In this document: positions 1 through 40,311 of the stretch, one piece after another
Numbering within the stretch: position 1 is the first letter of the stretch
Layout of the letters: each line of letters begins with the position of its first letter
Source of the DNA: a virus
Length of the DNA stretch: 40,311 nt
UHGV virus genome: UHGV-1329780
Direction: 5' to 3' (one strand)
Position numbers and translations under genes: made by a program
The notes under the pieces: generated by a model
What the model was told of the DNA's origin: nothing
What the model saw: only the letters and a program-made list of their open reading frames with translations
The model's database searches: none

Positions 1-2184
1 CACGCCTTTTTTCGCCATCACACCAGCGTAATAATCCTTTGCGATCTCGTATGCCATTGATGCGCCCTGAGCGTCACCAGCAAATGCATCCTTCACCATG
101 TCAGAAAACTCAAGGCGAAGATCAGCATCTTTAGGCATCGGAATACCTTTCGCATCATCAGTACCTTTACGAGCCGCCGCGCCAGCAAGAATTGTCTGCG
201 CAGCGGTTTCAGGAGACACGGAAACATCCGGATTAAACCAGTTTTTTTCTGCCAAAATACCACCAGGCTTATCCATCAGTATCCCGGCAACGGCAGCAGA
301 TGGAGCGTTGGCACTGATCTGCTGTAGTGCTGACATATACACCTGCCCACCACCAGTGCTCTGCCTGATGGTATCGAGATATGCTGCCTGTTGGGAAACT
401 GGAGCATCACGAAAGAAAACACCGATCTGATTGGCCTCGTCTTTGGAAAAGAACGTCAGTGGAGTGCCATATGACTTAGCAAGGTCACTGACCTGAGCGG
501 CACGCAAGGCAACGCTCTGTCCAAAGTTATCCTTATTGCTCATGTCGATAGGCTTTGCCTGTCCGGAGGCAAGAGAGAACTGCACAGGATCCGACTGCCG
601 CTGCTTTATCACCTGATTTGCAGCCGAAACAACGTTGTCATAAAGAGTTGCGCGTGCCGCATACCCCTCCCCTGTATCACCAGTATCCGGGCGTAATTGC
701 TCAACATATGCTGTAATGCTGCTTGTCGGCATGTTGCGGAAAGAGCCTATATACTGTCCGGCGATCTGCGTATTCTTAAACTCGGTATATCGCAGGTTTC
801 CTTCTCTGACTCCATAAGCTGCAATAAAATCATCCTCACCAGGTGGGTTAGGAAATTCAATGCCACGCATATACGCAGCCGTCGCATCGCGAACCCGGCT
901 GTCGAGCATCGTTTTATATTCAGCCTGCTGTTGTCTGGCTAGTGCATCAGTCTGTCGCAACACGCTGGCCTGATCTGATTCACTTAAAGCATCGAACCAG
1001 GCTACACCGGTATAACGTTTATTTTTTGTCGGTAGCTGAGAAAGCCCCAGCGCAGCACTAACACCTGCAGTTAACTGCTGATCACTGTATGGCTGGCTAC
1101 CGTTTTCATGATGGATAATGGCTGCACAAAGCGCCTTCAGGGTATCAGGATTTGATGCATCGAGAGGCTCATCAGCAGAAACGCCAAGTTGTTCGCACAC
1201 TGCTTTGATATACGACATAGTGTCATTTTTATCAGTAGGCGGTGCCCAGCGATTAATTATCTCGCTGACGGTATCAATACCCTGCCGCTGATACGACATC
1301 AGGTTCCGCCCTAATGCACGAATACCGTGTTCAGGGGTTTCGAATTTGGCAAAGCGACCATCATCACCAGTCTGCCCAACCCACGGATTAGTTTTGCTGT
1401 ATTCAAGATTGCCGGGGTTATTGTTGCGTATACCGCGGGTACGATCGGAAGAGCCACTATCTGCTACAGCACGGCGAGAACCAGCAGCAGTATCGCTTAA
1501 CTCGCCGTTTTGCTGTCTTACCTGAAGATAGTTTGCTCCAATAGCATTTTGAGCAGTTGCTTTTGCTGTTGCTTCTTTAAACTCGATTTTCTTGGCCTGG
1601 ATTTGCTCGTCACTCCAGCCATGTGCAATGCCGTAATCCTCAATTTGCTGGAAAGTTTGCTTATTAGCCAATACGTATGCGGCGTTGTCGCCATACAATG
1701 CTGCGGCATTTTTACCATTGTTCAGCAGCGTAGCCTGAAACTGGCCTTCTTCGTAGGCATTTATTTGCCCTATCTCGTGCCGCCCGGCCTGCGTAGTGAA
1801 CTGAATGCGCTGCTGCTGCGCCTGCTGCATGAAAGCATTACGAGCCTGTTCATCCGGCAGCGACATAGCCAGTTGTTCGACCTGAGCATCAAACTGCTGC
1901 GTATACTCCTGACCTTTTCCAATAGCATTTTTCCCTTTCAGGTTAAGCAAACCTGTTTCAGGGTTATTCAGCAGATCGCTGCTTATCTGGCTTAAGCTAA
2001 GAGAAGCATCCTGAGCCATAGCAACATTCGCACGCTGTTTTGCCTGCGCAATAATACCTGCATATTGCTCTGCAACATCGCCAAGTACATCACCGACATT
2101 TGGTGTCTGAAACGATGAGAATCCCTGCGTCGAAATCCCTCTGCTCTGAACCTGACGGCCCGATGTTGTTGGTACAACTGGCAT
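1..2184 (-). CDS. Internal virion (ejection/core) protein, N-terminal ~728 codons; 3' end runs off the window start
   Basis: Uninterrupted minus-strand frame from ATG at 2182-2184 (AAGGGG RBS upstream) to position 1, not listed in the ORF track because it has no in-window stop. Conserved-looking block TRGIRNNNPGNLEYSKTNPW at about 1381-1440. Sits after two small internal proteins in a podovirus-like core module. Confidence 0.6.
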   Translation of the reverse strand, partial: MPVVPTTSGRQVQSRGISTQGFSSFQTPNVGDVLGDVAEQYAGIIAQAKQRANVAMAQDASLSLSQISSDLLNNPETGLLNLKGKNAIGKGQEYTQQFDAQVEQLAMSLPDEQARNAFMQQAQQQRIQFTTQAGRHEIGQINAYEEGQFQATLLNNGKNAAALYGDNAAYVLANKQTFQQIEDYGIAHGWSDEQIQAKKIEFKEATAKATAQNAIGANYLQVRQQNGELSDTAAGSRRAVADSGSSDRTRGIRNNNPGNLEYSKTNPWVGQTGDDGRFAKFETPEHGIRALGRNLMSYQRQGIDTVSEIINRWAPPTDKNDTMSYIKAVCEQLGVSADEPLDASNPDTLKALCAAIIHHENGSQPYSDQQLTAGVSAALGLSQLPTKNKRYTGVAWFDALSESDQASVLRQTDALARQQQAEYKTMLDSRVRDATAAYMRGIEFPNPPGEDDFIAAYGVREGNLRYTEFKNTQIAGQYIGSFRNMPTSSITAYVEQLRPDTGDTGEGYAARATLYDNVVSAANQVIKQRQSDPVQFSLASGQAKPIDMSNKDNFGQSVALRAAQVSDLAKSYGTPLTFFSKDEANQIGVFFRDAPVSQQAAYLDTIRQSTGGGQVYMSALQQISANAPSAAVAGILMDKPGGILAEKNWFNPDVSVSPETAAQTILAGAAARKGTDDAKGIPMPKDADLRLEFSDMVKDAFAGDAQGASMAYEIAKDYYAGVMAKKGV

Positions 2185-2196
2185 CTTATTATCCCC

Positions 2197-2736
2197 TTAT
2201 CGACCGGTTGGAGTGCCAACAGCAGCAGAAATCGGCGCAGCCTTCTGAGAGAACGGGCTCCACGTTCCGCCGCCCATCTGGTATGCGCCGTATGCTTTTA
2301 GTGGTGCCGTTAACAAAGTGCTGGTCATCGATGATTTAGCAGCCGACTGAGCAGCAGCCCCCTGTGCCTGAGCATTCATTCCCTGAACCTGATACCCATA
2401 TGCCTCACGCTGAGCATTATTCACTGTCGTTAACGCATCAAGAGTGCCGAACTGAGCATTATCCGCAAAAACGTCAAGAGCTGTTCCGCTACTTAATTCC
2501 GCACCGGTAGCCCCCATAGTGGCCGCCGCAGTGCCTGAGCGTTGACGCATTTCACGACGACGCTGATCCGCTTCAATATTCCCACGATTGATTGAATCCT
2601 GTGCCTGAGCTTCAGCAATTTCAGCATTCCGATCAGCTATGGCTGACTGGTATTTTGCCTGCTTGCTCTGGCTGTACATTGACGCGGCTGTGGATGCCAC
2701 TGTGACGGCAACCAAAGCGATGGCTGGGTTACACAT
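2197..2736 (-). CDS. Small internal virion protein with N-terminal hydrophobic segment
   Basis: 179 aa; GGAGAG RBS; TAATG overlap with the upstream gene; N-terminal AIALVAVTVASTAA hydrophobic stretch and Ala/Gln-rich body; position equivalent to T7 gp14. Confidence 0.45.
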   Translation of the reverse strand: MCNPAIALVAVTVASTAASMYSQSKQAKYQSAIADRNAEIAEAQAQDSINRGNIEADQRRREMRQRSGTAAATMGATGAELSSGTALDVFADNAQFGTLDALTTVNNAQREAYGYQVQGMNAQAQGAAAQSAAKSSMTSTLLTAPLKAYGAYQMGGGTWSPFSQKAAPISAAVGTPTGR

Positions 2737-3200
2737 TATTTTCTCTCCATGTGAAATCTGTGGAAATTAAGACCAAGAGCACCATAAGGCGCGGCTTCTT
2801 CAAGCCTGAATCCAAGCCAGTGCAGCCATGCTTTGGCAACATGGTTTCGCTCGTCGACGTAGTTTTCCAGGCGCGGATAAACTGCCAGCATCTGCTGCAA
2901 TACAGGGCGGCAGTGGCGAAGAAATGTCTTCTGATATTTTTCAATACGGCTGGTTCCTACCAGCCAGGGCGTACCATTGCCACCGATCATTGACGCCGGA
3001 GATACGCCAAACATGGTTACCAGTTCTCCGTTCGCAAATCCTGACCAGGCCATAGTCGCAGTACGCAGACCAACACGCAGCGCATCTTCGGTAGTCATCA
3101 GTGATACCGCATACAGTTCGTCAATATCAGCCTGACGAACATCCGGCAAAATCATCTGAAGATGCTCTTCGGTTGCGGGAATAATTTGAACATCAATCAT
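2736..3200 (-). CDS. Virion/assembly protein of unknown function
   Basis: 154 aa; start codon overlaps the stop of the 823-aa gene (translational coupling) inside the structural operon. Confidence 0.4.
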   Translation of the reverse strand: MIDVQIIPATEEHLQMILPDVRQADIDELYAVSLMTTEDALRVGLRTATMAWSGFANGELVTMFGVSPASMIGGNGTPWLVGTSRIEKYQKTFLRHCRPVLQQMLAVYPRLENYVDERNHVAKAWLHWLGFRLEEAAPYGALGLNFHRFHMERK

Positions 3201-5671
3201 CAGAACCCACCAACAGTAAGGCGAGGAATAACGGCAAGAACAGACAGCGGCAACGGATCAAGCTGACGGATTTTTACACGTCCGTTTTTGCCCCAGTTAC
3301 TGTCCAGTTTCACTTCTACTTTTCCGGTAGCATCATCAACAGGATCATCGTAGAACTCGAATTCACGCTGTGGATATTCGTACCATTTACCGCCGGGCGT
3401 AGTCGCCCAGATGCCGCGACTGGCATTCACAACCAGAGTAACGGACGGGATCACCTGTTTTTTGTCCAGCAGCGTTTCCTGTCCGTTAATGTTGATATCC
3501 AGTGTTTCGAATTCAGCAGTTATTGGCAGGCCGATGTGCACAACAGCCCCCGGTGATTCCAGCGTGACGGCACCTCCGGAAACCACTTTTTGTGGTTCCA
3601 CGTTCGCATCAGAGAGGATGTTTACGGTCTGGCCTTCAAGATGAGACAAGCCGCCAAATGTCCGGCGCGCCATCTGCCAGTTCGTGGTGGCCACATTCCT
3701 GAGGGATGGCGGGACGTTCCTGTTAGCACGAACCACTACTGCGGTATTGCTGGTTACAGAAATAATGTCGCAACGTAATTCTTTTGACACTTCATCGCCA
3801 GTATCAGGATCAGCTCCGGTATAAGGGAACTGTAGTTGCGCACCAACATCACTACTGGTGAAGTACGCACCACCAGAAACACTGATTGTATATTCCGCGT
3901 GGTAATCCCATTCACCAGAACCACCAGTGATGGTCATCGTTCTGTCAGACGTATTTCTTCCATCATAGCTAAGGCCAGAATCAACAAAGAAAGCATCTTC
4001 ATCGCTGGTAAATAAACGGCTGGACAGTCTCTCGATGTATCTCACTGTTTGCCCGTTAACGGTTCTGTTAACGACGAAATACACCGCATCTTCATTGCCT
4101 TCGCTGATACTGCATGTGCTTTCATATTTTCCGGTACTGGATTGTGGTGCCCATGCAAAAACCTGCTGATCACGCAAATAGGTCATCACCAGTAATTTAC
4201 CGTCATCACGAATGCAGAAGGCACTGGAGTAAGGGACAATCGAGAAGCACCAGTCAACAATGCTGTGCTTCTGAAAAAGATGATTGGCAAGGATAGTAAG
4301 GTCGTTCCCCTGATAGCCGTCAACATCGAATGAATAGGCCAGATCACGGACAACACTGCCTTTCTCCTGGACGAACAGAGCAATATTCGCCACGGCAATT
4401 GGTGGGACATTGCTCGAGCCATTTGATCCCTGAGAGCTGAATGCAAATGATGATGGGGTTAACACTTTGTTCTGGTCGCCGGTGATGACGTACTCACCTC
4501 CGGAAGTCAGCGCCACCAGAGAACCAACATCAATCAGGTGGCGGATCTCATTAACCTGACGCCCGGCATAGGTGTAGATAATTCTGTCGTCATCCTGCGT
4601 AGGATTGCTTTTGCCAAAATCCTTATAATCCCCGGTACGGCTGGCCCAGATAGTCTGAGGGAACGCAGTCGATGCGGCGAAGTAAAGACGCTGTTGATAA
4701 TAAACAACAGTGCCAGGATAACCATTAACACTGTTCCAGGCATATTTAGCCCATTTATAGCTGGCATTATCCTCGCCAACGACCTGCGAAGGGATATAGG
4801 AAATCACCTCAGCAGTTGCAGTAGTGCCATTTACAGCAGTTATACGGGCAATGCCAAAACCACTGTGCAGATACTCCCACTCAATACCAGTATCATCATC
4901 ACCGGAGCCGCCCCAGCCATCCCATGATGTGCCTTCTGTATGCGAAGGGCGCAAAGTGCCTGTTTTGCCTGCTGTAACGGCGCGATAGTAGTTACTGTCT
5001 GCACGGCGAATATCGCCAATCGACGTACTCTTACTGGTTTCCCATACCGGTACTGAATCCACTGCTGGCTGTTCCAGATAGAACAATTTGCCTACCTGCT
5101 CCGCGCCAAAAATAGAGGCGCTTGCCGTTAACGTAATTGTCCCGGTGCTGGCGCTGGCATAAACCGTCACTGACTCGTCAATATTGATATCTTCAAATGG
5201 CCCGTTCTTCGTTACCACATCAACCAGTTGCCAGTTGTCATGCGCATAGCGGCGCAACTCTTTCGGCGGGTATGCCGGATGAACCAGCGTAAGCACGTCT
5301 GCGCTTTGCGTGAATTTAATTCTGAACAGATCGGCTTCAGTATATGGCGTGGCAATTTCATAAATAACATTGCTGCTGTTCAGCACCAACGCACCATCTT
5401 TGATAACGCGCATGTACTGGTGTCCGAACTCCAGAGCATAAGTCTGAACCGTCGAGAACTGGAACGGGATCAGGCGGCATTTCCGATTTGGGTATTTGGC
5501 GGCACCGACAAAACGCGTACCAGGTCGATTCTCAACGCCGCCATACTGCCGCACGATAAAGTTATCGCACTTGCGCAATGCCACCTGGTACTTCGCCATG
5601 TCGATACGTCCGTACAACGACGGTCCAATCTCACCACCAGCAAAGCTGGGCTGGATCCAACTGATAGCCAT
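3200..5671 (-). CDS. Tail nozzle / tail tubular protein B-like protein
   Basis: 823 aa, directly downstream of the adaptor-like gene; size and position match the T7 gp12-class nozzle protein. Assignment is by synteny and size, not motif. Confidence 0.5.
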   Translation of the reverse strand: MAISWIQPSFAGGEIGPSLYGRIDMAKYQVALRKCDNFIVRQYGGVENRPGTRFVGAAKYPNRKCRLIPFQFSTVQTYALEFGHQYMRVIKDGALVLNSSNVIYEIATPYTEADLFRIKFTQSADVLTLVHPAYPPKELRRYAHDNWQLVDVVTKNGPFEDINIDESVTVYASASTGTITLTASASIFGAEQVGKLFYLEQPAVDSVPVWETSKSTSIGDIRRADSNYYRAVTAGKTGTLRPSHTEGTSWDGWGGSGDDDTGIEWEYLHSGFGIARITAVNGTTATAEVISYIPSQVVGEDNASYKWAKYAWNSVNGYPGTVVYYQQRLYFAASTAFPQTIWASRTGDYKDFGKSNPTQDDDRIIYTYAGRQVNEIRHLIDVGSLVALTSGGEYVITGDQNKVLTPSSFAFSSQGSNGSSNVPPIAVANIALFVQEKGSVVRDLAYSFDVDGYQGNDLTILANHLFQKHSIVDWCFSIVPYSSAFCIRDDGKLLVMTYLRDQQVFAWAPQSSTGKYESTCSISEGNEDAVYFVVNRTVNGQTVRYIERLSSRLFTSDEDAFFVDSGLSYDGRNTSDRTMTITGGSGEWDYHAEYTISVSGGAYFTSSDVGAQLQFPYTGADPDTGDEVSKELRCDIISVTSNTAVVVRANRNVPPSLRNVATTNWQMARRTFGGLSHLEGQTVNILSDANVEPQKVVSGGAVTLESPGAVVHIGLPITAEFETLDININGQETLLDKKQVIPSVTLVVNASRGIWATTPGGKWYEYPQREFEFYDDPVDDATGKVEVKLDSNWGKNGRVKIRQLDPLPLSVLAVIPRLTVGGF

Positions 5672-6276
5672 CAGGACAACCTCGCAATGGTAAACTCATC
5701 AACCGGTGGCTGAGGTTCCTGTGATTCATTCTGGCTATGCGAGCCAGCACTAAGAATCACGCGATTGTACATATTGAGGGCAAACGTACCGAGGTCTGCA
5801 TTCCCAGTCAGCGCCATGTTAATAGCTGCCGCAAGACGCCAGGCCAACGCCTCCATAAAAATGGCATCAAACATGTTCACATCTGAAACGCGAGAGACAT
5901 ACTTGAGCCATGCCTGCGGCTGGTCTGTGTAGATCAATTTTCCTGTTCCGTTGGTGTCTGCACCAACTTCGTACTGAACGCGCATTGCTGTTGTTGGATT
6001 GCGTACACCAGGAAGCATAATTTCAGTAATGCGCAGACAATCGGACGGGTACTGGTACGCATATTCCCAGTCAGGCGGTGGATTGTTCGTATCTGCAAGC
6101 ACCACGCGTTTGGTAGCAAAGTTCCAGTCAAAATCAGAAAGCACAGCATCACGGCAGGCCTCAAAGTGCAGTGAACATTCCCCCGCTTCCTTGCTGGCTT
6201 CCGTCAGGCTGTTAATGCTGCGGCTATTGCCAATATTGGACAGCGCACGATTGCAGATCTCTACTACAGAGGCCAT
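5671..6276 (-). CDS. Tail adaptor / tail tubular protein A-like protein
   Basis: 201 aa; N-terminal ICNRALSNIGNSRSINSLTE...DFDWNFATKR resembles by eye the T7 gp11 N-terminus ([23 protein letters not shown]...GWTFNIEE); correct position between head genes and nozzle. Confidence 0.5.
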   Translation of the reverse strand: MASVVEICNRALSNIGNSRSINSLTEASKEAGECSLHFEACRDAVLSDFDWNFATKRVVLADTNNPPPDWEYAYQYPSDCLRITEIMLPGVRNPTTAMRVQYEVGADTNGTGKLIYTDQPQAWLKYVSRVSDVNMFDAIFMEALAWRLAAAINMALTGNADLGTFALNMYNRVILSAGSHSQNESQEPQPPVDEFTIARLS

Positions 6277-6605
6277 TACTCACCCCCATTGCCGTACAGT
6301 GTTTCAGCCGCTGATTTTTCTACATCCCCGGAAACAGGAGCGATCGCCATATCAGTGATCTGCAGATCGGCGCTGCGATTAACACCATCGTCAGTTTCTC
6401 TGGCAGACAGGCCTCGAATAACAGCCTTTGCAGTTATCATCACTTCTGTTCCGACGCCCTGAGGTTGCGCCTTCAGCTTATTCAATGTGTCGTTATTAAG
6501 AGTGATGCACAGCCCCCACGGGTATTCATCGCGAGTTCTGGTTTCTCCGCTCTCATCCTGGTAGCTGTCAGTGCCGGTTTTGAGGTTTACGAGTTCCATA
6601 TACAC
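6276..6605 (-). CDS. Hypothetical structural protein
   Basis: 109 aa, coupled to the neighbouring head/tail genes. Confidence 0.4.
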   Translation of the reverse strand: MYMELVNLKTGTDSYQDESGETRTRDEYPWGLCITLNNDTLNKLKAQPQGVGTEVMITAKAVIRGLSARETDDGVNRSADLQITDMAIAPVSGDVEKSAAETLYGNGGE

Positions 6606-6649
6606 TCCTGCAATAAAGGGGCCGAAGCCCCTTGTCTGATCCGCGAGGC

Positions 6650-6994
6650 TTACACGCCCAGTTCTTTACGCTTATCTGCGATCTTCTCGCGGAGCGTTTC
6701 GGCTTTGGCGTTATGGTGTGGCTTCTCGTTAAAGAGCAATTCGTACTCTTCACGGAGCTTATCCAGTTCACCATCATCTGACACATCGTTGATGATTTTG
6801 GTGCTGGTTGCTGCCATAGACACCTTTCCTGCTACCTTTGCTTTTGCCTGTCTGGCTGCATCGTTAACAGGTTCCAGTGCGCTACCAGGCTCACCTTCGT
6901 ATTCGATTTCTGCCCCCTCCGGCCACAGTGTGTTATGGATATGAGAGAGGCGCAGAACGCGGTATCTTGGTTTCTCACCTGACATCGATATCAC
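6650..6994 (-). CDS. Hypothetical structural protein
   Basis: 114 aa, in the head module between capsid and adaptor genes. Confidence 0.4.
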   Translation of the reverse strand: MISMSGEKPRYRVLRLSHIHNTLWPEGAEIEYEGEPGSALEPVNDAARQAKAKVAGKVSMAATSTKIINDVSDDGELDKLREEYELLFNEKPHHNAKAETLREKIADKRKELGV

Positions 6995-6995
6995 C

Positions 6996-7433
6996 TTAAC
7001 CAGTTACTTTTGAGCGGATCGGGTACGGCGTATTGGCATCAACATCCAGACTGATACCCGCAGTGAATTTGCCGGCCGTTAGTGGGCCAGTTGCGACGGA
7101 GTAGTTAACACGCAGATATCGCTGAACACCGGCTGGCACCTTTGCAGAAACAACTCGCTTACCTGCTGTCAGGGTGGCCTTTGCCAACGCACCACTATCA
7201 TAAATAGTGGTCCAAGAGCTGTTATTCTCACTCGTCTGCAACTGGATGTTTACAGTTGCCTCACCACTTGCCGTGGCGGCTTCGTTAACCAGCCCCCAAA
7301 ACTCAAGCGGGTAACCCACACCGATATCGCGACGGTTTCCATCAATTGGACCGAGATCGATTACGTCAGTAGAAGCCGCGGTATCAGTTACCGCCTGAGC
7401 TTCGGAGAACATCAACAGTTTGTCGGTGATCAT
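6996..7433 (-). CDS. Putative capsid decoration / head accessory protein
   Basis: 145 aa, Thr/Ala/Gly-rich beta-like composition, immediately downstream of the major capsid gene. Confidence 0.4.
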   Translation of the reverse strand: MITDKLLMFSEAQAVTDTAASTDVIDLGPIDGNRRDIGVGYPLEFWGLVNEAATASGEATVNIQLQTSENNSSWTTIYDSGALAKATLTAGKRVVSAKVPAGVQRYLRVNYSVATGPLTAGKFTAGISLDVDANTPYPIRSKVTG

Positions 7434-7484
7434 CTTCTTTCTCCATTAGTGGGTCTGTTACGACCCACAGGTTAATAACAGGCG

Positions 7485-8477
7485 TTACACCACGCGGGCT
7501 TCTGTTTCCAGAAGCGCATCAGTTTCACGGATTGGTACACCACGGAATGAAGTCCACCACTCGCCTTCTGTCTCTTTTACGCTGATCGCCAGAGATGTTT
7601 TCTCCAGAGATTGCAGATCAAGAGCCTGTCCTACAGTGCGGTTCATGTAGAACACCGGGCGACCCATGCCACGATTTGGAATGCGATGCAGTGCTTTAAC
7701 CATCAACTTCGCAATATTTGCGGCAGAGGAAGGTTCTGAAAGATTGCTGACATCGATGTTTGCAATGCGAACAACATAACGCCAGTCACGCAGAGCAAGT
7801 CCGTTGTCCCATTTGTAATGGGTACGGTAGCCTTCGTACTTGCCGCCATTAGCATCTTCCAGTGTCACCTGGCCTTTATCTTCCATCTGAATGCCAGCCT
7901 TCTGCCCTTTCGGGAAGATGCCATGCACGGTGTTTTCGCCCCACACCACTAACCAGATTGAGGTGTTATCTGTACCCGTGCCACCAGCATCAATGATGTT
8001 CTGAGCATTACCTGCAGACAGGCTGGAATAGCGGGAGGACAGTCCCATAAACTGCTGAGGGTTAACGCTGGAATCACCATAAAACAGCGTCTGCGCCATC
8101 TGCTGATTCATCGCTTCAATAAATGCGCGGTCTTCAGACAGGCGGAATTCGGCGGTATTGCCGTTCAGATCAGCCAGTGACTTATCGACTTCAGCATAGG
8201 TTTCCAGCATGCCAACGGAATCGGTTACCTGCACTGTGGTTGATTTGCTTGGCTGTACGCCATAGTTCAGCAAACGCCAGGTAGCTGAAGGTAAACCAGA
8301 ACGAATGGTGGTTCGGTGTCCGGTAGGAAGGTTCCCTTCGACAAAAGGCATATCCTGAAGGATCGGGTTAGTTTGACCGAGAAGCTCGATAATCTTATCG
8401 ACTTTCCCGTTTGGATCGACGCGCTTACCCCAGTCAGCCAGCGTTAGCGCAGTTAAGCCTTTAACAGCCATTGTCAT
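7485..8477 (-). CDS. Major capsid protein
   Basis: 330 aa, directly downstream of the scaffold-like gene and upstream of the decoration-like gene; size typical of compact HK97-fold capsid proteins of small podoviruses. Confidence 0.6.
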   Translation of the reverse strand: MTMAVKGLTALTLADWGKRVDPNGKVDKIIELLGQTNPILQDMPFVEGNLPTGHRTTIRSGLPSATWRLLNYGVQPSKSTTVQVTDSVGMLETYAEVDKSLADLNGNTAEFRLSEDRAFIEAMNQQMAQTLFYGDSSVNPQQFMGLSSRYSSLSAGNAQNIIDAGGTGTDNTSIWLVVWGENTVHGIFPKGQKAGIQMEDKGQVTLEDANGGKYEGYRTHYKWDNGLALRDWRYVVRIANIDVSNLSEPSSAANIAKLMVKALHRIPNRGMGRPVFYMNRTVGQALDLQSLEKTSLAISVKETEGEWWTSFRGVPIRETDALLETEARVV

Positions 8478-8485
8478 TTCCTCTC

Positions 8486-9187
8486 TTATTTGCCATAGAG
8501 CACTTCGGCCGCACTACGCTGGCCTTCATTACCACCGGTGACCATGCCATCTTCAGACATCGCCTTTCCGATTTTCACGAACGTTTTGACCAGATCAGGG
8601 TGATTACCCAGCCCGGTGGTGTTCAGATATTCTTTGAGTTCAGGTGTCCCGAACTGGTCAAGCGCACGCTGTGCGGCGCTAAGGTTAGAAATCAACTTGT
8701 CGCCACCGATTTCTTTGTCAGCTTTTACATCAGCAGCCCACTGCTCGGTTGTTTTCTGCCAGGCTTCTGCCTGGCGCTGCTGCACACCTGCCAGAATCTT
8801 CGGATAAGCATCAACCAGCTTTTGCGCTTGCTCGTTGGTCAGGTTAAGTTCTCGCGCCACCGGCTCGAACTCCTTCAGCGCTTCTGTATCCAGCTCTACG
8901 CCTTCGGCAGCCTGAAACTCGTACTTCTCAGGCGCACCCTCTGGTTTATCGCCGTCCTTTTTTTCATCCTGCTTATCGTTTTCAGGATTTTTGTCATCAG
9001 CAGGTTTATCGCCATCAGCAACAGGTTGTGGCTTATCACCTTCCTGTTGTGATGGATCACCAACTGGAGCAGGGTTATCACCTGCAGGTGCTGACGGTTC
9101 TGACGCAGCCGGAGCTGCTCCACCATCGACTGGTTGCTCATTGCAAAGACGGCGATACAGCAAACGCTCAAATAAATTCATGATCAC
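8486..9187 (-). CDS. Scaffolding protein
   Basis: 233 aa, strongly acidic with a Pro/Ala/Asp/Lys-rich low-complexity N-terminal half and helical C-terminal half; lies between portal and capsid genes. Confidence 0.55.
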   Translation of the reverse strand: MIMNLFERLLYRRLCNEQPVDGGAAPAASEPSAPAGDNPAPVGDPSQQEGDKPQPVADGDKPADDKNPENDKQDEKKDGDKPEGAPEKYEFQAAEGVELDTEALKEFEPVARELNLTNEQAQKLVDAYPKILAGVQQRQAEAWQKTTEQWAADVKADKEIGGDKLISNLSAAQRALDQFGTPELKEYLNTTGLGNHPDLVKTFVKIGKAMSEDGMVTGGNEGQRSAAEVLYGK

Positions 9188-9480
9188 TCCTGTTCACTGG
9201 CCTCTTTGGCCATCTTCAAATACTGTTCAGGGCAATGCGCCATAACGCGCTGAAACAGTTCCAGCGCCAGATTGCGTTGCCCCTCATTAAATGCCATTGC
9301 CATAGCGTCCATCGGTGAGATAGCGGAAAACACCCGGCCTTTCTCCAGCACAGACCAGACAACGCGACGCCCCTGTTCACTGCTCATGACAAAGCGAATG
9401 TCATCAATTTCACGCTGGGCCATGTCACGTTGCTTACGGGCGTTTTCTTCTTTCAGTTGATCATCTTCGTAATCTGTCAT
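9184..9480 (-). CDS. Hypothetical head-module protein
   Basis: 98 aa, overlaps the portal stop and the scaffold start. Confidence 0.4.
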   Translation of the reverse strand: MTDYEDDQLKEENARKQRDMAQREIDDIRFVMSSEQGRRVVWSVLEKGRVFSAISPMDAMAMAFNEGQRNLALELFQRVMAHCPEQYLKMAKEASEQE

Positions 9481-11156
9481 TGTGATTGCCCACCCTGACC
9501 ACTAACTGCATTCGCCATAGCTGACAAAACACTCGGATCCGAAGTTTTAGCTTCGCTTAGCGTCTTGGCACCCTGTGCCGCCGCCATCCCCATCGCCATC
9601 ATTTGTTGCTGCTGTTGTTGCTGTGCCCGTTGCTGGCGAGCCTGCTCAACCTGTTCCTGCGGAACAATGACGGTTGGAGACACTCCGGACATATCAGCGA
9701 ATGCATCGATCGCCTGATCAACGTTGAGTTTGTCGAGAGCTTCTGGTTTCGCTTGCGCAAGTTGACCAATGAAGTTAACCGTGGACGCCAGACTGGACAG
9801 GCCGATAGACTTCTGCGCCTGAGCCATGACAGAAATGTATTCGACCTTCAGGGGCATACCTTCCATCGCGTCAGGCGGTGGCGGCAGCATGTTTTTACGC
9901 ACCATCATCGAGAAAGCGCGGTCAATGAGAGGATTAAGACATTCGTCGTTCAGACGCTCCAGAACCGGCCCCAACATCAGAAGTTTTTCTTCTTTCATTT
10001 CGATCACCGCTTCAACAGGCATCGAGCGGGTATTGATGTTCTGCAACATCATGAACAGATCGACAAAGTAGGCGCTGTTAATGATTTGGCGGGTGTCCTG
10101 AATGTCTGCTACCAGATCTGCTGTACTGGGGTTAACCAGATAAGCAGGCCTGAAACCATCCTGACCAGTAATCTGATCGATATACGTGATGTCGCCAGGA
10201 AGAAGGGAGGCGCGCTGATTCTTGAGGGAAGTCGGAGCAACCATCGGCGGATTGGTGGCTTTATCAATCAACTGCGACTTGCGCTTCTGGAGAAGCTGCA
10301 ATGCCTTAACAGGTCCAAGCGCCAGCATACCCGGGCATGATGATCCATAAACATCTTCGCCGTTAACTTCCCAGCGCGGAGCCATAATTGGAAACTCATC
10401 GAATCCGGACTCACGCAACAACTTGTCGTTATCGCCACCAACCTCGTAATAAACCGATTTGAATGGCTTGTTCTTGCTATCCAGCTTCGATGTATCGCGG
10501 TCAATGTTCGGGTAAACCGAATGCATCACTTCAATCCACTTCTCGTAGGTGCCGCTTTCCCACATGCTTTTTACGGATTCGCTGACGTTATTTAGCCCGA
10601 ACTCCTGAACAAGCTGACGAACAGTCATAGAGAACTTGCGGAAACAGGTGTCCACACTGCCACGAGGTGAGTTAGCCAGGTAGTAACTGCCTATCGGGAA
10701 TGGCATTGTGCGAATGATGTCCTCGTCATCCTCCAGCACCGCCATTGCACCAGTGCTGTATGTGCCGAGGCTTCCGTATAACTGCGGAAGAGACTGGTAG
10801 AGATTCGACTTATTGAACATATCGTTCATGCGGTTCTGCACCGCCTCAAGCCACAACTTAACAGGGCCATAATCCATCATTTCAGGATCTGGCGTAGCCA
10901 GGCGAAACCACGGACGCGCGGGGCTTGTGATGCCTGACATCATGCCGCTGGCGAGAGTGCGCGCCGCCATAGTCCCGGTCGAATCAATAATGCGTGTATT
11001 GCGTCGATCGTTACGGTTGACCTCAGAAGTCAGAAAGCGGGAACCACGCGGGTTGATGTAATCACTCAACTCGCGCCAGTGCGGCTCGAACGACTGACGC
11101 TCGCTTTCAAGTTGTGCGAACTGTTTGTTCAATCGCTCTTTAGTTGTTTCCGCCAT
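9477..11156 (-). CDS. Portal (head-to-tail connector) protein, T7 gp8-like
   Basis: 559 aa; GGAG RBS; the Gln/Met/Ala-rich C-terminal tail (QARQQRAQQQQQQQMMAMGMAAAQGA...) resembles the T7 gp8 C-terminus; follows the terminase genes. Confidence 0.7.
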   Translation of the reverse strand: MAETTKERLNKQFAQLESERQSFEPHWRELSDYINPRGSRFLTSEVNRNDRRNTRIIDSTGTMAARTLASGMMSGITSPARPWFRLATPDPEMMDYGPVKLWLEAVQNRMNDMFNKSNLYQSLPQLYGSLGTYSTGAMAVLEDDEDIIRTMPFPIGSYYLANSPRGSVDTCFRKFSMTVRQLVQEFGLNNVSESVKSMWESGTYEKWIEVMHSVYPNIDRDTSKLDSKNKPFKSVYYEVGGDNDKLLRESGFDEFPIMAPRWEVNGEDVYGSSCPGMLALGPVKALQLLQKRKSQLIDKATNPPMVAPTSLKNQRASLLPGDITYIDQITGQDGFRPAYLVNPSTADLVADIQDTRQIINSAYFVDLFMMLQNINTRSMPVEAVIEMKEEKLLMLGPVLERLNDECLNPLIDRAFSMMVRKNMLPPPPDAMEGMPLKVEYISVMAQAQKSIGLSSLASTVNFIGQLAQAKPEALDKLNVDQAIDAFADMSGVSPTVIVPQEQVEQARQQRAQQQQQQQMMAMGMAAAQGAKTLSEAKTSDPSVLSAMANAVSGQGGQSQ

Positions 11157-11170
11157 TTCAATGACTCCGG

Positions 11171-11377
11171 TTACTGACCAAGCAGCGTTTTACCGCTGGT
11201 ATTAGCGGTTGATGTGTCGCCCTGAGAACCGGTAAGCAGCGTAGAACTACGACCAGCAGCAGCGCGACGGCGACGAGTTTCTTCGTCGCGGGCATCAACA
11301 ACGGCGGCATCCTGCTCCTGTGGTGCTGCCTGAACTTCTGGTGTTGCAGGCACTGATGGTGAGCTACCCATGCACAT
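11171..11377 (-). CDS. Small Pro/Ala/Arg-rich hypothetical protein upstream of portal
   Basis: 68 aa; its start context CGGAGTCATTGATATG is nearly identical to the portal start context CGGAGTCATTGAAATG. Confidence 0.3.
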   Translation of the reverse strand: MCMGSSPSVPATPEVQAAPQEQDAAVVDARDEETRRRRAAAGRSSTLLTGSQGDTSTANTSGKTLLGQ

Positions 11378-11445
11378 ATCAATGACTCCGTACGCAATTA
11401 AATTATTACCAATTTAACCACATATGATTTATTTATCGTAGATAG

Positions 11446-11482
11446 TTGACATTTAACGCACTAATTATTACCTTTCAGGTAA
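11446..11482 (+). promoter_or_regulatory. Candidate promoter (-35 TTGACA) with TTACC-N5-GGTAA dyad over the -10 region, upstream of the tRNA cassette
   Basis: TTGACA at 11446-11451; dyad TTACCTTTCAGGTAA at 11468-11482; AT-rich context. Confidence 0.4.
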
Positions 11483-11804
11483 GCAAAGAGTTCATTCCGG
11501 TTATTAACCTGACTGGCTTGTCGTTAAATTGAACAGGTGGGGTGAGCTTTTATTTTGAGCAGTACGGTGTATGGCACATGCGCCGATAGCGGTCTGGATA
11601 CGTTTAAGGGGCACCCTCCCTTGCTCGGGCAAACGAACCAGGTAGCCGGAATGTGCAAGTCGAGCGGTTTTATTCCGCGCACGTGGATTCACCATCCCGG
11701 CGATTCGGTGTGACACCTCGGAAGAGACGAGGGTGCAACGATGAGAGCATTTATGGAGCCGCGACAAAGTGTGGTGCCTTAACAGGCTAAGTGCTCTCAG
11801 CGTT

Positions 11805-11881
11805 GTGGCATTAGCTCAGTTGGACAGAGCAACCGCCTTCTAAGCGGTTGGTCGCAGGTTCGAATCCTGCATGCCGCGCCA
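11805..11881 (+). tRNA. tRNA-Arg (anticodon TCT, reads AGA)
   Basis: Hand-folded cloverleaf: acceptor GTGGCAT/ATGCCGC (one G-U pair), D stem GCTC/GAGC with A20 in the D loop, anticodon stem ACCGC/GCGGT, loop CTTCTAA giving anticodon TCT, T stem GCAGG/CCTGC with TTCGAAT loop, discriminator G and encoded CCA. Confidence 0.9.
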
Positions 11882-12103
11882 GAATCACGCCTAAGGACCG
11901 TGATGCCAGAAGTTCCAGGGGCTTGGCGGTGATGGTTTCCCTTGAAGGACTATCACCGCCCTTTTTACAGCAGGACGCCATTGCGATGACTTCATGCTGT
12001 AAACCCGTACAGCCACGGAAGGCATAACTCATTGCTTCCAGTTCGCCCGGTTCGCCGGGCATTTTTTTGCTTGATGACCGCAAATTACCTTAAAGGTATA
12101 ATC

Positions 12104-12922
12104 ATGAAAAACTTCAAGGTAATTAGCATGTTTGAATCGTTCAAAGAGCTGTTTTTATCTACTGCCAATACTGCCGTGAATCGAGCCAAAAACCCTGTGC
12201 TTGGTGCTTTTGTTATGTCCTGGTGCGCCTTCAACTGGAAATCAATTCTTTATCTATTTTTTAGCAAATCAAACATAATAGATAAAATTTCATATATCTC
12301 AGATAACAGCACATGGAAAACTGTTATGTTTTATCCATGCTTATCTGTAATTGCTATCTGCTGCCTATTACCATGGGTAAACAATATCATTAACGTATGG
12401 CAAGCAAAGCCTCTTGATAATAATGACTCAATCGAAAATCACCTGAAGGCAAGAAAAATCCAGCGTGAAACCAGACTGCAGAGGTTATTAGCTAAAAAAG
12501 ATGTTACATACGACAAAGTTAAGACTGGCGCGGAAAAAGACATCCAAGAGATGAAAGAAGAGATTATTCGATCAAAGAATAGTATGGGGGAATTGACTGC
12601 CGAGTTGAAAGCTAAAGATGACGAATTGAGATCCGCCAGTGCTCAGTTAGCAGCTCTAAATCATTCATTAAAAGAGATATCGGAAACTCTGGGAAGAATG
12701 AATGAGGCATATAAGACCCTCCAAAATGATTTCGACGAATACAAACTCAAATACCCTGAAAAATCTCAAATAAAAAGCCTTGCACTTGGCAACGGCCAAA
12801 CAATTAGCAACTTTTTGGAGCAACACAACTTATCCGGATTAAAATCTGGTAAGCCAGACGTTTTTCATAACTTTGGTGTTCTATCTGGATTATCAGGTTT
12901 CGAGGATAAAAATAAAGACTAA
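12104..12922 (+). CDS. AT-rich moron protein: two predicted transmembrane helices plus C-terminal coiled coil (candidate superinfection exclusion / abortive infection protein)
   Basis: About 272 aa from ATG 12104 (alternative ATG 12128); hydrophobic segments PVLGAFVMSWCAFNW and VMFYPCLSVIAICCLLPWV followed by a Lys/Glu/Leu-rich heptad region; AT-rich with 5 of 8 Arg codons AGA/AGG and several ATA codons; opposite strand to the flanking late genes. Confidence 0.6.
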   Translation: MKNFKVISMFESFKELFLSTANTAVNRAKNPVLGAFVMSWCAFNWKSILYLFFSKSNIIDKISYISDNSTWKTVMFYPCLSVIAICCLLPWVNNIINVWQAKPLDNNDSIENHLKARKIQRETRLQRLLAKKDVTYDKVKTGAEKDIQEMKEEIIRSKNSMGELTAELKAKDDELRSASAQLAALNHSLKEISETLGRMNEAYKTLQNDFDEYKLKYPEKSQIKSLALGNGQTISNFLEQHNLSGLKSGKPDVFHNFGVLSGLSGFEDKNKD

Positions 12923-14394
12923 GCATATGGATCGTACTCGGTAAGCGCCTTGCCTTGCTGGTTCTGCTGCCCGGGAATTCGCAGACGCTTTGACACAGGG
13001 AAAGCAAACGTCAGCAGTAGCGCATCGCCTTTACCAGGCGAACGCCCAAGTCGTTCTTTGATATCTTCCTTCGGTTCGATAACGATTTTACCGTCCACGC
13101 GAACTTTGTACTCTGCCGCCGACAGATCGTCCGCTGTTTCCTGGTCATCCAGCATCCCGCCCAACCTCAGCCATGTCTTGCATGAGTTGAACATCTCCCC
13201 GCGCTTATTGAGCATCTGAGGGTCAGTTGACGCACCACCGAACGGAACAAGTTGCCATGTGCGCCCCCAGCCGTCACCGATTGACTTCAGACCGGTTCCG
13301 TAACCGAAGTCGATGAACACCGCGTCAGCCTGATACTGGTCTTCAAAGTCAGCGATACGCTTCGCCATAATCAGATCGTCAGTGGTCTTGTTGCCAGTCC
13401 ATAGCACCTTACTATGCAACCCCTGCCGCAGGTATATCACCGCGTCATCAACGCCTGAATATGCCGGGTCAACACCGATTATCACCGGAGCATGTGCCAC
13501 CTGCGCAGCGGTTACCACCCGTTTCATTGCCTCATCAGTAAGACCGGTAGGGATAAACTGCAATTCAGATGCATCAGGGAATATGCCGCGCACACGGATT
13601 TTAACGAAGTCGCTGTCTTCCCCGTAGTCATCAACCCATTTCTGCAACTGCTGTTTGTTAGTACCTTCCACCGTCCGGCTGTCAATCTGCGCAGTTTTCC
13701 AGCGGTGTTTGTATTTGCGGAAACATTCGCGAAAACGCCCGGTATTACGTGTAGGGTTTCCGAACGCCACCCAGATAATCTCAGTGTCTTCGTCCGTAAG
13801 CGCACCCTCAGCAACTTCCCACACCAGATCCGCAATGTTCGACGCTTCATCGAATACCACGATGATGCGTTTGCGCTCGTTGTGTAGTCCGGCGAATGCC
13901 TCAGTGTTGTGCTCAGACCAGGGGATTGCGTCAGCTCGCCACCGCTTGTCGTGCCCAGGGTCATTGCTGTACATCGCGGTAGCGGTACAGGTAAACCAGT
14001 CTTTCGTGATAGCAAGGTTCGACCACTTGATAATTTCCGGCCAGGTCTTCGTTCGTAGCTGGTTGTCGGTGTTGGCGGTCACCACGACCTTACAATCCTC
14101 GCAAGTGGACATGCCCCAGTTGATCAGCATTGAGATGAATGCGGATTTACCAATACCGTGACCAGAAGCGCGTGCCAGCATAAGCGGCTGATAGCGCGTC
14201 TCGGGATTCTGCAGGTGATCACGTATCTCTCGGAACGCATCGGCCTGCCACTGACGTGGGCCGGTAGCATGTGCCAGTTCAGTCCCCTCTTCCCCCCAAG
14301 GGAACGCATAGAGGGCATAACCAAGCGGATCGTGAGTGAACCCTGCAATATCCTCGATTAACTGCTCTTCAGGAGATAACACGGTATCTGTCAC
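12919..14394 (-). CDS. Terminase large subunit
   Basis: 491 aa; Walker A-like ARASGHGIGKS near the N-terminus, acidic nuclease-type C-terminal half; immediately downstream of the small subunit with overlapping stop/start. Confidence 0.8.
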   Translation of the reverse strand: MTDTVLSPEEQLIEDIAGFTHDPLGYALYAFPWGEEGTELAHATGPRQWQADAFREIRDHLQNPETRYQPLMLARASGHGIGKSAFISMLINWGMSTCEDCKVVVTANTDNQLRTKTWPEIIKWSNLAITKDWFTCTATAMYSNDPGHDKRWRADAIPWSEHNTEAFAGLHNERKRIIVVFDEASNIADLVWEVAEGALTDEDTEIIWVAFGNPTRNTGRFRECFRKYKHRWKTAQIDSRTVEGTNKQQLQKWVDDYGEDSDFVKIRVRGIFPDASELQFIPTGLTDEAMKRVVTAAQVAHAPVIIGVDPAYSGVDDAVIYLRQGLHSKVLWTGNKTTDDLIMAKRIADFEDQYQADAVFIDFGYGTGLKSIGDGWGRTWQLVPFGGASTDPQMLNKRGEMFNSCKTWLRLGGMLDDQETADDLSAAEYKVRVDGKIVIEPKEDIKERLGRSPGKGDALLLTFAFPVSKRLRIPGQQNQQGKALTEYDPYA

Positions 14395-14987
14395 TGATTA
14401 CCATCCTGACGTTCTTTGAGTCGCTTCCTGGCTGCTGCTATGCGATCAGCAATTGTCACATTCACATTAACATCCAGACGTTCTTTGAACGCGTTGACAT
14501 CAACATGCTTACCAATCAGCTCAAGGTTCTTCACCTTGTCAGGCCATTTAATTTTTTTGAGGATTGTCTCTATCGAATCCTCGTTCATGTTCATGATGGT
14601 CGATGACAGATCAAAGCCACTAAGCGTAGTGCGCCAGATTTTCGGCCACTCACGGATTGGTTTAAGGCTCCCATCGTCGTTGAGGATGTCGATCACGTCC
14701 ATCTGGTCGATCTCCACCAGACGCATGAGAACGTAATCAGCACTGACGCGCATTCGTTTGTTGCGCTCCTCCATCAGCTCGGCAATCCGTTTTTGAATGC
14801 GTTCATCGCGCATCATGACACTGGCTTTAACTGCCGCTGTATTTGGGGAGAATCCTGCGTTAATCGCTGCCTGAGTCTGGTTTTCAGGCGTTTTGATGTA
14901 TGACTGGCAATAAGCCTCCTGCATTGCTGTTAGTGGCTTAAATTGCGTTGATTTGCGTTTATAGGTTTTAGGTTCAGCAGGCATCAT
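14391..14987 (-). CDS. Terminase small subunit
   Basis: Probable start at tandem ATG 14987/14984 (MMPAEPKTYKRK...) rather than the upstream ORF-track start; helical, basic N-terminal DNA-binding-like region; overlaps the large subunit start. Confidence 0.65.
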   Translation of the reverse strand: MMPAEPKTYKRKSTQFKPLTAMQEAYCQSYIKTPENQTQAAINAGFSPNTAAVKASVMMRDERIQKRIAELMEERNKRMRVSADYVLMRLVEIDQMDVIDILNDDGSLKPIREWPKIWRTTLSGFDLSSTIMNMNEDSIETILKKIKWPDKVKNLELIGKHVDVNAFKERLDVNVNVTIADRIAAARKRLKERQDGNQ

Positions 14988-14994
14988 AACCACC

Positions 14995-15026
14995 GTGGTA
15001 ATAGTTACCGTTGTGGTAATAGTACC
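14995..15026 (-). repeat. Tandem direct repeat GTGGTAATAGT(T)ACC x2 just upstream of the terminase small subunit start
   Basis: Copies at 14995-15009 and 15013-15026, between an intrinsic terminator and the terS start; candidate late-promoter or regulator binding site. Confidence 0.4.
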
Positions 15027-15029
15027 ATG

Positions 15030-15056
15030 CAAAATAAAGCCGCCATAGTTGGCGGC
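15030..15056 (-). terminator. Intrinsic terminator (minus strand) between the nin-like block and the terminase genes
   Basis: Hairpin GCCGCCA-TAGT-TGGCGGC at 15039-15056, followed on the minus strand by TTTATTTTG. Confidence 0.5.
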
Positions 15057-15105
15057 AGTATTCAAACCCCATCAAATTCATCATGCATAATCTACTCGTG
15101 ACATG

Positions 15106-15447
15106 TCACACTATTAATTTCGTTTCATGCCAGCCTTTAGTCACCCAGCATTGCGAGTCACCATTACACGGGCATGAATTAACTGGAACTCTCTCGCCGC
15201 ACTTACCGCAACATTTTCTGCTGATCGATTTTATACGCCCGCGCACGCGTGCATCATCCTGGCGGATCAGTAACGCTATATACTCACCAAATTCGTAAGG
15301 CGCACGCCCGGGGCGACGCGTGGCACAGTTACGCTCCAGCATTTCAATTTCCTGAGCATCAAGCACAATCTCCAGTTTACGCACACCAGATGCAGCTTGT
15401 CTGGCTCTCTGAGCGGCTTTGCGCTCTGCTGCTGATTTAGCCATCAA
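15106..15447 (-). CDS. Small basic protein with C-terminal Cys-rich (zinc-ribbon-like) motif; candidate late-gene regulator
   Basis: 113 aa; N-terminal basic/helical region (KAAQRARQAASGVRKLEI) and C-terminal CCGKCG...CPCNGDSQC cluster; last gene before the terminator and terminase operon. Confidence 0.4.
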   Translation of the reverse strand: MMAKSAAERKAAQRARQAASGVRKLEIVLDAQEIEMLERNCATRRPGRAPYEFGEYIALLIRQDDARVRGRIKSISRKCCGKCGERVPVNSCPCNGDSQCWVTKGWHETKLIV

Positions 15448-15718
15448 TATTTACCTTTATCGCGAACACCTTTACCGGTTTATCTCCGAAGTGCGGATGT
15501 GTGATTGTCTTGATTTCATATCCGTCATACGGAACATCTATTCTGCGGCTGGAATCGTCGCTCCTCGGATATCCCTTTGTGATAATCAGGCGGTCATACT
15601 CCCGGAACATAATTCGCTTATTCCAGTAGTCATTACACAGGCGATACTCTTCCGTTTTCTCTCCAGACTTCATCTGGTCGAAATATTCACCGTTAACTGC
15701 CAGTTGAAGGTTAGCCAC
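15437..15718 (-). CDS. ASCH-like (PUA-fold) domain protein
   Basis: GTG start at 15718 preceded by AGGAGG at spacing 6; overlaps the upstream stop; N-terminal pattern NGEYFDQMKSGEKTEEYR typical of ASCH domains. Confidence 0.45.
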   Translation of the reverse strand: MANLQLAVNGEYFDQMKSGEKTEEYRLCNDYWNKRIMFREYDRLIITKGYPRSDDSSRRIDVPYDGYEIKTITHPHFGDKPVKVFAIKVNIDG

Positions 15719-16565
15719 GGTTAACCTCCTGCGGCGGTTCTGGTAGCCGCATCCAGTGTGACGGTTTCCACGACGCACCAGGAATTATCCACCCATCATT
15801 AGCGTCAGGATGACCCGGGATGTAAGTCGCCCATTTCATTCGCCAGTCACCTTTCCTGTCAAACTCCACGGCAACAAGAACGGCTGTTTTGGTATCCGGC
15901 ATTCGCTCACTACAGCTTATCCAACCATCCGGAGTTACCGGATAGTTGCGCATTGCGACCTTTAATGCCTCATAGAAGCACTCTTTCAAATTGTTGAACT
16001 GACACCCATTTAGAGGGCCGTGTTCAGTCAGCATGTTGTGTAATTTCCATGCCGCGTCGTTTACTTCTCTGGATGACAGGGGAGGCAACTTGTAAGTTTG
16101 GCTTACAGGTTCGGCACCATGAAGCATGGCAGCACGGCAGGCGTTCCAGCCAGCTGTTCGCCCAAGCGAGTAAACTTCAGATGGCTCAAGATAATCAATG
16201 TCATGCCCGTCCTCATCGTCGTTCTCAGGTAATGCAGCAGGTACTACTGGCACTGGAGGGGCGGCATAAACAGGAATAACGTCCGATTGATCTTTATTGC
16301 TTTCATCCGTTAAAGCCCAGAATAATTTCCCGGCCGGATGTTTGAAAATATAAGCAACAGGCTCTGCTTCCAGTGATGCCAGCACGATACGCGCCAGCTC
16401 ACGCACAACTTCCGGCGGCGCGTAACGGTCATTCAGGTCATCCCACAGACGTAGCATGTTATCGCTACCAGGGTGAACATCCTCGTTAGTTCCGGCAAGC
16501 GCACTAATAACCTCATCGGCTGCCTCAATAATTTTCAGCGCTTGTTCTCTGGTAATAGTGGTCAT
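15711..16565 (-). CDS. DUF551-type C-terminal domain protein with Ea22-like N-terminal region
   Basis: 284 aa; C-terminal DGWISCSERMPDTKTAVLVAV...HWMRLPEPP matches the DUF551 pattern; N-terminal region shares LEAEPV and AALPxxVVP motifs with the 158-aa neighbour at 17686-18162. Confidence 0.55.
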   Translation of the reverse strand: MTTITREQALKIIEAADEVISALAGTNEDVHPGSDNMLRLWDDLNDRYAPPEVVRELARIVLASLEAEPVAYIFKHPAGKLFWALTDESNKDQSDVIPVYAAPPVPVVPAALPENDDEDGHDIDYLEPSEVYSLGRTAGWNACRAAMLHGAEPVSQTYKLPPLSSREVNDAAWKLHNMLTEHGPLNGCQFNNLKECFYEALKVAMRNYPVTPDGWISCSERMPDTKTAVLVAVEFDRKGDWRMKWATYIPGHPDANDGWIIPGASWKPSHWMRLPEPPQEVNRG

Positions 16566-16771
16566 TTGTTAATCCTCAAAACTTTATGCCCGGGCGCAAA
16601 AGCACGTGTTTTGTCTTTGCTTATTCGCCAGCCATCCTTACGCGCCTCTTTTGCACAACCAGCCCATGACGTACCGATATACTCTCCGAAGTCTGGCACT
16701 GGATATACACCTTCCGTACACTGGCGGCAGTCACAATAGAGATGCATGGTGTAACTTGCGGCAATAGCCAT
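16562..16771 (-). CDS. Small Cys-rich hypothetical protein (nin-like region)
   Basis: About 69 aa from ATG 16771; ATG placed one nt after the upstream TGA in a conserved junction. Confidence 0.45.
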   Translation of the reverse strand: MAIAASYTMHLYCDCRQCTEGVYPVPDFGEYIGTSWAGCAKEARKDGWRISKDKTRAFAPGHKVLRINK

Positions 16772-16772
16772 A

Positions 16773-16994
16773 TCACTCTCCTTTACCCGCCTCTTTCGCC
16801 TGCTCTTTAGCAAGCCGCTCCGCTTCTCTGAAATCCCAATCCACTCGATGTGCTATATCAATTGCAGAACGCACGGTCCGTTCAATTAGCGTGTCCAGAT
16901 TATCAATTGTCATTGCCATATCTGGATTGCGAGATAAAATCTCCGCCCTCTGAATCTGCCAGTTGTTGCAGGTTTCAAGTAATGAGTTAGCCAT
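16773..16994 (-). CDS. Small hypothetical protein (nin-like region)
   Basis: About 73 aa from ATG 16994; ends in KGE-stop within the conserved junction sequence. Confidence 0.45.
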   Translation of the reverse strand: MANSLLETCNNWQIQRAEILSRNPDMAMTIDNLDTLIERTVRSAIDIAHRVDWDFREAERLAKEQAKEAGKGE

Positions 16995-16995
16995 A

Positions 16996-17190
16996 TCACT
17001 CTCCCTTAGTGCGCAAGTGGTTTTTCCAGCGGTTTTGCGCCGCGCTGGGCTTTTTGCAAAAACCACAATCCATCATCCCGTAATATTTCATCAACCCCAT
17101 CCGTCGGTTGCTGAGTCTCACCCACTGCCAGACGCCAGGAGCGTTTCTACGAACTAACAGAATCTTTGCTTTACGGTTGTTGGTTGCCAT
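16996..17190 (-). CDS. Small basic hypothetical protein (nin-like region)
   Basis: 64 aa; starts and ends at conserved junction repeats. Confidence 0.4.
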   Translation of the reverse strand: MATNNRKAKILLVRRNAPGVWQWVRLSNRRMGLMKYYGMMDCGFCKKPSAAQNRWKNHLRTKGE

Positions 17191-17191
17191 A

Positions 17192-17689
17192 TCACTCTCC
17201 TTTGATGCGAATGCCAGTGGTACTCATTCTCCTGATTTCCCAGAGCACACGAGGAACACCACCGTTTCCGACCGGATCGCGTTTACTCCGCAAGGCGACG
17301 CTTGATTCCGCCCAGCTTTTTCTTGGAGGAAGCTCTTTCACACGAACAAAACCAGCTGCGCGAAGAGATGCTCCTGATTCATCTGCCTGGGTGTACGTAA
17401 TACAACGTTGATAACCCATAGCTTTTGCTGCCCGCCAGACAGCACCATAAAGCGCGCTGTTAGCGTTGCGTTCTCCTGTGGTACATGTGCGATTTACTTC
17501 AAGCGTTAATCCATCGTCCAAATGTCGTGCAACAGGTCGACCAGCTGTCGCCACACCTATCAATTCTCCGGCATCATTTATCAGACCAATGCTGAATTTA
17601 TGCCCAACAGGTGGTTTATTGTGTCGGTGATGTCTGGATATAAACGCCTTCGCAACACGAAGAGTAACCGGTGAAATTTGCACTCTCAC
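17192..17689 (-). CDS. Hypothetical protein (nin-like region)
   Basis: About 165 aa from GTG 17689 directly after the upstream TGA with an AAAGGAG SD; no family recognised by eye. Confidence 0.45.
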   Translation of the reverse strand: MRVQISPVTLRVAKAFISRHHRHNKPPVGHKFSIGLINDAGELIGVATAGRPVARHLDDGLTLEVNRTCTTGERNANSALYGAVWRAAKAMGYQRCITYTQADESGASLRAAGFVRVKELPPRKSWAESSVALRSKRDPVGNGGVPRVLWEIRRMSTTGIRIKGE

Positions 17690-18162
17690 TCTCCTTTGAT
17701 GCCAATGTTTACAGCCTGGCAAGCTTCTTCGAGTACCCAGTCAACAGCGTCTTTCCACGCACCAGTCCCAACTGACGGATTCTCATTTTTTACCTGCTCA
17801 TAAAAACGCACCGCTTTAACCAGTCCTTCAGGCACTACAGGCGCTGGCAAGGCAGCGTGACAGTAGAGTGGCATAGTTTTGTACAGGGGGGCGCCAGGAC
17901 TTCCGTCAACCTGATTCCATTCTTCAACCCAGGCATCAACAATCGCTTTGCTGGTTGATACATGTTCTTCTGAATCTACATTTTGTCCTGATATACAGAA
18001 CATAACTGGCTCTGCTTCCAGTGATGCGTCCAATACATCAAGCAATGCCAGTACAACCTCCGGCGTAGCCGCAGCATGAAAAGCCTGTAGGTTCTGCCAC
18101 GTCGTCTTCTCCTTCGCGACCTCTGCCGCCTCTCGCAGTGCCTGGTAATTAATTTCGCTCAC
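17686..18162 (-). CDS. Hypothetical protein sharing an N-terminal region with the DUF551 protein
   Basis: 158 aa; shares LEAEPV and ALPAPVVPE motifs with the N-terminus of the 15711-16565 product. Confidence 0.45.
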   Translation of the reverse strand: MSEINYQALREAAEVAKEKTTWQNLQAFHAAATPEVVLALLDVLDASLEAEPVMFCISGQNVDSEEHVSTSKAIVDAWVEEWNQVDGSPGAPLYKTMPLYCHAALPAPVVPEGLVKAVRFYEQVKNENPSVGTGAWKDAVDWVLEEACQAVNIGIKGE

Positions 18163-18764
18163 TGGTTGCCTCCTTTGCGAAGCTGGGCAGCAAAGTCAAC
18201 TAACCACTCAGTCATTTCAACCTTCCCTACCAGGTCTGAACCAGGGTGCATACAGCAATCACTCTGCGCCGCTTTGAAATCCTTATACTCATATTCTTGG
18301 GCCACCAGATTTTTTGCAGCTCCTATAGCAGCATCCACCCCCTGCGCCCGAACTTCAGCCAGGAAAGCGTCGGTGGCTTGGGTTTCGATATCGTTAATTT
18401 CAGGAAGAATCTCTTCCCATGTAGCGATATCGCCATTCAAATGCCATCCGGCAATTCCACTGGAGTTATCCGCAACACTGCGAACGGCTTCAATAGTTTC
18501 ATGCATTGCCGCATTCTCCGCTGCCAGCGCCGAAAACTTCTCGTGTGCCAACTTAACAGCCGCATCAGCCTGCTTAATTGACTCAATCGCTTTCTGCTGG
18601 TCTTCGGCCAGCGCATTAGCACGCACCAGTTGCACTTCCAGTTGCGTTGCCAAATCGCTGATCAGCTTTGCCACACTGCGCATATCAACGGCACCACATT
18701 CTGCTTTCAGTTCCGAAGCCATCTCATGCCCGGCGGCAACTAACCCTTTGATATTACTTTCCAT
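18159..18764 (-). CDS. Ea22-like family protein
   Basis: About 201 aa from ATG 18764; Ala/Glu-rich helical composition and placement typical of lambdoid ea/nin-region proteins. Confidence 0.4.
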   Translation of the reverse strand: MESNIKGLVAAGHEMASELKAECGAVDMRSVAKLISDLATQLEVQLVRANALAEDQQKAIESIKQADAAVKLAHEKFSALAAENAAMHETIEAVRSVADNSSGIAGWHLNGDIATWEEILPEINDIETQATDAFLAEVRAQGVDAAIGAAKNLVAQEYEYKDFKAAQSDCCMHPGSDLVGKVEMTEWLVDFAAQLRKGGNQ

Positions 18765-18825
18765 CTTTACCCTCACTTATCCACATAACTTATTGATTAC
18801 ATTGATAACTAAAAAGATCGTCGAT

Positions 18826-19170
18826 TCAGAACTCTTCGATGTTCCAGCCACCACCTGCTTTCTTTGGTTTAACCGTTACCCCGATGATTCGGAACGGATA
18901 CTGATCTGCGGCGACTTTGGTTTTCACCCTGGCGTCGTCGGTCCAGAAACCTTTCACTTCGTGCAGTTCCATCTCTCCGGTGGCGAGCATCACAGCGAAA
19001 TCTGGCGTATAGAACGTGTTGTCAGCTAACCGCAGCTTGATACCCTCGAATCGATACCAGGCGATTTCCCCTGCACGTTTACGCAGCTCAAGGTGCTGGC
19101 AATACGCAGATTCAGTTTTGTTCATCTGGCCTGTTTTGAGTCGACCAAGAGCCTGTATCTGTTTTCTCAT
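18826..19170 (-). CDS. DUF1064-like phage protein
   Basis: 114 aa; first gene after a promoter/operator region; SD GAGGT lies inside a TTACC-N5-GGTAA dyad 3 nt upstream of the ATG. Confidence 0.4.
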   Translation of the reverse strand: MRKQIQALGRLKTGQMNKTESAYCQHLELRKRAGEIAWYRFEGIKLRLADNTFYTPDFAVMLATGEMELHEVKGFWTDDARVKTKVAADQYPFRIIGVTVKPKKAGGGWNIEEF

Positions 19171-19173
19171 GAT

Positions 19174-19250
19174 TTACCTCTGAGGTAATTAAAAACCACA
19201 TAAGACATGAAATCAATAGAGTTTATAATATTTTGTTACCTAACAGGTAA
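19174..19250 (-). promoter_or_regulatory. Promoter/operator region with two TTACC-N5-GGTAA dyads upstream of the nin-like operon
   Basis: Dyads at 19174-19188 (TTACCTCTGAGGTAA) and 19236-19250 (TTACCTAACAGGTAA) in an AT-rich intergenic gap. Confidence 0.45.
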
Positions 19251-19287
19251 TTATCGAGGCGTAAAAAAATGCGCTATCGCGCTGGTA

Positions 19288-20064
19288 TTACTTGATAAAT
19301 CCTGCCGCCTTTCCCCGCCTGTATTCCTCCATCAGCCACTGCGCCGGTGTTATTCCCCCAAGGGTGGCGGCGTTAGGCATGCACCCGAAACTTCGCCCTG
19401 GTGGATGGTAAACGTCTCTCCCTGTGTCCGGAGGTGTACTCATGGGCTCTGGCTTTGCCTGTATGCTGATCACCGGATCGGGTATCTGCTGTCCGGAAGC
19501 CACCTTTTTCGCCCAATCATCGAGCAGCCTGCGCGCGTGTTTCTCAACCTCACTCTCGCTAAGCTGGCGCTGATACATTGCACGACGGGTATCACATACG
19601 ACCCAGTACATAACCGGATGCCGCCACGGGAATCTTTCGGGACCACCAGGATATAAACTTTTTTCCTTGCTGTACCGGTGAAACTCCGCCATCACATCGT
19701 CAATGGTGACGCCAAGAACCATCTTGCTGTCTTTGCACCACTTGATGAATTGCCCTGGCGACGGCCAGAACGGAGATTCACTGGCGCGGGCGTGGCGCAT
19801 ACCAGCGTTAACCTGTTCCATTGTAGTGATCCCATTCTCCAGAAACGCAAGCATCCATTGCTTACGGAATTCATTAAGTTTGTTCTGCTCCCTTATGGTC
19901 GAAACGCTTGCAGGAAATGCAGCCTGTAACTGGACAAATAGTTCATTGAAAATTCTAGCAACCTGCTCCTTTTTGCCATTGCTGTCACGCCGCTCTTCAT
20001 GCACAGCAACACCATGCTCACGTAAGCGATCGTACTCATTGAGAAGTTCTGGAGTTGATTTCAT
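19288..20064 (-). CDS. Replication protein P-like helicase loader
   Basis: 258 aa; by-eye match to lambda P blocks FPAS, NGITTMEQVNAGMR and PSPGQF; downstream of the O-like gene. Confidence 0.8.
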   Translation of the reverse strand: MKSTPELLNEYDRLREHGVAVHEERRDSNGKKEQVARIFNELFVQLQAAFPASVSTIREQNKLNEFRKQWMLAFLENGITTMEQVNAGMRHARASESPFWPSPGQFIKWCKDSKMVLGVTIDDVMAEFHRYSKEKSLYPGGPERFPWRHPVMYWVVCDTRRAMYQRQLSESEVEKHARRLLDDWAKKVASGQQIPDPVISIQAKPEPMSTPPDTGRDVYHPPGRSFGCMPNAATLGGITPAQWLMEEYRRGKAAGFIK

Positions 20065-20866
20065 CCCACACCCCTTCTATCCAGTCAGTGTTATTCCAGT
20101 CAAGCTCATCGCTTTTCCCGGCATTTTTTGATTTTCCCCTGATATGATTTACGTGCCTGGCGAATTTTTGTTCCCACTGAACCTGCGTGAACACTTTGCC
20201 CTCAGCCATCCAGTAATCCCGGAATGCAGCAAGTTCAGCAGGTGTAAATTCCGGTTCCGGCAGGGCCGTTCCCCACAGCGCAGCACGCCGCCGAAAATCT
20301 GGCGACGGTAGCCAGCCATCTGTCATCGGAAATTTCCCGATGGGTTCACTCAGGCCATCCAGAAATTCAGGTTCTGCCACCTGCAACGGCGTACTGTTCG
20401 CTTCACTGGTCGGAGCACCCTCGCGCACGTGCGCTATGTGTGGGGTTTTATATATATCTTCCTCTTCCTCTTCCTCTGGTAACTCCTTTTGTAACGCTGT
20501 TGGCGTTACTTTTTGCGTTACTCGTTTTCTATGCTCTGCCACTCTTCTATTCGTAAGTGCACGTTTTTTCGATGATTCTCCATTATGTCGCTCAAAGTTT
20601 GGAAGAATTAGTTTGCCGTCATGATAAGCAAGCCATCCGACGCTAATGAGGGCGTCAGCAAATCCTGTAATAAAAGCGAGTCTATCAAGTACTCCTTTTG
20701 TAACGCTGCCAGCGTTACCGTCTATTGTTTGCTGGTCAGCCCATGCCCATATACGAACCAGCTTTCCAAGAACAGCATCTGGATCAATACCCAGAATTTC
20801 TGCTATCTGAAAAATTTCAGGTTTATCAGGAGTGATAACTTCAACCTTAATCCAGCTGCTTGCCAT
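20036..20866 (-). CDS. Replication initiation/organiser protein (O-like) with internal origin-like repeats
   Basis: About 276 aa from ATG 20866 (GAGGGG RBS); acidic Glu6 linker; two DNA-level 27-bp repeats and an AT-rich patch inside the gene; directly upstream of the P-like gene. Confidence 0.5.
   Translation of the reverse strand: MASSWIKVEVITPDKPEIFQIAEILGIDPDAVLGKLVRIWAWADQQTIDGNAGSVTKGVLDRLAFITGFADALISVGWLAYHDGKLILPNFERHNGESSKKRALTNRRVAEHRKRVTQKVTPTALQKELPEEEEEEDIYKTPHIAHVREGAPTSEANSTPLQVAEPEFLDGLSEPIGKFPMTDGWLPSPDFRRRAALWGTALPEPEFTPAELAAFRDYWMAEGKVFTQVQWEQKFARHVNHIRGKSKNAGKSDELDWNNTDWIEGVWDEINSRTSQ
20483..20738 (-). repeat. Candidate replication origin: two 27-bp iteron-like repeats plus AT-rich segment inside the O-like gene
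   Basis: CTCCTTTTGTAACGCTGTTGGCGTTAC at 20483-20509 and CTCCTTTTGTAACGCTGCCAGCGTTAC at 20712-20738, each with dyad arms GTAACGC/GCGTTAC; extra GCGTTAC half-site at 20515-20521; AT-rich TTTTATATATATC and (CTC)n tract at 20446-20478. The repeats are translated in different frames. Confidence 0.5.
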
Positions 20867-21059
20867 AGGTTTCCCCTCTTGCACTCTTTAGTGCACAAGC
20901 AAATTCATTACGATGGCGGTTGGCGCTATTCATTGCACATTCAACACATGTTCCGTTCAGAACATACCTTTCAGAGAGATGGCCGTGACGGCACCGCTTT
21001 CCTGTGAAATAGCGATTTAACCCGGCTTTTGCGGCCTCCATTCTGGTTACTATCTTCAA
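20847..21059 (-). CDS. Small Cys-containing (zinc-ribbon-like) protein
   Basis: 70 aa from a TTG start at 21059 with an AAAGGGG SD; CRHGH...CVEC pattern; between the cro-like and O-like genes. Confidence 0.4.
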   Translation of the reverse strand: MKIVTRMEAAKAGLNRYFTGKRCRHGHLSERYVLNGTCVECAMNSANRHRNEFACALKSARGETYGKQLD

Positions 21060-21207
21060 TTTTTCCGCCCCTTTTTGTTATTGATATTGGCTATTTTGCA
21101 CAATTGGAAAATTTGATCAACCAGATTTGGTTTTTTATTACCCTTAAGGTGCGAATAGATATGAAAAGACCGCCGGATGGCGGTCTACAGAGGGTTGTGG
21201 CTGGATA

Positions 21208-21438
21208 TCATGAGTAGAAGAAGTATGCCAGTTCTGCTTTTGAGCGCAGCCATTGTCTTGTTTTACAGGCTTTAAAAAGCCCATTCATCAATACTTTACC
21301 TGGCATTTTGCGCTTGCCTGTTAAGTGAGTCTGGATATAGTGACTCGTCGTTCCGGCTTCCTGTGCGAAGGCTTCACGCTCATCCGGAGTAAGTGCAAGC
21401 CAGTGCTTTTTGAAATCGAAATGTCCGTTATCGCTCAT
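21208..21438 (-). CDS. Cro/CII-like small HTH regulator
   Basis: 76 aa; helix-turn-helix-like segment; first gene leftward of the divergent operator region. Confidence 0.5.
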   Translation of the reverse strand: MSDNGHFDFKKHWLALTPDEREAFAQEAGTTSHYIQTHLTGKRKMPGKVLMNGLFKACKTRQWLRSKAELAYFFYS

Positions 21439-21474
21439 AGCTATTGCCTGATATTTATTTCAGATAATAAATAT

Positions 21475-21537
21475 TCACCCATAAGGTAACAAAAATCAAG
21501 GATAGTTACCTATGAGGTGCATTTACCTGTTGGGTAA
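21475..21537. promoter_or_regulatory. oR-like operator cluster: three TTACC-N5-GGTAA-type dyads in the divergent intergenic region
   Basis: 21475-21489 TCACCCATAAGGTAA (variant), 21506-21520 TTACCTATGAGGTGC (variant), 21523-21537 TTACCTGTTGGGTAA (full), between the minus-strand cro-like gene and the plus-strand repressor gene. Confidence 0.55.
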
Positions 21538-21592
21538 TATTGCTTTAAATTGAATCATCTACTGATTCATATATGAGGCGATTTTCCAGAAA

Positions 21593-22177
21593 ATGAAAAG
21601 TATCCAGGACGTCCGCAGGCAAAATCTCAACGACTTGATCGACCGTGAATTCAATGGTGTTCAGACGCGGATGGCAGAAAAACTTGGAACTCAGGCAAAT
21701 CTGGTAAACCGCTGGGCTCTTGGCAAGAAGGTTATCGGCGACCAGGTTGCACGAAAAATTGAAGCTGCCGCCAATAAACCCCGTAACTGGCTTGATATTG
21801 ATCGTTCGCTTTCTCAGGAGGGTTTTCAGCCTGTCGGCCCGAGCGATATAGGTCAGCTGGCGGCTCACAACCTGGAACGCTGGATGAGCGAAAGCCGCGA
21901 CCTTTCAACACAGGGAAAACTTCACCGCGCATCCGGCGTCGCCCAGGTGACAATCAGCCGCCTGTTAAACAATGAGGTCAGCGTTTCCATTTCCACCCTG
22001 GAGAATGTTGCATCCGCATTCGGGCGTCACGGATATGAACTACTGATTCACCCGCACGACCCTGCGACTATCAACTATGACCGCTCACGCTACGCATTGT
22101 TACCCGAAACCGAGAAAGCAAAGATCGAAAGTTACATTGAATTTGTCATCAACCAGAACGAAAAAAGCAAACAATAA
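21593..22177 (+). CDS. CI-like prophage repressor with two HTH domains and no S24 peptidase domain
   Basis: 194 aa; HTH-like segments (MAEKLGTQANLVNRWALGK and ASGVAQVTISRLLNNEVSVSISTLENVASAFG); no Ser/Lys autocleavage module evident; divergent from the cro-like gene and followed by a strong terminator. Confidence 0.6.
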   Translation: MKSIQDVRRQNLNDLIDREFNGVQTRMAEKLGTQANLVNRWALGKKVIGDQVARKIEAAANKPRNWLDIDRSLSQEGFQPVGPSDIGQLAAHNLERWMSESRDLSTQGKLHRASGVAQVTISRLLNNEVSVSISTLENVASAFGRHGYELLIHPHDPATINYDRSRYALLPETEKAKIESYIEFVINQNEKSKQ

Positions 22178-22199
22178 AACTATAGTTTTCAGTAAGTAA

Positions 22200-22221
22200 G
22201 CCGCCTCATGGCGGCTTTTTT
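22200..22221 (+). terminator. Intrinsic terminator after the repressor gene
   Basis: GCCGCC-TCAT-GGCGGC hairpin followed by TTTTTT. Confidence 0.75.
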
Positions 22222-22234
22222 ATTGCCAGATAGA

Positions 22235-22311
22235 TTACCTTACGGGTAATTTTTTTAACTCATATCTATTGACACCAAACCAAATAAGCATAATTATTAC
22301 CCCAACGGTAA
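22235..22311 (+). promoter_or_regulatory. pL-like promoter with two flanking TTACC-N5-GGTAA operators
   Basis: -35 TTGACA at 22269-22274, -10-like AATTAT 17 nt downstream; dyads at 22235-22249 (TTACCTTACGGGTAA) and 22297-22311 (TTACCCCAACGGTAA). Confidence 0.55.
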
Positions 22312-22330
22312 CAGACCGAGGTAACAAGTT

Positions 22331-22483
22331 ATGCAGTGGAAAATCATCAACGGTTGGTACTGCGTTACTGCATGCGGATTCATGAGCTGGAAGTTCCGCA
22401 CCTTACAGGAAGGCATTAAGTGGGCTTTCGTCAGCAAAGAAGCTCGCGATGTAGCCAACGATAACGAGATATGGGAGGGCTGA
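22331..22483 (+). CDS. Small protein, first gene of the early-left operon
   Basis: 50 aa (below the ORF-track cutoff); GAGG RBS; stop TGA at 22481-22483, 2 nt before the next start. Confidence 0.35.
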   Translation: MQWKIINGWYCVTACGFMSWKFRTLQEGIKWAFVSKEARDVANDNEIWEG

Positions 22484-22485
22484 TA

Positions 22486-22785
22486 ATGAACGTTAATCAG
22501 CAGAAAAATCTTCAAAAAATCATGCTGGCATTCGACAAGGACTACCGCCTGTCAGAACAGCTATATGACCGACAAGTTGAACTGATTGAGAGCATCCGAC
22601 TTCATCAACTGTCCTCAACTTTCGACGTTGTAACAGGCAAAGGCGTTCGTCAGGAAGTGCTGGAGGCTGCTAAAGACAGCCCTGAGTTCGAAGAACTGAT
22701 GGATGCCTACCGGCGCGAGGCAATGGCAATTATAGCGCGCTGGGATCTGGCGGATCAGCTTGATGGGCAGAGGGACGCGGCATGA
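22486..22785 (+). CDS. Hypothetical early protein
   Basis: 99 aa from ATG 22486; ATGA overlap with the downstream exonuclease gene. Confidence 0.45.
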   Translation: MNVNQQKNLQKIMLAFDKDYRLSEQLYDRQVELIESIRLHQLSSTFDVVTGKGVRQEVLEAAKDSPEFEELMDAYRREAMAIIARWDLADQLDGQRDAA

Positions 22786-23681
22786 TGCGGAACGCTGGAA
22801 TCATGGATAGAACAAAATACATCGGAGGAAGCGATGTTGCAGGGATTCTTGGAATTAGCCCATGGCGCACCCCGCTTGAGGTTTATCTGGATAAGGTCCA
22901 GCCACGTGTCAAACCAGTAGACCCAAGCAAGCAGAAAGTTTTCACGCGTGGCCAGCGTATGGAGCCATACGTAATAGACCTGCTTTCTGAGGAAACAGGG
23001 ATGGAAATCGTTCATCGCGGAAACCGCTATATCCACCGTGATTACGATTTTATTGCAGCTGAGATCGATGCAGAAGCAGCGTCAGGCGAGAACATTGAGA
23101 TCAAAACAGTTAGTCCGTTCAAAGCCAAAGAATGGGGAGAAATCCAGACAGATGCAATTCCTGTGCATTACACGGCCCAGGCCATGCACGGGTTGATGGT
23201 TACAAACAAACAGGTATGCGTTTTCGGTGTGCTTATCGGTGGCGACGACTTCCGAATCTATCGGGTTGAGCGTGATGAAGAAACTATCCAGGCGATCTTA
23301 GAAAAAGAAATCGCTTTCTGGGACCGAGTGAAAAATCTTAACCCGCCGGAAGCTACCAGCGTAAGCGATGTATCGCTGATGTTTGAGAAAGATGCCGGGA
23401 CAAGTATCGAGGCTGACGGAAAGGCACTCGCACTATTCAACGATCTACGAGACATGAAATCACGCAGAAAATCACTGGAAGAAGAAATAGCTATATCAGA
23501 AGAGAAGCTGAAGATGTACATGCAAGAGCACTCAGTCCTGACCCTGGACGGAAAGCCGCTCTGCACATGGAAATCTCAGATCAGCAACAGATTCGACCAG
23601 AAGCTATTCCAGTCAGTACACCCTGAGTTATTCGAAAAATTCAAAACAACAACGACACAACGCGTCTTCAGAATGAAGTAA
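22782..23681 (+). CDS. YqaJ-type viral recombinase exonuclease
   Basis: 299 aa; N-terminal YIGGSDVAGILGISPWRTPLEVY is characteristic of the YqaJ/lambda-Exo-like family; immediately upstream of RecT. Confidence 0.75.
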   Translation: MMRNAGIMDRTKYIGGSDVAGILGISPWRTPLEVYLDKVQPRVKPVDPSKQKVFTRGQRMEPYVIDLLSEETGMEIVHRGNRYIHRDYDFIAAEIDAEAASGENIEIKTVSPFKAKEWGEIQTDAIPVHYTAQAMHGLMVTNKQVCVFGVLIGGDDFRIYRVERDEETIQAILEKEIAFWDRVKNLNPPEATSVSDVSLMFEKDAGTSIEADGKALALFNDLRDMKSRRKSLEEEIAISEEKLKMYMQEHSVLTLDGKPLCTWKSQISNRFDQKLFQSVHPELFEKFKTTTTQRVFRMK

Positions 23682-23690
23682 GGAGAAAAA

Positions 23691-24713
23691 ATGTCTATCA
23701 ATGCACTTAAGGCAGCGGCTACCGGTAACCAAGTTGCACATCATAATGAGAAACCAACAACTCTGGCCGGACTTCTGGCAGACCCAAAAATTAAAGCTCA
23801 GATGGCTTTGGCACTTCCAAAGCACATGACAGCAGACCGTCTGGCGCGCATAGCAACCACAGAGATCAGAAAGGTTCCAAAACTTGCATCATGCGACCAA
23901 GCCAGCTTCCTGGGGGCAATTATGCAATGTGCCCAATTGGGTCTTGAACCAGGCGGAGCTCTTGGACACGCTTACCTGATACCGTTCGACAAACGCCAGA
24001 AAGTAAATGGAAGATGGGAAACCGTATCTACAGAAGCACAGCTGATTATCGGCTATCGCGGAATGATTGACCTTGCCCGCCGCTCTGGGCAGATCCTGAG
24101 TATCTCGGCTCGTACCGTACATACAAACGACAAATTCAGCTACTCATACGGCCTGGAAGAAACGCTCGAGCATTTACCTTGCGAAACAGGTGACCGCGGA
24201 GAATTAACGCACGTTTACGCCGTTGCACGACTGAAAGATGGCGGAGTCCAATTTGAAGTTATGAGCCGGGCAGACGTTGAGAAAGTTCGTGCACTGAGCA
24301 AAGCCGGTAGCAGTGGCCCATGGGTTGATCACTTCGATGAGATGGCTAAAAAAACAGTAATTCGCCGACTGTTCAAATATCTTCCTGTTTCTATTGAAAT
24401 GCAGAAGGCTGTTGTTATGGATGAGCGCGCTGAAGCTGGACTTAGCCAAGATAACGCAGCTGTTATCACTGGTGAATATTCCGTAGTTGACGATGAGCGT
24501 CAACACCTGTCGCCAATTTCAGATTCAGAACGAGAAGAAGCTCGAGAATATATCATCGCGATACTTAATAGCCTGGATCCATCTGCTGAAGATGCAAAAA
24601 CGATGTTCAAGCGCGCTGAAAATGAAATTAACACCATGGCTGAAAAGCTCGGTGATGAATATCACCAAAAATTCATGATGACGCTTAACGATATGCGTCC
24701 AGAATTCGAGTAA
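23691..24713 (+). CDS. recT: RecT-family single-strand annealing protein
   Basis: 340 aa; AAGGAG RBS; RecT-like core (GLEPGGALGHAYLIPF, IGYRGMIDLARRSG); paired with the YqaJ exonuclease. Confidence 0.8.
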   Translation: MSINALKAAATGNQVAHHNEKPTTLAGLLADPKIKAQMALALPKHMTADRLARIATTEIRKVPKLASCDQASFLGAIMQCAQLGLEPGGALGHAYLIPFDKRQKVNGRWETVSTEAQLIIGYRGMIDLARRSGQILSISARTVHTNDKFSYSYGLEETLEHLPCETGDRGELTHVYAVARLKDGGVQFEVMSRADVEKVRALSKAGSSGPWVDHFDEMAKKTVIRRLFKYLPVSIEMQKAVVMDERAEAGLSQDNAAVITGEYSVVDDERQHLSPISDSEREEAREYIIAILNSLDPSAEDAKTMFKRAENEINTMAEKLGDEYHQKFMMTLNDMRPEFE

Positions 24714-24762
24714 CCACCACCGCGGCGCCACGTGCGCCGCACTGCAACCAAGAGAGGTATTC

Positions 24763-25011
24763 ATGAAAGGTGCATTAGGTAAGAAAGAACTCCTGGCGGT
24801 GGTGCCACTGTCATGGAGCACTATCGACCGTATGGAGCGCGCAGGGGAATTTCCTAAACGCTGGTATATCACCGATAAACGCTGCGCATGGAACCGTGAT
24901 GAAGTTGAGCGTTGGCTTGATGAACGTCAGGCAGCAAGCCCGGCAGAGTTCCAGGGTAAAAAGCCTCCTGTTCAGCAACGTGTATATCGTCCCGTGAGCA
25001 ACGCTGCATGA
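24763..25011 (+). CDS. AlpA-like DNA-binding protein (candidate excisionase/regulator)
   Basis: 82 aa; LSWSTIDRMERAGEFPKRWYITDKRCAWNRDEVERWL resembles the AlpA phage regulatory HTH pattern. Confidence 0.55.
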   Translation: MKGALGKKELLAVVPLSWSTIDRMERAGEFPKRWYITDKRCAWNRDEVERWLDERQAASPAEFQGKKPPVQQRVYRPVSNAA

Positions 25012-25120
25012 GTGCGCTGCTAAGGCACTGGAGCAAATGGTCAGGATGGTACTTATTCCTGGCCTCTGTTTCAGCATGGCTTTATCTGCTGGCATTAATT
25101 TTCAGAGAGGGTTGGATTAA

Positions 25121-25420
25121 GTGAGAAAGTTAAGCCGACTTGAAAAATATCACATGAATAAGGTTTCAATGCGCAGTCCGTCAAAGATTGTCGCCGTTAC
25201 TCCTGCGGCGATAGAGATCGAAAAACGCGCGATTGAAAGAGAGAAAAAAGGGCAATTCCGCATTGCCGCTCACCTTTGGCTTCAGTGTATGGATGTTGCT
25301 TCTGGTGATGTTGAACGTGCAAGGATCGCGGTTCGCAGGGACCAATGTATCACAAAAGGTAACGGCCTTCGCCGTGGCGACTATAGCGGCATAGGATGTT
25401 GTGGGGTGGTTTATGACTAA
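25121..25420 (+). CDS. Hypothetical small protein (possibly PerC-like regulator)
   Basis: 99 aa, GTG start with GAGGG RBS; the PerC-like assignment is a weak guess by eye only. Confidence 0.35.
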   Translation: MRKLSRLEKYHMNKVSMRSPSKIVAVTPAAIEIEKRAIEREKKGQFRIAAHLWLQCMDVASGDVERARIAVRRDQCITKGNGLRRGDYSGIGCCGVVYD

Positions 25421-26063
25421 GAAATACACACTAATCTATGCAGATCCACCCTGGGTATACCGGGACAAAGCCGCAGATGGTAATCGCGGTGCCGGTTTTA
25501 AATATCCGGTTATGAGTGTGCTGGATATCTGCCGCCTTCCTGTGTGGGATTTGGCCGATGAAAACTGTCTGTTGGCCATGTGGTGGGTGCCAACACAACC
25601 ACTCGAAGCACTAAAAGTTGTTGAAGCCTGGGGATTCCGTCTGATGACGATGAAGGGCTTCACGTGGATAAAATGTGGTAGTCGACAACCAGATAAACTG
25701 GTTATGGGTATGGGACACATGACTCGCGCCAATAGTGAAGATTGCCTGTTTGCGGTAAAGGGAAAACTACCTACGCGCATTAATGCAGGGATCGTTCAGT
25801 CATTTACCGCACCGCGGCTTGAGCATTCAAGAAAGCCAGATATCGTTCGTGAAAAACTTGTGCAATTATTAGGCGATGTTTCTCGCATTGAACTGTTCGC
25901 CCGCCAGACGTCTCATGGCTTCGATGTTTGGGGTAATCAGTGCGAAGACCCGGCAGTGCAACTACACCCTGGATACGCGTTGGATATTGGCGGATTAACA
26001 AATGCATTCAGCAATGCTCCGCTGTCACCAACAGACATCCAGGGGCGGGAGCGTGCTGCATGA
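25413..26063 (+). CDS. MT-A70 family DNA N6-adenine methyltransferase
   Basis: About 216 aa from ATG 25413; catalytic LIYADPPW motif near the N-terminus; no adjacent restriction or specificity gene. Confidence 0.75.
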   Translation: MTKKYTLIYADPPWVYRDKAADGNRGAGFKYPVMSVLDICRLPVWDLADENCLLAMWWVPTQPLEALKVVEAWGFRLMTMKGFTWIKCGSRQPDKLVMGMGHMTRANSEDCLFAVKGKLPTRINAGIVQSFTAPRLEHSRKPDIVREKLVQLLGDVSRIELFARQTSHGFDVWGNQCEDPAVQLHPGYALDIGGLTNAFSNAPLSPTDIQGRERAA

Positions 26064-26254
26064 ACAGGGCATCACCAGCAGATTTAAGAAAATGCCTTGA
26101 AACTGCAAACATGCTTGCACACAGCGGGATCAGGTTTGTTCCAATTCCCGCTGTCACTGATGCTGAATTTGCAACACTGTCAGCAATATTCGAAAACAAA
26201 ATTGAATCACTGGCAGCAGAAGCAGAGATGGAAGAAAATCAGCAGAACTATTAA
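26060..26254 (+). CDS. Small hypothetical protein, last gene of the early-left operon
   Basis: 64 aa; ATGA overlap with the methyltransferase stop; ends 4 nt before the convergent integrase stop. Confidence 0.4.
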   Translation: MNRASPADLRKCLETANMLAHSGIRFVPIPAVTDAEFATLSAIFENKIESLAAEAEMEENQQNY

Positions 26255-26257
26255 ACG

Positions 26258-27508
26258 TTATTCCCCCGCCATCCACTTCTCAAACTTCGACGGGGAGAAC
26301 GGAATCAGATCCGTATGCTCCCCGTCAATCCATGAATCAATCATATCGGCCCACTGCTGCAACATGTAGGCGCGCTGTCTGGCGTATTCCGCTTTGTTAT
26401 ATACGGCGCGCACACCTTTCTGCTCATGTGCCAGAGCCTTTTCAATCCAGTCTGAAGGATAACCAGCCTCATGCAACAACGTACTGGCTGTACGGCGCAT
26501 ATCATGTACAGTGAAGTCCTGAATATGCTCACCATCTTCATTTATTATTTTCACCGTTCTGTCGATCAGAGAGTTCAGCGCGGCATTAGATAATGGCTTC
26601 CGGAAATTGTAACGACCAGGAACCAGATATTCACTTCCACCAGCGCACATCTGCAACCCGACCAATATATCCTGTGCCTGTTTGGGCAGGTAAATAACGT
26701 GCGCCCGGCTTCCCTTCATGCGGTCTGGAGGAATTGTCCATGTCCATTTTTTAAAATCTATTTCATCCCACGTTGCATTGGTGAATTCGCCCTTACGAAC
26801 CATAGTGATAAGCACCAGTTTTAAAGCCATTTTCATAGTGCCCATAGCACCAATGGCATCCAGCGTGCGGAAGAACAGGCCAATTTCTTCTGGTGTCAGT
26901 GTTCGCTCTCGTGGTTTAAATATGGCGATAGACGAAGGTTTAATGTCAGCCGCAGGATTAAACAAACCATGACCACGGTCATTGGCGTGACGGTATACGC
27001 TACTGATGATCTCCCTGGCCTGCACTGCTGTTGCCCGGCCACCGCGTTCGACAATCCGGTCACACAAATCACGAACCATCGATGTGGTAATTTCAGCCAT
27101 CATTTTGTTACCAAGAACAGGAAGTATGTCACGGTCGATCACCGCCTGCTTCATTGCGCGGGTACTGTCAGCCAGGATGACGTGTTTCATATAACTGTCG
27201 GTATGTACCGCAAACGTCTCGGCACCACGAATCTTTTTGATACCGTCACGTTTAGCCGCAGCCGGTGACTGGCCTGCTTTAAGCAGCTTCTTTGCAGCAA
27301 TCAGTTCTTCTCGCGCTTCTGCCAGGCTGATACCGTCACGCCCATACTGCCCGATTACCAGTGTTTCGCGGCGACCGTTGATACGGTAGTCATAGCGAAA
27401 CGAGACCGTGCCTGACGTAAGCACAGCTACATACAGCCCGTCACGATCGGAGACCTTGTACAGTTTGTCCTGCGGCTTGAGGTTTTTTAATTTTGTATCG
27501 GTAAGCAC
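26258..27508 (-). CDS. int: Tyrosine integrase, P4-type (N-terminal arm-binding domain)
   Basis: 416 aa; N-terminal LTDTKLKNLKPQDKLYKVSDRDGLYVAVLTSGTVSFRYDYRINGRRE matches the P4-integrase arm-binding domain; C-terminal catalytic region with HDMRRT and a tyrosine-containing tail. Confidence 0.85.
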   Translation of the reverse strand: MLTDTKLKNLKPQDKLYKVSDRDGLYVAVLTSGTVSFRYDYRINGRRETLVIGQYGRDGISLAEAREELIAAKKLLKAGQSPAAAKRDGIKKIRGAETFAVHTDSYMKHVILADSTRAMKQAVIDRDILPVLGNKMMAEITTSMVRDLCDRIVERGGRATAVQAREIISSVYRHANDRGHGLFNPAADIKPSSIAIFKPRERTLTPEEIGLFFRTLDAIGAMGTMKMALKLVLITMVRKGEFTNATWDEIDFKKWTWTIPPDRMKGSRAHVIYLPKQAQDILVGLQMCAGGSEYLVPGRYNFRKPLSNAALNSLIDRTVKIINEDGEHIQDFTVHDMRRTASTLLHEAGYPSDWIEKALAHEQKGVRAVYNKAEYARQRAYMLQQWADMIDSWIDGEHTDLIPFSPSKFEKWMAGE

Positions 27509-27825
27509 AATTCACCCGTATAGAAACCATTTTCATGACGGTATGAGAGTATACCTTTAAGGTAATACCGTCACCTGTACCGACGAAAAATATGGTGTAG
27601 AGTGAATAGAAATGAATACATAAAAACAAAAACCCTCTGTAAAAACAGAGGGTTGAGTTAGTATCTGAATAGGAATGATTTGCTATGAGTTAGCTGTTAA
27701 TCATTCCCACTCAATTATTTACGGCATGCATAACCAATTGGCTGGTAACAACTTTCTGTAACCTGATTTTCACCGTACCGTTTTATATACCGTCACCGGA
27801 AATCAGTACCATGAAAAATGCCATG
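27509..27825. other. Candidate attP region between integrase and the lysis cassette
   Basis: Noncoding; ATACCGTCACC at 27565-27575 and 27787-27797, with GATACCGTCACG twice more inside the int 5' coding region (27239-27250, 27329-27340); inverted repeat GGAATGATT/AATCATTCC at 27672-27707; variant dyad ATACCTTTAAGGTAA at 27551-27565. Core crossover site not identifiable. Confidence 0.4.
27620..27652 (-). terminator. Intrinsic terminator ending the late/lysis operon
   Basis: Hairpin CCCTCTG-TAAAAA-CAGAGGG at 27633-27652 followed on the minus strand by a T-rich run (complement of AAAAACAAAAA at 27621-27632). Confidence 0.6.
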
Positions 27826-28308
27826 CTATCTGGTCAAAGTGTCGTACTGTTTTTCGCAGACTCTTCCGGCTTCGGCTGCCCGGTCAGCATACTCTGCCAG
27901 TTGTCTATTTCTCTCGAGAGATTTGCTGAACACGTCGGCAAGCAAAACTCCGGTATCTGCGGCTGACGCCCCAGCGCCGACAATGGCGTTATACTGCCTG
28001 AGCTGCTCACGGATGGCAAAGAGTTGTTGCTGCAACCGGCCAGCGCTAGCGGCAGCATCAAGAGCATCATTGCGCGCCTGGTCGATCCTCTGCTGAGCTT
28101 CACGTTCATTGGTCACTTTCTCCTGTTCGTAGTACTGACGAACTTTGTCTTCTTCGGCTTTGCGGTCTTCTTCCGCCTGCGCATACCCGGCATCGTACTG
28201 ACGGATGCCGTGCACATTCCAGGCAACAACTCCTGATATGACCAGAACAGCAAGCATCGCCACGATAAGTAACTGTTTACGGTATGCTTTTACAAATGCC
28301 CAGATCAT
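27826..28308 (-). CDS. Rz: Rz-like i-spanin
   Basis: 160 aa; N-terminal transmembrane segment [18 protein letters not shown] then charged coiled-coil periplasmic domain; overlaps the endolysin stop. Confidence 0.7.
27834..28070 (-). CDS. Rz1: Rz1-like o-spanin lipoprotein, embedded in Rz in another frame
   Basis: Fully inside the Rz gene; signal peptide with lipobox LALAGCS; Pro/Ser-rich mature region. Confidence 0.6.
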   Translation of the reverse strand: MMLLMLPLALAGCSNNSLPSVSSSGSITPLSALGRQPQIPEFCLPTCSANLSREIDNWQSMLTGQPKPEESAKNSTTL

Positions 28309-28934
28309 ACCGCCAGTACCTTACTTGCTGTGATGTACCGCGCACGCCGGTCGTCGATACCGTTTCTGCCACCATTGATAATCAGAGTTACACGTACAAT
28401 ATCGCCGGTATACTTCATGCAGCCTTTGCTGACGAAGAACCACGCCGCGCTACGAGCCGCATATTCGTCCTGCGCCAGCAGTTCAGGGCTCTCCAGCAGG
28501 TCAACCTTCAGACCGTTTCCGCAATCACGATAGTTATTCAAACCGGTAATCTGGATAAGTCCGCGCCCTCGGTAATTCCAGCCATCACCAGGGGCATTGT
28601 TCCCCATGCGTTTGCTGTATACCAGATTTGCGATCGCGCGCTGGCGCTCAAGTGGCAATGGTGGTTCACCAGCACGGCGCCCCAGTGCATTAGCCTGCCC
28701 CTGAGTGAGACGCCCAGCCCGAACGAAGTTAGCCAGTCCGCTGACACTGTAGTTGAAATTCTCCTGCAACCTGGTGAAGCCCCCAGACTCATGCCCGACT
28801 TGAGCAATAAACATTGCCCGATCTTCTGCTTTGCTGATACCAAACTCTTTCATCGCAGAAGTTATATGCGAGAACCAGCGTGCGGCCAGTGCCTCGCTGA
28901 TACCAGCAGCTCGCTGGAATTGTTTAATCTCCAT
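28305..28934 (-). CDS. Endolysin, glycoside hydrolase family 19-like
   Basis: About 209 aa from ATG 28934 ([11 protein letters not shown]...); motif [12 protein letters not shown] and NFNYS resemble GH19 catalytic-core patterns; sits between holin-like genes and Rz. Confidence 0.65.
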
Positions 28935-29232
28935 GTTTAGACCTCGATACTTTAAAAATTTGAACGACGTTACCGCGCGTTTTAATAACCGCAGCCAGCA
29001 TGACAGCGTTGATAATGACCTCAGATAAATCCACAGCCATTGGCGTACGTAACCAGATTGCATAGGCGACTCGAACAGGAATACTGGCCGCAGCAACAAT
29101 CAGGAAATAAGCAAGCCATCCTCCCCACCTTCGATGTTGAGAGCCGTTACGCCGGAATGTGACAACGCGAATTGCTATGCCAGTGCAAATAACTGCATTG
29201 GTGATAAGCAAAAAAAACTCATGCGTTACCAT
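28924..29232 (-). CDS. Holin-like small membrane protein
   Basis: 102 aa with 2-3 hydrophobic helices and a charged C-terminus; immediately upstream of the endolysin. Confidence 0.5.
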
Positions 29233-29623
29233 CGTCCTTTCCCCCCGGAATTAACTCGCGTGGATTATCGGAACGGTGATAGAGCCATATACCAATACGC
29301 ACAGCGACAATTGCTGACACGAATGCGCCTGCAGAGAAAACAATCCCTTTTTCAAAAGAGTCCTGCGTGATGGTAGGGATCAGGCTGGCTATGCCGATAA
29401 GAATTGATGCTGCTGGTTTGTAAAAGAGAAGGCCGCAAAGAAAGCTGAGCATCGACAGGAGCACCCGGCGACGGATGGGGTACTCTACTGCAGAGGTAAC
29501 AAAAATTACCGCCCCAGCCAAAGCCCCTAAAGCAACCTCCGGAGGGACACCTGCAATAACCGCAGCAAGAGAACCAAAACTAAGCAACTGATTTAATTGC
29601 TCACTTGTTACTTGAGCAGACAT
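29219..29623 (-). CDS. Holin-like membrane protein
   Basis: 134 aa with 3-4 predicted transmembrane segments; first gene of the lysis cassette after the tailspike. Confidence 0.5.
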   Translation of the reverse strand: MSAQVTSEQLNQLLSFGSLAAVIAGVPPEVALGALAGAVIFVTSAVEYPIRRRVLLSMLSFLCGLLFYKPAASILIGIASLIPTITQDSFEKGIVFSAGAFVSAIVAVRIGIWLYHRSDNPRELIPGGKDDGNA

Positions 29624-29904
29624 ACTTTCTCCTGTTTACTATCTATAAGCCAGTCAATTATTGATGACTAAACCCGCATAGTAAACCATATATGAATCAT
29701 TATTGTTCCATATCATATATCTCAATAAAAGTACTAATGATTTTACAGAACGAGCCAGCAGAGTGGGGGCAGTTGTACAGGAACCATAGACTTAATTTTG
29801 TATTTAATAATGCTATGGTGTAATAAACCTGAACATGTATTTAAAATACGTACTGATTCATGATAGAATTCAAAGATAACTTTTCACAAACTCCGTTTTT
29901 GATA

Positions 29905-29931
29905 CCCGCAAAATATTGCGGGCTTTTTTTT
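29905..29931 (+). terminator. Hairpin plus T8 tract at the tailspike 3' end (terminator-like on the plus strand)
   Basis: CCCGCAA-AATA-TTGCGGG followed by C and T8 on the plus strand, overlapping the tailspike stop codon region; preceded by an AT-rich 280-bp intergenic segment. Confidence 0.45.
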
Positions 29932-32900
29932 AACGTTCTTCCAGAGACTGAATCCGCTCTTTTATCTTATCCATTTCTCTGCGCTGCCATGCTGCCTCGA
30001 TATAGAATAAGAGATCAGGTCTGACCCCCCATCTAGATCCTGCTGGCGTTATTTCAACGCGCTCAATGATGTCTTCCATTACCATCACTGGATTATCATC
30101 CTCATCAACAATGATGCTCCCGTCATTATCAGTCAGCGGCATTTCCCTTTGGCCAGTAATGACATCATCATATACTGCGGGATAATCGTCATAGCAAAGA
30201 AAGGCATAGCGGCATGTTGTGCTTTCTTCTTCCATGAGTCCGTGAGAAATAAGAACATCACGAAGTTGCTGCGCGATTACACCATGATGTATCCTCGCCC
30301 CTTCTTCCCCCTTTATAGCGACAGCGTTCAGCCATTTATAAGCGATATACCTGACGTCACCCCAGGCATCCAGCAATGCTTCGTCAGGAGAGACCGGCTC
30401 TGTCTTTAATGTTCCGTCACTGGTAACCACAGGATTGGAGCCAAGATAAACTGTCGAGAACCTGTTTCCCGGACCACCAAGAGCATTTACATTATCAAGA
30501 TAAGGTTTAACATCTCCGTTCTCAAAAAGATGTTCGAGTGCGTTATATACCGCGCGACGTGGAGTACTGCTTCCGGAACCATGCAACGTTATCATTGCAC
30601 CATCTGCTGAAGACGTTGTTTCACCGCCGCTAACGATTAATCTCTGAGCGGTAACATCATCAGACGGTACTTTCTTCGCAATAATGGCGTAATTACCCTC
30701 AAGTTTGACTTCCGCGCGAACTTGTCCTGATGTACCTGCATGGACAGTCAGTGACTGGACGGCAACATCATCTGTGAAATCAACGGGTACAGGAACCGTC
30801 CTCACGCCTGACGTCGACATAAAAGTAGGAAGCGTTCTGTTAGGAGTGGCTCCGTAGACAAAATCCCTTGAAACAAATTCTTCCTGTTTAATTTTCACCC
30901 TGAAACAATACAAATCAGCCGGGTGACCATCGTGAACATAAGGATATTTTCTGTTGTTATCCCCTATGCTCCATGGGTTTAGAAAGTCTTCCCCACCGAA
31001 AATGTAGTACAGCCAGTTGTCTTTGATACAAACTGAACCAACACCAACCGCAGAGTTAACTATTCCGCCCTGATAAATCTGATCAGTAACATTAACCCAC
31101 TCTACATTATCCAGACTCCACTCATTGACGTTAACTCTGGTCATAAATGTTCTTGGATAATTTCCTGCATAACGGTTATCAGGTTCTCCTCCTTCCCACT
31201 CACCAAATGCGCGCTCACTGCCAAAAATAATCAGCTCATCGCCAACTTTGGCAAAAGGAAGGTTTGAGTGATGAACATTATTTGGGAAGCGAAGAGAATT
31301 CCATGATGTACCTAAATCAGAGCTTCTGTGCAATGAACTACCGGGTTGAGTACTTAATGTCCCCCTGGTCGTCAGATACAGAATGCCATCATAATATTTT
31401 ACACATGGCTCAGATGCATTCGCCTCATATTCTGCAGGTATGCGTCTGCGAACAAAGCTACCAGGAGAACCGAAAGCATCAGAGAAATAGAGTATCCCAA
31501 GCTCGCGTGGACCAATATCACCATTATGGTAGCCAACAGCAAAACTGTTATCGCTAATCGTCGCAAAACTGTGAATCTCAGTAACAGGAGTGCTTCCGTC
31601 AACAAAAGAAGGAATAGTTCCAAGACTGGTTTTTCTCCATGGTGACGAGTGAAATGATGTACCAAAACTCCAGTATCTACCCTCGTTATTCTGATCCACA
31701 TCCTGGGTATTTTGCGTCGTAACTGTAAAAGTATTTTTATCAATAACAGTAGTCACCGTCATATTCCCGGTAACACCTGTAACACCAGAGTTTGAGAAGT
31801 TGACAAAATCACCAGCAAATAATCCGTGATCAGTAATGCGAATATAAGCGACTTGCTGATTTGCTGCTTTCGTTATACCACCATAAACGCGAAGGCTGCG
31901 ACTCATTGGGCGATCCCACAACTCTGCAACCTGCAGTTTATTTCCGCTCACGGTCCGCGTCTCAATTACAGCAAAAAGGCGATTTCTGACAACCCCCATA
32001 CTCATGCAGTGATAGTTAACTGTGGGATAGTTTTCATGTAAATCTGTAAGCCATTCCGGCGTTGTCCAGGTCTTCCCGTCATCTCCTGAGCGAACCCATG
32101 CAACATGGAGGTTATTTACACCATGGCGGTCTCCAGCCATAAAAGGCGCATAGATGACATTGTCATATACAAACGTTTTATCCTGCGTCCAGGCGTTGTA
32201 CCACGGTGTATCTGTAATTTTAAATAACTCTCCCTGGATAAAATCTTCAGAAGCATAAAAAAGAGGCTGGCCCGGTATTCTCTCAAATAAAAAACGAGCA
32301 TTTTTAAATCGACTGACATCCGGAAGAGTTGATACTTTAAAAGTAAGCCCTAATCCGTCAATTTTATAACCTGGAGATGAGGCTTCAAGGCACGCGCTTA
32401 TTGCAGTGGAATCGTCATTTATACCATCACCAACAGCTCCAAAATCTTTGGGGCTAATAGCATCACGCATTTTATCCTGGAACGTTCGGTACACAGCCCC
32501 AGAACCATACTGAATAAACCAACCAAAACCACCAACAACCCCGGCGATTGCAGCATCGACATAATTACGCATTGAGCGATTATTTACAGCGTCCTGCTCA
32601 AATGATGGATCTGCAAGGTTAGAAATTTTGTTTTGCTTTGCATCGTAATATTTTGCAAGCAAAGATGGTTTCATCAATGCACGTCTGAACCACCCAAAAC
32701 ATTGCTGGATCAGCATCGTCAGGTAGTCAAAGGCATCTTCATGCACTTCGGGGAAAAATTTTCCCTGATTGCGAAGGTCTGTCTCCTGCACTACATCAAG
32801 CACACGATCTATCGTAATTCGCCATCCAGTAGCAAGCGGAGACGGAAGAACCACAGAACCGCCACTATAAGTGCCCGCCCCAGTTACCGTATAACCGGTA

Positions 32901-33049
32901 TCCAGAACCAATTCTGTTACGTTTCCGTTCAGGTCAGACACCTGAACAACCAGGTCTGATTTTCTGAAAATTCGAAAAGTATACGGAAACGATGTCGTAA
33001 CGCCGTTACCGGTGTATTCGTTGTGGTCAACTTCGGTTGAGACCGTCAT
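29930..33049 (-). CDS. Tailspike protein with Asp-box (sialidase-like) motifs and C-terminal intramolecular-chaperone-like domain
   Basis: 1039 aa; GGAG RBS; N-terminal particle-binding-type domain; DFGAVGDGINDDSTAI motif; Asp-box-like SGDDGKTW and SSDLGTSW; C-terminal segment with HHGVIAQQLRDVL resembling self-cleaving chaperone domains of endosialidase-type tailspikes. Confidence 0.7.
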   Translation of the reverse strand: MTVSTEVDHNEYTGNGVTTSFPYTFRIFRKSDLVVQVSDLNGNVTELVLDTGYTVTGAGTYSGGSVVLPSPLATGWRITIDRVLDVVQETDLRNQGKFFPEVHEDAFDYLTMLIQQCFGWFRRALMKPSLLAKYYDAKQNKISNLADPSFEQDAVNNRSMRNYVDAAIAGVVGGFGWFIQYGSGAVYRTFQDKMRDAISPKDFGAVGDGINDDSTAISACLEASSPGYKIDGLGLTFKVSTLPDVSRFKNARFLFERIPGQPLFYASEDFIQGELFKITDTPWYNAWTQDKTFVYDNVIYAPFMAGDRHGVNNLHVAWVRSGDDGKTWTTPEWLTDLHENYPTVNYHCMSMGVVRNRLFAVIETRTVSGNKLQVAELWDRPMSRSLRVYGGITKAANQQVAYIRITDHGLFAGDFVNFSNSGVTGVTGNMTVTTVIDKNTFTVTTQNTQDVDQNNEGRYWSFGTSFHSSPWRKTSLGTIPSFVDGSTPVTEIHSFATISDNSFAVGYHNGDIGPRELGILYFSDAFGSPGSFVRRRIPAEYEANASEPCVKYYDGILYLTTRGTLSTQPGSSLHRSSDLGTSWNSLRFPNNVHHSNLPFAKVGDELIIFGSERAFGEWEGGEPDNRYAGNYPRTFMTRVNVNEWSLDNVEWVNVTDQIYQGGIVNSAVGVGSVCIKDNWLYYIFGGEDFLNPWSIGDNNRKYPYVHDGHPADLYCFRVKIKQEEFVSRDFVYGATPNRTLPTFMSTSGVRTVPVPVDFTDDVAVQSLTVHAGTSGQVRAEVKLEGNYAIIAKKVPSDDVTAQRLIVSGGETTSSADGAMITLHGSGSSTPRRAVYNALEHLFENGDVKPYLDNVNALGGPGNRFSTVYLGSNPVVTSDGTLKTEPVSPDEALLDAWGDVRYIAYKWLNAVAIKGEEGARIHHGVIAQQLRDVLISHGLMEEESTTCRYAFLCYDDYPAVYDDVITGQREMPLTDNDGSIIVDEDDNPVMVMEDIIERVEITPAGSRWGVRPDLLFYIEAAWQRREMDKIKERIQSLEER

Positions 33050-33153
33050 GTTAAATCTCCAGATAGTCGCAGCACCCGTTGCGCCGCATATCTGGTTATT
33101 CTATTACCTGGAAAACCACATATGGATAGAAAGGCTGTAAATACGAATAGATA

Positions 33154-33168
33154 TTACCTTTCAGGTAA
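33154..33168 (+). promoter_or_regulatory. TTACC-N5-GGTAA dyad upstream of the LexA-controlled gene
   Basis: TTACCTTTCAGGTAA, identical to the dyad at 11468-11482. Confidence 0.5.
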
Positions 33169-33205
33169 TTTGCAAAACGTGCTGGATAGCAAACAAATTA
33201 TTTGA

Positions 33206-33225
33206 TACTGTATAAATATACAGTT
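33206..33225 (+). promoter_or_regulatory. LexA (SOS) box
   Basis: TACTGTATAAATATACAGTT: CTGT-N8-ACAG core at 33208-33223, 18/20 identical to the consensus TACTGTATATATATACAGTA; 20 bp upstream of ATG 33245. Confidence 0.8.
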
Positions 33226-33244
33226 ATTGCATGGAGAAGATAAG

Positions 33245-33502
33245 ATGCAGCAGTATCACTATCCACTGGAAGACGGATTTACCGAAAGGATTCACACGCC
33301 GGGAGGCGTCAGGTCACTGGTGGAGGGATCGCACTTGATGAAATTACTCCGGGATCTCGATAAGGATGGATTTAATGTCGATGGCCCACTTGCCGAACTG
33401 ACTGCACTGATTAACTACGTCACCAGCTCACAGATGTCTATGCGGGATCTGCAAACACATCTCGACTATTGTGCCGAACAATTACGAAAACAAACCAGAT
33501 AA
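33245..33502 (+). CDS. Small LexA-controlled protein homologous to the antirepressor C-terminal domain (candidate SOS-inducible antirepressor)
   Basis: 85 aa; GGAGAAG RBS; about 50 percent identical by eye over about 75 aa to the C-terminal region of the 33818-34528 product (IHTPGGV...LMKLL...DG.NVDGPLAELTAL..RDLQTH). Confidence 0.6.
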   Translation: MQQYHYPLEDGFTERIHTPGGVRSLVEGSHLMKLLRDLDKDGFNVDGPLAELTALINYVTSSQMSMRDLQTHLDYCAEQLRKQTR

Positions 33503-33533
33503 GGTTTGCAATTACCAAGTGGAGTGCTTATAT

Positions 33534-33548
33534 TTACCTTTGCGGTAA
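33534..33548 (+). promoter_or_regulatory. TTACC-N5-GGTAA dyad flanked by a 7-bp inverted repeat, upstream of a candidate promoter
   Basis: TTACCTTTGCGGTAA flanked by GGAGTGC/GCACTCC; followed by TTTACA (-35-like) and TAGTAAT (-10-like). Confidence 0.45.
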
Positions 33549-33639
33549 ATTTACATCGCACTCCTCTTGTGCCATAGTAATCGGGCACTGGCAAAATCCA
33601 GTGCCGGGATTGGCGTCCCGGGTTACTAAGTGGCGCATA

Positions 33640-33661
33640 CCACGCCAGACGTGGTTTTTTT
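33640..33661 (+). terminator. Intrinsic terminator/attenuator between the two antirepressor-like genes
   Basis: CCACG-CCAGA-CGTGG hairpin followed by T7; preceded by two further hairpins. Confidence 0.6.
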
Positions 33662-33817
33662 ATGCGTTAAGCACAGCTATATCCGAATTATGGTGGGCTG
33701 GGCAGGGGTCCGAAAGGACGCCGGTACCACTTAGGCCGGTACGCCAACCTTGTCCAGTTCACCACCAGTAATTGGCGTTGCGGTGGTGATTAAAATCACT
33801 AAGTGGAGATAACCACC

Positions 33818-34528
33818 ATGGCTAATGCTCAAACTTCCATCTTCAAATTTGAATCTGTTAACCCTATCCGTTCCATCATTATCGATGGCCAACCATGGTT
33901 TGTAGCCCAAGACGTTTGTAGTGCGCTGCGTATCCAAAACGTCACCCAAGCACTTGAAAAACTGGATGATGATGAAAGGTCTATGTTCAACATAGGGCAT
34001 GAACATCGTGCAATTTTTGACAGCCGAGTAAAAGAGATCAACATCATCTCCGAGTCAGGCCTCTACACACTGATCCTCCGCTGCCGCGACGCAGTGACAC
34101 CAGGCACTATCCCCTACCGCTTTCGTAAATGGGTTACGGGTGAGGTTCTTCCTCAGATCCGCCGCACCGGAAGCTACATTAAAAACTCGCTCCCGCAGGA
34201 AGAACGCATAAAGATGGTTGCCGACCAGGTAGCCAACGCCACGGCGTCAGCAGTAATGCAGGCGATGAAGATAGAGAACAAAACCTACAGCGCCCCACTG
34301 AAGCCCGGCTACCGCAGCCTGATTCATTCGCCGTCTGGTGTTCTCGGCCTGACGGAGAACTCACTGCTGATGAATCTGCTGAACCAGTTACAGGACGACG
34401 GGCACGACGTATCGGGCGCGGCGGCGGAGCTGACCACCATGTTCTGCTACATCGTCGGTGTGAGCAAATGCCTGCGTGATATCCAGACCCACGCGGAATA
34501 CATCAACGACAAGGCAGGGTTCTTCTGA
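33818..34528 (+). CDS. Bro-N domain antirepressor-like protein
   Basis: About 236 aa from ATG 33818 (GGAG RBS); N-terminal FKFESVNPIRSIIIDGQPWFVAQDVCSAL...ESGLYTLIL is a typical Bro-N pattern; C-terminal domain paralogous to the small protein at 33245-33502. Confidence 0.7.
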   Translation: MANAQTSIFKFESVNPIRSIIIDGQPWFVAQDVCSALRIQNVTQALEKLDDDERSMFNIGHEHRAIFDSRVKEINIISESGLYTLILRCRDAVTPGTIPYRFRKWVTGEVLPQIRRTGSYIKNSLPQEERIKMVADQVANATASAVMQAMKIENKTYSAPLKPGYRSLIHSPSGVLGLTENSLLMNLLNQLQDDGHDVSGAAAELTTMFCYIVGVSKCLRDIQTHAEYINDKAGFF

Positions 34529-34571
34529 CGGGCGGTGGCACAGGGATGTGCCTTTAAATAATTCTGTACAG

Positions 34572-34615
34572 ATTGCAGACTGTGGGTGAATAGCGTACTA
34601 TTACCTTAAAGGTAA
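34572..34615 (+). promoter_or_regulatory. Candidate promoter (TTGCAG-N17-TACTAT) with TTACC-N5-GGTAA dyad at the transcript start
   Basis: Dyad TTACCTTAAAGGTAA at 34601-34615 immediately upstream of an AGGAGG RBS and ATG 34628. Confidence 0.45.
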
Positions 34616-34627
34616 AGGAGGCGCGAT

Positions 34628-34795
34628 ATGACAGCGTTGAAAAATCGTACTCAGCACAATGAACAAGCCAAGCAATGCTGGGATGTCATTGGAAAAGTTA
34701 TGCTTGGCCGCGCAAGCAAAGAGCGCGACAAGGATATGGTTTACCAGACAGGAACATCTTTCAGCGACTTCAAGGCGGCATTTCGCTCCAAATAG
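34628..34795 (+). CDS. Small protein, first gene of a two-gene moron
   Basis: 55 aa (below the ORF-track cutoff); strong AGGAGG RBS at spacing 7; stop 20 nt before the next start. Confidence 0.45.
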   Translation: MTALKNRTQHNEQAKQCWDVIGKVMLGRASKERDKDMVYQTGTSFSDFKAAFRSK

Positions 34796-34815
34796 AAGCA
34801 CATCAGGAGTTTTCC

Positions 34816-35256
34816 TTGAAGTTTAACATTAGAATATCTAATAGTTTTCTACATGGGGAAAGCAACACCCCTTTCGCTGTAGACGGACCTTTCCTTACTG
34901 ATGATGAAATAAAAATCATACAAAGTTTTTTAGAGGATGTTGCCAATGGAAGGGCGCTTGTTGGAAAAAACAAGCCCTCGTGGGTTGATGATAACCATGA
35001 TAAAATTCCCGGCTCAGACAATTATGAGCAAGAGAATTATTGGCATTATCATTGTGGGCCAACATGGTATCCAAACACATTTAAGAATTATACCATTAAC
35101 TTAAATTTCAACCCTGGCGGAAGGCATTCTAATGAATGCATTCATTATGCAAAAAATGATAATGAAATTGTCATTGTTGGATTTTCAAGAGAACACATAC
35201 CTTTCCTTTCATCAGATGGAAACAACAATCCGCTTTTTAATGATGAAGAAGAATAG
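34816..35256 (+). CDS. AT-rich moron protein of unknown function (Asn/Asp-rich, acidic C-terminus)
   Basis: About 146 aa from TTG 34816 (AGGAG at spacing 6); AT-rich relative to flanking late genes; followed immediately by an intrinsic terminator; no family recognised by eye. Confidence 0.5.
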   Translation: MKFNIRISNSFLHGESNTPFAVDGPFLTDDEIKIIQSFLEDVANGRALVGKNKPSWVDDNHDKIPGSDNYEQENYWHYHCGPTWYPNTFKNYTINLNFNPGGRHSNECIHYAKNDNEIVIVGFSREHIPFLSSDGNNNPLFNDEEE

Positions 35257-35276
35257 CCCGCGCTGCGGGCTTTTTT
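35256..35276 (+). terminator. Intrinsic terminator after the moron
   Basis: GCCCGC-GCT-GCGGGC hairpin followed by TTTTTT. Confidence 0.75.
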
Positions 35277-35348
35277 GTGGACGAAACAAAAGTCAGTGCT
35301 ACACTCATTGACGCCACATTGAGGTGGCTTATAGATGGAAATTTCACA

Positions 35349-35510
35349 ATGAAAAAAGCATTTGCTGCACTGTTCGTTTTGTTGTCTCTGGTAGCTTCAA
35401 CTCAGGCCTTTGCCGGTCGTTGTCAGCACGACAGCGACACTGCTGCTGACGGCTCCCGCTGCGGTGGGCGTTCTGCGGACTCCCGTCCGGGCGGCGGTGG
35501 CATTCGTTAA
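35349..35510 (+). CDS. Candidate small secreted peptide
   Basis: 53 aa; N-terminal signal-peptide-like MKKAFAALFVLLSLVASTQAFA then a Gly/Arg/Asp-rich segment with two Cys; weak RBS, so the call is tentative. Confidence 0.3.
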   Translation: MKKAFAALFVLLSLVASTQAFAGRCQHDSDTAADGSRCGGRSADSRPGGGGIR

Positions 35511-35552
35511 AAACAAGGCCGCGAAAGCGGCCTGTGACATGTCACGCTCACG

Positions 35553-35693
35553 TTATGACAAGCCTATGTACCCTGCTACACCAGATAATATCATAATAAC
35601 TGCAACAGCAAATTCGCCATCGTCAATGATACATTTACGGTTCATAACGCCAAGTGCAACAAGCGCAAACACAACAAGAATAAAAGCAATCAT
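35553..35693 (-). CDS. Candidate small hydrophobic membrane protein
   Basis: 46 aa (MIAFILVVFALVALGVMNRKCIIDDGEFAVAVIMILSGVAGYIGLS), two hydrophobic segments; ATG 9 nt downstream of the stop of the 824-aa gene; below the ORF-track cutoff. Confidence 0.3.
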   Translation of the reverse strand: MIAFILVVFALVALGVMNRKCIIDDGEFAVAVIMILSGVAGYIGLS

Positions 35694-35702
35694 TTCTCAT
35701 CC

Positions 35703-38177
35703 TTATTGCGGAGTGACATCCTGTGGTCGCCACCAGTATGTCTGGTTAAACTCTTTCTTCGAACGTTGCTCCATTTTACGCAAATAACCTGGTGAAAAAT
35801 ACTCCTGCATCTGGTTAAAGATCATGTGATCGAGAGCCGCCTTCAAGTACCAGAGATTCGCACCTGGCATCAGACCTTTCCCCAGCTTAACCAGATCACC
35901 ACCAGTCTGCTCACTCTTCCCTTCCACAGCATTTAACGGTATGCCCTGAGCAATCTTCACTACGTCATCAACCAGACCAGCTACCGGGCCAAGCATCGAC
36001 GCCAGCGCGCCGCTTCCGTACCTAGTGTGATCTGACAATAAAAAGTCACCGTAAAGGCCAAGACCACCACCTTTCAGTAGAGCACCAAGCCAAAATTTAG
36101 CAGCATCTTCTCCTGTCATCTCGCGAGGATTACGACCAGACGCAAGGTCGTTAAGTTGCTGCGACAAAGCGCCAAGAATGGTCGTACTGGCAATAAACGT
36201 CGCAATATATGCCGCACGCCCACCAGCAGACGGCATACCCATAGCGCGTGACCAGTGACGCATAACCACCGAGATAGGGAACGATTTAAACAGGAAAACA
36301 CTTCTCGTTAATTCACCTTTCCATGTTCCACGCTGAATACCAGAACCGGTTATCAGTTGCTCACGTGCTCCCGGTGTAATAACAGCCATATCAACTTCTT
36401 CAGTTACGGCACCGAGCAGTTTACGCATTGCCTCAAATTTCACGCGTTCAGGCTCACCAAGATGTTTAACTGCTGAATCAGGGATACGCATAATGCTTTC
36501 CGGTGTCAGCATCGTATTATTACCGTTCCCCCAGTCCTCCTGTTTCGCCAGCTTCCATACGCTCCAGTCTGTGTCAGTAATCCCTTTGCTTTTCAGGATA
36601 CGAAAATCAGAGTCATCGAGGCTACGAAGGTCTGGTGTACGTGACACTACTTCTCCCAGGCTTCCCATCATGGTTACGCCATAGGCGCGCTTGTGCGCAT
36701 CTGACCATGCTGTAAGCCCACTGGCACGCATTACCGCCGTTGCCGCCCAACGAGACACTGACGGCCCCATATTATCCATCGCCCAGCGGTTAACGCTGCC
36801 AAGTAGAGATTCCATCGCCAGACCAGCGCGGCGCGCCCGCGCAAGTTCTGTACGGTTCGTTGGGTCCATAGCTTCAAGCTGGTTGCGGAATAACTGGTTC
36901 ATTGGAAGGTTGGTAACCTTCGCAGACAGATACATGGTTCCAAGATCAGAGAACGATGACAGCAACGCGGATCCGAGTCTGCTGGCAACCAGCCAGTTGC
37001 GGATATTGTCAGACCATCGCGCGATGTGCGGATTCGCTACAGGCTGTGTCTTTCCGGAAATAAAGTTGTACAGATTCTCTGTGTTGTTCGCCAGCCGCTC
37101 GACTTTACCGGTTTTACTCGGGTTAGCTGTTGCCGTTTCTGCCTTCACCTGATCAAGAAGAGAGCGGAAAACATGATCGGGGTTTGGGCCATATGTTTCC
37201 ACCAGTGCAATATCTTTACTGATACCTTCCAGGTGACCGACCATGATTTCCCATAGAGAGCGATCGCCATAAAGTTGCTGATATTGCAGATAGGAATCTG
37301 CATCTTTGAAATGTATCTGTCGTGATGCATTACCACGGTTAGCACGTGCGCCGGAAATTCGCATTCCGGTATCAGTAAGCTTATTCAGCCCACCAGTAGC
37401 GATCGTGTTATAAGCCTCTCCAAGAAATGAAGACAACTCGGCATCGTTCATCAGTTGTCCATCGGCTCGGATATAATATTTGCGATCCAGCTTACCTATA
37501 ACATCGCTAACCCACTTATCCTTTGATACTGCCCCAACCTTTTCCATAGAATGATGTTGAGGGATCCCCCAGTTTTCGAGATAGCCAATGTCCCCACCAG
37601 CATCATTAAACCGGCGGCGCAGCAGCTCTGTAACTTCTCTCCACGCCTTAGCACCGTTTCTTGCTTTAGCATTGCCAGTATTTTGCCCCCGCATTTCATA
37701 TACCAGGTCACGTACGCCCGCTTCATCTTCAAACAGACCAAAAAAGCGAGGATCAACTGCTTCGAATGCCTCCTGCAATTGACTCAATGCATAATCACGG
37801 GTGGCTTTTGTTCTGGATTCAACAGAGAGGAAATTAGATTTACCGTCTGCATTAAAAGCTATAGTACGGTTAAGAGCGCCAAGTTTCCCATCAGCCCCTT
37901 GATAGCTATTGATAAATTTATCCAATCTCTGACGCGCGGCTATAGTGAGAGCCACACGACGTTTCTTTAATGCCGCTTCTCGCTGTAATTCTTCAGATGC
38001 CAATTGTGCTGCTCGATATAGCCGCTCTGATTCGGAAAGTTGTCTCCACGACATCGGGTCATCACGAGCAATGGAGCGCATATTTCGATAAATGCGGTCT
38101 TCAATGTTCTGTATTTCTCGCGCCGTTAACGTGCGCTGCGCCGCCTGCTGGACCGCTTGTATACATTCCTGTCTCAT
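35703..38177 (-). CDS. Large internal virion (ejection/core) protein
   Basis: 824 aa; last large gene of the core module, coupled to the upstream 600-aa gene; identity assigned by size and position. Confidence 0.5.
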   Translation of the reverse strand: MRQECIQAVQQAAQRTLTAREIQNIEDRIYRNMRSIARDDPMSWRQLSESERLYRAAQLASEELQREAALKKRRVALTIAARQRLDKFINSYQGADGKLGALNRTIAFNADGKSNFLSVESRTKATRDYALSQLQEAFEAVDPRFFGLFEDEAGVRDLVYEMRGQNTGNAKARNGAKAWREVTELLRRRFNDAGGDIGYLENWGIPQHHSMEKVGAVSKDKWVSDVIGKLDRKYYIRADGQLMNDAELSSFLGEAYNTIATGGLNKLTDTGMRISGARANRGNASRQIHFKDADSYLQYQQLYGDRSLWEIMVGHLEGISKDIALVETYGPNPDHVFRSLLDQVKAETATANPSKTGKVERLANNTENLYNFISGKTQPVANPHIARWSDNIRNWLVASRLGSALLSSFSDLGTMYLSAKVTNLPMNQLFRNQLEAMDPTNRTELARARRAGLAMESLLGSVNRWAMDNMGPSVSRWAATAVMRASGLTAWSDAHKRAYGVTMMGSLGEVVSRTPDLRSLDDSDFRILKSKGITDTDWSVWKLAKQEDWGNGNNTMLTPESIMRIPDSAVKHLGEPERVKFEAMRKLLGAVTEEVDMAVITPGAREQLITGSGIQRGTWKGELTRSVFLFKSFPISVVMRHWSRAMGMPSAGGRAAYIATFIASTTILGALSQQLNDLASGRNPREMTGEDAAKFWLGALLKGGGLGLYGDFLLSDHTRYGSGALASMLGPVAGLVDDVVKIAQGIPLNAVEGKSEQTGGDLVKLGKGLMPGANLWYLKAALDHMIFNQMQEYFSPGYLRKMEQRSKKEFNQTYWWRPQDVTPQ

Positions 38178-38182
38178 TTAAT

Positions 38183-39985
38183 TTAACCTCTCAAGAAACA
38201 CGCCACAGCGACATCAAACAGGCTGGAATCCTGTATTGCCTGCTCACTTTCCCTGTTCGCTTCATCCAGTACTTCACGCGCGCTGCGCGATTGTGGATTA
38301 CCATCATCATCCAGCACGGTGATTATCATGTCCGGATATTCAAGCAGCGAGTCTTCAGCTATACGCAGATCAATATCTCCTGCCGGATCTGCCATCATTT
38401 TTTGTTCTGTCTGTTGCAATATCTTACCGGGATCAAAAGGAGCTACTTCGTCTGGCGTCCTGACCTCTGCTGTTTTATAGAATGAAACAGCCTGAGCATT
38501 AAGTTCACTTTCTGCCTGCTGTCTCCGAGCCAGTTCTGCTCGAGCTTCAAAAAACTGACCGCCAGGCTCATGCGGTGCCAACGCGTTACGGGAAAATTCC
38601 AGGCGTTCTTGTGCCTGCCGGATTCGTTGGTCAATATCCCGAAGTCTGGCCTGTTTATCTGATCGAGCACGAGACAAAGCTTTACCGCTACCGGCTGGAT
38701 CTTCTGCAAGAATTTGTGCGCGCTGTTCAGTGAGATTTTCAATAATTCGTTGGCTATTAGCGATTTCAGACTGGTAAACCTGTCTATCGCCACGCGGCAA
38801 AAGCTGCGCGGCCTGTTCTTCAAGCAACCGATTTTCTATAGCGCGCGCCGTTACTCCATCATCTACAGATGACAGAGCCTCATTAACTGCCTGAGACAGC
38901 AGACTCTTGCGTCCAGGAATTTCACTGAAAGATGCAGACTCAACAATGCTGGCAACGTCTACAGGTCTCCCCTGGCTAACATCAGACATGGCTTTTCGCA
39001 GAGCCTGAATGTGCGAATTACGCGAAAGCACGTTGATCGGCACGCCGGGAGCAATATCAATTTCAGCATGATGAGCGGCATTCGCCGCCAGTGCAGCATC
39101 GATATCAACTGGTGAAAAATTTGGTGCGCTTGTAGACTCGCCGCGAGAGTTAATAAATCTGCCGACACCACCAAACGCCACCCCAAGAACAGCATCAATA
39201 GCAATTGCCTGTCGATCCAACACATCATACTGGTTAGCCATTTCGCTATAGCCACCATCACGAAGCGTTTTTGCAGTAAGCCCACGCTGTGCCATACCGA
39301 ACGCAATATTTGTACCTGCGGCATAGGCAATATCTGGCGTTGCACGTACTGCTGTTGCTGCGGCGCGTCGCACTGAACTTTCACCCGTCCGCGCAAGCTG
39401 AGCCGCCACACCTTCCGCCAGCGCACCACCAGCACGTAACCCGAGGCTCATAGGGATCAGTGTTCCGGCACCAGCAGTAATACCCTGCACTAATCCCGCT
39501 TCCTGCGCCGTCCTGAAATCAACACCCTGTGCTGTAAGCCGTTCAAACTCAGAAAAACCCTGTAGAGAAGTTACCGCCGCAGCACCTCCGACCGGACCAC
39601 CGAGCGTTGTACCGACAACAGCCTGCCCGCCCATATCGAACAACCCATAAAGGACCTGCCCGGCGGTTCCGGTTGTCGCGGCATCAGGCGTCAGCCGCTT
39701 AACCTGCTGCTCTGCTAGTTTTCTCTGCTCAGCAATGTATGAAACTGAAGTGTCATTGATCGAGGTGTTTTCGTTAACAAACTGAGCAATCGGGGATACG
39801 ATTTTATCCATCCCTGCCCATAGCAACTGATCTGGCTTTGCCACCAGCCCGGAGTACAAACCAGACAATGCCGCTCCTACAGCATTGTCGAAAAAACCAA
39901 CATCGCTGTTAAAGCCAGCTGGATTTGATGCTGCTTCGTCAAGCTGCTGATTCTGGTTTACTGGATTAAGGCCAAAGTAACTCAT
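38183..39985 (-). CDS. Internal virion (ejection/core) protein
   Basis: 600 aa; Ala/Gly-rich; ATGA overlap with the upstream gene. Confidence 0.5.
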   Translation of the reverse strand: MSYFGLNPVNQNQQLDEAASNPAGFNSDVGFFDNAVGAALSGLYSGLVAKPDQLLWAGMDKIVSPIAQFVNENTSINDTSVSYIAEQRKLAEQQVKRLTPDAATTGTAGQVLYGLFDMGGQAVVGTTLGGPVGGAAAVTSLQGFSEFERLTAQGVDFRTAQEAGLVQGITAGAGTLIPMSLGLRAGGALAEGVAAQLARTGESSVRRAAATAVRATPDIAYAAGTNIAFGMAQRGLTAKTLRDGGYSEMANQYDVLDRQAIAIDAVLGVAFGGVGRFINSRGESTSAPNFSPVDIDAALAANAAHHAEIDIAPGVPINVLSRNSHIQALRKAMSDVSQGRPVDVASIVESASFSEIPGRKSLLSQAVNEALSSVDDGVTARAIENRLLEEQAAQLLPRGDRQVYQSEIANSQRIIENLTEQRAQILAEDPAGSGKALSRARSDKQARLRDIDQRIRQAQERLEFSRNALAPHEPGGQFFEARAELARRQQAESELNAQAVSFYKTAEVRTPDEVAPFDPGKILQQTEQKMMADPAGDIDLRIAEDSLLEYPDMIITVLDDDGNPQSRSAREVLDEANRESEQAIQDSSLFDVAVACFLRG

Positions 39986-40311
39986 TGCGGAATATCTCCG
40001 GAGAATCTCTGACGCTTCTGTGTCAGATTAAGAACAACGGGAGAACCATCATCTTTCAGCAGATAACCAGTACCAAGTTTCACCAGGTACTGACTATCGC
40101 CGTAACTTTGCAAACCATACTGACCAGGCGGTGTTTTTATCCCGGAGCCGACAACTTGTTCATTCCAAGCCTGATTAACCTGCTTATCGAATTGCTCTGC
40201 AGACATTCCCCACGGCAAAAGGACATTCCCCATTCCGTTATAGTCATGCACGCCACCTGTAGCTACGTTAACAGCCTGTTTCCAGACATCATTGTCAATT
40301 TCGCCTGATAC
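39982..40311 (-). CDS. C-terminal part of an internal virion protein whose 5' end runs off the window end (probably the same gene as 1-2184)
   Basis: The frame of ORF 39982-40251 stays open from 40251 to 40311 (the M at 40251 is an in-frame GTG, not a real start); codon phase at 40309-40311 is continuous with the codon at 1-3. Confidence 0.55.
   Translation of the reverse strand, partial: VSGEIDNDVWKQAVNVATGGVHDYNGMGNVLLPWGMSAEQFDKQVNQAWNEQVVGSGIKTPPGQYGLQSYGDSQYLVKLGTGYLLKDDGSPVVLNLTQKRQRFSGDIPQ

Follow-up and report, generated by a model that had tools for sequence, protein, structure and literature searches.

Gene content of the window

The stretch of viral DNA analysed here (UHGV-1329780; 40,311 bp, hereafter the window) has a single copy of each of its genes for packaging, head, tail, lysis, integration, recombination, immunity and replication (Table 1). 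The initial annotation was correct in placing the replication, immunity, integration, lysis and morphogenesis modules once in about 40.3 kb, with structural genes at both ends on the minus strand. The modules are arranged as terS-terL-portal-head-tail-core proteins-tailspike-lysis-attP-int-recombination-immunity-replication, which is the canonical circular order. The markers of a temperate podophage comprise the integrase, the excisionase, the CI-like repressor, the PF12236 portal, the PF24072 core protein and the proteins of the tail-tubular type. Podovirus morphology is suggested by the T7-type portal, the gp14 family and the tail proteins homologous to those of epsilon15.

All domains of the tailspike score above their Pfam cutoffs: an N-terminal extension, a beta-propeller with an inserted beta-barrel, a stalk and a C-terminal S74 chaperone. 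The exact protein was recovered from 243 contigs, the listed accessions of which include APEC O1, and the phage would recognise K1-capsulated E. coli by means of this endosialidase. A look-up of exact copies of the DUF551 protein of the window led only to P1/P7-like and P22-like elements, which shows mosaicism. When the accessory ORFs were scanned with PADLOC and Pfam, the 272-residue moron product gave only weak matches to DndD, PbeC and LmuB (E about 1e-5 to 1e-3), which were attributed to coiled-coil composition and rejected, and a match to Mom was below threshold. Odd matches to Synechococcus phages were traced to the tRNA-Arg gene and dismissed.

Table 1. Features of the window, with positions counted from its first base.
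Feature	Position	Strand	Evidence
Spanning gene, N-terminal 728 codons (epsilon15 gp15/phiV10 p18 ortholog, from sequence)	1-2184	-	Translation, phrog_992, p18 alignment
Predicted peptidoglycan-hydrolase domain, residues 249-403 of the spanning protein	976-1440	-	PDB 9vvp_L, E = 1.5e-40; 7q47, E = 2.7e-19
T7 gp14-family internal virion protein	2197-2736	-	PF24072, 32.8 bits against a cutoff of 27; phrog_418
Internal virion protein, epsilon15 gp13-like	2736-3200	-	
Tail protein, epsilon15 gp12-like	3200-5671	-	
Tail protein, epsilon15 gp11-like (T7 tail tubular protein A-like in NC_004775)	5671-6276	-	
Bbp16-family capsid cement protein	6996-7433	-	
Major capsid protein	7485-8477	-	
Head maturation protease	8486-9187	-	
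Portal, T7-type head-to-tail connector	9477-11156	-	PF12236, 624 bits
tRNA-Arg, anticodon TCT	11805-11881	+	
Low-GC moron gene, 272 aa, no Pfam family matched	12104-12922	+	
Terminase large subunit	12919-14394	-	
Terminase small subunit	14391-15065	-	PF03592
Replication module: lambda P-like helicase loader (19288-20064), DnaT-like initiator (20036-20884)	19288-20884	-	
Immunity switch, divergent: Cro-like gene (21208-21438, -), CI-like repressor (21593-22177, +)	21208-22177		
Recombination module: RecE-like exonuclease (22782-23681), RecT (23691-24713)	22782-24713	+	
AlpA-type excisionase/regulator	24763-25011	+	
Tyrosine integrase, P4 type	26258-27508	-	
attP core AATCATTCCCACTCAAT, 17 bp, reverse complement of attgagtgggaatgatt; mimics the last codons of host guaA	27699-27715	.	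attL/attR alignments overlap exactly here
Lysis cassette: Rz-like spanin (embedded Rz1 homolog), GH19 endolysin, two holin/membrane proteins	27826-29623	-	
Tailspike, full endosialidase domain set, predicted specificity for the K1 polysialic acid capsule	29930-33049	-	PF12217 (775 bits), PF12219, PF12195, PF12218, PF13884
isrK-like sRNA (33585-33661), C4 antisense RNA (33686-33769), Bro-N antirepressor (33803-34528)	33585-34528	+	
Virion proteins, gp17-like (35703-38177) and gp16-like (38183-39985)	35703-39985	-	
Spanning gene, C-terminal 109 codons and stop; stop overlaps the ATG of the next gene (ATGA)	39982-40311	-	Translation, p18 alignment

The gene across the linearisation point

Translation bears out the claim that minus-strand frames are open to both window ends and in phase. 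The frame that starts with the ATG at 2184-2182 is free of stops down to base 1 (728 codons), and the frame entering at base 40,311 runs for 109 sense codons to a stop at 39984-39982. In both partial frames the lowest codon coordinate is congruent to 1 mod 3, and the phases match across 40311/1 because the window length is a multiple of three (40311 = 3 x 13437); the joint splits no codon and follows residue 728 of the joined protein. The joined DNA (39982-40311 followed by 1-2184) measures 2514 nt, is divisible by three and encodes 837 amino acids and one terminal stop, in agreement with the continuous gene of about 837 codons that had been predicted. A stop-free frame of 837 codons has a chance of about (61/64)^837, or roughly 4e-18, and a match of phase alone has a chance of 1/3.

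The decisive evidence for the join is external and lies, at the level of sequence, in public records that hold the exact protein and contiguous DNA over the joint. The 837-residue protein is a known full-length protein that occurs exactly on 427 public contigs; phrog_992 matches it end to end, and phiV10 p18, also of 837 residues, aligns with residues 1-837 across the joint at 89.6% identity. BLAST recovers a stretch of 1429 nt across the joint as one piece free of gaps from 13 phage records and from 314 complete genomes of E. coli; in four of these genomes, IAI39 among them, it is 100% identical. The exact 40-mer over the joint is present in 94 IMG/VR contigs. Compared with these independent records, the window ends abut without gap or overlap, with no bases missing or duplicated. 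A search for terminal direct repeats of 8-399 nt at the window ends found none.

The search of the joined protein against phage internal virion proteins, which had been suggested as a check, returned the expected kind of counterpart: by sequence, the gene is the ortholog of phiV10 p18 and epsilon15 gp15, an internal virion protein. It lies directly downstream of the gp14-family gene in the core-protein operon. The annotation of the epsilon15 protein describes a head protein and notes lytic-transglycosylase-like similarity. In the window protein, Glu360, within an HHENGS motif, aligns with the glutamate of the RHENGS motif of the Enc34 endolysin (7q47), in which the catalytic residue is Glu131 (PMC8943055). 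The spanning protein would be a functional analogue of T7 gp16-N, that is, an ejection protein with a predicted muralytic domain. For this type of protein, presence in the virion and ejection at infection are described in the literature on epsilon15 only. The window protein may likewise be located in the capsid core and be ejected at infection, where its PHA02564/Enc34-type domain, with Glu360 as the putative catalytic residue, could open the peptidoglycan for a DNA channel across the envelope.

The circular map and its relatives

The window is very probably one unit-length genome of a temperate E. coli podophage of the phiV10/epsilon15 lineage, opened arbitrarily inside the 837-residue gene. 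This reading is supported by the join, an intact attP, genes that are present once and in collinear order, and the adjacency of the phiV10 record ends inside the window. Each conserved gene of phiV10 is represented by one intact copy, and the order is collinear on a circle; the window showed no internal direct repeat of more than 30 nt. The joint 40311|1 corresponds to 14727|14726 in phiV10 and to 9995|9994 in pHL15EC-2; conversely, the ends 1|39104 of the phiV10 record are adjacent at 15105|15106 of the window, and the origin of pHL15EC-2 maps to 10001. The deposited records of relatives do not share a starting point, and begin upstream of terS, at the attP core, inside the portal gene or at other sites. 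That the window opens inside a virion gene reflects the way in which its sequence was recorded and is no biological oddity. Circular closure is indicated by the sequence together with these relatives. Among the IMG/VR loci retrieved with two window-specific 40-mers, no near-identical contig was found, the best matches being partial (99.9% identity over 9.3 kb).

The attP lies uninterrupted between int and the Rz/lysis genes, with no host DNA, and in integrated relatives the phage sequence breaks off precisely at its core, to be followed by guaA at one end and by yfgI at the other. The experimentally proven attP cores of ZX5, phiV10 and epsilon15 have this identical sequence, and ZX5 integrates at the 3' end of guaA (PMC9782041).

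The likeness to phiV10 (NC_007804, Uetakevirus phiV10) is extensive. At least 40 genes are held in common in circularly collinear order, most at 95-100% amino-acid identity; the terS proteins are identical, the integrases are 98.8% identical, and the attP core and the length of p18 are the same. In contrast to phiV10, the receptor-binding part of the tailspike is replaced by an endosialidase, the O-acetyltransferase gene (oac) is absent, an exonuclease and a separate RecT of epsilon15 type stand in place of the phiV10 RecET fusion, and the replication initiator, the nin-like region and the moron between portal and terL all differ. Uetakevirus-type temperate genomes with an endosialidase-type tailspike, as in the window, are those of ZX5 (vB_EcoP_ZX5, MW722083) and of prophages in K1 strains (IAI39, CE10 and APEC O1); about 62-77% of the window aligns with ZX5, at 97-98% identity, and the early and nin regions are mosaic. 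Salmonella phage epsilon15 (NC_004775), the founder of the genus, resembles the window in module order, attP core and type of lysis cassette, but its identity x coverage is only 0.39, and it has another tailspike, serotype-conversion genes and another host. The circular 'plasmid' record pHL15EC-2 of E. coli HL15 (NZ_CP079771; 41,027 bp) is a phiV10-like closed circle opened inside the portal-gene region, with no portal CDS listed, and offers a direct precedent for a gene running across a linearisation point. It carries a 272-residue gene next to terL, in the same position as the moron of the window; unlike the window, it has a GDSL esterase-type tailspike, an acyltransferase, a YafO toxin moron and a different linearisation point.

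The ICTV genus criterion is a nucleotide intergenomic similarity of at least about 70% to a member. Computed in one direction only, identity x coverage against phiV10 is 0.71, which is borderline relative to that criterion. The structural and packaging genes are collinear with those of Uetakevirus, and the attP core attgagtgggaatgatt with predicted integration at the guaA 3' end is that of the genus. In all likelihood the phage belongs to Uetakevirus or to its immediate border, and it would add one more ordinary mosaic member to a known and well-described genus.

DNA packaging and the origin of the window

The term 'circularly permuted', as used in the initial annotation, is shown to hold only insofar as a circular map has been opened at another point. 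Physical permutation of the virion DNA is suggested by the relative Tyrion, 83% identical to the window across the joint region, whose contig is terminally redundant and whose ends were found by PCR to be circularly permuted. The phage most likely packages by a headful (pac) mechanism, as judged from relatives, which would give terminally redundant, circularly permuted virion DNA, and such DNA would explain why assemblers close the genome into a circle. It is unlikely, though it deserves some weight, that the circle is real but the ends of the virion chromosome are fixed, as cos sites or as short direct terminal repeats, 'permuted' then describing only the file. Both the phiV10 and the epsilon15 record start immediately upstream of terS, which may reflect a defined end or a convention. 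Against fixed ends stand the Tyrion ends and the lack of a terminal repeat in the window. The terminase annotation of epsilon15 may point the same way: Bacillus phage SF6 and Shigella phage Sf6 use headful packaging. Both TerS and TerL of epsilon15 are annotated with HHpred similarity to the terminases of these phages (NC_004775). In the window, TerS belongs to PF03592, and TerL matched neither a Pfam family (at E<=0.001) nor any PDB sequence. The literature on Uetakevirus packaging, in the portions available, consists of the Tyrion PCR and a passing mention of headful packaging in a phiV10 reporter-phage paper, and no demonstration for phiV10 or epsilon15 was found therein.

Among other origins, a prophage, either integrated and flanked by host DNA on at least one side or else defective or incomplete, might be expected from the database, where nearly all close relatives are integrated (339 of 5,426 E. 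coli genomes carry one) and some have decayed, such as the IAI39 copy, which, unlike the window, is disrupted by IS3 elements. The window itself holds no host gene, both of its ends lie within one phage gene, its attP is uninterrupted where prophages are split, and every conserved phiV10 gene is intact and single. The sequence already refutes this origin, to which we assign virtually no probability, and the proposal of a complete temperate podophage rather than a prophage with host flanks is upheld by the intact attP and the one collinear gene set of phiV10 type. It is improbable, too, that the window, instead of being a circularised contig, represents a single repeat of some longer molecule, be it a poly-lysogenic array of tandem prophages in a chromosome or a replicative concatemer. 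Such arrays of this phage type are on record: in E. coli GPEC403-625 two copies lie head to tail and repeat with a period of 40,773 bp. The 8,364 bp of their overlap that were examined contain no mismatch, and the int-attP-lysis junction between the two is intact. A cut from an array would, however, have to equal exactly one period, in phase and without overlap or gap, as is expected of circularisation and trimming by an assembler and not of arbitrary windowing, and the content would be one complete genome either way. We likewise give little credence to capture of the phage as a free circular episome, as opposed to virion DNA or a prophage. Two complete E. coli genomes include relatives as closed 'plasmid' replicons of 41 kb. 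The window sequence itself lends no support to dedicated plasmid maintenance, and no partition or plasmid-replication gene was noticed among the ORFs scanned. If the episome were real, phages of the Uetakevirus type might persist extrachromosomally in K1 E. coli, in a carrier or pseudolysogenic state, within hosts bearing the very capsule on which the endosialidase tailspike of the phage acts.

Taken as one complete phage genome, the window opens no new biological question. For curation it is usable as a complete genome, in which the end ORFs are to be merged into one gene of 837 amino acids and the sequence re-oriented; a start ahead of terS (upstream, at window position 15105, minus strand), as in phiV10, is one choice. 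For the biology of the group, it confirms that K1-specific endosialidase tailspikes circulate on temperate phiV10-like backbones integrating at guaA.

Joining of the ends and the circular map

The initial annotation described minus-strand frames running from an ATG at 2184 to base 1 and from 40311 to 39982, which together form a gene of about 837 codons, and translation confirms this to the base. From the ATG codon (2184-2182) 728 codons are open to base 1, and the frame entering at 40311 adds 109 codons, with its stop at 39984-39982. Because the window measures 3 x 13437 nt, its two part-frames share one phase and the joint (40311|1) falls exactly between codons; joining gives 2514 nt encoding 837 amino acids and a terminal stop. 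No direct repeat of 8-399 nt is shared by the window ends. Judged by sequence comparison, the end-to-start join is real on four independent lines of evidence. The identical 837-residue protein is found on 427 contigs of a public protein collection, including complete E. coli chromosomes, and belongs to a 90%-identity cluster of 4,311 members. A 1429-nt query over the joint yields a single gapless alignment in 13 phage records and, likewise, in 314 of 5,426 complete E. coli genomes, with 100% identity in IAI39, SCU-125 and two other E. coli genomes. An exact 40-mer over the joint occurs on 94 IMG/VR contigs, and phiV10 p18 (837 aa) aligns with the joined gene over residues 1-837 at 89.6% identity (tblastn). 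The exact public protein, the contiguous joint DNA in other records and the full-length p18 match thus uphold the proposed continuity of the gene, which spans the window ends because of the place where the circle was opened.

Megablast groups the window with the phiV10/epsilon15-like phages, now genus Uetakevirus. A tblastn search with all 55 phiV10 proteins finds the conserved genes in single copy with their circular order kept: terS, terL, portal, protease, capsid, cement and staple proteins and two tail proteins; gp13/gp14/gp15/gp16/gp17-like virion proteins, the tailspike N-terminus, two holins, GH19 endolysin and Rz/Rz1; and integrase, methyltransferase, PerC, AlpA/Xis, repressor, Cro-like protein, P-like loader and DUF1064. 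Gene functions were independently confirmed by PHROG and Pfam scans. Circularity is seen directly in the whole-genome alignment, where phiV10 14727|14726 corresponds to window 40311|1 and the phiV10 record ends (1 and 39104) fall on neighbouring window bases 15105|15106. Records are opened at various points: phiV10 and epsilon15 upstream of terS, phiv142-3 and HEMP4 at the attP core, ZX5 near window 35409 and pHL15EC-2 within the portal region.

Integration site and origin of the sequence

In IAI39 an integrated relative starts at window 27699, adjoining yfgI, and the alignment on the int side ends at 27715 in many further genomes, with guaA directly after it. The yfgI-side and guaA-side alignments share 17 bp, AATCATTCCCACTCAAT, the reverse complement of attgagtgggaatgatt, which is the attP/attB core that PCR and Sanger sequencing established for ZX5 and that is also reported from phiV10 and epsilon15 (PMC9782041). 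The core is unbroken between int and Rz (see table), and the window therefore has attP, not attL or attR. The intact attP and the full gene set rule out an integrated prophage as well as a partial one; the window holds no host gene, in agreement with the original view that it is not a prophage with host flanks. It is conceivable that one unit was cut from a tandem prophage array, such as that known from E. coli GPEC403-625 with a period of 40,773 bp, but this origin demands a cut of exactly one period and leaves the genome content the same. A complete temperate phage genome, as first read, is supported by the single-copy conserved genes in circular order, the intact attP and the contiguity of the joint elsewhere.

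In the GPEC403-625 locus (NZ_CM142769.1, 1-49137) a related prophage with an endosialidase occurs twice, head to tail; the 8,364-bp overlap compared shows 0 mismatches, and an intact int-attP-lysis junction separates the copies. Either guaA holds a tandem polylysogen, or concatemeric DNA was assembled. Two circular 'plasmid' records of 41,027 bp from complete E. coli genomes, pHL15EC-2 (NZ_CP079771.1) and NZ_CP079768.1, both classed as non-mobilizable, are in fact phiV10-like phage genomes, probably free phage circles wrongly filed as plasmids; their tailspike is of the GDSL-esterase type, and they also encode an acyltransferase and a YafO toxin. A hairpin in the P arm of attP, AAAAACCCTCTGTAAAAACAGAGGGTT, matches at 25/27 positions a host sequence flanking attL in the IAI39 locus (L001 5636-5662), so that phage-host homology may reach past the 17-bp core. 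We suspect that this hairpin is the guaA terminator, which the phage would remake after integration.

Features of the window
Feature	Position	Strand	Remarks
tRNA-Arg(TCT)	11805-11881	+	opposite strand to portal and terL
272-aa ORF	12104-12922	+	low GC (0.40)
DUF551 protein (284 aa)	15711-16565	-	
Mom-like ORF	17192-17722	-	PHROG match, E=3.6e-42
int	26258-27508		
Hairpin	27628-27654		P arm of attP
attP core	27699-27715		
Rz	27826-28308		
isrK-like Hfq-binding sRNA	within 33585-33769	+	Rfam, 67.7 bits vs gathering score 50
C4 antisense RNA	within 33585-33769	+	Rfam, 66 bits vs gathering score 45
Bro-N antirepressor gene	33803-34528		

Packaging and the spanning protein

The term 'circularly permuted', applied initially to the genome, stands as an alternative linearization of a circular map, from which a physical permutation of the DNA in virions has to be distinguished. 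Headful packaging is likely because the relative Tyrion (83% identical to the window over the joint region) gave a terminally redundant contig with ends that PCR showed to be permuted (PMC5754475), TerS is a PF03592 member and NC_004775 notes HHpred similarity between its own terminase subunits and those of Bacillus phage SF6 and Shigella phage Sf6. For TerL, neither PDB (by sequence) nor Pfam (E<=0.001) gives a match. Virion DNA with fixed ends is possible and touches the packaging inference only.

The spanning gene comes after a gp14-family gene (PF24072) and is the counterpart of epsilon15 gp15, annotated in NC_004775 with lytic-transglycosylase-like similarity; phrog_992 ('head protein') matches its product over the full length. 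Its HHENGS motif aligns with RHENGS of Enc34, in which Glu131 is the proposed catalytic residue, and the epsilon15 internal core vanishes upon infection while a trans-envelope tube appears (review, PMC8954989). The spanning protein is therefore most likely capsid-internal and ejected, with a putative muralytic domain that would open peptidoglycan; the joint, after residue 728, is distant from this domain. Table 1 of that review gives the epsilon15 ejection proteins gp11, gp12 and gp13 as 229, 499 and 708 aa, near the sizes listed there for P22-like phages and in disagreement with NC_004775 (201 aa by our own count, ~825 and 154 aa); the table entries are probably a mix-up.

Exchangeable modules and mosaicism

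The isrK-like and C4 RNAs lie directly upstream of the Bro-N antirepressor gene, an arrangement that we take to resemble P1/P7 immI (c4-ant) and that suggests antisense-RNA control of the antirepressor; the phiV10 and epsilon15 records annotate neither RNA. Between portal and terL (window 11400-12922), the tRNA-Arg and a 272-aa gene lie on the strand opposite both. By eye, the 272-aa product has a long coiled-coil-like tail and two hydrophobic segments; no Pfam family matches it, and PADLOC gives weak matches only, which we ascribe to coiled coils. An identical protein is encoded on 137 contigs, and in pHL15EC-2 a 272-aa gene occupies the same position; relatives have other cargo there, an Sf6 gp66-like or a Gp49-family gene. 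This appears to be a hot spot for morons, and the gene possibly serves in exclusion or defence. The 64 Synechococcus phage records among the megablast matches arise solely from the tRNA-Arg gene (~90% identity over 68 nt) and were dismissed on that account. An identical DUF551 protein is encoded by P1/P7-like elements with a P7-type C1 repressor and also in other settings, lambdoid or P22-like, which illustrates nin-region gene exchange between unrelated temperate phage types. The ORF matching the PHROG 'Mom-like DNA modification protein' family scores 23.6 bits against Pfam Mom, under the 27.1 threshold, and is without a counterpart in phiV10.

Identity x coverage (one direction) is 0.71 against phiV10 and 0.39 against epsilon15, and no phage record covers >=80% of either window half (megablast). 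The differences from known members are modular. The tailspike has the full endosialidase domain set, the identical protein being present on 243 contigs (APEC O1 among the accessions listed), and the oac gene is absent from the window. Exonuclease and RecT are separate, as in epsilon15, whereas phiV10 has a RecET fusion; the replication initiator, the nin-like genes and the moron between portal and terL differ as well. An endosialidase on the same backbone is already known from ZX5 (PMC9782041), and the window is therefore a new mosaic member of the Uetakevirus-type phages. A gene spanning the window ends is ordinary, and its worth lies in annotation and curation.

Follow-up and report, generated by a model that had tools for sequence, protein, structure and literature searches.

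Genome organization and regulatory genes

The window (the whole stretch of DNA analysed, 40,311 nucleotides, UHGV-1329780) represents the entire genome, circularly permuted, of a temperate podophage of the epsilon15/phiV10 type (Uetakevirus). [quoted passage not shown] In the gene map made in this analysis, 3,227 bases (8.0%) are non-coding. PerC-like and AlpA-like regulators are encoded in the genome. The regulatory genes, RNAs and the LexA box considered below are the following.

21208-21438, minus strand: gene for a Cro-like HTH protein of 76 aa, matching a PHROG annotated as transcriptional repressor
21593-22177, plus strand: rep, 194-aa repressor with an N-terminal HTH carrying the invariant helix NLVNRW and a C-terminal HTH_3-like domain
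33206-33225, plus strand: LexA box TACTGTATAAATATACAGTT preceding ant
33245-33502, plus strand: ant, SPC32H-type antirepressor of 85 aa (5D50_E, E=1.4e-46)
33585-33769, plus strand: isrK-like sRNA (33585-33661) and C4 antisense RNA (33686-33769), leader of the second antirepressor gene
33803-34528, plus strand: second antirepressor gene, a Bro-N domain fused to a C-terminal domain homologous to Ant

Rep is homologous over its full length to the repressor Rep of SPC32H (PDB 5D50_A, E=3.5e-42). It is 99.5% identical to the ZX5 repressor and 43% identical overall to epsilon15 Rep (gp38). Only HTH families were found in Rep by Pfam, with no Peptidase_S24 (autocleavage) domain. When the ZX5 repressor was overexpressed, free phage was lost and the transcripts for holin and endolysin fell by more than 99.9% (PMC9782041). 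The Rep of SPC32H is described as a tetramer that reportedly binds palindromic DNA, in a 'trans' DNA-binding mode (PMC9638917).

The core of the LexA box, CTGTATAAATATACAG at 33208-33223, lies 21 nt before the ant ATG, at the putative ant promoter. The isrK-like and C4 RNAs score 67.7 and 66 bits, respectively, both above the Rfam gathering scores. The Ant-like part of the Bro-N fusion is 43% identical to Ant over 74 aa (E=4e-16).

A 15-bp dyad is enriched in non-coding DNA

The exact dyad TTACCNNNNNGGTAA (TTACC-N5-GGTAA) occurs 10 times in the window against 0.06 expected from 100 dinucleotide shuffles. The exact copies start at 11468, 15005, 19174, 19236, 21523, 22235, 22297, 33154, 33534 and 34601. 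When one mismatch is allowed, 12085, 14987, 21475 and 27551 are added, giving 14 sites against 0.67 expected (shuffle maximum 3). Two further sites, 21506 (TTACCTATGAGGTGC) and 21138, have two mismatches. From a first-order Markov simulation of the intergenic DNA alone, the expected numbers are 0.004 for exact copies and 0.14 for copies with one mismatch. All 5-nt dyads with a spacer of between 0 and 12 nt were also enumerated de novo, and TTACC-N5 ranked top in the window with 10 copies; the second-ranked dyad, TACCT-N3 (7 copies), is the same site extended. TTACC-N5-GGTAA is also the top de novo dyad in epsilon15 and in a Klebsiella phage. The consensus is A-TTACC-WWWWW-GGTAA-T, with a centre that is A/T-rich and not freely varying.

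The counts against shuffled controls bear out the genome-wide motif proposed in the preliminary description, as well as its placing of every copy between genes: all 16 sites fall in the 8.0% of the window that is non-coding. Twelve of the 13 sites listed there are exact or one-mismatch copies; the remaining one, 21506, has two mismatches, though it lies between two good sites of the rep/cro gap. The list had overlooked the pair 14987/15005 before terS and the degenerate site 21138. The distance of 3-13 nt given for sites close to start codons was roughly right, the measured values being 2 nt (14987), 3 nt (19174), 4 nt (12085) and 12 nt (34601). The proposal that the GGTAA arm doubles as an SD-like element fits some of the sites and not the others.

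Position of the dyads relative to promoters and genes

The sites, regarded as candidate operators, are arranged as follows; strand is given where one applies.

11468-11482: exact; 91 bp upstream of the gp3-like gene and the portal/structural operon (minus strand)
12085-12099: one mismatch (GGTAT); within the spacer and -10 of the promoter-like ATGACC-17-TATAAT
14987-15001 (one mismatch) and 15005-15019 (exact): pair with centres 18 bp apart
19236-19250 (distal) and 19174-19188 (proximal), minus strand: pair with centres 62 bp apart
21138-21152: degenerate, two mismatches; 15 nt past the cro terminator
21475-21537: OR-like cluster between the divergent cro-like and rep genes
22235-22249 and 22297-22311, plus strand: OL-like pair with centres 62 bp apart, downstream of rep
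27551-27565: one mismatch; 43 bp upstream of the integrase start (27508, minus strand)
33154-33168: exact; between the divergent tail-fibre (29930-33049, minus strand) and ant genes
33534-33548, plus strand: exact; ends 1 bp ahead of the -35 of TTTACA-17-CATAGT (33550-33578)
34601-34615, plus strand: exact; followed after 12 nt by an accessory cassette of two genes (34628-34795 and about 34819-35256)

The OR-like cluster consists of 21475-21489 (one mismatch), 21506-21520 (two mismatches) and 21523-21537 (exact), and 21475-21489 falls inside the spacer of the minus-strand promoter TTGTTA-17-TATTAT. The OL-like pair brackets TTGACA-17-AATTAT (22269-22297), the early-left promoter of the exo/recT operon. 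The other 62-bp pair brackets TTGATT-17-TTTAAT on the minus strand, before a DUF1064/resolvase-like gene (19170-18826). The pair 14987/15005 is placed between a terminator and the terS ATG (14984, minus strand). The imperfect arm of site 27551 reads GGTATACT on the minus strand. The promoter adjoining site 33534 would be the putative start of the isrK-like RNA. Site 34601 overlaps the last base of the promoter-like TTGCAG-17-TACTAT, which was read by eye and is not listed by the promoter scan. Downstream of site 12085 lies an accessory gene (12104-12922, phrog_4780) with no function assigned.

Candidate operators are thus present in nearly all gaps that bear promoters. Control would not be total, as no operator was found in the lysis-operon gap (29624-29929). 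At several 'late' sites no convincing sigma-70 promoter was found in the promoter scan.

The dyad is conserved and annotated in epsilon15-like phages

The same dyad is found at matching loci in six further Uetakevirus genomes, those of ZX5, phiV10, epsilon15, SPC32H, BUCT711 and Tyrion. It is also carried around rep by six enterobacterial prophages, whose hosts are Superficieibacter, Erwinia, Klebsiella, Citrobacter and Scandinavium. In the epsilon15 record (AY150271.2), exact dyads coincide with each of the seven features that carry the annotation 'protein_bind / repressor / lysogeny'. Site 11468 is syntenic with epsilon15 2931-2947 and with sites in ZX5, phiV10, SPC32H, Tyrion and BUCT711; site 33154 is syntenic with epsilon15 19895-19911; and the counterparts of the OL-like pair are epsilon15 32554-32570 and 32616-32632. 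Each of these epsilon15 segments is annotated as repressor-binding, and so are 35906-35922 at the DUF1064 locus and 12-27 at the terS pair. The 18-bp pair precedes terS in epsilon15 (12/30), phiV10, ZX5 and Tyrion as well, and the 62-bp pair at the DUF1064 locus is kept in 7/7 phage genomes. Overall, the 62 bp and 17-18 bp spacings are conserved in seven genomes. The OR-like spacings are 31 and 17 bp in the window phage and 30 and 17 bp in epsilon15 and SPC32H. The one-mismatch arm (GGTAT) before int is found in 7/7 genomes, and the degenerate site 21138 is syntenic with one-mismatch sites at phiV10 33112, ZX5 14207 and Tyrion 35365.

The dyad is therefore not new: it has already been annotated as the operator motif of the main repressor in epsilon15-like phages, and the finding is largely a known one; the preliminary description had not recognised it. 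In enrichment, annotated sequence, syntenic spacing and presence of a cognate Rep ortholog, the sites correspond to a predicted epsilon15-like (Uetakevirus) Rep operator set. The layout described earlier, with three sites in the cro/repressor gap and two around a pL-like promoter, was confirmed. The dyad said to precede the tRNA cassette does not do so directly: an opposite-strand ORF lies between 11468 and the tRNA, and by synteny this site corresponds to the gp3/portal site of epsilon15.

The dyads behave like protein-binding sites

Dyads could act as RNA hairpins with a 5-bp stem and a 5-nt loop, in processing, termination or translational control, or as sites for an activator of late genes. 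The four dyads lying 2-12 nt ahead of start codons, and the terS pair and site 21138, which come after terminators, would suit the former, and the PerC-like and AlpA-like regulators could supply the latter. The arms, however, are fixed in sequence. Of the one-mismatch variants, 30/36 are changed at the two outer half-site positions, and all 36 are uncompensated, against only four compensated arm changes, all in coding DNA and chance-like; none was found in intergenic DNA. The constrained A/T-rich centre also argues against a hairpin loop. The bias of mismatches to outer positions, the lack of compensated changes in intergenic DNA and the overlap with promoter cores together indicate that the sites behave like protein-binding sites. 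Since dyads flank divergent promoters on both sides and sit inside -35/-10 spacers, repression fits better than activation, and we consider hairpins or activator sites very unlikely.

Rep is the probable reader of the dyads

The dyads are very probably operators of the main repressor Rep (21593-22177), the ortholog of epsilon15 gp38 and SPC32H Rep. This assignment, already made in the preliminary description, is supported by the homology to 5D50_A, the identity with the ZX5 repressor, the seven epsilon15 features and the layout of the sites. The link between Rep and the operators in the window phage rests on GenBank features and second-hand descriptions. The helix NLVNRW is invariant among Rep proteins that are just 43% identical overall and that use the same dyad, and distant homologs of the Rep N-terminal domain with other helices occur without the dyad.

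The Cro-like protein (21208-21438) could instead be the main or an additional reader, damping early and lysogenic promoters in lytic growth, in the manner of lambda Cro, which shares the CI operators. In addition to its PHROG match, its HTH segment AGTTSHYIQTHLT is invariant in six dyad-sharing phages at overall identities of 58-100%, and the de novo enumeration returned no second enriched dyad that might serve as a separate Cro site. The conservation of this protein is at least that of Rep, so comparison alone cannot tell which of the two reads the sites. Against such a role, the epsilon15 record attributes the sites to the repressor, many dyads are distant from the immunity region, at promoters without obvious need for Cro, and a Cro acting as exclusive reader would leave Rep without operators. 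Sharing of the dyad operators by the Cro-like protein may occur, as judged from sequence comparison; as a rival to Rep, we regard it as possible but rather doubtful.

That the dyad is the box of a recruited host transcription factor or nucleoid protein, a possibility raised earlier, appears most improbable of all. IHF sites are annotated beside some epsilon15 dyads, so host proteins do act nearby. The dyad, however, tracks the phage lineage and the rep gene across Escherichia, Salmonella, Klebsiella, Enterobacter, Citrobacter, Erwinia and other hosts, and it clusters around rep with fixed spacings. We know of no host factor with this consensus.

Proposed mechanism of repression and induction

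With Rep as the preferred reader, two N-terminal HTH domains would read one palindrome, and a tetramer like that of SPC32H could hold two palindromes at once. Such a tetramer might span the adjacent pairs (17-18 bp; OR and terS) or the 62-bp pairs, which would bracket the -35/-10 elements of two promoters, the early-left one and that ahead of the DUF1064 gene. The operators that stand singly in or beside promoter cores would serve int, tail fibre/ant, the portal operon, the isrK/C4-antirepressor leader and the two accessory cassettes. In the lysogen, Rep alone would directly silence almost all transcription units.

Induction would proceed without repressor cleavage. DNA damage would take LexA off the box before ant, and Ant would then strip Rep from the DNA. 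Loss of Rep would also derepress the Rep-controlled Bro-N-Ant fusion and lead to feed-forward commitment, a step suggested by the operator before the isrK/C4 leader and the fusion gene. The motif with its enrichment, placement and conservation in relatives, as well as the protein homologies, are observed; we infer the Rep-DNA binding, the looping and the feed-forward step of this scheme. What is added, modestly, to the known operator set is the 62-bp pairs at two early promoters, the near-universal operators in promoter gaps and the operator before the isrK/C4-Bro-N-Ant module. For the phiV10/ZX5 branch, we tentatively suggest, at somewhat less than an even chance, a single-tier genome-wide Rep lock comprising 62-bp clamps, late, int and accessory promoters and Bro-N-Ant; a small LexA-triggered pulse of Ant would release further antirepressor and so make induction irreversible, and the operator-bearing accessory cassettes would be lytic-phase rather than lysogenic-conversion genes.

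Comparison with other repressor systems

The core TTACC-N5-GGTAA and its A/T flanks are identical to those of the gp38 sites of epsilon15 (AY150271.2). The two phages share the loci ahead of terS, the gp3/portal operon and the post-replication nuclease gene, the locus downstream of rep and that in the tailspike/gp19 gap, with the same 62-bp and 18-bp spacings. Epsilon15 has three OL sites, against two in the window phage, and a lysis-operon operator that the window phage lacks, whereas the window phage has extra operators before the C4/isrK-Bro-N antirepressor module and two accessory cassettes, modules that epsilon15 lacks. With the Rep-Ant switch of SPC32H (PDB 5D50, 5D4Z) the window phage shares Rep and Ant homologs, the LexA box before ant, the lack of an S24 domain and the dyad; unlike SPC32H, it encodes a further Ant-like domain joined to Bro-N, in a gene preceded by small-RNA genes and a Rep operator. 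Tetrameric Rep, its 'trans' mode of DNA binding and its release by an Ant tetramer are known for SPC32H alone.

As in the C1/immI system of P1 (c4 RNA-icd-ant), a C4 antisense RNA heads an antirepressor operon behind a repressor operator. In P1, one C1 repressor acts at many scattered operators, one of which controls the C4-led antirepressor operon. C1 is not related to Rep, and its operators in P1 are asymmetric and 17 bp long, whereas the window phage has a symmetric dyad and an XRE-type HTH repressor.

As in lambda CI/Cro, three operators (21475, 21506, 21523) lie between divergent rep and cro-like genes, a second set is found at the early-left promoter, and the paired sites suggest cooperative binding. 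Unlike lambda, the window phage has no RecA-stimulated self-cleavage domain and would use the antirepressor route instead; it has two OL sites, not three, and operators also at late, int and accessory promoters. Many repressor sites in short intergenic gaps genome-wide are a feature shared with the gp71 stoperators of mycobacteriophage L5, which are asymmetric, act in an orientation-dependent manner and block elongation. In contrast, the sites of the window phage are symmetric and mostly overlap promoter cores.

A repeated dyad confined to intergenic DNA

The exact pattern TTACCNNNNNGGTAA was found in 10 copies in the window against 0.06 expected, and allowing up to one mismatch raised the count to 14 against 0.67 expected, which confirms the repeated dyad TTACC-N5-GGTAA of the preliminary description and shows it to be enriched over chance. 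All sites had been placed there in intergenic DNA; on the gene map of this report 16 of 16 sites do fall within the 3,227 non-coding bases (8.0% of the window), and simulation of intergenic DNA alone gave 0.004 exact copies. Twelve of the 13 sites listed earlier as perfect or near-perfect were exact or one-mismatch copies, the site at 21506 having two mismatches. The earlier list lacked the sites at 15005 (exact) and 14987 (one mismatch), both immediately in front of terS, and the site at 21138 (two mismatches). Among gaps of at least about 100 bp, 11 of 13 carry a dyad site; the two large gaps without one lie before the lysis genes and between convergent gene ends. When every 5-nt dyad with spacers of 0-12 nt was counted blindly, the top dyad was TTACC-N5, not only in the window but also in epsilon15 and a Klebsiella phage.

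The 67 exact sites pooled from seven genomes (the window, ZX5, phiV10, epsilon15, SPC32H, BUCT711 and Tyrion) gave the consensus A-TTACC-(five T/A-rich positions)-GGTAA-T, with A or T as the central base in 132 of 134 strand-symmetrised cases. The possibility that the dyad acts as an RNA hairpin was rejected, as no compensatory changes were seen in intergenic DNA. The seven genomes hold 36 one-mismatch variants, which by definition are uncompensated; the outer two half-site positions account for 30 of them. Compensated-arm variants numbered four only, all in coding DNA and chance-like.

Conservation of the sites in a mosaic Uetakevirus

In the immunity region the window shares 97-99% identity with the E. 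coli phages vB_EcoP_ZX5, HEMP4, TL-2011b and phiV10, which belong to the genus Uetakevirus of epsilon15-like temperate podophages. Over 24.8 kb the best record was ZX5, with 98% identity over just 71% coverage, which makes the phage a new, mosaic member of this group. Its gene order is that of ZX5, phiV10 and epsilon15 in reversed orientation. A 2.5-kb virion gene leaves the right window end and resumes at the left end; the window is thus a complete, circularly permuted genome. In ZX5, the attP core is ATTGAGTGGGAATGATT and integration takes place at the 3' end of guaA (PMC9782041).

Landmarks in the window
27699-27715, minus strand: attP core ATTGAGTGGGAATGATT, matching the core given for ZX5
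11805-11881, plus strand: tRNA-Arg (anticodon TCT)

Two terminator-like hairpins (11925-11960 and 12045-12060) follow the tRNA-Arg gene; a tRNA-Arg is found at the corresponding position in SPC32H.

Epsilon15, phiV10 and ZX5 carry 15, 14 and 14 dyad sites against 0.5-0.8 expected, and many copies were also counted in SPC32H, the Klebsiella phage BUCT711 and the Enterobacter phage Tyrion. When the sites were set against gene tables, the loci were found to be syntenic among the compared phages.

Conserved dyad loci
Before terS: two sites 18 bp apart
Before the gp3/portal operon: single site
Tail-fibre/ant gap: single site
Before int: single imperfect site with a GGTAT arm, in every genome
Downstream of rep: two sites 62 bp apart
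Between rep and the cro-like gene: cluster with spacings of 17 and 30-31 bp
After the cro terminator: single site
Before the DUF1064 or RuvC-like gene: two sites 62 bp apart

A like arrangement was found around rep homologs in six prophages (Superficieibacter, Erwinia, Klebsiella, Citrobacter, Scandinavium). That the dyad is a host-factor box is unlikely, as the motif follows the phage and its rep gene through many host genera.

At the int-proximal site (27551-27565) the same single mismatch in the GGTAT arm is present in seven of seven genomes, which suggests that this arm has been retained in its imperfect form for a second role as a -10-like TATAC(T). The pairs at two promoters (19174-19250 and 22235-22311) are spaced 62 bp centre to centre in all seven genomes, 63 bp being seen once, and the promoter core sits between both members of each pair. 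This fixed spacing of about six helical turns, the first of three features highlighted here, is compatible with a tetrameric repressor. No partner half-sites were found 62 bp from single operators. The gap before the holin/endolysin operon (29624-29929, 306 bp) has no operator in the window phage, nor has its counterpart in ZX5 and BUCT711; phiV10, epsilon15, SPC32H and Tyrion have one operator at the equivalent place. In these four phages the pre-lysis operator adjoins O-antigen modification genes that are absent from the window.

The repressor and its predicted operators

Rep, the 194-aa repressor encoded at 21593-22177, aligned over its full length with the SPC32H repressor of known structure (5D50_A, E=3.5e-42). 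Its identity is 99.5% with the repressors of phiV10 and ZX5, and 43% with gp38 of epsilon15. Only HTH families were matched in Pfam, with no S24 peptidase domain. All six aligned Rep proteins, divergent as they are, share an unchanged N-terminal segment N-L-V-N-R-W, compatible with recognition of a common predicted half-site. Distant homologs of the N-terminal domain only (Paraburkholderia, Hydrogenovibrio, Thiomicrospira) have other residues at this segment and no dyads nearby, a weak contrast given the bias of a locus search seeded on that helix peptide. The test of helix-operator covariation is likewise weak, as every full-length Rep homolog found has both helix and dyad, and only the distant N-terminal-domain homologs, whose helices differ and which lack the dyad, provide contrast.

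When the repressor of ZX5 was overexpressed, free phage disappeared and transcripts of holin and endolysin fell by over 99.9% (PMC9782041). SPC32H Rep is reported to be a tetramer on palindromic sites, with DNA-binding domain pairs coming from different dimers (PMC9638917), and to be freed by an antirepressor that is itself tetrameric (PMC9638917; PMC9986798).

The cro-like protein (76 aa, 21208-21438, minus strand) may well read the same operators, as in lambda. Its sequence is better conserved than that of Rep, with 58-100% identity and an HTH segment that does not vary, and enumeration of dyads found no separate Cro-type repeat.

A 17-bp hyphenated inverted repeat of the dyad's form was reportedly presumed by Kropinski et al. 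in 2007 to be the gp38 operator. Seven features in the epsilon15 record AY150271.2 are labelled "protein_bind, repressor, lysogeny" (12-27, 2931-2947, 19895-19911, 32479-32494, 32554-32570, 32616-32632 and 35906-35922), and an exact dyad copy coincides with each of the seven. The record has no features for the three epsilon15 dyads between rep and gene 39 (33341-33402) or for those at 24704, 26882 and 35969; the public epsilon15 annotation is therefore incomplete. Dyad sites are not annotated in the public phiV10 and ZX5 records, operators are not described in the ZX5 paper (PMC9782041), and full-text literature searches returned nothing direct on the motif or on operators in Uetakevirus.

The epsilon15 annotation, the synteny and the homology of Rep together support the earlier proposal that the dyads are operators of the phage repressor. 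As a predicted operator, the dyad is already annotated for Uetakevirus; new here are only the undescribed mosaic relative and the operators at modules that epsilon15 lacks. The three features highlighted here are refinements of a known system and not a new kind of system. The E. coli phages of the phiV10/ZX5 group are now added to the epsilon15 operator map. The main value of the analysis is as a check: the operator set and the immunity logic had been read correctly from raw sequence without tools.

Predicted operators at promoters

Predicted promoters at operator sites
22269-22297: early-left promoter TTGACA-17-AATTAT, downstream of the rep terminator and bracketed by operators 22235 and 22297
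Minus strand: DUF1064 promoter TTGATT-17-TTTAAT, on a plan like early-left (operator, 19 nt, promoter, operator)
Site 21475, OR-like cluster: within the spacer of minus-strand promoter TTGTTA-17-TATTAT
Site 12085: inside accessory gene promoter ATGACC-17-TATAAT, with the imperfect arm contributing to the -10
Site 33534: stops one base short of isrK promoter TTTACA-17-CATAGT
Site 34601: second accessory cassette, after TTGCAG-17-TACTAT, a promoter-like site read by eye

The proximal operator at 22297 begins at the final -10 base of the early-left promoter. At DUF1064 the proximal operator shares one base with the -10, and the ATG lies 3 nt beyond the operator. The promoter TTGTTA-17-TATTAT would drive the cro-like gene, and the start point of TTTACA-17-CATAGT agrees with the 5' end of the isrK-like RNA. 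The late-gene sites (terS, portal operon and tail fibre) showed no convincing sigma-70 hexamers, and the hexamers of the PRM-like and ant promoters were not fixed with confidence. At terS (both sites) and at 21138 the dyads directly follow terminators; a roadblock role is therefore possible there. Nearly every transcription unit is predicted to be under direct repressor control, the second feature highlighted.

A Rep operator was also seen in the promoter-like region of both accessory cassettes, 12104-12922 (plus strand; phrog_4780) and 34628-35256 (plus strand; phrog_8607 and phrog_5954), PHROGs families whose function is not known. With operators at both, the cassettes would be shut off in the lysogen and come on during infection or after induction, an unusual pattern for morons. 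A defence-system identity for these genes was considered and discarded, the weak coiled-coil matches being taken as spurious.

Two predicted antirepressors and induction

Features of the antirepressor region
33206-33225, plus strand: near-consensus LexA box TACTGTATAAATATACAGTT, directly before ant
33245-33502: ant (85 aa), matching the SPC32H antirepressor 5D50_E (E=1.4e-46)
33585-33661, plus strand: isrK-like Hfq-binding sRNA (67.7 bits, above the Rfam gathering score)
33686-33769, plus strand: C4 antisense RNA (66 bits, above the Rfam gathering score)
33803-34528, plus strand: Bro-N antirepressor, after the isrK/C4 RNAs

The two RNAs stand in tandem between operator 33534 and the Bro-N antirepressor gene. 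Over its last 74 residues (C-terminal domain, 160-233) the Bro-N protein shares 43% identity with Ant (E=4e-16), the SPC32H-type product of a stand-alone gene 300 bp upstream. Two Ant-like domains are therefore present under different controls, predicted to be LexA for ant, and a Rep operator with small RNAs for the Bro-N fusion. Loss of Rep may then free the second antirepressor. In P1 immI the order is repressor operator, c4 RNA and then ant; the operator-isrK/C4-Bro-N module of the window resembles it, here within an epsilon15-like podophage. This second, repressor-controlled antirepressor behind isrK/C4 RNAs is the third feature highlighted, and it could sharpen induction. CTG-N10-CAG also has weaker matches, one behind the tRNA at 11997 and another at 21448 between rep and cro.

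Follow-up and report, generated by a model that had tools for sequence, protein, structure and literature searches.

The DNA between the portal gene and the large terminase gene of the virus genome UHGV-1329780 contains two early units, each probably controlled by an operator, with two intrinsic terminators between them, and the leader of the first unit harbors a member of a widespread and apparently hitherto undescribed family of structured RNAs. We propose that this RNA is the functional heart of the first unit and not a passive leader. The tRNA and the neighboring membrane protein gene are of ordinary kinds and represent separately controlled add-ons. The explanation of the region as a whole, which is held tentatively and with not quite even confidence, combines a repressor-controlled RNA operon, in which the RNA would be a nascent-RNA antiterminator, with a separate moron. 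The parts, the structure and covariation of the RNA, its distribution, its contexts, and the codon counts were observed, and every functional step is what we infer from them.

All positions refer to the window, i.e., the whole stretch of 40,311 nucleotides that was analyzed. The region is encoded on the + strand and lies between the gp3-like small ORF (11171-11377) and the portal gene (9477-11156) on one side and the large terminase gene (TerL, 12919-14394) on the other side, all of which are on the minus strand. The first-pass annotation had described an oppositely oriented unit between the large terminase and portal genes, composed of a TTGACA promoter with a dyad, a noncoding leader of about 320 nt, a tRNA-Arg(UCU), and an AT-rich gene, and the unit as well as each of these parts was indeed present. 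The view that they form a single cassette could not be upheld, because the region is divided into two units by a pair of intrinsic terminators and by a second promoter that has an operator of its own. Unit 1 consists of promoter P1, the structured RNA, the tRNA, and the terminators T1 and T2, and unit 2 consists of its own promoter and operator and the gene for a 264-aa membrane coiled-coil protein. Terminator T1 (11925-11968, + strand) has a 14-bp stem (11925-11960) of about -22 kcal/mol that is followed by CTTTTTAC, and T2 (12045-12068, + strand) is formed by GCCCGGTTCGCCGGGC (12045-12060) followed by ATTTTTTT. phiV10-like phages with a different downstream ORF share the block of promoter, RNA, tRNA, and terminators at a conservation of about 98%, and the match to these phages (98% identity) stops at position 12068, which is the end of T2. 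At two further Uetakevirus-type loci, L054 and L122, there is no ORF whatever beyond the terminators.

The early promoter P1 (11447-11475, + strand) was read from the sequence and has a -35 element TTGACA (11447-11452), a 17-nt spacer, and a -10 element TACCTT (11470-11475). Epsilon15, phiV10-like phages, and other relatives have the same promoter and dyad. The putative operator O1 (11468-11482), which is indicated by dyad enrichment and position, is the perfect dyad TTACCTTTCAGGTAA and overlaps the -10 element. With up to two mismatches allowed, the window contains 16 copies of the dyad, compared with 0.87 expected, and three of these copies are grouped between a cro-like gene (21208-21438) and a cI-like gene (21593-22177). 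Promoter P2 (12074-12102, + strand), with ATGACC, a 17-nt spacer, and TATAAT, was likewise read from the sequence and is conserved with the homologues of the unit 2 gene. A dyad search revealed the putative operator O2, TTACCTTAAAGGTAT (12085-12099), in the spacer and -10 element of P2, and thus the dyad overlaps the -10 element of both promoters. In prophages of E. coli and Salmonella, the arrangement TGACC-N5-TTACCTTAAAGGTAGAAT was also found upstream of homologues at 57-70% protein identity. The GenBank record of epsilon15 annotates the homologous site as 'repressor; lysogeny', and this annotation together with the positions of the dyad suggests that it is the operator of the phage repressor. 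Because both promoters carry the operator, both units should be off in the lysogen and on early in lytic growth. In the lysogen, a CI-like repressor bound to the dyad TTACCTnnnAGGTAA would silence both early-lytic units, and in its absence promoter P1 would drive a transcript of about 480 nt that finishes at the tandem terminators T1 and T2.

From the inferred start of transcription to the tRNA, the leader measures about 322 nt. It had been described as structured before, and it turned out to be far more structured than guessed, namely a conserved pseudoknotted RNA with covariation. The core (11560-11746, + strand), which was defined by a covariance model and by covariation, comprises the RNA helices P1 to P5 and the pseudoknot. 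It includes the invariant stretch GGTAGCCGGAATGTGCAAG at 11641-11659, and its length ranges from 165 to 193 nt across members. The pseudoknot (11690-11710, + strand) is formed by pairing of the hairpin-loop CACC (11690-11693) with GGTG (11707-11710); it is paired in 100% of 42 sequences, with C-G replaced by A-U in four sequences of the cdtI-like lineage. The 3' domain P6 (11735-11806, + strand) is a hairpin of 18-19 bp (11735-11753 with 11788-11806) with a variable apical insert, and its last two bases double as nucleotides 1 and 2 of the tRNA. Compensatory variants of P6 are present in many members, e.g., GAGAGCA/TGCTCTC, AAGAGCA/TGCTCTT, and GAGCGCA/TGCGCTC. The P6 domain stands alone in phage LLS, and core and P6 are separable modules. 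The whole element (11560-11806) has seven helices and the pseudoknot. In 42 distinct sequences 98.9% of the cells were paired, compared with 30-46% after the partners had been slid. Eleven covarying pairs show double changes, and the number of double-change cells in these 42 sequences was 90, compared with 24.8 +/- 5.7 in shuffles. Invariant G-U pairs assign the RNA to the + strand.

A protein-coding reading of the leader was considered and rejected. No conserved reading frame is present in the leader, the core lengths differ by non-multiples of three, and seven of 43 members have no open frame, while the G-U pairs and the compensatory changes fit a + strand RNA. Covariance model R1 found one copy in the window (140.3 bits, E 3e-43). 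Rfam 15 detected only the tRNA in the window region 11300-13000 at E<1 and no family for the element; there was also nothing credible in the cdtI leader at E<10, and no family for the element in the HK022 and LLS leaders at permissive thresholds. As Rfam had no match in the putL region of HK022, it holds no model of put. No published description of the RNA family was found in the literature, which was searched by sequence string, context, and topic.

The element is present in 1837 of 5426 complete E. coli genomes (about 34%) and is annotated in none of them. It matches 87 phage records, including Uetakevirus, lambdoid, Stx2, and P1/P7 phages. A 14-mer scan of genome contigs yielded, among the first 100 of 120 loci, 99 chance matches and one real member (Kosakonia sacchari), and the chance loci doubled as a specificity control for the covariance model. 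The orientation is always sense, and the position is a leader or an intergenic region upstream of genes. In lambdoid phages with many different repressors the element is located just after PL, in the nutL/putL slot. In nine of nine diverse non-Uetakevirus members that were tested, the upstream gene encodes a cI-type repressor, the sequences of which differ, and a TTGACA-type promoter candidate is found between this gene and the element. The element begins at about +78 from promoter P1 in the window and at about +45 from PL in cdtI. Terminators with a strength of -17 kcal/mol or stronger were detected 130-280 nt downstream of the element in 24 of 39 family representatives, and upstream of the element in none of the 39. 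A tRNA-Arg gene follows directly on the 3' side at 31 of 126 loci, and 92 of these loci are without any tRNA. The two loci without a downstream ORF differ in this respect, as L122 has the tRNA and L054 does not. Neither a second copy nor a PR-side counterpart of core or P6 was found in the window and the lambdoid loci searched; two tandem copies are present in one viral contig (L018). In phage P1 the element lies between a tRNA-Ile gene and ban. Its core is 2.3 kb from the ban promoter, it has no terminator downstream, and the end of the element is about 40 nt ahead of the ribosome-binding site of a small ORF that overlaps the ban start. The ban operon of P1-like phages also contains two more tRNAs and a dicF-like region.

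Three readings of the RNA were weighed. Ranked first, by analogy with HK022, and regarded as possible rather than probable, is a nascent-RNA antiterminator. The RNA would fold on the nascent transcript and make the transcribing RNA polymerase resistant to termination, following the logic of the HK022 put RNA with an unrelated and much larger fold, and a cut by RNase P at the 5' end of the tRNA would part the structured RNA from the tRNA. In the lambdoid relatives, transcription from PL would pass the strong terminators between the element and the first early-left gene, and no promoter was found between terminator and first early-left gene in cdtI. In phiV10 and epsilon15, transcription would pass T1 and T2 into the downstream ORF, which abuts T2 and has no promoter. 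Read-through is further favored by the first four early-left genes of cdtI, which are yfdP/Q/R-like and include no N-like gene. The same early-left genes are found in phage LLS, which was published as N-less and for which put-like antitermination was suggested by the authors (PMC12315714).

Several observations argue against antitermination. The downstream ORF of the window is served by a promoter of its own and thus has no visible need for read-through, and at L054 and L122, where unit 1 encodes only RNA, read-through would yield merely antisense RNA to terL. In phage P1 the core is remote from the promoter, directly follows the tRNA, and has no terminator downstream. Each phage has one copy, with no counterpart in the PR operon. 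In addition, the PL leader of LLS is equally long and contains a terminator, but it lacks the core and keeps P6 only, and the existence of an N-less phage without the core weakens the idea of antitermination by the core. Expression or processing data for the element were not found in the literature searched.

The RNA-only units at L054 and L122 agree better with the second reading, which we consider unlikely: a stable, trans-acting product that would serve host takeover or counter-defence by binding to a conserved macromolecule of the host early in infection. RNase P would release it from the early transcript in the present phage and tRNA 3' processing would do so in phage P1, and unit 1 would simply be an operon that consists of two RNA genes and is insulated by T1 and T2. 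The regular presence of a strong terminator after the element, as with an RNA gene, is in accord with this, as is its company of RNA genes, i.e., the tRNA-Arg directly 3' at 31 of the 126 loci and the tRNA-Ile on the 5' side in P1-like phages. A specific partner would suit the long invariant single-stranded stretches and the pseudoknotted fold, core and P6 are separable, and the LLS leader has a weak match to an RprA-like sRNA in the equivalent slot. However, a trans-acting RNA leaves early-left expression through the lambdoid terminators unexplained, a candidate target or partner was not identified, and a stable RNA species has not been reported in the literature searched.

The constant sense orientation and the location ahead of genes, in leaders or intergenic regions, would also be expected of the third reading, a riboswitch-like sensor in the core that gates termination in lambdoid phages and Uetakevirus or translation initiation in the case of P1 tub/ban. 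This is clearly improbable. A conserved pseudoknotted core with variable peripheral hairpins and a variable downstream sequence has the look of such a sensor, and the short distance of about 40 nt to the ribosome-binding site of the ban-overlapping ORF in phage P1 is compatible with control of translation. An alternative pairing of AUGUGC (11652-11657) with GCACAU of the hairpin P1, both of which are invariant, is conceivable from reading the sequence. On the other hand, the terminator is separated from the element by 130-280 nt, which contain unrelated sequence or a tRNA, and thus does not form an expression platform next to it; no metabolic theme unites the downstream genes; and RNA-only units exist. 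The nascent-RNA antiterminator is retained as the first-ranked reading of the three.

The tRNA-Arg(UCU) with encoded CCA (11805-11881, + strand) was detected by ARAGORN, with the anticodon tct at position 35, and by the Rfam tRNA model. That it is canonical was confirmed by a covariance-model score of 69.4 bits, compared with a gathering score of 29. In a BLAST comparison, nt 7-77 of the tRNA were 87.3% identical to host argU, the tRNA-Arg gene that is flanked by fimZ and intD. The anticodon loop is CTTCTAA and presumably identical to that of host argU. The GGAC of the D-loop keeps an A at the position read as A20, and A20 is an identity element for ArgRS. The first-pass annotation had offered two roles for this tRNA, to boost expression of the neighboring gene or to replace a host tRNA cleaved by anticodon nucleases. 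The first role is weakly supported, since AGA and AGG account for only five codons in the AT-rich gene and are far more numerous in late genes, with 24 in the tailspike-size ORF at 29930-33049 alone. For the second role there was no evidence. The frequency of AGA is about eight per 1000 codons over a set of ORFs of which some are spurious. Most likely the tRNA serves the AGA/AGG-rich late genes of the phage; it would add AGA/AGG decoding capacity for rare codons, which are mostly in late genes.

Unit 2 contains the AT-rich moron gene (12128-12922, + strand), which was assigned by homologues and a profile and encodes a protein of 264 aa that belongs to phrog_4780. The start codon most likely lies at 12128 (ATG) and not at 12104, because a length of 264 aa is shared by most homologues and the alignment to the phrog_4780 profile begins at residue 9. 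The GC content of the gene is 0.36-0.39, compared with about 0.52-0.55 in the flanks. No convincing terminator was found after the gene. Its arginine codons are four AGA, one AGG, one CGT, and two CGA, in agreement with the count of five AGA/AGG among eight given earlier. Two transmembrane helices had been predicted, of which that at residues 65-91 is clear (Kyte-Doolittle 2.15) and that at residues 23-46 is marginal (about 1.2). The long coiled coil was recovered as a single long helix at residues 134-208 in an otherwise low-confidence AlphaFold model (pLDDT 66). The N-terminal 160 residues are conserved, and the C-terminal coiled coil is hypervariable. In other Uetakevirus-like prophages the slot between gp3/portal and TerL is likewise filled by homologues, an unrelated ORF of 123 aa replaces the gene in phiV10-like phages, and the slot is empty at L054 and L122. 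The gene has the features of a moron, i.e., its own promoter and operator, a deviant GC content (0.38 versus 0.52), and presence or absence in relatives. As stated before, no family is recognizable: PADLOC, Pfam, NCBIfam, and a PDB sequence profile gave coiled-coil noise only, Foldseek found no match in the PDB at E<=0.001 with the poor model (pLDDT 66) as input, and PHROGs returned only phrog_4780, which has no informative function.

Unit 2 would thus be a separate moron with an operator-controlled promoter that makes an inner-membrane coiled-coil protein. The variable C-terminus suggests that the protein may recognize a variable envelope partner in lytic growth, and an envelope or exclusion role during lytic growth is possible. 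The idea of a prophage-expressed exclusion or abortive infection factor is disfavored by the operator on both promoters, which argues against expression in the lysogen. This idea was part of the earlier model, in which one cassette contained a tRNA for the neighboring gene or for nuclease replacement, the exclusion/Abi protein, and a passive leader. The share of AGA/AGG among the arginine codons of the gene, its AT-rich and moron-like nature, the membrane association of a protein with a hypervariable C-terminus as in an arms race, and the occurrence of several alternatives in the slot speak for that model, and yet we regard it as very improbable. The tRNA and the leader are conserved with other downstream ORFs, or the leader with none; two terminators and a separate promoter separate tRNA and gene; AGA/AGG codons are far more frequent in late genes; and the anticodon loop, which presumably matches that of argU, gives no hint of nuclease evasion. 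Moreover, a repressor operator on both promoters makes prophage expression unlikely, neither PADLOC nor Pfam nor the fold search gave a real match, and the leader is a conserved structured RNA that is without a tRNA at 92 of 126 loci.

To our knowledge, HK022 put is the only natural RNA class that makes E. coli RNA polymerase termination-resistant by itself, and we know of no explanation for early gene expression in the many lambdoid phages that lack an N gene. A conserved, covarying RNA lies at that very spot in phages with diverse repressors; it is carried, always unannotated, by about 34% of the complete E. coli genomes, and Stx2-converting phages and P1 are among its carriers. In the 2025 genome paper on phage LLS a put-like mechanism was only guessed at (PMC12315714). 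It is doubtful, but would be consequential, that the leader is the first member to be recognized of a new class of pseudoknotted phage RNAs, carried by about a third of sequenced E. coli genomes, that reprogram host transcription from the nascent transcript, by factor-independent antitermination or an anti-Rho action, with a fold unrelated to put. If true, this would explain early-left expression in many N-less lambdoid phages, and epsilon15-like podophages and P1 would have borrowed the module. If the RNA acts in trans or senses a ligand, it would still be a new and abundant class of phage RNAs that would be expressed at induction in medically relevant prophages. For annotation it matters that such 'hypothetical' morons carry repressor operators and should not be assumed to be lysogenic-conversion genes.

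The membrane protein of unit 2 can be compared with T4 Imm, P22 SieA, and HK97 gp15, which are membrane superinfection-exclusion or moron proteins and are functional analogues only. Like these, it is a small membrane-anchored protein with a fast-diverging domain, encoded by an AT-rich swappable gene among structural genes. In contrast to this class, its promoter has a repressor operator, pointing to lytic rather than prophage expression, and there is no similarity of sequence, profile, or fold to any characterized protein, including the exclusion proteins.

The structured RNA shares with lambda nutL the slot between PL and the first early-left gene. Unlike in the nutL/N system, there is no N-like protein among the products of the first four genes downstream in the early-left operon of cdtI, the one such phage in which these genes were scanned. 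On its 3' strand P6 has the sequence GUGCUCUC or GUGCUCUUU and then GUUGUGG, which resembles boxA, the site of rrn-type Nus-factor antitermination with the consensus (U/C)GCUCUU(U)A. However, the boxA-like string takes part in base pairing and departs from the consensus by covariation, for example in the GUGCGCUC variants, and the resemblance is probably coincidental.

The closest likeness in logic is to HK022 putL and putR, which are cis-acting RNAs in the early operons of an N-less phage, about 70 nt in length and with two stem-loops (PMC9378689). [quoted passage not shown] Like put, the element is a sense-strand RNA shortly after a repressor-controlled early promoter, with terminators downstream and, in the case of cdtI, no N among the early-left genes scanned. 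The promoter-proximal position is not shared by phage P1, with its distance of 2.3 kb between Pban and the element, and the need for read-through is not shared by L054 and L122, as no ORF follows their terminators. The element has 170-250 nt with seven helices and a pseudoknot, whereas put has about 70 nt and two stem-loops, and it is present once per phage and not as two copies (putL and putR). In contrast to put, it is also found in podophages and in phage P1, where antitermination has no obvious target. Homology to put was considered and rejected, as BLAST and the covariance model found nothing in the PL leader of HK022 and the only shared 13-17-mer falls inside nun.

Stable RNAs that are co-processed with phage tRNAs include the species 1 and 2 RNAs of T4, the RNase P-processed C4 RNA of P1/P7, and the CI RNA of P4, and Rfam includes a C4 family. 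The element resembles these as a noncoding RNA beside a tRNA in an early phage transcript, one end of which would be set by tRNA-processing enzymes. The element has no Rfam match at E<1 and no known antisense target, and it is mostly without a tRNA (92 of 126 loci). The tRNA itself fits well with the argU-like tRNA-Arg(UCU) genes of temperate coliphages, which are tRNAs that supplement rare codons. It is like other phage-borne tRNAs of this type in anticodon, cloverleaf, kinship to argU, and presence in a phage rich in AGA/AGG codons, and its only oddity is that its first two bases are common to the P6 helix.

The region between gp3/portal and TerL, which the first-pass annotation had described as a single cassette of promoter, leader, tRNA, and protein gene, consists of two units, and the overlooked leader turned out to be the object of interest. 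Sequence comparison places the window among the epsilon15/phiV10-like (Uetakevirus) phages or prophages: positions 11380-12068 had about 98% identity to phiV10, TL-2011b, the O157 typing phages 9 and 10, and others, and the flanking genes correspond to those of the late operon in Uetakevirus (portal, a gp3-like small ORF, TerL, and TerS). As had been claimed, a TTGACA promoter with a dyad is present on the plus strand. This plausible sigma-70 promoter P1 (TTGACA, 11447-11452; 17-nt spacer; TACCTT, 11470-11475) carries the perfect dyad TTACCTTTCAGGTAA (11468-11482) over its -10 element. Past the tRNA, two plus-strand intrinsic terminators were found, T1 (11925-11960, about -22 kcal/mol) and T2 (12045-12060), followed by a second plus-strand promoter (ATGACC-17-TATAAT, 12074-12102) directly upstream of the AT-rich ORF, with a second operator copy, TTACCTTAAAGGTAT (12085-12099), inside it. 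The terminators and the additional promoter/operator thus split the "cassette" in two. This second promoter and its operator are conserved in other prophages of E. coli and Salmonella, where they precede homologues that share 57-70% protein identity.

A scan of the window with the dyad TTACCTnnnAGGTAA revealed 16 occurrences with at most two mismatches, versus 0.87 expected by chance. Three copies (21475-21537) have a cro-like gene on one side (minus strand, 21208-21438) and a gene for a cI-like repressor on the other (plus strand, 21593-22177). Further copies are located ahead of early genes, among them an anti-repressor-like one. In the GenBank record of epsilon15 the equivalent site at the same promoter is annotated as "repressor; lysogeny". 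The dyad is predicted to be the operator of the phage repressor, and both units are probably repressed in the lysogen and turned on early in lytic growth.

The late operon is on the minus strand, and its transcription (TerS and TerL, then gp3 and portal) must therefore traverse all of 11380-12922 in antisense. As T1 and T2 lack an A-run on the upstream side, they appear unidirectional, and late transcription should be able to pass them. An RNase III site is annotated in the epsilon15 record, close upstream of the leader RNA on the late (minus) strand, and pairing of early sense with late antisense transcripts of the region might matter.

The leader is a structured RNA (11560-11806) that comprises a core (11560-11746) and a 3' domain, P6 (11735-11806), and it belongs to a widespread, well-supported RNA family. 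Positions 11564-11808 were about 80-83% identical to unannotated DNA of the lambdoid phages cdtI, mEp460, 2H10, and Ayreon as well as of Stx2c and Stx2a phages, and for the first ca. 165 nt of this stretch there are also matches in P1, P7, and relatives. When IMG/VR was scanned for a pattern of the element, at least 120 loci were obtained; these were condensed to 39 representatives, whose median pairwise identity was 70%. Seven helices were supported both by RNAalifold on 22 diverse members and by pair counts on 42 distinct sequences. In the latter set, 98.9% of the cells were paired in a model that includes a pseudoknot, versus 30-46% when the partners were slid. Double changes occurred at 11 base pairs, and 90 cells with double changes were observed versus 24.8 +/- 5.7 after shuffling, a number attained in none of 500 shuffles. 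The 4-bp pseudoknot (CACC 11690-11693/GGTG 11707-11710) was paired in every sequence, with one C-G to A-U exchange, and invariant G-U pairs show that the plus strand encodes the RNA. P6 is a plus-strand hairpin of 18-19 bp with many compensatory variants and an apical insert that varies; its final two bases also form the 5' end of the tRNA. There are also several invariant single-stranded stretches, e.g., GGUAGCCGGAAUGUGCAAG. A protein-coding leader is unlikely, because length differences between cores are not multiples of three and an open frame is missing from some members.

A covariance model detected a single copy in the window (140 bits), and its sole match in 100 unrelated genome loci (736 kb) was a genuine copy in Kosakonia. 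The element is present in 1837 of 5426 complete E. coli genomes, where it is left unannotated by the NCBI pipeline. No Rfam family matched it and a literature search revealed no description, so that the family is undescribed as far as we found; it may nevertheless figure, without a name, in a large catalogue of phage RNA candidates compiled automatically (PMC10690425). A viral contig (L018, minus strand) contains two tandem core copies about 800 nt apart (3986-4157 and 4793-4962; 115 and 157 bits). In some members, such as Stx2a_1447 (around 2690-2800) and L008, one or two T-arm-like hairpins, CTGGTTCAATTCCAG and GTCCGTTCGATTCGGAC, are found within the apical insert of P6. They could represent remnants of tRNAs or tRNA-like modules; ARAGORN called no tRNA at the respective position of L008.

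The element heads early operons in three unrelated phage groups, and all three contexts are repressor-controlled early transcripts. In Uetakevirus the operator-controlled promoter precedes it. In the lambdoid cdtI, cI is followed by a terminator and by PL, which has the form TTGACA-16-CATAAT and carries a palindromic operator; the element lies at about +45, and the first genes come only after strong terminators. In all nine other diverse members tested, the gene upstream encodes a repressor of the cI type (HTH with or without Peptidase_S24). These repressors differ in sequence, and a promoter candidate lies between their gene and the element. In P1 the core lies 14 nt past tRNA-Ile(CAU) and just before ban, within the C1-controlled ban operon, which also carries two more tRNAs and a dicF-like region. 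There (3210-3275 of the compared locus), it stops about 40 nt before a 14-codon ORF, the stop of which overlaps the ban start (TAATG), and thus the RNA could affect ban translation.

The function ranked first, and held tentatively, is cis antitermination, in which the element would act on the early transcript that contains it. The position argues for this, i.e., the nutL/putL slot in phages apparently without N: no N was found among the first four early-left genes of cdtI, which are yfdP/Q/R-like, and phage LLS, which has the same early-left genes, was published as lacking N, with a put-like mechanism proposed by its authors (PMC12315714). Further support comes from the terminators ahead of the first gene and from an ORF in phiV10 and epsilon15 that lies beyond T1 and T2 and has no promoter. 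A terminator of -17 kcal/mol or stronger was found 130-280 nt past the element in 24 of the 39 representatives, and none of this strength upstream of it. Several points stand against antitermination, however. The ORF in the window has its own promoter, two Uetakevirus-type loci (L054, L122) have RNA-only units facing TerL, the P1 copy is distant from its promoter and is followed by no terminator, and no counterpart was found in the PR operon. In addition, the PL leader of LLS is equally long and contains terminators, but has kept only a P6-like domain without the core. The element had no similarity to the antiterminator RNA put of HK022; Rfam has no put model, and its silence is uninformative in this respect. 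With these points, a stable RNA that is processed and acts in trans is favored to about the same degree as an antiterminator; this reading, which we rank second and consider somewhat doubtful, would also fit the company of tRNA and sRNA genes. A riboswitch-like sensor, the third option, is improbable. A boxA reading of a string in P6 was not relied on, because the string is paired and covaries away from the consensus. The LLS leader (PQ299149, 7732-8359, minus strand, 628 nt), which lacks the core, has a hairpin resembling P6, with GTTGTGGTAAT at its end, as well as hairpins that resemble terminators. It also gave a weak match to RprA, which at 40.8 bits did not reach the gathering score of 70. 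Among lambdoid phages without N, the PL leader appears to be a modular array of RNA elements.

Also the parts of the studied region are, judged by their distribution, independent of one another. The block from the promoter to T2 is common to phiV10-like phages, which have an unrelated 123-aa ORF without its own promoter past T2, and in L054 and L122 the gap from the terminators to TerL is empty. Salmonella relatives have the membrane protein gene, while both the tRNA and the conserved 5' hairpin motif of the RNA are absent. In epsilon15 (2550-2700 of its locus) a deletion from inside the core to the 3' half of T1 has removed the tRNA, T1, and most of the leader.

The canonical tRNA-Arg(UCU) (11805-11881, plus strand) was verified by ARAGORN and by the Rfam tRNA model (69.4 bits); it directly follows the element in 31 of 126 loci. 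Over nt 7-77 it was 87.3% identical to argU, the tRNA-Arg gene that lies between fimZ and intD in the host. Its anticodon loop is presumably the same as that of argU, and thus nothing points to the proposed role as a spare tRNA against anticodon nucleases. A boost of the neighboring gene was not borne out either, as a tabulation per gene showed only five AGA/AGG codons there and heavier loads in late genes, and the link to the tRNA was inconsistent across relatives. E. coli uses AGA and AGG rarely (roughly 2 and 1, respectively, per 1000 codons); in the ORF set of the window, which includes some spurious ORFs, they amount to about 8 and 6 per 1000. The late genes carry the most, i.e., 24 in ORF 29930-33049, 10 in 38183-39985, and 9 each in 3200-5671 and 35703-38177. 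General AGA/AGG codon supplementation is therefore the simplest role of the tRNA.

The ORF ending at 12922 is AT-rich, as described (GC about 0.38 versus about 0.52), with four AGA and one AGG among its eight Arg codons. It almost certainly starts at ATG 12128 (264 aa), because the homologues mostly have 264 aa and the phrog_4780 profile alignment begins at residue 9. Of the two transmembrane helices that had been assigned, residues 65-91 form a clear segment, but residues 23-46 are marginal. The N-terminal ca. 160 residues are strongly conserved with many invariant positions, and the C-terminal coiled coil of about 100 residues is hypervariable. No informative family was found: phrog_4780 is of unknown function, the homologues, which occupy the same slot from gp3/portal to TerL in the sampled E. 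coli and Salmonella prophages, are all "hypothetical", and searches of Pfam, NCBIfam, PADLOC, and PDB sequences gave only coiled-coil noise. The AlphaFold model was all-helical and of low confidence (pLDDT 66, pTM 0.25), and had no fold match in the PDB. The operator over the promoter of the gene makes expression in the prophage unlikely, which argues against a prophage-expressed exclusion or abortive-infection factor. Our guess is an envelope-level role in lytic growth, e.g., the exclusion of secondary infection or an action on a variable host or phage partner. Taken together, the earlier observation was confirmed, but the functional story was mostly unsupported.

The immunity region (21208-22177) comprises the cro-like gene, three operators, and the cI-like gene, and dyads were also seen at 19174, 19236, 22235, 22297, 27551, 33154, 33534, and 34601. 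They precede several plus-strand genes, including the anti-repressor-like ORF 33227-33502. The perfect dyad at 34601-34615 lies in front of a second AT-rich plus-strand ORF (34675-35256; GC 0.39; AGA/AGG at six of nine Arg codons; phrog_5954, unknown function), which looks like another repressor-controlled moron. The operator is thus scattered genome-wide, and this dispersed layout is reminiscent of that of phage P1.

Follow-up and report, generated by a model that had tools for sequence, protein, structure and literature searches.

A strongly conserved family of predicted structured RNAs encoded in repressor-controlled early units of temperate phages

Comparison of homologous copies shows that the plus strand of positions 11565-11805 encodes a predicted member of a new and strongly conserved family of structured RNAs. 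All positions refer to the window, the complete 40,311-nt stretch of viral DNA analysed (UHGV-1329780), which represents a phiV10/epsilon15-like (Uetakevirus) temperate phage and is 98.5% identical to phiV10 across 11380-12100 by blastn. The segment concerned, 11483-11804, is flanked by the divergent gp3/portal genes on the minus strand and by tRNA-Arg(UCU) at 11805-11881. The initial annotation had placed it between a promoter and a tRNA, and this was borne out, since the promoter hexamers could be read and the tRNA was called by ARAGORN. Its suggestion of a structured, probably processed noncoding RNA 5' of the tRNA is now strongly supported, both by covariation and by a conserved tRNA or tRNA-like junction, although the particular base pairs cited for it proved to be chance-level or lineage-specific. 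A large conserved RNA, predicted to be pseudoknotted, has thus gone unannotated directly 3' of the lambdoid pL, among the most studied positions in molecular biology. It has likewise been overlooked in phage P1, in lambdoid prophages (the Stx-converting ones included) and in the roughly one third of complete E. coli genomes that carry it.

The conserved core domain comprises 168 nt (11565-11732, plus strand) and was delimited using an alignment of 85 non-redundant copies (A2), pair counts, coordinate mapping and a covariance model (R1), with the helices derived by eye together with RNAalifold. It is predicted to contain P1 (11565-11572 with 11578-11585, loop GGCAC), P2 (11590-11597 with 11638-11641 and 11645-11648, having a GUA bulge and a variable insert), the hypervariable hairpin P3 (approximately 11659-11683), P4 (11684-11687 with 11695-11698, loop UCACC) and P5 (11716-11720 with 11728-11732, loop GAAGAGA), all on the plus strand. 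Two pseudoknots are also proposed. In PK1, GCAC of the P1 loop (11574-11577) would pair with GUGC (11653-11656) inside the invariant GCCGGAAUGUGCAAG, and in PK2 the P4 loop UCACC would pair, through positions 11690-11693, with GGUG (11707-11710). The core has about 38 invariant and 47 near-invariant positions in A2, and the invariant blocks of the family are UGGCACAUG, AGCGG and GCCGGAAUGUGCAAG.

Across the 85 sequences, standard pairs fill 93.9% of the 2879 cells that represent the 34 core pairs, compared with 26-44% when the 3' partners are slid. Covariation in homologous phages, which the initial annotation had suggested looking for, was found in 18 of the 34 pairs as double-sided changes (137 cells), and none of 500 shuffles reached any of the observed measures. 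Folding, another of the suggested checks, was likewise positive, the plus strand folding better than its shuffles (z = -2.83; minus strand, z = -1.1). The helices with double-sided compensatory changes are P1, P2b, P4, PK2 and P5. PK2 is therefore backed by covariation, its compensatory variants including UGGUC/GACCA in one locus (L104) and AACC/GGUU in phage cdtI. PK1 and the CGGU/GCCG stretch of P2 do not vary, and both are therefore inferred only. When covariation of PK1 was sought in IMG/VR, just nine variant contigs were obtained, of which one type was G-U compatible, the others were mismatches and none was compensatory. G-U pairs are frequent at 14:24, 11:27, 37:101, 143:157 and 146:154, and since these would be A-C mismatches on the opposite strand, the structure is assigned to the plus strand.

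The window scores 147.5 bits against R1 (E = 1.8e-46), a value that arises by construction since the window is among the 85 training sequences. Independent support for its membership comes from blastn identities of 73-83% to the copies of lambdoid, P1 and Klebsiella phages, and the window has P1, P2, P4, PK2 and P5 together with the invariant blocks by which the proposed family is recognized. Two further pairings were considered and rejected. For a closing helix between the 5' flank and the sequence after P5, helix lengths were no better than with shuffled partners, and for an RNAalifold alternative in which columns 10-12 pair with 115-117 in place of P1, double-sided changes were absent, whereas they are present in P1.

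The pairings originally put forward for the segment are not those of the family. The exactly complementary 8-mers are present, at 11611-11618 (GCACCCTC) and 11729-11736 (GAGGGTGC), 2-3 nt away from where they had been placed, but as structural evidence they are at chance level, the simulated mean being 0.66 exact 8-nt pairs per 322 nt. Since the 5' 8-mer lies inside the lineage-specific insert of P2, a helix region that has a quite different and much shorter form in 81 of the 85 homologues, and since the 3' 8-mer takes in the P5 3' arm (CGAGG, 11728-11732), which covaries with the nearer partner CCUCG (11716-11720), the long-range pairing is not a conserved structure. The same is true of the CGGAAT/ATTCCG stem, since ATTCCG (11672-11677) sits in the hypervariable P3 hairpin; CGGAAT (11647-11652) falls within the invariant GCCGGAAUGUGCAAG. 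TTGC-TCGG-GCAA (11621-11632) is a plausible local hairpin in the P2 insert, but it is common to the cdtI-type relatives only and, more loosely, to P1.

On the 3' side, positions 11736-11805 of the plus strand are predicted from the folds of 60 distinct homologous hairpins to form a long hairpin, P6 (CAACG...CGUUG), the last G of which is also G1 of the tRNA. Among 44 distinct arm pairs the basal 18 pairs of P6 are 91.7% paired, compared with 34-43% after sliding, and 13 of the 18 show double-sided changes. The helix sequence is wholly different in some members, for example GAUGACUUUCU/GGAGAGAGUCAUC. The tip is hypervariable, so that total length ranges from 70 to 135 nt, and T-loop-like hairpins occur there in some members. 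P6 terminates at the junction of GUUG with UGG.

This junction coincides with G1 of tRNA-Arg (anticodon UCU) at 15 loci, among them the window, where the Rfam tRNA model gives 69.4 bits. At most other loci it opens a non-canonical tRNA-like element of 66-141 nt that is called by neither ARAGORN nor Rfam. GUGGUG and CACCAC make up an acceptor-type helix in this element, the tail is of ACCA or AACC type, and the loops of a 5' and a 3' hairpin (GGCUGAU and AUCAGC) are complementary, with one compensatory variant (GCUAAU/AUUAGC); canonical T-arms are present in some. A small hairpin, AUCACG-N9-CGUGAU (11884-11904, plus strand), comes after 7 of 12 tRNA versions and 21 of 30 tRNA-like versions. Since the same P6/GUGG flank and the same small hairpin are found with either, the tRNA and the tRNA-like element are interchangeable in one slot. 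The linkage to a tRNA is not universal, as tRNA-Arg lies 3' of the core in just 15 of the 129 loci and the core also occurs at the lambdoid pL and in the P1 ban operon. The idea that the invariant UGGC reads the tRNA 3' end in the manner of a T-box was rejected, as inspection revealed no covariation with the discriminator base of either the tRNA or the tRNA-like element.

Further 3', the plus strand of the window has a first intrinsic terminator (11925-11966, a 14-bp stem followed by CTTTTT) and a RyhB-like sRNA module (12014-12068) with the seed UUGCUUCCAGU at 12032-12042 and a second intrinsic terminator (12045-12060 and the U-run) inside it. The Rfam RyhB match is weak (18.1 bits, gathering score 55, E = 2.6). 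The 11-nt seed is found 3' of the core at 18 of 47 Uetakevirus loci and elsewhere once in 1.04 Mb, and the RprA block UGYGUKUAGUC with a terminator is found 3' of the core at 50 of 68 cI-context loci and elsewhere not at all in 1.04 Mb. One locus, L006, gives a full-length RprA match of 50.2 bits (gathering score 70). The resemblance of these modules to RprA and RyhB consists of conserved seed blocks followed by terminators, a seed-plus-terminator likeness that stays below both gathering scores. An intrinsic terminator follows the core at all 47 Uetakevirus loci and at no fewer than 37 of 70 cI-context loci.

Transcription of this unit is predicted to start at an early sigma-70 promoter (11446-11482, plus strand) with TTGACA at 11446-11451 and TACCTT at 11469-11474, the -10 being overlapped by a palindromic operator, TTACCTTTCAGGTAA (11468-11482). 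The window has 16 copies of the palindrome TTACCT-N3-AGGTAA when up to two mismatches are allowed, where 0.87 are expected, and 16 was reached in none of 100 shuffles. Copies are placed 5' of a Bro-N antirepressor-like gene and also cover the next ORF's promoter (12074-12102). In the epsilon15 record a 'repressor' binding site is annotated in the corresponding intergenic region, immediately 3' of gp3, and the best promoter match 5' of most of the Uetakevirus-context homologues listed is TTGACA/TACCTT or a near variant (TTGACC, TTGGCA). Between the probable transcription start (~11481) and the core lies a 5' leader (11483-11564, plus strand) that is outside the family-wide core and, from 11517 on, is common to Uetakevirus relatives only; other members have 4-165 nt between the -10 hexamer and P1, which in some of them begins 7-8 nt past the -10. 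Since 11446-12068 holds RNA genes from promoter to terminators, the layout shows an early operon of noncoding RNAs only, in which the structured RNA would be the first product of a repressor-controlled promoter. The ORF that follows has its own operator-bearing promoter, the one at 12074-12102.

A blastn search with the segment returned homologues in 87 phage records. Identity is about 82% over 11564-11804 to the lambdoid phages cdtI and mEp460, the Stx2c and Stx2a converting phages and the PhiR series, about 80% over 11564-11726 to P1, P7, D6, SJ46 and RCS47, and 72-87% over the 3' half (~11641-11751) to Uetakeviruses of Salmonella, Klebsiella and Enterobacter. The 3' half is also present, within the same range of identity, in two phages deposited as Stenotrophomonas phages. 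Of 5426 complete E. coli genomes, 1837 carry the element, at 1918 chromosomal places and 553 on plasmids, and of the 591 plasmids that carry it 549 are non-mobilizable. In IMG/VR a 23-base pattern matched more than 120 contigs. Species-representative genomes contributed 21 contigs from roughly 15 species, all Enterobacterales bar one short MAG contig. R1 finds a single copy at each locus, even where the locus extends over cro and cII, and a search with this model for a second, divergent copy that might be analogous to putR found none. In epsilon15 the model detects only a 40-bit remnant, and the RNA is therefore dispensable in that phage.

None of the available tests relates the family to a known RNA family. 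The Rfam search suggested in the initial annotation (Rfam 15, 4227 covariance models, window positions 10900-12400, E up to 10) returned the tRNA only and nothing within 11483-11804, and no match on the element was obtained at six homologous loci (E up to 5) or at 15 further loci (gathering score). ARAGORN found no tmRNA in the window or in the 129 loci, and no Rfam tmRNA match fell on the element. In RefSeq and GenBank the element is left blank or overlaid by hypothetical proteins, and for E. coli genomes, among the matches listed, 39 of 40 rows had 'none' as RNA annotation and one a hypothetical protein. The element was undescribed in the literature on its invariant sequence, P1 ban/trnI, pL leaders, put, Uetakeviruses, anti-sRNAs and RprA-like phage sRNAs, though a description elsewhere is possible. 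Identity with the AgvB/AsxR anti-sRNAs was rejected since those map to pR' and not to this position.

The genomic context falls into two main classes. At 73 of the 129 loci the RNA lies on the same strand as a CI-type repressor gene (HTH and Peptidase_S24, or HTH only) and about 160 nt 3' of it, at 48 it lies between the portal and large terminase genes, as in the window, and the remaining 8 are in other contexts or on truncated contigs. In cdtI the cI stop codon is followed by a terminator and then by TTGACA-16-CATAAT, whose spacer holds TGTACCcttgaGATACA, the operator that OR has in three copies. The only leftward promoter bearing this operator is the one 5' of the RNA, and since there is no further operator downstream, this promoter is most likely pL and the RNA its first product, the core beginning about 35 nt past the probable pL start. 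Locus L006 displays the same promoter and operator logic. In P1 the element is found 15 nt after tRNA-Ile2 and approximately 100 nt before ban, inside the C1-controlled ban operon, which additionally has two other tRNAs and a dicF-like region; a strong terminator was not found after this copy. In SopranoGao the unit comes after the lysis genes, with a promoter-like TTGCAA/TATATT 8 nt 5' of the P1 helix. The RNA always has the direction of the genes downstream and, judging by these arrangements, always sits in a repressor-controlled early unit, be it the lambdoid pL, the P1 ban operon or the operator-bearing promoter of the window.

The reading that we favour, at somewhat less than even confidence, is that tRNA-type processing sets free a discrete RNA, which then serves an accessory early function by acting in trans on a host factor. 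Under this proposal the tRNA or tRNA-like element would be an RNase P processing signal that fixes the 3' end of the structured RNA at 11804, cleavage at 11804/11805 (G1 of the tRNA or tRNA-like element) yielding a discrete RNA of about 320 nt that comprises leader, core and P6, while the downstream sRNA would take its 3' end from its own terminator. The freed core could then act on a host macromolecule, either protein or RNA, through its invariant loops and pseudoknots during early lytic growth, perhaps in host takeover or counter-defence. Both the cleavage and the action in trans are suggested by the anatomy of the locus. The accessory nature of the function is consistent with the single copy per phage and with the reduction of the core to the remnant in epsilon15. 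Trans action is favoured by the stand-alone promoter-to-terminator layout, by the next ORF's own promoter and the convergent terminase gene in the window, by the loss of the core in epsilon15, by the P1 copy, which has no terminator to overcome, and by the downstream sRNAs, which need terminators.

Several known systems resemble parts of this arrangement. The stable RNAs C and D of phage T4 (species 1 and 2) derive from a tRNA gene cluster, are co-transcribed with the tRNAs and are matured by the tRNA machinery. They too are phage-encoded RNAs tied to tRNAs, but a relation in sequence is not expected, T4 is virulent and the present RNA is larger and belongs to temperate repressor-controlled phages. 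The adjoining of a tRNA or tRNA-like element to the 3' hairpin also recalls tRNA punctuation and MALAT1-mascRNA, where an RNase P cut at a tRNA-like structure frees the upstream RNA; in contrast to MALAT1-mascRNA-type 3'-end formation, the setting here is a bacterial phage and the cleavage is predicted. In tmRNA a tRNA-like domain made by the 5' and 3' ends goes together with a tag reading frame and the pseudoknots PK1-PK4. As there, pseudoknots and a tRNA-like acceptor/T-arm element would be present in one transcript, but the order of the parts differs, the tag reading frame is absent and the tRNA-like element is short (66-141 nt).

The principal alternative is that the nascent core folds, binds the transcribing RNA polymerase and acts in cis as an RNA-only processive antiterminator or anti-pausing element, allowing the polymerase to pass the downstream terminators and enter the early genes in the manner of HK022 put or Bacillus EAR. 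Put suppresses termination in cis via the zinc-binding domain of the RNA polymerase beta' subunit, and EAR (eps-associated RNA) is a structured, pseudoknot-containing processive-antitermination RNA that can sit mid-operon. By analogy with these systems we regard a cis role as a serious possibility, if on present evidence an unlikely one. In lambdoid phages the RNA has the position of nutL/putL, just 3' of the cI-type repressor gene at the 73 loci, with the best promoter match 4-165 nt 5' of P1 across the cI-context loci. A terminator parts it from the early-left genes at at least 37 of the 70 cI-context loci, and there is no N-like ORF between pL and the terminator. Since these genes have no other operator-bearing promoter (as checked in cdtI, where pL is the sole one facing leftward), they must be read through the terminator of the unit. 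This need, together with the position, fits a cis role at least as well as a role in trans. The constant co-orientation with downstream genes and the mid-operon P1 copy before ban, which parallels the placement of EAR, point the same way, and put demonstrates that RNA alone can suffice (PMC9378689).

The comparison with put also reveals differences. The put RNA is about 70 nt long and consists of two stem-loops parted by one unpaired base, acting as RNA alone, and HK022 carries it as putL and putR, at both pL and pR (PMC9378689). The present RNA is similar in that it would be an RNA-only first product of a repressor-controlled pL in lambdoid phages with no obvious N gene there and with terminators lying 3'. 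In contrast to put, it has a core of 168 nt with four covarying helices, two proposed pseudoknots and P6 in addition, it is single-copy with no pR-side partner, and it is present also in P1 and the Uetakeviruses, where antitermination has no obvious target. P1 has no strong terminator downstream of it, and in the window a separate promoter serves the ORF that follows and any read-through would proceed antisense into the convergent terminase gene. Also against a cis role, epsilon15 has lost the core and retains both the terminator and the downstream ORF, and the downstream sRNA modules need their terminators to form 3' ends. The likeness to EAR lies in the mid-operon placement and in the predicted pseudoknots; EAR differs in taxa and architecture, and the present RNA matches no Rfam model.

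A broader proposal takes in both of these modes of action. The core would represent a new class of RNA-only effector made at prophage induction, either a polymerase-modifying antiterminator of the put/EAR type with a different, double-pseudoknot fold or a decoy or inhibitor acting in trans on a host protein, and it would head an all-RNA operon in which tRNA or tRNA-like elements serve as punctuation and RprA and RyhB mimics rewire the Hfq network. We put this forward tentatively, as a proposal that is on balance doubtful. Were the RNA a modifier of RNA polymerase, there would be two unrelated RNA-only solutions to antitermination, and as a trans-acting molecule it would add a new effector RNA to those of phages. 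With either reading there would be an early all-RNA operon with tRNA-like processing punctuation and host sRNA mimics, which leads to directly testable hypotheses on the reprogramming of the host by temperate phages during the first minutes that follow induction.

It is improbable that the core is merely a passive maturation or stability leader, shielding the transcript or steering nucleases in the maturation of the tRNA or sRNA 3' of it. Such a role would be in keeping with the physical linkage to a tRNA, tRNA-like element or sRNA modules, and the epsilon15 record has 'RNaseIII mRNA processing' over the remnant. However, were the leader passive, lambdoid, P1-like and Uetakevirus phages would not all have retained a 15-nt invariant single-strand/pseudoknot segment together with about 85 near-invariant positions, and P1 keeps the core without the downstream cargo.

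A riboswitch-like sensor, in which the core would bind a metabolite or signal as an aptamer and the platform, either P6 or the tRNA junction, would gate processing or read-through of the RNAs and genes that follow, appears very improbable. The compact, putatively pseudoknotted fold with its invariant positions and the 5'-leader placement, followed by a terminator at most loci, would suit a sensor. The downstream cargo is however inconsistent (tRNA, tRNA-like element, RprA-like, RyhB-like or ban), the terminators lie 100-400 nt past the core with the stable, independently covarying P6 intervening, mutually exclusive pairing is not evident, the P1 copy has no platform at all and all Rfam riboswitch models were unmatched.

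The probability that the conservation has a non-RNA cause is negligible, and we consider the coding, tRNA-remnant and chance readings excluded: the 87-aa minus-strand ORF at 11504-11767, the minus frames open in 60 of the 85 homologues and the hypothetical proteins annotated over the element in mEp460 and other GenBank records would favour a minus-strand protein, but the frame is not kept, lengths fall in all mod 3 classes, a 1-nt indel lies within a conserved stretch, and variation is compensatory within helices and not of the third-position type. The earlier view that the segment has no plausible ORF therefore holds. Core lengths divide 37/27/21 among the mod 3 classes in the 85 homologues, all classes are likewise represented among the P2 insert and P3 lengths, and no consistent codon periodicity was detected in these sequences. 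The suggestion of a degenerate tRNA remnant found no support, since ARAGORN and the Rfam tRNA model were both negative within 11483-11804 and the fold is not a cloverleaf, and chance complementarity is contradicted by the covariation, which no shuffle reproduced. A practical outcome is that the spurious 'hypothetical protein' annotations over the element can be removed.

Small regulatory RNA-like modules were found on the 3' side of the core RNA in two of its settings. Where the core lies just downstream of a CI-type repressor gene, RprA-like sRNA modules with terminators were present within 900 nt 3' of the core at 50 of 68 loci, and there they close the pL-proximal RNA unit. The block AAUUGCUGUGUGUAGUCUU is identical between RprA and the phage modules, and the RprA seed was not found in the remaining 1.04 Mb of flanks. 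The module of the lambdoid locus L006 (2631-2750) matched RprA over its full length, at 50.2 bits (gathering score, 70).

In the window, a RyhB-like module occupies 12014-12068 on the plus strand, comprising the 11-nt RyhB seed UUGCUUCCAGU (12032-12042) and, directly 3' of it, a strong terminator at 12045-12060. Its Rfam RyhB score was just 18.1 bits. The same seed was found 3' of the core in 18 of the 47 Uetakevirus loci, with one further occurrence in 1.04 Mb. We propose that the window module may be a phage mimic of the host iron-response sRNA.

The slot of the tRNA-Arg, directly 3' of the long hairpin P6, is also variable. In L003, L007, L009, L011, L032, L038, L061, L099, L111 and other loci, the place of the tRNA-Arg is taken by a non-canonical tRNA-like element, 66-141 nt in length, which was called neither by ARAGORN nor by Rfam. 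This element has an acceptor helix (GUGGUG/CACCAC), a tail of the ACCA or AACC type and complementary hairpin loops (GGCUGAU/AUCAGC) for which one variant is compensatory, and canonical D- and T-arms are present in some of the elements. The sequence CACAACA, quoted in PMC4104026 as the GcvB target consensus, is present in several of the tails.

A palindromic operator, TTACCT-N3-AGGTAA, is dispersed through the window in 16 copies with no more than 2 mismatches (expected number, 0.87), at 1931, 11468, 12085, 15005, 19174, 19236, 21475-21537, 22235, 22297, 27551, 33154, 33534, 34601 and 37222. This dispersal suggests that many early promoters of the phage are under the control of one repressor, as in phage P1. 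An operator-bearing promoter at 12074-12102 serves a 272-aa ORF (12104-12922, plus strand) that is convergent with the large terminase gene and overlaps its end. The predicted product has a hydrophobic N-terminal part, the remainder being coiled-coil in appearance, and gave no match in Pfam; it is possibly a moron of the exclusion or abortive-infection type.

Further elements were found in two lambdoid loci. The RNA unit of L006 is bordered on both sides, at 2379-2441 and 2818-3055, by a hairpin-type motif, GG(G)AAAGAC(C), of which there are seven or more copies; these lie in the leader and in the stretch from the terminator to the first ORF. The copies are similar to the loop GGAAGAGAC of helix P5 and may be a series of sites for protein binding; neither cdtI nor the window showed any. 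In cdtI, the segment 277-465 on the minus strand, in the pR operon upstream of the antirepressor, holds a C4 antisense RNA with a score of 68.4 bits together with isrK at 60 bits. This module is like immI of phage P1, with which the same lambdoid phages share the core RNA.

In epsilon15 (AY150271), the RNA is reduced to a 40-bit remnant at 1806-1907, essentially the hairpin region of helix P1, which the GenBank record marks as an RNase III processing site. A full-length copy (192.7 bits) was found in a 1753-bp contig from a MAG labelled Bacillota (JAIIAN010000430.1); since all other genomic matches are in Enterobacterales, this contig is probably mis-binned. The hypothetical-protein CDSs that overlie the RNA in GenBank, among them mEp460_037 (minus strand), Tyrion BI095_gp54 (on the RNA's own strand) and those in Ayreon and PhiR63_1, are likely spurious.

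Follow-up and report, generated by a model that had tools for sequence, protein, structure and literature searches.

A predicted terminator, paired candidate repressor operators, and a palindrome at the stop codon of a Cys-rich protein gene at the early/late junction of a Uetakevirus genome

What stands between the early genes and the terminase genes of an ε15-like phage, and how does transcription get past it? We addressed this question for one junction in a virus genome of 40,311 nucleotides (UHGV-1329780), the whole of which is called the window here. An initial annotation of this DNA, made from the sequence alone, had suggested that a small Cys-rich protein encoded beside the junction is an antiterminator or activator of late transcription, with repeats at the start of terS as its site or as part of a pac site.

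RESULTS

Layout of the junction

The window represents an ε15/φV10-like temperate podophage (Uetakevirus) and has 96 to 98% nucleotide identity to φV10-like phages. At the junction, the early-right operon ends and the packaging/late operon begins. Read along the minus strand, the Cys-rich gene is followed by a palindrome that holds its stop codon, a terminator, two 17-bp palindromes, and terS; 41 nt separate the first palindrome from the terminator, and 10 nt separate the terminator tail from the first 17-bp palindrome. The features are as follows.

15106 to 15444, minus strand: Cys-rich protein gene (ε15 gp49/N15 gp46 family, phrog_536), last gene of the early-right operon
15098 to 15109: perfect 12-bp palindrome GTGACATGTCAC, candidate site of the Cys-rich protein, with the TGA stop codon of that gene inside it
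15062 to 15088, minus strand: mini-ORF MHDEFDGV-stop, read from the sequence, between the palindrome and the terminator
15031 to 15056, minus strand: predicted intrinsic terminator that ends the early-right operon (7-bp G+C-rich stem, 4-nt loop, TTTATTTT tail)
15004 to 15020: candidate distal operator, ATTACCACAACGGTAAC on the minus strand, a Rep-type 17-bp palindrome
14986 to 15002: candidate proximal operator, ATTACCACGGTGGTTAT on the minus strand, covering the terS Shine-Dalgarno sequence (GGTGG)
14391 to 14984, minus strand: terS, small terminase subunit, first late gene (Pfam Terminase_2, 1e-29; phrog_51, 7.7e-58)

Two ATG codons are candidates for the terS start: the one at 14984, which matches the annotations of ε15 and TL-2011b, and an alternative at 14987. 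A longer terS ORF beginning at the TTG at 15065 would cross the terminator, and we preferred an ATG start as in those two annotations. The mini-ORF ends with a stop codon 5 nt ahead of the terminator stem. It is kept as M[HRT]DEFD[GV][VF]-stop in L015, L016, and L018 (L numbers designate related loci) and is missing from ε15-type junctions; other relatives have a full gene beginning MLDEFE at its place. The mini-ORF is probably what is left of a downstream gene that was deleted, and a function as a leader peptide is possible. An Rfam search over positions 14800 to 15600 returned no family match.

The terminator

A hairpin with a U-tract between the last nin-like gene and terS had been described in the initial annotation, and our analysis confirmed it. 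On the minus strand, GCCGCCA-ACTA-TGGCGGC (15056 to 15039), in which six of the seven stem pairs are G-C, is followed by TTTATTTT (15038 to 15031). The calculated folding energy was -14.5 kcal/mol (z = -4.1 relative to shuffled sequences), none of 200 shuffles folded equally well, and the hairpin was the best terminator-like site in a scan of the region from 12 to 20 kb. A G+C-rich stem-loop with a U-tract directly after it fits an intrinsic (rho-independent) terminator, and the orthologous hairpin of ε15 is annotated as one. The terminator is kept in L013 and in L015 through L020, with one A-U to G·U change. It is absent from BUCT554, L012, L014, and L022 and thus is not essential to the design.

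The repeats are copies of a dispersed operator-like motif

The tandem repeats reported over the start region of terS were also found: GTGGTAATAGT is present as two exact 11-nt copies (14995 to 15005 and 15013 to 15023) that are 18 bp apart and reach the terS start. In register, the repeats make up two adjacent 17-bp palindromes of the form ATTACC-N5-GGTAAT (15020 to 15004 and 15002 to 14986), each with one mismatch to that consensus, and the proximal palindrome abuts or overlaps the terS ATG. The core of the motif, TTACC-N5-GGTAA, occurs exactly 10 times in the window, compared to 0.06 times expected from shuffles, and every copy is intergenic. A de novo search for inverted repeats ranked it first in the window, in ε15, and in eight related prophages. 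Besides the terS pair, the motif is found in at least eight or nine other places in the genome, in both orientations.

11467 to 11483: operator copy upstream of the portal operon
19173, 19235, 21522, 22234, 22296, 33153, 33533, and 34600 (starts): further operator copies
21593 to 22177, plus strand: prophage repressor Rep, presumed operator binder, homologous to SPC32H Rep
33227 to 34528: antirepressor genes

Some of these copies flank the repressor gene, and others precede the units for portal, tailspike, resolvase, and antirepressor. Beside the repressor gene and at 19.2 kb, promoter-like sequences lie between pairs of copies spaced 62 bp apart, and the operators at 19173 and 34600 each overlap the ribosome-binding site of another first gene. 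The sequence ATGTGGTT lies 32 to 45 nt after three operators; its total count of 3, compared to 1.6 expected, does not exceed chance, and it has no consistent promoter place.

The terS operator pair is conserved. With a cutoff of at most two mismatches for matches in relatives, both sites, at 18- to 20-bp spacing, were present in ε15, PAT1, BUCT554, L012 to L014, L017, L018, and L020; L015 is nearly identical to the window. For L016, L019, and the Klebsiella phage, the distal site alone fell within the cutoff, and L022 is arranged differently. Across the relatives, the operator arms are fixed, the N5 spacers vary, and the terS Shine-Dalgarno sequence is always inside the proximal site. Orthologous sites, including one upstream of terS, are annotated as "repressor" binding sites in the ε15 RefSeq record. 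Since each operator is palindromic, the RNA is also predicted to form a hairpin in which the terS ribosome-binding site is sequestered.

Rep is the most likely binder of the operators

The window Rep is homologous over its full length to SPC32H Rep (PDB 5D50; E = 3.5e-42), with no differences in the NLVNRW segment of the N-terminal domain. On its palindromic sites, SPC32H Rep is a tetramer (PMC9638917). Operator-type sites at 21474, 21522, 22234, and 22296 flank rep, and a TTGACA followed by a -10 sequence lies between 22234 and 22296. We conclude that the terS-side repeats are most likely copies of the general operator of the phage and are bound by Rep, an assignment based on position and on a database annotation, which could be a prediction in its own right. 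All 10 genomes and loci examined carry the operator motif unchanged, with Rep 41 to 73% identical among them; because of this invariance, covariation cannot separate Rep from another conserved binder, such as the Cro-like protein encoded at 21208 to 21438.

The Cys-rich protein

The protein encoded next to the junction had been given as a Cys-rich protein of 113 amino acids (15106 to 15447). The gene is real, with a phrog_536 match at an E value of 8.5e-55 and conserved cysteines, but the length needs correction, as homologues have 112 amino acids and start at the ATG at 15444. Members of phrog_536, which is annotated as a transcriptional regulator, occur in podophages, siphophages, and P2-like myophages of enterobacteria, Vibrio, Aeromonas, and Pseudomonas. 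C79, C82, C99, and one Cys in the region of residues 92 to 94 are conserved in the family, in which the Cys spacing is C-x2-C-x9-12-C-x4-6-C. Pfam Ogr_Delta (C-x2-C-x22-C-x4-C) had no hit at an E value of ≤0.1 in any of the 59 family members. A structural search, proposed in the initial annotation, yielded fold matches that were RHH-like only: the N-terminal half is weakly RHH-like (the regulators compared were Arc, Mnt, CopG, ParD, TraM, and PcfF), and the C terminus has four cysteines. No Q-family protein was among the PDB matches, and searches of Pfam, PHROG, and NCBIfam likewise placed neither the 112-amino-acid protein nor the tested early genes in the Q family. The statement that no Q- or N-like antiterminator is recognizable also held: the early genes were scanned against Pfam, PHROGs, and NCBIfam, and none matched such a protein.

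A palindrome travels with the Cys-rich gene

The palindrome GTGACATGTCAC at 15098 to 15109 was missed in the initial annotation. It occurs exactly twice in the window, compared to 0.05 times expected, and its second copy also stands next to a terminator.

35509 to 35545, minus strand: second GTGACATGTCAC copy (35545 to 35534) and intrinsic terminator, at the end of the structural gene block

The terminator there begins 1 nt after the 35534 copy and reads GGCCGC-TTTC-GCGGCC-TTGTTTTT. The same composite of palindrome and terminator follows ε15 gp18 and, in ε15, BUCT554, and L012 to L018, the gene that converges on terL. Homologous genes have the palindrome at their 3′ end in ε15, PAT1, Klebsiella, N15, Yersinia P2-like, Pantoea AH07, and Pseudomonas loci. 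It was present in all 11 loci with the gene and in 2 of 69 loci without it (Fisher P = 7e-12). For the Cys-rich family in IMG/VR, 78 of 80 loci contained the palindrome; conversely, 46 of 120 viral DNA chunks with GTGACATGTCACGG also held a family member. The Cys-rich protein most likely binds GTGACATGTCAC rather than the repeats, to which it probably does not bind. A full-text literature search for GTGACATGTCAC found no paper, and the putative site of this protein at the stop codon seems to be previously undescribed.

The palindrome could be read as a -35 element (GTGACA). As a general reading we rejected this, since the fit is weak at 15098 and fails at 35534. Between the gene and the terminator, GTGACA-18-CATGAT is a weak promoter match (9/12), and the ε15 counterpart reads GTGACA-17-TAAATT; the 35534 copy has no -10 sequence after it.

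Late expression probably occurs by read-through

We scanned the segment between the terminator and terS for promoters and found no sigma-70-like match, and inspection of the relatives by eye revealed no conserved -35 sequence there. A constitutive promoter in this segment was rejected on these grounds. Because no promoter is seen between the terminator and terS, late expression probably occurs by read-through. Operators usually mark promoters, so an activator-dependent, unrecognized promoter at terS is possible.

We consider it reasonably likely that the terminator and the Rep operator pair together lock the early/late junction and that late genes are expressed by read-through. One Rep tetramer would sit on the two adjacent terS-side sites, as at the immunity region. 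With Rep present, the terminator and the operators, by roadblock or occlusion, would keep upstream transcription out of the terminase and late genes; its source could be the early promoters or, in relatives, an antirepressor promoter at this place that is under LexA control. Late transcripts would then be made by read-through once the antirepressor removes Rep, or before Rep is made. The Cys-rich protein, positioned on GTGACATGTCAC, may modulate passage through the adjacent terminator.

DISCUSSION

Several other readings of the repeats have to be weighed against binding by Rep. The initial proposal, that the Cys-rich protein binds the tandem repeats and so activates or antiterminates late transcription, draws on the facts that its gene adjoins the repeats and that its family is annotated as a transcriptional regulator. 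We regard this proposal as very unlikely, since the motif is spread over the genome and concentrated around the repressor gene, ε15 annotates it as a repressor site, and the N15, Yersinia, Vibrio, and Pantoea homologues share GTGAC-N2-GTCAC at or near the gene. The accompanying idea, that the repeats are part of a pac site recognized by TerS, is scarcely credible: the repeats do lie at the start of terS, a frequent location of pac, and the database records of several relatives begin nearby, but 10 exact core copies across the genome are incompatible with a unique packaging start, and the record starts differ (window positions 15105, about 15066, 15059, and 15030) and look like annotators' choices. 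Literature searches on Uetakevirus packaging and late genes returned nothing usable on packaging ends or late control. Control at the RNA level, in which an mRNA hairpin of the repeat region would sequester the terS Shine-Dalgarno sequence and AUG so that translation needs unfolding or coupling, also appears unlikely. The predicted fold pairs the first repeat with GGUGGUUAUG (z = -3.1 for the 136-nt junction), and the overlap of the operators at 19173 and 34600 with ribosome-binding sites would agree with it. However, any tandem palindrome pair folds in this way, and the prediction carries no independent weight; DNA binding explains more simply why the motif occurs in either orientation and why it is found at the promoters next to the repressor gene, and Rfam recognized no family here. 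Binding by Rep accounts for the repeats best.

The role of the Cys-rich protein is a separate matter, for which a part in late control is plausible. It might bind GTGACATGTCAC, as DNA, nascent RNA, or non-template strand, and cause read-through of this terminator and of the others that a palindrome precedes, which would make it the Uetakevirus analogue of Q. Its gene closes the early operon immediately ahead of the late one, as Q does in λ; no Q- or N-like protein was found; and the palindrome travels with the family. Uetakevirus palindromes lie 1 to 45 nt 5′ of intrinsic terminators, at two positions on the late strand (after gp49 and after gp18), and a copy in Vibrio phage K308 is 31 nt upstream of terS. 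GTGACA with a weak -10 sequence after 17 to 18 nt could also give a pR′-like promoter with a short terminated leader. These points make an analogue of Q possible, though we hold it with low confidence: relatives that lack the terminator retain the Cys-rich gene, N15 has a homologue in addition to gp40, an annotated late transcription activator, the homologue in P2-like Yersinia phages has a different context, and what comes after the palindrome in many lineages is the next gene rather than a terminator. Moreover, an accessory gene converging on terL has one copy ahead of its terminator, where antitermination would be harmful. That same copy fits blocking of transcription, as would be expected if GTGACATGTCAC and the Cys-rich protein formed an insulator or roadblock at module boundaries that reinforces termination, or if the palindrome were a junction for cassette recombination; neither would be a late activator. 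Copies are found where the conserved core meets variable accessory DNA (after gp49, after the terL terminator, and after gp18), the sequence past the palindrome differs among relatives, and an extended match, GTGACATGTCACGGCGT, is common to different positions. A block between the early operon and terS, on the other hand, would oppose late expression unless there is an unseen promoter, and no recombinase is linked to GTGACATGTCAC. The argument is one from positions, and we find a boundary function rather doubtful. Accessory cassettes of this kind would include antirepressor genes and other accessory genes. Tentatively, we propose that phrog_536 represents an uncharacterized class of DNA-binding regulators that act on GTGAC-N2-GTCAC. 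In Uetakevirus, in which no Q or N is found and further copies stand directly 5′ of intrinsic terminators where transcription units end, the protein would determine if polymerase continues out of the early operon through terS and the late genes, either as the missing antiterminator or as a terminator-coupled insulator. An analogue of Q acting at GTGACATGTCAC is compatible with the operators being Rep sites.

The closest described junction is that of ε15 (NC_004775.2), which carries an annotated rho-independent terminator (39646 to 39672) and a "repressor" protein_bind feature (12 to 27) beside gp49, a "transcriptional regulator." Like the window, it has GTGACATGTCAC where the gp49 reading frame stops, a terminator that differs by one A-U to G·U change, and two ATTACC-N5-GGTAAT palindromes 18 bp apart before terS. 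It differs in that the segment between the palindrome and the terminator is 22 nt long, whereas that of the window is 41 nt and has the mini-ORF; the N5 spacers differ, only the distal site is annotated, and the repressor is 43% identical to that of the window. A junction with a terminator and repressor operators before terS is already annotated in ε15, and the junction of the window, as a further instance, is largely explained by it. In the Rep/Ant system of SPC32H (PDB 5D50 and 5D4Z), a tetrameric repressor on palindromic sites is inactivated by a LexA-controlled antirepressor. The Rep of the window is homologous to that of SPC32H, antirepressor genes are present in the window, and its paired palindromes fit binding by a tetramer. 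Unlike that of SPC32H, the ant module of the window precedes the tailspike gene and includes isrK and C4-type RNAs.

The Q/pR′/tR′ region of λ resembles the junction in having a regulator as the last early gene, a short noncoding segment with a terminator, and late genes on the same strand. The Cys-rich protein has no homology to the Q family, however, and the only promoter match between its gene and the terminator is the one that scores 9/12. In addition, lysis genes come next in λ, whereas here terS follows directly and repressor operators lie after the terminator. In mycobacteriophage L5 (gp71 and its "stoperators") and in P1 (C1), a single immunity repressor acts at sites scattered over the genome, including the heads of late operons, and such sites downstream of promoters can block elongation. 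The window sites differ from these in being symmetric 17-bp palindromes, in numbering about 10 to 14 rather than about 30, and in that several overlap promoters or ribosome-binding sites. Our analysis places the repeats in a genome-wide repressor regulon, in which Rep seems to directly guard every transcription unit, the terminase genes among them, a layout closer to that of P1 or L5 than to that of λ.

Late control in Uetakevirus bears on φV10-type phages, which are used in O157 typing and reporter assays, and on ε15, a model phage for cryo-electron microscopy. The association of the Cys-rich family with the palindrome, at its own stop codon and near terminators, is strong and offers a handle on late control; the family is present in many temperate phages.

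The palindrome also recalls matS of E. coli, GTGACRNYGTCAC, which has 13 bp; GTGACATGTCAC has 12 bp, with a spacer of 2 nt instead of 3. The 13-mer matS was not found in the window at ≤1 mismatch. Homology of the Cys-rich protein to MatP was rejected (hhalign probability, 0.1%; BLASTP E = 13), and the Cys-rich protein lacks the four-helix bundle and coiled coil of MatP and has a Cys4 C terminus. The half-sites of GTGAC-N2-GTCAC match those of matS, and the site usually takes in the stop codon of the phrog_536 gene itself.

Layout of the terS junction

Between 14300 and 15800, the window matched φV10-like phages of E. coli (PAS61, O157 typing phages 9 and 10, TL-2011b, and φV10) at 96 to 98% identity and ε15-like Salmonella phages at 83 to 86%. 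The main genes considered here are as follows.

15447-15106, minus strand: 113-aa ORF of the Cys-rich protein
14987 and 14984 (ATGs) to 14391 (end), minus strand: terS (Pfam Terminase_2, 1e-29)
14394-12919, minus strand: terL
12032-12922, opposite strand: 296-aa ORF (phrog_4780) overlapping the terL end, in an accessory island separating terL from the portal operon
11805-11881, opposite strand: tRNA-Arg (TCT), same island
17192-17722, minus strand: ORF for a Mom-like DNA modification protein, nin-like region (phrog_1384, 3.6e-42; Pfam Mom below cut-off)
25121-25420, plus strand: PerC/ANR-like small "transcriptional activator," early-left operon (phrog_868; Pfam PerC, 6e-07), another candidate regulator

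Beyond terL, the opposite-strand island is followed by the portal and other structural genes, with the lysis genes at the far end on the same strand as the late genes. This gene order, with the late genes behind the early-right operon on a single strand, is as the initial annotation had assumed.

The hairpin with a U-tract that had been proposed to precede terS is real and strong. The minus-strand stem-loop GCCGCCA-ACTA-TGGCGGC (15056-15039), followed by TTTATTTT, was the top terminator-like site in a scan of 12 to 20 kb (ΔG, -14.5 kcal/mol; z = -4.1). The ε15 RefSeq record has a rho-independent terminator at its end, after gp49, and a "repressor" binding site at 12-27, immediately upstream of terS. 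Because both elements are already on record for ε15, the junction itself is not new but a further case of a known arrangement.

A short ORF precedes the terminator.

15062-15088, minus strand: mini-ORF MHDEFDGV*, with 5 nt between its stop and the terminator stem

It is kept as M[HRT]DEFD[GV][VF]* in three prophages and is missing from ε15-type junctions. It may be what is left of a gene whose product begins MLDEFE in other relatives; alternatively, it may encode a leader peptide, translation of which could mask the terminator.

The repeats upstream of terS as operators

The initial annotation had also described two tandem repeats over the terS start region, and these were found as GTGGTAATAGT at 14995 and 15013, 18 bp apart. 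The sequence of the ε15 repressor site is TTACC-AAAAC-GGTAAT; in that register, the repeats form two adjacent 17-bp palindromes. Further copies of the motif occur across the window, all of them intergenic.

15020-15004, minus-strand reading: distal palindrome, ATTACCACAACGGTAAC
15002-14986, minus-strand reading: proximal palindrome, ATTACCACGGTGGTTAT
21474 and 21522, 22234 and 22296: either side of the repressor gene
19173 and 19235: between the replication genes and the resolvase gene
11467: upstream of the portal operon
33153: upstream of the tailspike gene
33533 and 34600: around the antirepressor genes

With up to 3 mismatches, ATTACC-N5-GGTAAT occurred 37 times in the window (13.2 expected), and the exact core TTACC-N5-GGTAA occurred 10 times (0.06 expected). 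De novo, this motif was by far the commonest perfect inverted repeat in the window, ε15, and eight related prophages. ε15 has operators at equivalent places, and its RefSeq record annotates every one as a repressor site. Most relatives retain the terS-upstream pair, with a spacing of 18 to 20 bp, constant arms, and variable N5 spacers; they include ε15, PAT1, BUCT554, and prophages of Citrobacter, Pseudocitrobacter, Erwinia, Superficieibacter, and Pseudescherichia. In every case the proximal site contains the terS Shine-Dalgarno sequence. For loci L016 and L019 and Klebsiella phage ST512-KPC3phi13.3, the distal site alone fell within a two-mismatch cut-off, and even in a Pseudomonas prophage the ribosome-binding site of terS is covered by GTTACCAAGGAGGTAAT. 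Since the motif is genome-wide, its ε15 copies are annotated as repressor sites, and the pair is kept in relatives, we concluded that the repeats are, as judged by sequence, operators of a genome-wide regulon. The genome-wide copies rule out a terS-specific element and, with the ε15 annotation, argue against the earlier suggestion that the repeats are part of a pac site.

The window's repressor, Rep (21593-22177), shows full-length homology to SPC32H Rep (PDB 5D50; E = 3.5e-42), and the NLVNRW segment of the N-terminal domain is identical in the two. SPC32H Rep is a tetramer on palindromic sites (PMC9638917). The operator motif never varies among the genomes and loci compared, so covariation does not separate Rep from other conserved binders. 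Adjacent operators with 17- to 18-bp spacing occur in the immunity region and at terS. Two other pairs (19173-19251 and 22234-22312) are 62 bp apart, start to start, and have promoter-like sequences between them: at 19.2 kb, TTGATT-17-TTTAAT on the minus strand, and at 22.27 kb, TTGACA with a -10 on the plus strand. ε15 shows this spacing around promoter-like sequences too (32554/32616 and 35906/35968). The arrangement suggests that the Rep tetramer forms loops and that the early-right operon contains a second promoter under Rep control.

Some smaller observations concern operator surroundings. The promoter-like ATGACC-17-TATAAT of the accessory island (12074-12102) holds an operator-like ATTACCTTAAAGGTATA in its spacer, and a similar sequence lies upstream of int, at 27550. 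On the minus strand, ATGTGGTT occurs exactly three times (11416-11423, 19194-19201, and 33114-33121), a total not above chance, each copy being intergenic and 32 to 45 nt downstream of an operator. In ε15, TGTGGTT follows three operators, in one case where an annotated RNase III site begins.

Possible control of entry into terS

A promoter scan found no sigma-70-like promoter between the terminator and terS, and comparison of relatives revealed no conserved -35 there. We therefore infer that the late transcripts entering terS probably come from upstream. Rep, the binder that we infer for the operators, would on the terS pair block or occlude entry into terS, and the terminator, where present, would be a second barrier.

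Some relatives (BUCT554 [L003], L004, L012, L013, L014, and L019) have an extra gene between the gp49-like gene and terS, with a strong promoter overlapped by a LexA box. Evidently, this gene is the antirepressor that LexA is known to control in SPC32H. It comes in two unrelated versions, the first in BUCT554, L012, and L014 and the second in L013, L019, and the Klebsiella phage. The promoter TTGACT-17-TATACT (first type) was noted in BUCT554, L012, and L014 and also in the Klebsiella phage; a GTGAC-N2-GTCAC palindrome lies upstream of the -35 at a distance of 6 nt. One version has a terminator after it, and the other, the first type, has none before terS. In the first type, the operator pair is the sole predicted barrier between the inserted gene's promoter and the late genes, which fits a lock function.

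The window's own antirepressor module is flanked by the structural block and the tailspike gene; its Rep-type operators are those at 33153, 33533, and 34600.

33208-34616, plus strand: antirepressor module
33208-33223: LexA-box-like CTGT-N8-ACAG
33227-33502, plus strand: 91-aa ORF
33585-33661: isrK (Rfam)
33686-33769: C4 antisense RNA (Rfam)
33803-34528, plus strand: Ant (phrog_130)

The Cys-rich protein and the stop-codon palindrome

The Cys-rich protein matched phrog_536 "transcriptional regulator" (8.5e-55) and had no sequence match in Pfam, NCBIfam, or PDB. Besides Uetakeviruses, homologues are found in N15/φKO2 (gp46/gp45), P2-like Yersinia phages, Pantoea AH07, and phages of Vibrio and Aeromonas, and their genes are usually last or nearly last in an early operon. 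Invariant residues include R8, R13, Y50, E54, C79, C82, and C99, with a further Cys at about 92 to 94.

A perfect palindrome, GTGACATGTCAC (15098-15109), includes the TGA stop of the gene; the window holds exactly two copies (0.05 expected). In ε15, PAT1, N15, Pantoea AH07, the Klebsiella and Yersinia phages, and a Pseudomonas prophage, GTGAC-N2-GTCAC is also found at the homologue's stop codon. Among 80 prophage loci fetched through terS, the palindrome was present in all 11 with a homologue (20 copies versus 0.19 expected) and in 2 of the 69 without one (p = 7e-12). Of 80 IMG/VR loci that carry the family, 78 likewise had it. In the reverse comparison, a family member was present in 46 of 120 viral DNA chunks with GTGACATGTCACGG, and in 21 of the 120 the palindrome lay just after terL. 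The palindrome is the best candidate for the protein's own site. That the terS repeats serve as this site, as first proposed, is very improbable, given that they are genome-wide operators and the palindrome is the better candidate.

An AlphaFold model of the protein (59-sequence input; pLDDT, 86.8) gave weak structural matches that include MatP, whose site, matS, is GTGACRNYGTCAC (PMC6907758). The palindrome has the half-sites of matS but a spacer of 2 nt rather than 3 nt, and no sequence similarity between the Cys-rich protein and MatP was detectable.

In Uetakeviruses, other copies of the palindrome lie directly 5′ of intrinsic terminators, as does the window's second copy.

35545-35534, minus strand: second GTGACATGTCAC, with the terminator GGCCGC-TTTC-GCGGCC-TTGTTTTT 1 nt on (composite, 35509-35545), at the structural block end

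In ε15 the composite also follows gp18, and in ε15, BUCT554, and L012-L018 a palindrome precedes the terminator of an accessory gene converging on terL. This pairing, the position of the Cys-rich-protein gene, and the lack of Q- or N-like proteins would suit palindrome-dependent antitermination by the protein. We nevertheless consider antitermination rather unlikely, at least in a simple version: relatives without the terminator retain the gene, many lineages have a palindrome with no terminator after it, N15 also has gp40, annotated as a late transcription activator, and read-through would be harmful at the terminator that follows one of the Uetakevirus copies. A role of the palindrome as an insulator, roadblock, or module boundary fits some of these facts better.

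A literature search found nothing for the palindrome sequence, and the link between it and the protein family appears to be undescribed; this link is the part worth following up.

The palindromes sit exactly at borders between conserved core DNA and variable accessory DNA. Two homologue carriers outside the Uetakeviruses have three perfect GTGAC-N2-GTCAC sites each. Those of Vibrio phage K308 are at 21342, 33227, and 35942, one of them 31 nt upstream of terS. Those of N15 (28550, 33237, and 39269) lie at the gene 46 stop codon right before the gene 47 ribosome-binding site, downstream of the gene 37-33 operon, and within repA.

Follow-up and report, generated by a model that had tools for sequence, protein, structure and literature searches.

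The window analysed here, the whole stretch of 40,311 nt from virus genome UHGV-1329780, carries a replication initiator gene on the minus strand at 20036..20866. The gene encodes a protein of 276 aa and was assigned from the ORF list and a PHROG match as a functional analogue of lambda O. Translation is likely to start at the ATG at 20866, which is preceded by a GAGGGG ribosome-binding site; the ORF list extends the frame to a GTG at 20884. The product matched PHROG 2509 ('replication initiation protein') with an E-value of 1e-129 and is annotated as 'replication initiation protein' in phage TL-2011b and as 'primosomal protein I' in phage ZX5. Directly downstream on the same strand, and sharing 29 nt with the end of the initiator gene, lies a helicase loader gene of the lambda P family (19288..20064), identified by Pfam PF06992 Phage_lambda_P (E 5e-56, 189 bits against a cut-off of 26) and by PHROG 109 ('P-like helicase loader').

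Upstream of the initiator and also on the minus strand were located a 70-aa ORF in the cII position, a terminator-like hairpin (21167..21186), a cro-like gene and a promoter-like site (21464..21492). The hairpin was returned by a consensus scan with an 8-bp stem of 6 G-C pairs and a T-run, and its place between the cro-like gene and the 70-aa ORF is that of lambda tR1. The promoter-like site, upstream of the cro-like gene, scored 9/12 in a consensus scan and is, as a pattern match only, a candidate rightward early promoter. A cI-like HTH gene (21593-22177) is divergent from the initiator operon.

Escherichia phages vB_EcoP_ZX5 and HEMP4 match this region at 99.8% identity, and TL-2011b matches it at 97%; the feature table of TL-2011b, one record among these close phages, carries no origin annotation. 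No DnaA boxes were found inside or near the initiator gene of the window. GC skew was uninformative as an origin signal, tracking transcription direction only, and a skew switch at the origin was rejected for this reason.

The initiator protein was divided into an N-terminal domain (aa 1-115, encoded by 20522..20866, minus strand), predicted to be winged-helix-like and proposed as the origin-binding domain, and a C-terminal DnaT-like domain (aa 171-252, encoded by 20111..20356, minus strand). The latter was matched by PF17948, the DnaT DNA-binding domain, over residues 185-255 (66.6 bits, cut-off 25) and by the PDB DnaT chains 6aep, 4ou6 and 9zbt with E-values of 1e-19 to 1e-20. The DnaT equivalog model NF002770 reached 92.4 bits against a cut-off of 201, with matching residues at 171-252 only. 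Since only the single-stranded DNA-binding domain of DnaT is shared (92 against 201 bits), the label 'primosomal protein I' is misleading. Scanned in full against Pfam at E ≤ 0.01, the protein gave the DnaT domain and one chance match, and no PF04492 Phage_rep_O. For the N-domain alone, Pfam at E ≤ 1 gave nothing relevant, NCBIfam held no model and Foldseek against the PDB gave no significant match; Rep proteins showed neither sequence similarity nor a significant fold match to the initiator. As Pfam and NCBIfam have no model for it, the winged-helix-like fold of the N-domain is suggestive and not established.

A repeat search of the window located a direct repeat of 28 nt within the initiator gene, at 20482-20509 and 20691-20718, with 25/28 bases identical. 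The preliminary description of this DNA had reported two 27-bp repeats identical at 24 of 27 positions, and these were recovered at 20483-20509 and 20692-20718; the spacing of 229 bp given there was wrong. Computed start to start the spacing is 209 bp, leaving a gap of 181 bp between the 28-mers and 182 bp between the 27-mers. Each copy holds the dyad arms GTAACGC/GCGTTAC, as had been described, in the form GTAACGC-N5-GCGTTAC (19 bp), and all three mismatches between the copies are confined to the 5-bp spacer.

The copy at 20691-20718 contains site A (20700..20718), a perfect palindrome GTAACGCTG-C-CAGCGTTAC of 9-1-9 form without mismatch, which lies in the N-domain coding region at codons 50-56 (GNAGSVT). 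The copy at 20482-20509 belongs to the site B cluster (20479..20521), which lies in the linker coding region and has its central palindrome at 20491-20509. On the plus strand the site B half-sites are GTAACTC at 20479 (20479-20485), GTAACGC at 20491, GCGTTAC at 20503 and GCGTTAC at 20515 (20515-20521), the first of these being a degenerate half-site with one mismatch. The preliminary description had mentioned one further half-site beside the Glu6 linker coding region; in full, site B consists of four half-sites in 12-bp steps, two forward and then two reverse. Site A thus has two half-sites and site B three plus one degenerate, and all of them (20479-20718) are inside the initiator coding sequence. 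The earlier term 'iteron-like' holds for the presence of repeated sites and fails for a tandem iteron array. Instead of a contiguous array of at least four iterons in ∼100 bp there are two clusters 209 bp apart, and instead of tandem direct repeats of 17-22 bp the sites are palindromic, their sole direct repetition being the palindrome pair 209 bp apart.

The exact 14-base palindrome occurs at only these two places in the 40 kb, with ∼1.4e-4 occurrences expected. Pairs of 28-mers matching at 25/28 or more bases are expected ∼1e-3 times per window and ∼5e-7 times within one gene. The half-site was counted 11 times against 3.8 expected, and five of the 11 fall inside 228 bp. A chance origin of the repeats is excluded.

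The layout was followed through a genome scan with one genome per species (80 loci), to which five phage loci were added, giving 85 species-level loci. Hosts in the scan included Enterobacterales, Pseudomonas, Xanthomonas, Burkholderiales, Planctomycetota and Verrucomicrobiota, among others. A palindrome at gene position ∼150 with a second one 189-231 bp downstream, at least 9/10 arm bases being identical, was present at 75/85 loci, and the arms of sites A and B agreed at 10/10 bases at 68 of the 85. Among distant phage relatives, two copies of this palindrome ∼207-210 bp apart were found in Xanthomonas phage CP2, at 41% aa identity, and in the Pseudomonas phages VW-6S and PAN70, at 52-54%. 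Site B has an extra half-site, on one of its two sides, in all close relatives. Many Enterobacterales relatives have, 31-43 bp ahead of the start codon, a third copy of the palindrome with the same sequence, which the window's lineage lacks. Conservation in related phages, the comparison suggested in the preliminary description, was thus borne out: the repeats are present in all close and in most distant relatives. Helical phasing of the A-B spacing was considered and dropped, as the resultant over the unique values of 189-231 bp was only 0.31; no claim is made from it.

Selection on the DNA was assessed in a set of close relatives comprising 80 IMG/VR relatives and the phages BUCT554 and ST11-OXA245phi3.2, which reduced to 47 distinct sequences. 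The test covered the first 396 nt of the gene, over which the set shows 78-100% nucleotide identity and ∼90% protein identity, and degenerate third positions were counted where the amino acid was invariant. In the four core arms 7/8 such positions were fixed, against 12/90 elsewhere. Invariant runs of at least 8 nt numbered three, two of them in site A (gene positions 149-158 and 160-168) and one close behind site B (384-396), so that the N-domain coding part has none outside the two site A runs. The central base of site A varies freely among the 47 relatives. Frozen arms around a free spacer form the pattern that would be expected from a dimeric DNA-binding protein. Judged by these synonymous positions, the repeats are under selection at the level of DNA, and the earlier statement that they are conserved as DNA and not as protein agrees with this.

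The similarity of the two sites could also be read as the by-product of a repeated peptide motif, GNAxSVT, or of chance. In 66/75 relatives the A-B spacing is divisible by three and G-N-A-x-x-V-T/S is encoded at both sites, as a peptide repeat would have it. At the remaining 9/75 loci, the window's lineage and eight others, the spacing is out of frame. With a spacing of 209 bp in the window, no multiple of three (209 mod 3 = 2), the two copies fall in different reading frames, in agreement with the earlier statement, and encode GNAGSVTKGV and VTPTALQKEL. The synonymous arm positions are frozen, a third copy stands in non-coding DNA of some relatives, and high-GC hosts retain the rare codons GGT and GTT at these places. 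The frame difference and the synonymous-site test together refute the peptide repeat, the expectation under chance is ∼1e-8, and the two taken together are scarcely conceivable as the source of the similarity.

In several lineages the half-site word has changed at all sites together while the layout is unchanged: to TTGCGC (locus L127), to GTCAC (a Vibrio phage) and to CTAACG (locus L115). Epsilon15 and SPN1S use GTCCGC, and in these both clusters have two forward and two reverse half-sites in 11-bp steps. Arms that are the same within a genome and switched together between genomes are, in this comparison, the signature of a sequence-specific binder acting in trans; such concerted switching would not be expected of a hairpin or of a peptide motif.

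Hairpins at the nucleic-acid level, whether an antisense terminator, an RNase site or a cruciform, were weighed as a role for the palindromes in place of protein binding, since a terminator scan flagged both palindromes on the plus strand and the single-stranded DNA folds with ∼-7.3 kcal/mol (z -3.6 to -4.3). As to the T-run that follows 20509, it is the A5 spacer leading to the extra half-site and is found on the other side in most relatives; the position of a T-run is therefore unconserved, which does not agree with an intrinsic terminator. The unpaired extra half-sites at 11-12-bp steps would serve no hairpin. A hairpin needs self-complementarity only, yet the A and B arms are identical at the 68 loci given above and the core TAACG is kept across phyla. 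Rfam gave no match at 19000-22500 apart from chance matches near 22160. A hairpin function in place of a protein site is very improbable on this evidence.

The genes that accompany the sites were counted over 86 loci. The N-domain was present at all 86, the P-like loader at 35 and the DnaT-like C-domain at 6, while the cro-like, cI-like and 70-aa genes were each present at 2/86. A domain swap found in nature agrees with these counts. In Rac-type YdaU proteins of E. coli 442/2 and phage vB_EcoS-673R7 the same N-domain, with 66-68% identity over aa 1-138, is combined with the C-domain known from K-12 YdaU, and the next gene encodes a DnaC-like loader (YdaV); both YdaU genes carry the palindromes where the window's gene has them, and one more ahead of the start codon. 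K-12 YdaU has a DUF1376 N-domain and no palindromes. The K-12 Rac protein was rejected as a homologue, having no significant similarity to the window protein and matching only via the C-domain of the Rac-like variants. The immunity region of the window has distinct repeats of its own, TTACCTATGAGGT-like and in three copies. Across the loci compared, the sites travel with the N-domain and not with the C-domain, the helicase loader or the immunity genes. The N-domain gathers 7,022 clusters (50% identity) at E ≤ 1e-3 and 4,692 at E ≤ 1e-10.

From this co-occurrence we infer that the N-domain binds the sites. Because the N-domain as binder is a prediction and its fold assignment is weak, the sites might be bound by another factor, such as a host protein, the phage repressor or the 70-aa Cys-rich protein. 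Only the N-domain co-occurs with the sites, however, and the 70-aa, cro-like and cI-like genes do so at the two loci each noted above; as for a host factor, the half-site word varies inside one host group and yet is common to different phyla. Binding by a factor other than the initiator is accordingly improbable, whereas it is very likely that the sites are functional protein-binding DNA tied to the N-domain.

Beside site B lies an easily melted tract. The least stable 16-mer duplex of the whole window is at 20446-20461 (TTTTATATATATCTTC), which bears out the AT-rich stretch described earlier beside the Glu6 coding region. It includes an A/T-only patch of 12 bp (TTTTATATATAT, 20446..20457), proposed as the first point of strand opening. 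The adjoining 21 nt (20457..20477), homopyrimidine on the plus strand and homopurine, (GAGGAA)n, on the coding strand, encode the Glu6 linker, form the longest homopurine/homopyrimidine run in the window and are proposed as part of the unwinding element. A 12-bp palindrome GCGCACGTGCGC at 20423-20434 was tried as a lambda-like flanking inverted repeat and rejected, being unconserved and folding no better than shuffled sequences.

Close relatives keep one block whatever comes next, running from site B through CCAGAG(GAAGAG)n to ATATA(A/T)A...TAAAACCCC, with 2-5 copies of the hexamer. The A/T patch is retained in relatives with unrelated C-terminal modules, homology ending just past it at ∼20441. 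Beyond the block the relatives break into at least five unrelated C-terminal modules, and the tract therefore marks a module junction. Across the family, the 60 nt after site B have a purine fraction of 0.66 against 0.55 and an A+T fraction of 0.56 against 0.46, an excess with p ∼1e-13 in each case. The 21-mer of lowest stability in the first 800 gene nt falls 0-80 nt after site B at 60/75 loci, where chance would give ∼8, and this position holds in high-GC hosts too. SPN1S has another half-site word, yet its tract, ...CCAGAGAAGAG...AAGATAAAACCCCACACATAG, nearly equals that of the window.

Taken together, the repeats and the tract are probably a phage replication origin embedded in the gene of its own initiator. 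The preliminary description had read the locus as a probable origin, a reading that the comparative evidence supports. Certain points do not favour an origin: full palindromes number just two and lie 209 bp from each other, and the pure A/T patch is only 12 bp long. The main rival is that the palindromes are operators for the initiator or another regulator, through autoregulation or a roadblock, with the origin elsewhere. The third palindrome of the Enterobacterales relatives stands at a typical operator position and fits autoregulation at least as well as it fits an origin, so that part of the sites, or even every one of them, may serve as operators; repressors, moreover, classically take the form of winged-helix dimers on 19-bp palindromes. 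Against this, the window's lineage does without the upstream copy and the immunity region uses different repeats. Operators would also leave unexplained the unstable purine-rich tract after site B (60/75 loci) and its retention across unrelated C-terminal modules. Operators with an origin elsewhere are unlikely for these reasons, though an operator role is compatible with origin function and the two are not exclusive.

For an origin at this place the following course is proposed. Dimers of the initiator N-domain would bind the 19-bp palindromes at site A (20700-20718) and in the site B cluster (20479-20521), whose four half-sites could accommodate two dimers. The two clusters, ∼20 helical turns apart, would probably be joined in one nucleoprotein complex. 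This complex, together with supercoiling and rightward early transcription, may open the polypurine tract and A/T patch (20446-20477); a transcript from the candidate promoter at 21464..21492 would cross the origin. The DnaT-like C-domain could then bind the exposed single strand, the P-like loader (19288-20064) or both, and the loader would deliver host DnaB. We infer cluster looping, unwinding of the tract, helicase loading at this place and origin activity itself.

The arrangement was compared with ori-lambda (O/P, with the Stx-phage variants 933W and P27). The proposed origin and that of lambda both sit midway along the initiator gene, where the linker is encoded, and have 19-bp inverted-repeat sites suiting a dimeric initiator, adjoined by an AT-rich tract with purine/pyrimidine asymmetry; the AT region of lambda shows such a purine strand asymmetry. 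Lambda O, too, is modular: its N-terminal part binds the origin and its C-terminal part recruits the loader. In both phages a P-family loader gene follows immediately downstream in a rightward early operon after cro-like and cII-position genes. In ori-lambda, 19-bp inverted-repeat iterons bound by O dimers and an AT-rich tract lie in the middle of O, and two iterons with the AT tract suffice for unwinding (PMC7466680). The window's initiator differs from lambda O in being outside the O family (no PF04492 match), in its half-site word GTAACGC and in its DnaT-like C-domain. Where lambda has 4-6 contiguous iterons, the window has two clusters separated by 209 bp, and one of these falls in the stretch that codes for the proposed DNA-binding domain. 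Its A/T-only patch measures 12 bp, as compared with about 40 bp in lambda, and adjoins a polypurine tract. The parallel with a lambda origin embedded in O, drawn in the preliminary description, therefore stands for the layout and the P-family loader and falls for membership of the O family. The origin is most likely of lambda type, with a different initiator family and a two-part arrangement of sites.

Origins that lie inside the gene of a modular initiator are well known as a kind. In Bacillus phage SPP1, oriL lies in gene 38, where the boxes of the replisome organiser and an AT-rich region are found in its own gene; the protein family and the box sequences differ from those of the window. 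Iteron plasmid origins (RepA, pi, RepE) resemble the present one in a winged-helix initiator, here predicted, in repeated sites beside an AT-rich unwinding element and in the co-evolution of initiator specificity and sites. They differ in having tandem direct repeats of 17-22 bp, bound by monomers and usually outside the rep gene, where the window has palindromes in two clusters inside the gene. With E. coli DnaT only one domain is common, the C-terminal 80 residues matching its ssDNA-binding domain. The Rac module (YdaU/YdaV, oriJ) is related through the 442/2 and 673R7 variants, which share the N-domain and palindromes and differ in the C-domain and in the loader (DnaC-like YdaV). Rac has an active origin, oriJ (PMC3945230). 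As K-12 YdaU has an unrelated DUF1376 N-domain and no palindromes, the classical K-12 oriJ is not this sequence.

No description of this origin was found in the literature on epsilon15, TL-2011b, ydaU/oriJ, replication modules and DnaT-like initiators, and a paper on the Bcep22-like phage JC1 proved unrelated. What is added here is a proposed origin architecture that is family-wide and can be read from sequence. We consider it an even chance that the phage and prophage initiators of one family, very large and uncurated, share a single self-contained origin cassette. If so, the cassette would extend over at least 7,000 clusters at 50% identity, a family with no Pfam model, from Enterobacterales to Planctomycetota and Verrucomicrobiota. 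It would consist of a winged-helix N-domain with its own site in its coding sequence, a second cluster ∼20 turns downstream and a purine-rich unwinding tract that codes for the charged linker. Recombination exactly at this tract would join it to interchangeable loader-recruiting C-domains, among them the DnaT-like domain beside a P-like loader and the YdaU-type domain beside a DnaC-like one.

Were such a shared cassette to hold true, thousands of prophage origins could be read from sequence, and from the two-part arrangement one would expect initiation in a looped complex, in contrast to the compact O-some of lambda. If the origin reading itself is right, temperate phages of a common group, including the relatives in EHEC strains, Rac-like prophages and epsilon15-like phages, would gain a sequence-readable origin. 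The misleading label 'primosomal protein I' would be corrected and a missing family, that of the N-terminal origin-binding domain, would be defined. The gene would also present natural overlapping constraints, in which a DNA-binding domain and a flexible linker are encoded by the very DNA that their protein binds and melts. The concerted half-site switches, finally, may offer material for the study of how initiator specificity evolves and for mutually compatible, orthogonal replicons.

In the comparison of the initiator gene (20036-20866, minus strand), homologues sharing 54-64% identity were found in Planctomycetota and Verrucomicrobiota, phyla remote from Enterobacterales. The GTAACGC palindromes (GTAACGC-N5-GCGTTAC) recur in these homologues, with the sites more degenerate in the Verrucomicrobiota copies. 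Two copies, approximately 44 kb apart, are carried on a single chromosome of Stieleria magnilauensis (loci L107 and L108). Within the Rac prophage, YdaU differs between strains by a swap of the N-domain (loci L091 and L092): the K-12 protein carries DUF1376 in this position, whereas that of strain 442/2 carries the window-type N-domain, the proposed origin-binding part, together with the palindromes. The C-domain and the DnaC-like YdaV are common to both Rac versions.

Beside site B of the window (20479-20521) lies the proposed unwinding tract, a homopurine run (20457-20477) and an A/T-only patch (20446-20457). The GAGGAA hexamer of this tract (20459-20476), which encodes a Glu run, is present in 2 to 5 copies in near-identical relatives (among loci L030-L078), a copy-number variation that looks like slippage. 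Shortly beyond the AT patch is a perfect 12-bp palindrome, GCGCACGTGCGC (20423-20434), which is probably incidental because it is not conserved in relatives and folds no better than shuffled sequences. A perfect DnaA box (TGTGGATAA) was located approximately 50 nt past the AT patch, downstream of the conserved tract, in six relatives (L039, L042, L047-L049 and L059), all with a C-terminal module different from that of the window; no DnaA box was found near the initiator gene in the window itself. Further downstream, the intergenic stretch between the gene for the P-like helicase loader and the DUF1064 gene (19180-19270) is very AT-rich, with a GC fraction of 0.25.

Other repeats were located in the immunity region, between the cro-like and cI-like genes. 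Three TTACCTATGAGGT-like elements lie at 21475, 21506 and 21523 (within 21475-21535) and are accompanied by a perfect 7-5-7 palindrome, TGAATCATCTACTGATTCA, at 21551-21569. These are probably the immunity operators, and the GTAACGC sites of the window are related to neither. The gap between the cro-like gene and a 70-aa Cys/His-rich ORF (CRHGH...CVEC; 20847-21059, minus strand) contains a strong hairpin, AGACCGCCATCCGGCGGTCT, with a T-run behind it (21167-21186, minus strand); it is terminator-like and takes the position of lambda tR1. The ORF, at the cII position, shares its last bases with the beginning of the initiator gene. It matched PHROG 1081 (unknown function) and no family in Pfam or NCBIfam, and was found in only 2 of the 86 loci carrying the N-domain.

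In certain Enterobacterales relatives, including Rac-like ones (L004, L091, L095, L096, L098 and L101-L105), a third full copy of the GTAACGC palindrome precedes the start codon of the initiator gene by 31-43 bp; the window lacks it. This copy may serve as an autoregulatory operator or as a third origin site.

Follow-up and report, generated by a model that had tools for sequence, protein, structure and literature searches.

A mosaic tailspike gene for a predicted K1-specific GH58 endosialidase in a temperate Uetakevirus genome

The window analysed here is the whole stretch of 40,311 nucleotides from the virus genome UHGV-1329780. Its tailspike gene (29930..33049, minus strand) consists of 1039 codons plus a stop codon in the ORF list, is preceded by GGAG ahead of the ATG start, and has Pfam matches at aa 205-937 that mark the product as a probable GH58 endosialidase precursor. 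A sequence-only reading of the DNA had proposed a 1039-aa tailspike, and the ORF is intact at this location. The two Asp-box motifs that it named are also where it had placed them, SGDDGKTW at aa 321-328 (window 32066-32089) and SSDLGTSW at aa 576-583 (window 31301-31324). The pattern S-x-D-x-G-x-x-W has only these two matches in the whole spike, and the pair aligns with SGDDGQTW and SRDIGQTW of endoNF, the endosialidase of phage K1F. Chance is ruled out by the domain scores, with an E-value of 1.4e-233 for End_beta_propel and of 0 (1048 bits) for the endoNF structure in the PDB. The other two motifs quoted in that reading are present as well, DFGAVGDGINDDSTAI at aa 202-217 (window 32399-32446) and the C-terminal HHGVIAQQLRDVL at aa 921-933 (window 30251-30289).

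The window represents the genome of a temperate Uetakevirus in its excised form. Nucleotides 1-25000 are about 97% identical, over 54-74% of their length, to ZX5, HEMP4, PAS61 and phiV10, which are temperate podoviruses of the phiV10/epsilon15 type. Downstream of the spike gene, a non-coding stretch of 306 bp leads to two holin genes, which are followed by genes for a GH19 endolysin and a DUF2514 protein and then by the integrase ORF (26258..27508). The attP core ATTGAGTGGGAATGATT, whose sequence and role are as for phiV10 and epsilon15 (PMC9782041), has a single exact match at 27699..27715 on the minus strand, 190 bp upstream of the integrase. The presence of both integrase and attP bears out the earlier suggestion of a temperate phage. 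APEC O1 has host genes immediately after these lysis genes, where the window has the integrase and attP; this order therefore indicates the excised, circularly permuted form of the phage. Among the accessory ORFs, PADLOC gave only weak matches of a 296-aa ORF to coiled-coil regions of SMC-like proteins, which are treated as non-specific.

Five contiguous Pfam domains cover aa 205-937 of the spike. The N-terminal extension (End_N_terminal, PF12218; aa 205-271; 32237..32437, minus strand) has an E-value of 5.9e-32 and also holds a GDGxxDD motif and a module junction at aa ~200-234. It is followed by the six-bladed catalytic beta-propeller (End_beta_propel, PF12217; aa 272-721; 30887..32236, minus strand), for which the profile is matched over its full length (1-367). 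The propeller contains an insert, the lectin-like, polySia-binding beta-barrel (End_beta_barrel, PF12195; aa 383-465; 31655..31903, minus strand; E 3.2e-46). The stalk (End_tail_spike, PF12219; aa 722-876; 30422..30886, minus strand; E 8.4e-78) extends up to the predicted cleavage point T876|S877. The remaining 163 residues, aa 877-1039 (29933..30421, minus strand), form the putative C-terminal intramolecular chaperone and self-cleaving domain, where Peptidase_S74 (PF13884, 'chaperone of endosialidase') matches aa 877-937 with an E-value of 1.7e-10. A search of the spike against NCBIfam gave no match.

Solved structures agree with this order of domains. The endoNF structures 1v0e and 3gvl match aa 205-876 with an E-value of 0 and an identity of 66% (437 of 665 aligned positions), and 4hiz, a solved chain named endosialidase, matches the spike at 1.7e-271. 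The structure of the endoNF chaperone domain, 3gw6, matches the C-terminal part at 9e-57; together with Peptidase_S74, this upholds the likeness to a self-cleaving chaperone domain that had been noticed from the sequence. The Pfam endosialidase domains and the endoNF structures likewise agree with the claim of an endosialidase-type capsule depolymerase, and on these grounds the spike is very probably a GH58 endosialidase tailspike of the usual phage kind that cuts the K1 capsule. K1F itself is T7-like and lytic, and its spike carries a T7-type N-terminal adaptor. Over the part compared (residues 246-910 plus the chaperone domain) the two proteins have the same domain order and share the catalytic residues, the Asp-boxes and the Ser-Lys pair; endoNF lacks a 7-aa insertion of the spike, and its K410 and Q853 are not kept.

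Deep mutational scanning of the K1F spike identified H350, R549, E581, R596 and R647 as critical active-site residues (PMC12632334). In the alignment to 1v0e all five are conserved, as H309 (32123-32125), R515 (31505-31507), E547 (31409-31411), R562 (31364-31366) and R613 (31211-31213), all on the minus strand, and by this mapping they are the putative catalytic residues of the spike. The 7-aa insertion relative to endoNF lies at aa 482-488 and is also present in the CUS-3 spike. One stalk-site residue of endoNF, Q853, corresponds to Met819. Lysine K410 of endoNF corresponds to Gly369 and is thus not conserved; the same scan found this position to be tolerant in the phage context (PMC12632334). 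A Ser-Lys dyad has been described for the self-cleavage of endosialidases (PMC3742443), and its putative counterparts are Ser877 (30419-30421, minus strand) and Lys882 (30404-30406, minus strand). Ser877 is position 1 of the Peptidase_S74 profile, and Lys882 lies five residues downstream (SDGTLK). T876 of the spike aligns with T910, the last residue of the crystallised endoNF chain; the crystallised chain of 3gw6 has Ala at the Ser position and conserves the Lys.

Comparison with other phages identifies the gene as a mosaic in which a CUS-3-type enzyme is attached to a Uetakevirus anchor. The virion-anchor module of the Uetakevirus or phiV10/epsilon15 type occupies aa 1-199 (32453..33049, minus strand). 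Over the 250 bp upstream of the gene and gene nt 1-596, identity to the spike gene of phage EC.W1-9 and its upstream region is 97.3%. This spike, named 'eliminase' and of the Uetakevirus type, has the same anchor (97% nucleotide identity over gene nt 1-596) and an unrelated receptor-binding part. Residues 1 to ~200 are also shared with more than 20 PHROG tail-spike families, which are matched over their first ~160-200 positions and have C-terminal parts of varying length. The module likewise matches the N-terminal ~214 aa of Dpo31/Dpo36 (PDB 8ck1; E 5e-33), a spike in which GDGxxDD comes at the same position after the anchor and whose receptor-binding part is unrelated to the endosialidase. 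Since the module is common to EC.W1-9, the PHROG families and 8ck1, it is therefore a virion anchor typical of the genus. Pfam had no match at E <= 0.1 in aa 1-200 and so did not reproduce the 'T7-like tail fibre' label of the ZX5 paper. The sequence-only reading had missed this separate anchor module in the first ~200 aa. An anchor combined with a swapped receptor domain is well documented as the rule among phage receptor-binding proteins, K1-specific ones included (PMC10408124).

The second part of the mosaic is a 2393-nt block (gene nt 699-3091; 29959..32351, minus strand) found by megablast and blastn to be 99.5% identical to siaK1 (ABQ88383.1) of CUS-3, a P22-like prophage of E. coli K1 RS218. 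Only 4 aa differ between aa 235 and 1025, and the siaK1 record carries endo-alpha-sialidase activity with the evidence code IDA. This identity of the catalytic part at the DNA level was likewise not seen in the sequence-only reading. Two pieces are homologous to CUS-3 yet diverged: about 100 nt that encode aa 200-234, with GDGxxDD, and the last 14 codons. In the CUS-3 protein the divergence affects ~35 residues at the start of the endosialidase N-terminal extension and the final 14 residues. The CUS-3 spike totals 981 aa, its N-terminus being of the P22 head-binding type. A search of the phage collection for a possible source of the junction (gene nt 580-705) returned only the same gene and short motif matches in tail proteins of the pectin-lyase fold. 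Just downstream of its spike CUS-3 carries the O-acetyltransferase gene neuO with AAGACTC repeats. A neuO-like, phase-variable O-acetyltransferase beside the present spike was considered and rejected; the AAGACTC repeat is absent from the window and the 306 bp downstream are non-coding.

The gene, its domains and its link to the host are already known. The same gene is ORF7 of vB_EcoP_ZX5 (QTH80017.1), with 4 nt and 1 aa differences (99.9% identity), and the spike protein is identical to WP_000218907.1 of APEC O1. RefSeq names the latter 'endosialidase catalytic beta-propeller domain-containing protein' and records it in APEC O1 and other K1 strains. ZX5 has the same type of genome (Uetakevirus with attP at guaA), and most of the remaining window is about 97% identical to it; the window is 746 bp longer and some accessory regions differ, but the spike has no substantive difference. 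ORF7 has been described as having an endosialidase-like middle part and a C-terminal endosialidase intramolecular chaperone, and the phage, which forms plaques on a strain typed O87:H52:K1, was isolated on that strain (PMC9782041).

Two other readings of the spike were weighed. It could be a depolymerase with a beta-helix of the pectate-lyase fold, or a GH33 exosialidase, acting on another capsule or an O-antigen. This would draw on a weak match of Pect-lyase_RHGA_epim at GDGxxDD (E 0.035) and on one of BNR_2 at the Asp-boxes (E 0.0034), but both are below the Pfam cut-offs and span only ~20-35 residues each. The former scores 14 bits against a cut-off of 27 over 21 residues, and its region belongs to End_N_terminal; the candidate right-handed beta-helix domain at DFGAVGDG was therefore rejected. 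The latter lies under the full match to the endosialidase propeller, and a GH33-type exosialidase was rejected as well. The same residues fall under endosialidase-specific domains (E-values between 1e-32 and 1e-233) and under the endoNF crystal structure, and the spike has no leftover sequence for a separate beta-helix domain. Either form of this explanation thus seems extremely improbable. The beta-helix-type motif noted earlier is present at aa 202-217 (DFGAVGDGINDDSTAI), but it marks no beta-helix domain. Because GDGxxDD lies in the ~100-nt piece between the two blocks, the motif is at the module junction; it also follows the same anchor in the beta-helix spike of EC.W1-9, so the resemblance is real and is here a mark of the junction.

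The spike might also be a catalytically dead or weakened adhesin, in which the endosialidase fold is kept for binding polySia on the capsule only. The replacement of K410 by Gly369 and of Q853 by Met819 would be in line with such a loss. Some E. coli genomes hold copies interrupted by IS3, so the gene is not always maintained. However, the five critical active-site residues are all conserved, only 4 aa separate the protein from CUS-3 siaK1, an enzyme whose annotation cites assayed activity, the ORF is intact, and a phage with 1 aa difference plaques on a K1 host. A binding-only spike is consequently judged very unlikely, and a capsule-cutting GH58 endosialidase is the preferred reading.

As such an endosialidase, the protein would be the only tailspike of its phage, a temperate podovirus of the phiV10/epsilon15 type (Uetakevirus), and, as expected from endoNF, may assemble as a trimer. 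Residues 1-199 would fasten it to the tail. Residues 205-876 would form the endo-alpha-2,8-sialidase (GH58), with its N-terminal extension, the six-bladed beta-propeller with the polySia-binding beta-barrel insert, and the stalk. In the precursor, residues 877-1039 would drive the stalk to fold, as an intramolecular chaperone, and would then be shed by their own cut at Ser877 through the Ser877/Lys882 pair. The mature spike would bind and cleave the polysialic-acid K1 capsule of E. coli, allowing the virion to tunnel to the outer membrane. Cleavage of the K1 capsule would, as part of this explanation, make K1 strains the host range of the phage. We infer trimerisation, folding, autoproteolysis and activity of this exact protein by analogy.

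Among 5426 complete E. coli genomes, 72 have the full spike gene and 181 the catalytic block; some of the latter are named K1 in their records (e.g. O1:K1:H7 for APEC E16002 and E18006). The CUS-3-type junction occurs in 154 genomes. Since 72 and 154 together exceed 181, roughly 30-45 of the 5426 genomes carry both spike types, and this was confirmed by hit coordinates in EC69, APEC O18, N1 and MS20659. The two spike types have 11-12 differing sites across the shared 2393-nt block. Both genes were read in EC69 and in APEC O18. The two copies in EC69 still differ at 11 nt. In APEC O18 five consecutive diagnostic sites of the CUS-3-type copy carry the Uetakevirus-type allele, and both ends carry CUS-3 alleles. 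This pattern, seen in a handful of sequences, fits a conversion tract between the genes of co-resident prophages; ancestral polymorphism may also have produced it. It is tentatively suggested, with somewhat less than even confidence, that the endosialidase module is actively exchanged by gene conversion between two unrelated prophages in the same K1 chromosome, the Uetakevirus at guaA and the P22-like CUS-3.

Since the gene, its domains and the host link are on record, what the present analysis contributes is limited to a clean annotation and a clear view of the mosaic structure. K1 is the capsule type of neonatal-meningitis strains and of many urinary-tract and avian pathogenic strains. Endosialidases are in use as polysialic-acid reagents and are candidate anti-virulence enzymes. 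If the exchange is general, co-resident prophages would act as a shared pool that homogenises a receptor-binding module across phage genera. The spike itself would set the host range of the temperate phage, directing it to K1-encapsulated E. coli.

In the window, a tRNA-Arg gene (anticodon TCT; 11805-11881, plus strand) is followed by a 296-aa ORF (12032-12922, plus strand); the portal and terminase genes on either side of the pair are encoded on the other strand. This stretch is low in GC, at 39.6% compared with about 50%. The ORF has a match to phrog_4780; in PADLOC and NCBIfam it gives only weak matches, all to coiled-coil parts of SMC-like proteins. It looks like a moron.

For a 220-aa ORF close to the integrase (25401-26063, plus strand), PADLOC gives a match to MTase_II, a model for type II DNA methyltransferases, at E 1e-77; the annotated adenine methyltransferase of the closely related phage ZX5 appears to be the counterpart of this ORF. 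Another ORF, of 193 aa (34675-35256, plus strand), has the BRO-N antirepressor gene on one side and the large virion-protein genes on the other. Its PHROG match is phrog_5954, and it has no match in Pfam, NCBIfam or PADLOC.

The endosialidase spike gene is followed by a GC-rich hairpin (CCCGCAAAATATTGCGGG; 29905-29922), which begins 8 nt past the stop codon. A run of A precedes the hairpin on the strand of the spike; therefore, a run of T is present on the opposite strand. The hairpin may be a bidirectional terminator or a terminator facing the other way. The 306 bp that separate it from the holin gene are AT-rich and non-coding.

In many K1 strains of E. coli the chromosome has two prophage endosialidase spikes together, one of the Uetakevirus type and one of the type found in the P22-like prophage CUS-3. 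Both types are estimated to occur in one genome in about 30-45 of 5426 E. coli genomes, and their co-occurrence was verified in EC69, APEC O18, N1 and MS20659. The spike block compared between the types corresponds to window positions 29959-32351. In EC69 the two copies differ by 11 nt. The CUS-3-type copy of APEC O18 has Uetakevirus-type alleles at five consecutive sites that distinguish the types, with CUS-3 alleles on either side; this run of alleles looks like a gene-conversion tract.

The endosialidase gene is also broken by an IS3-family element in the E. coli chromosomes NZ_AP045810.1, NZ_CP101741.1 and NZ_CP012635.1. The spike of some K1 lysogens is thus inactivated.
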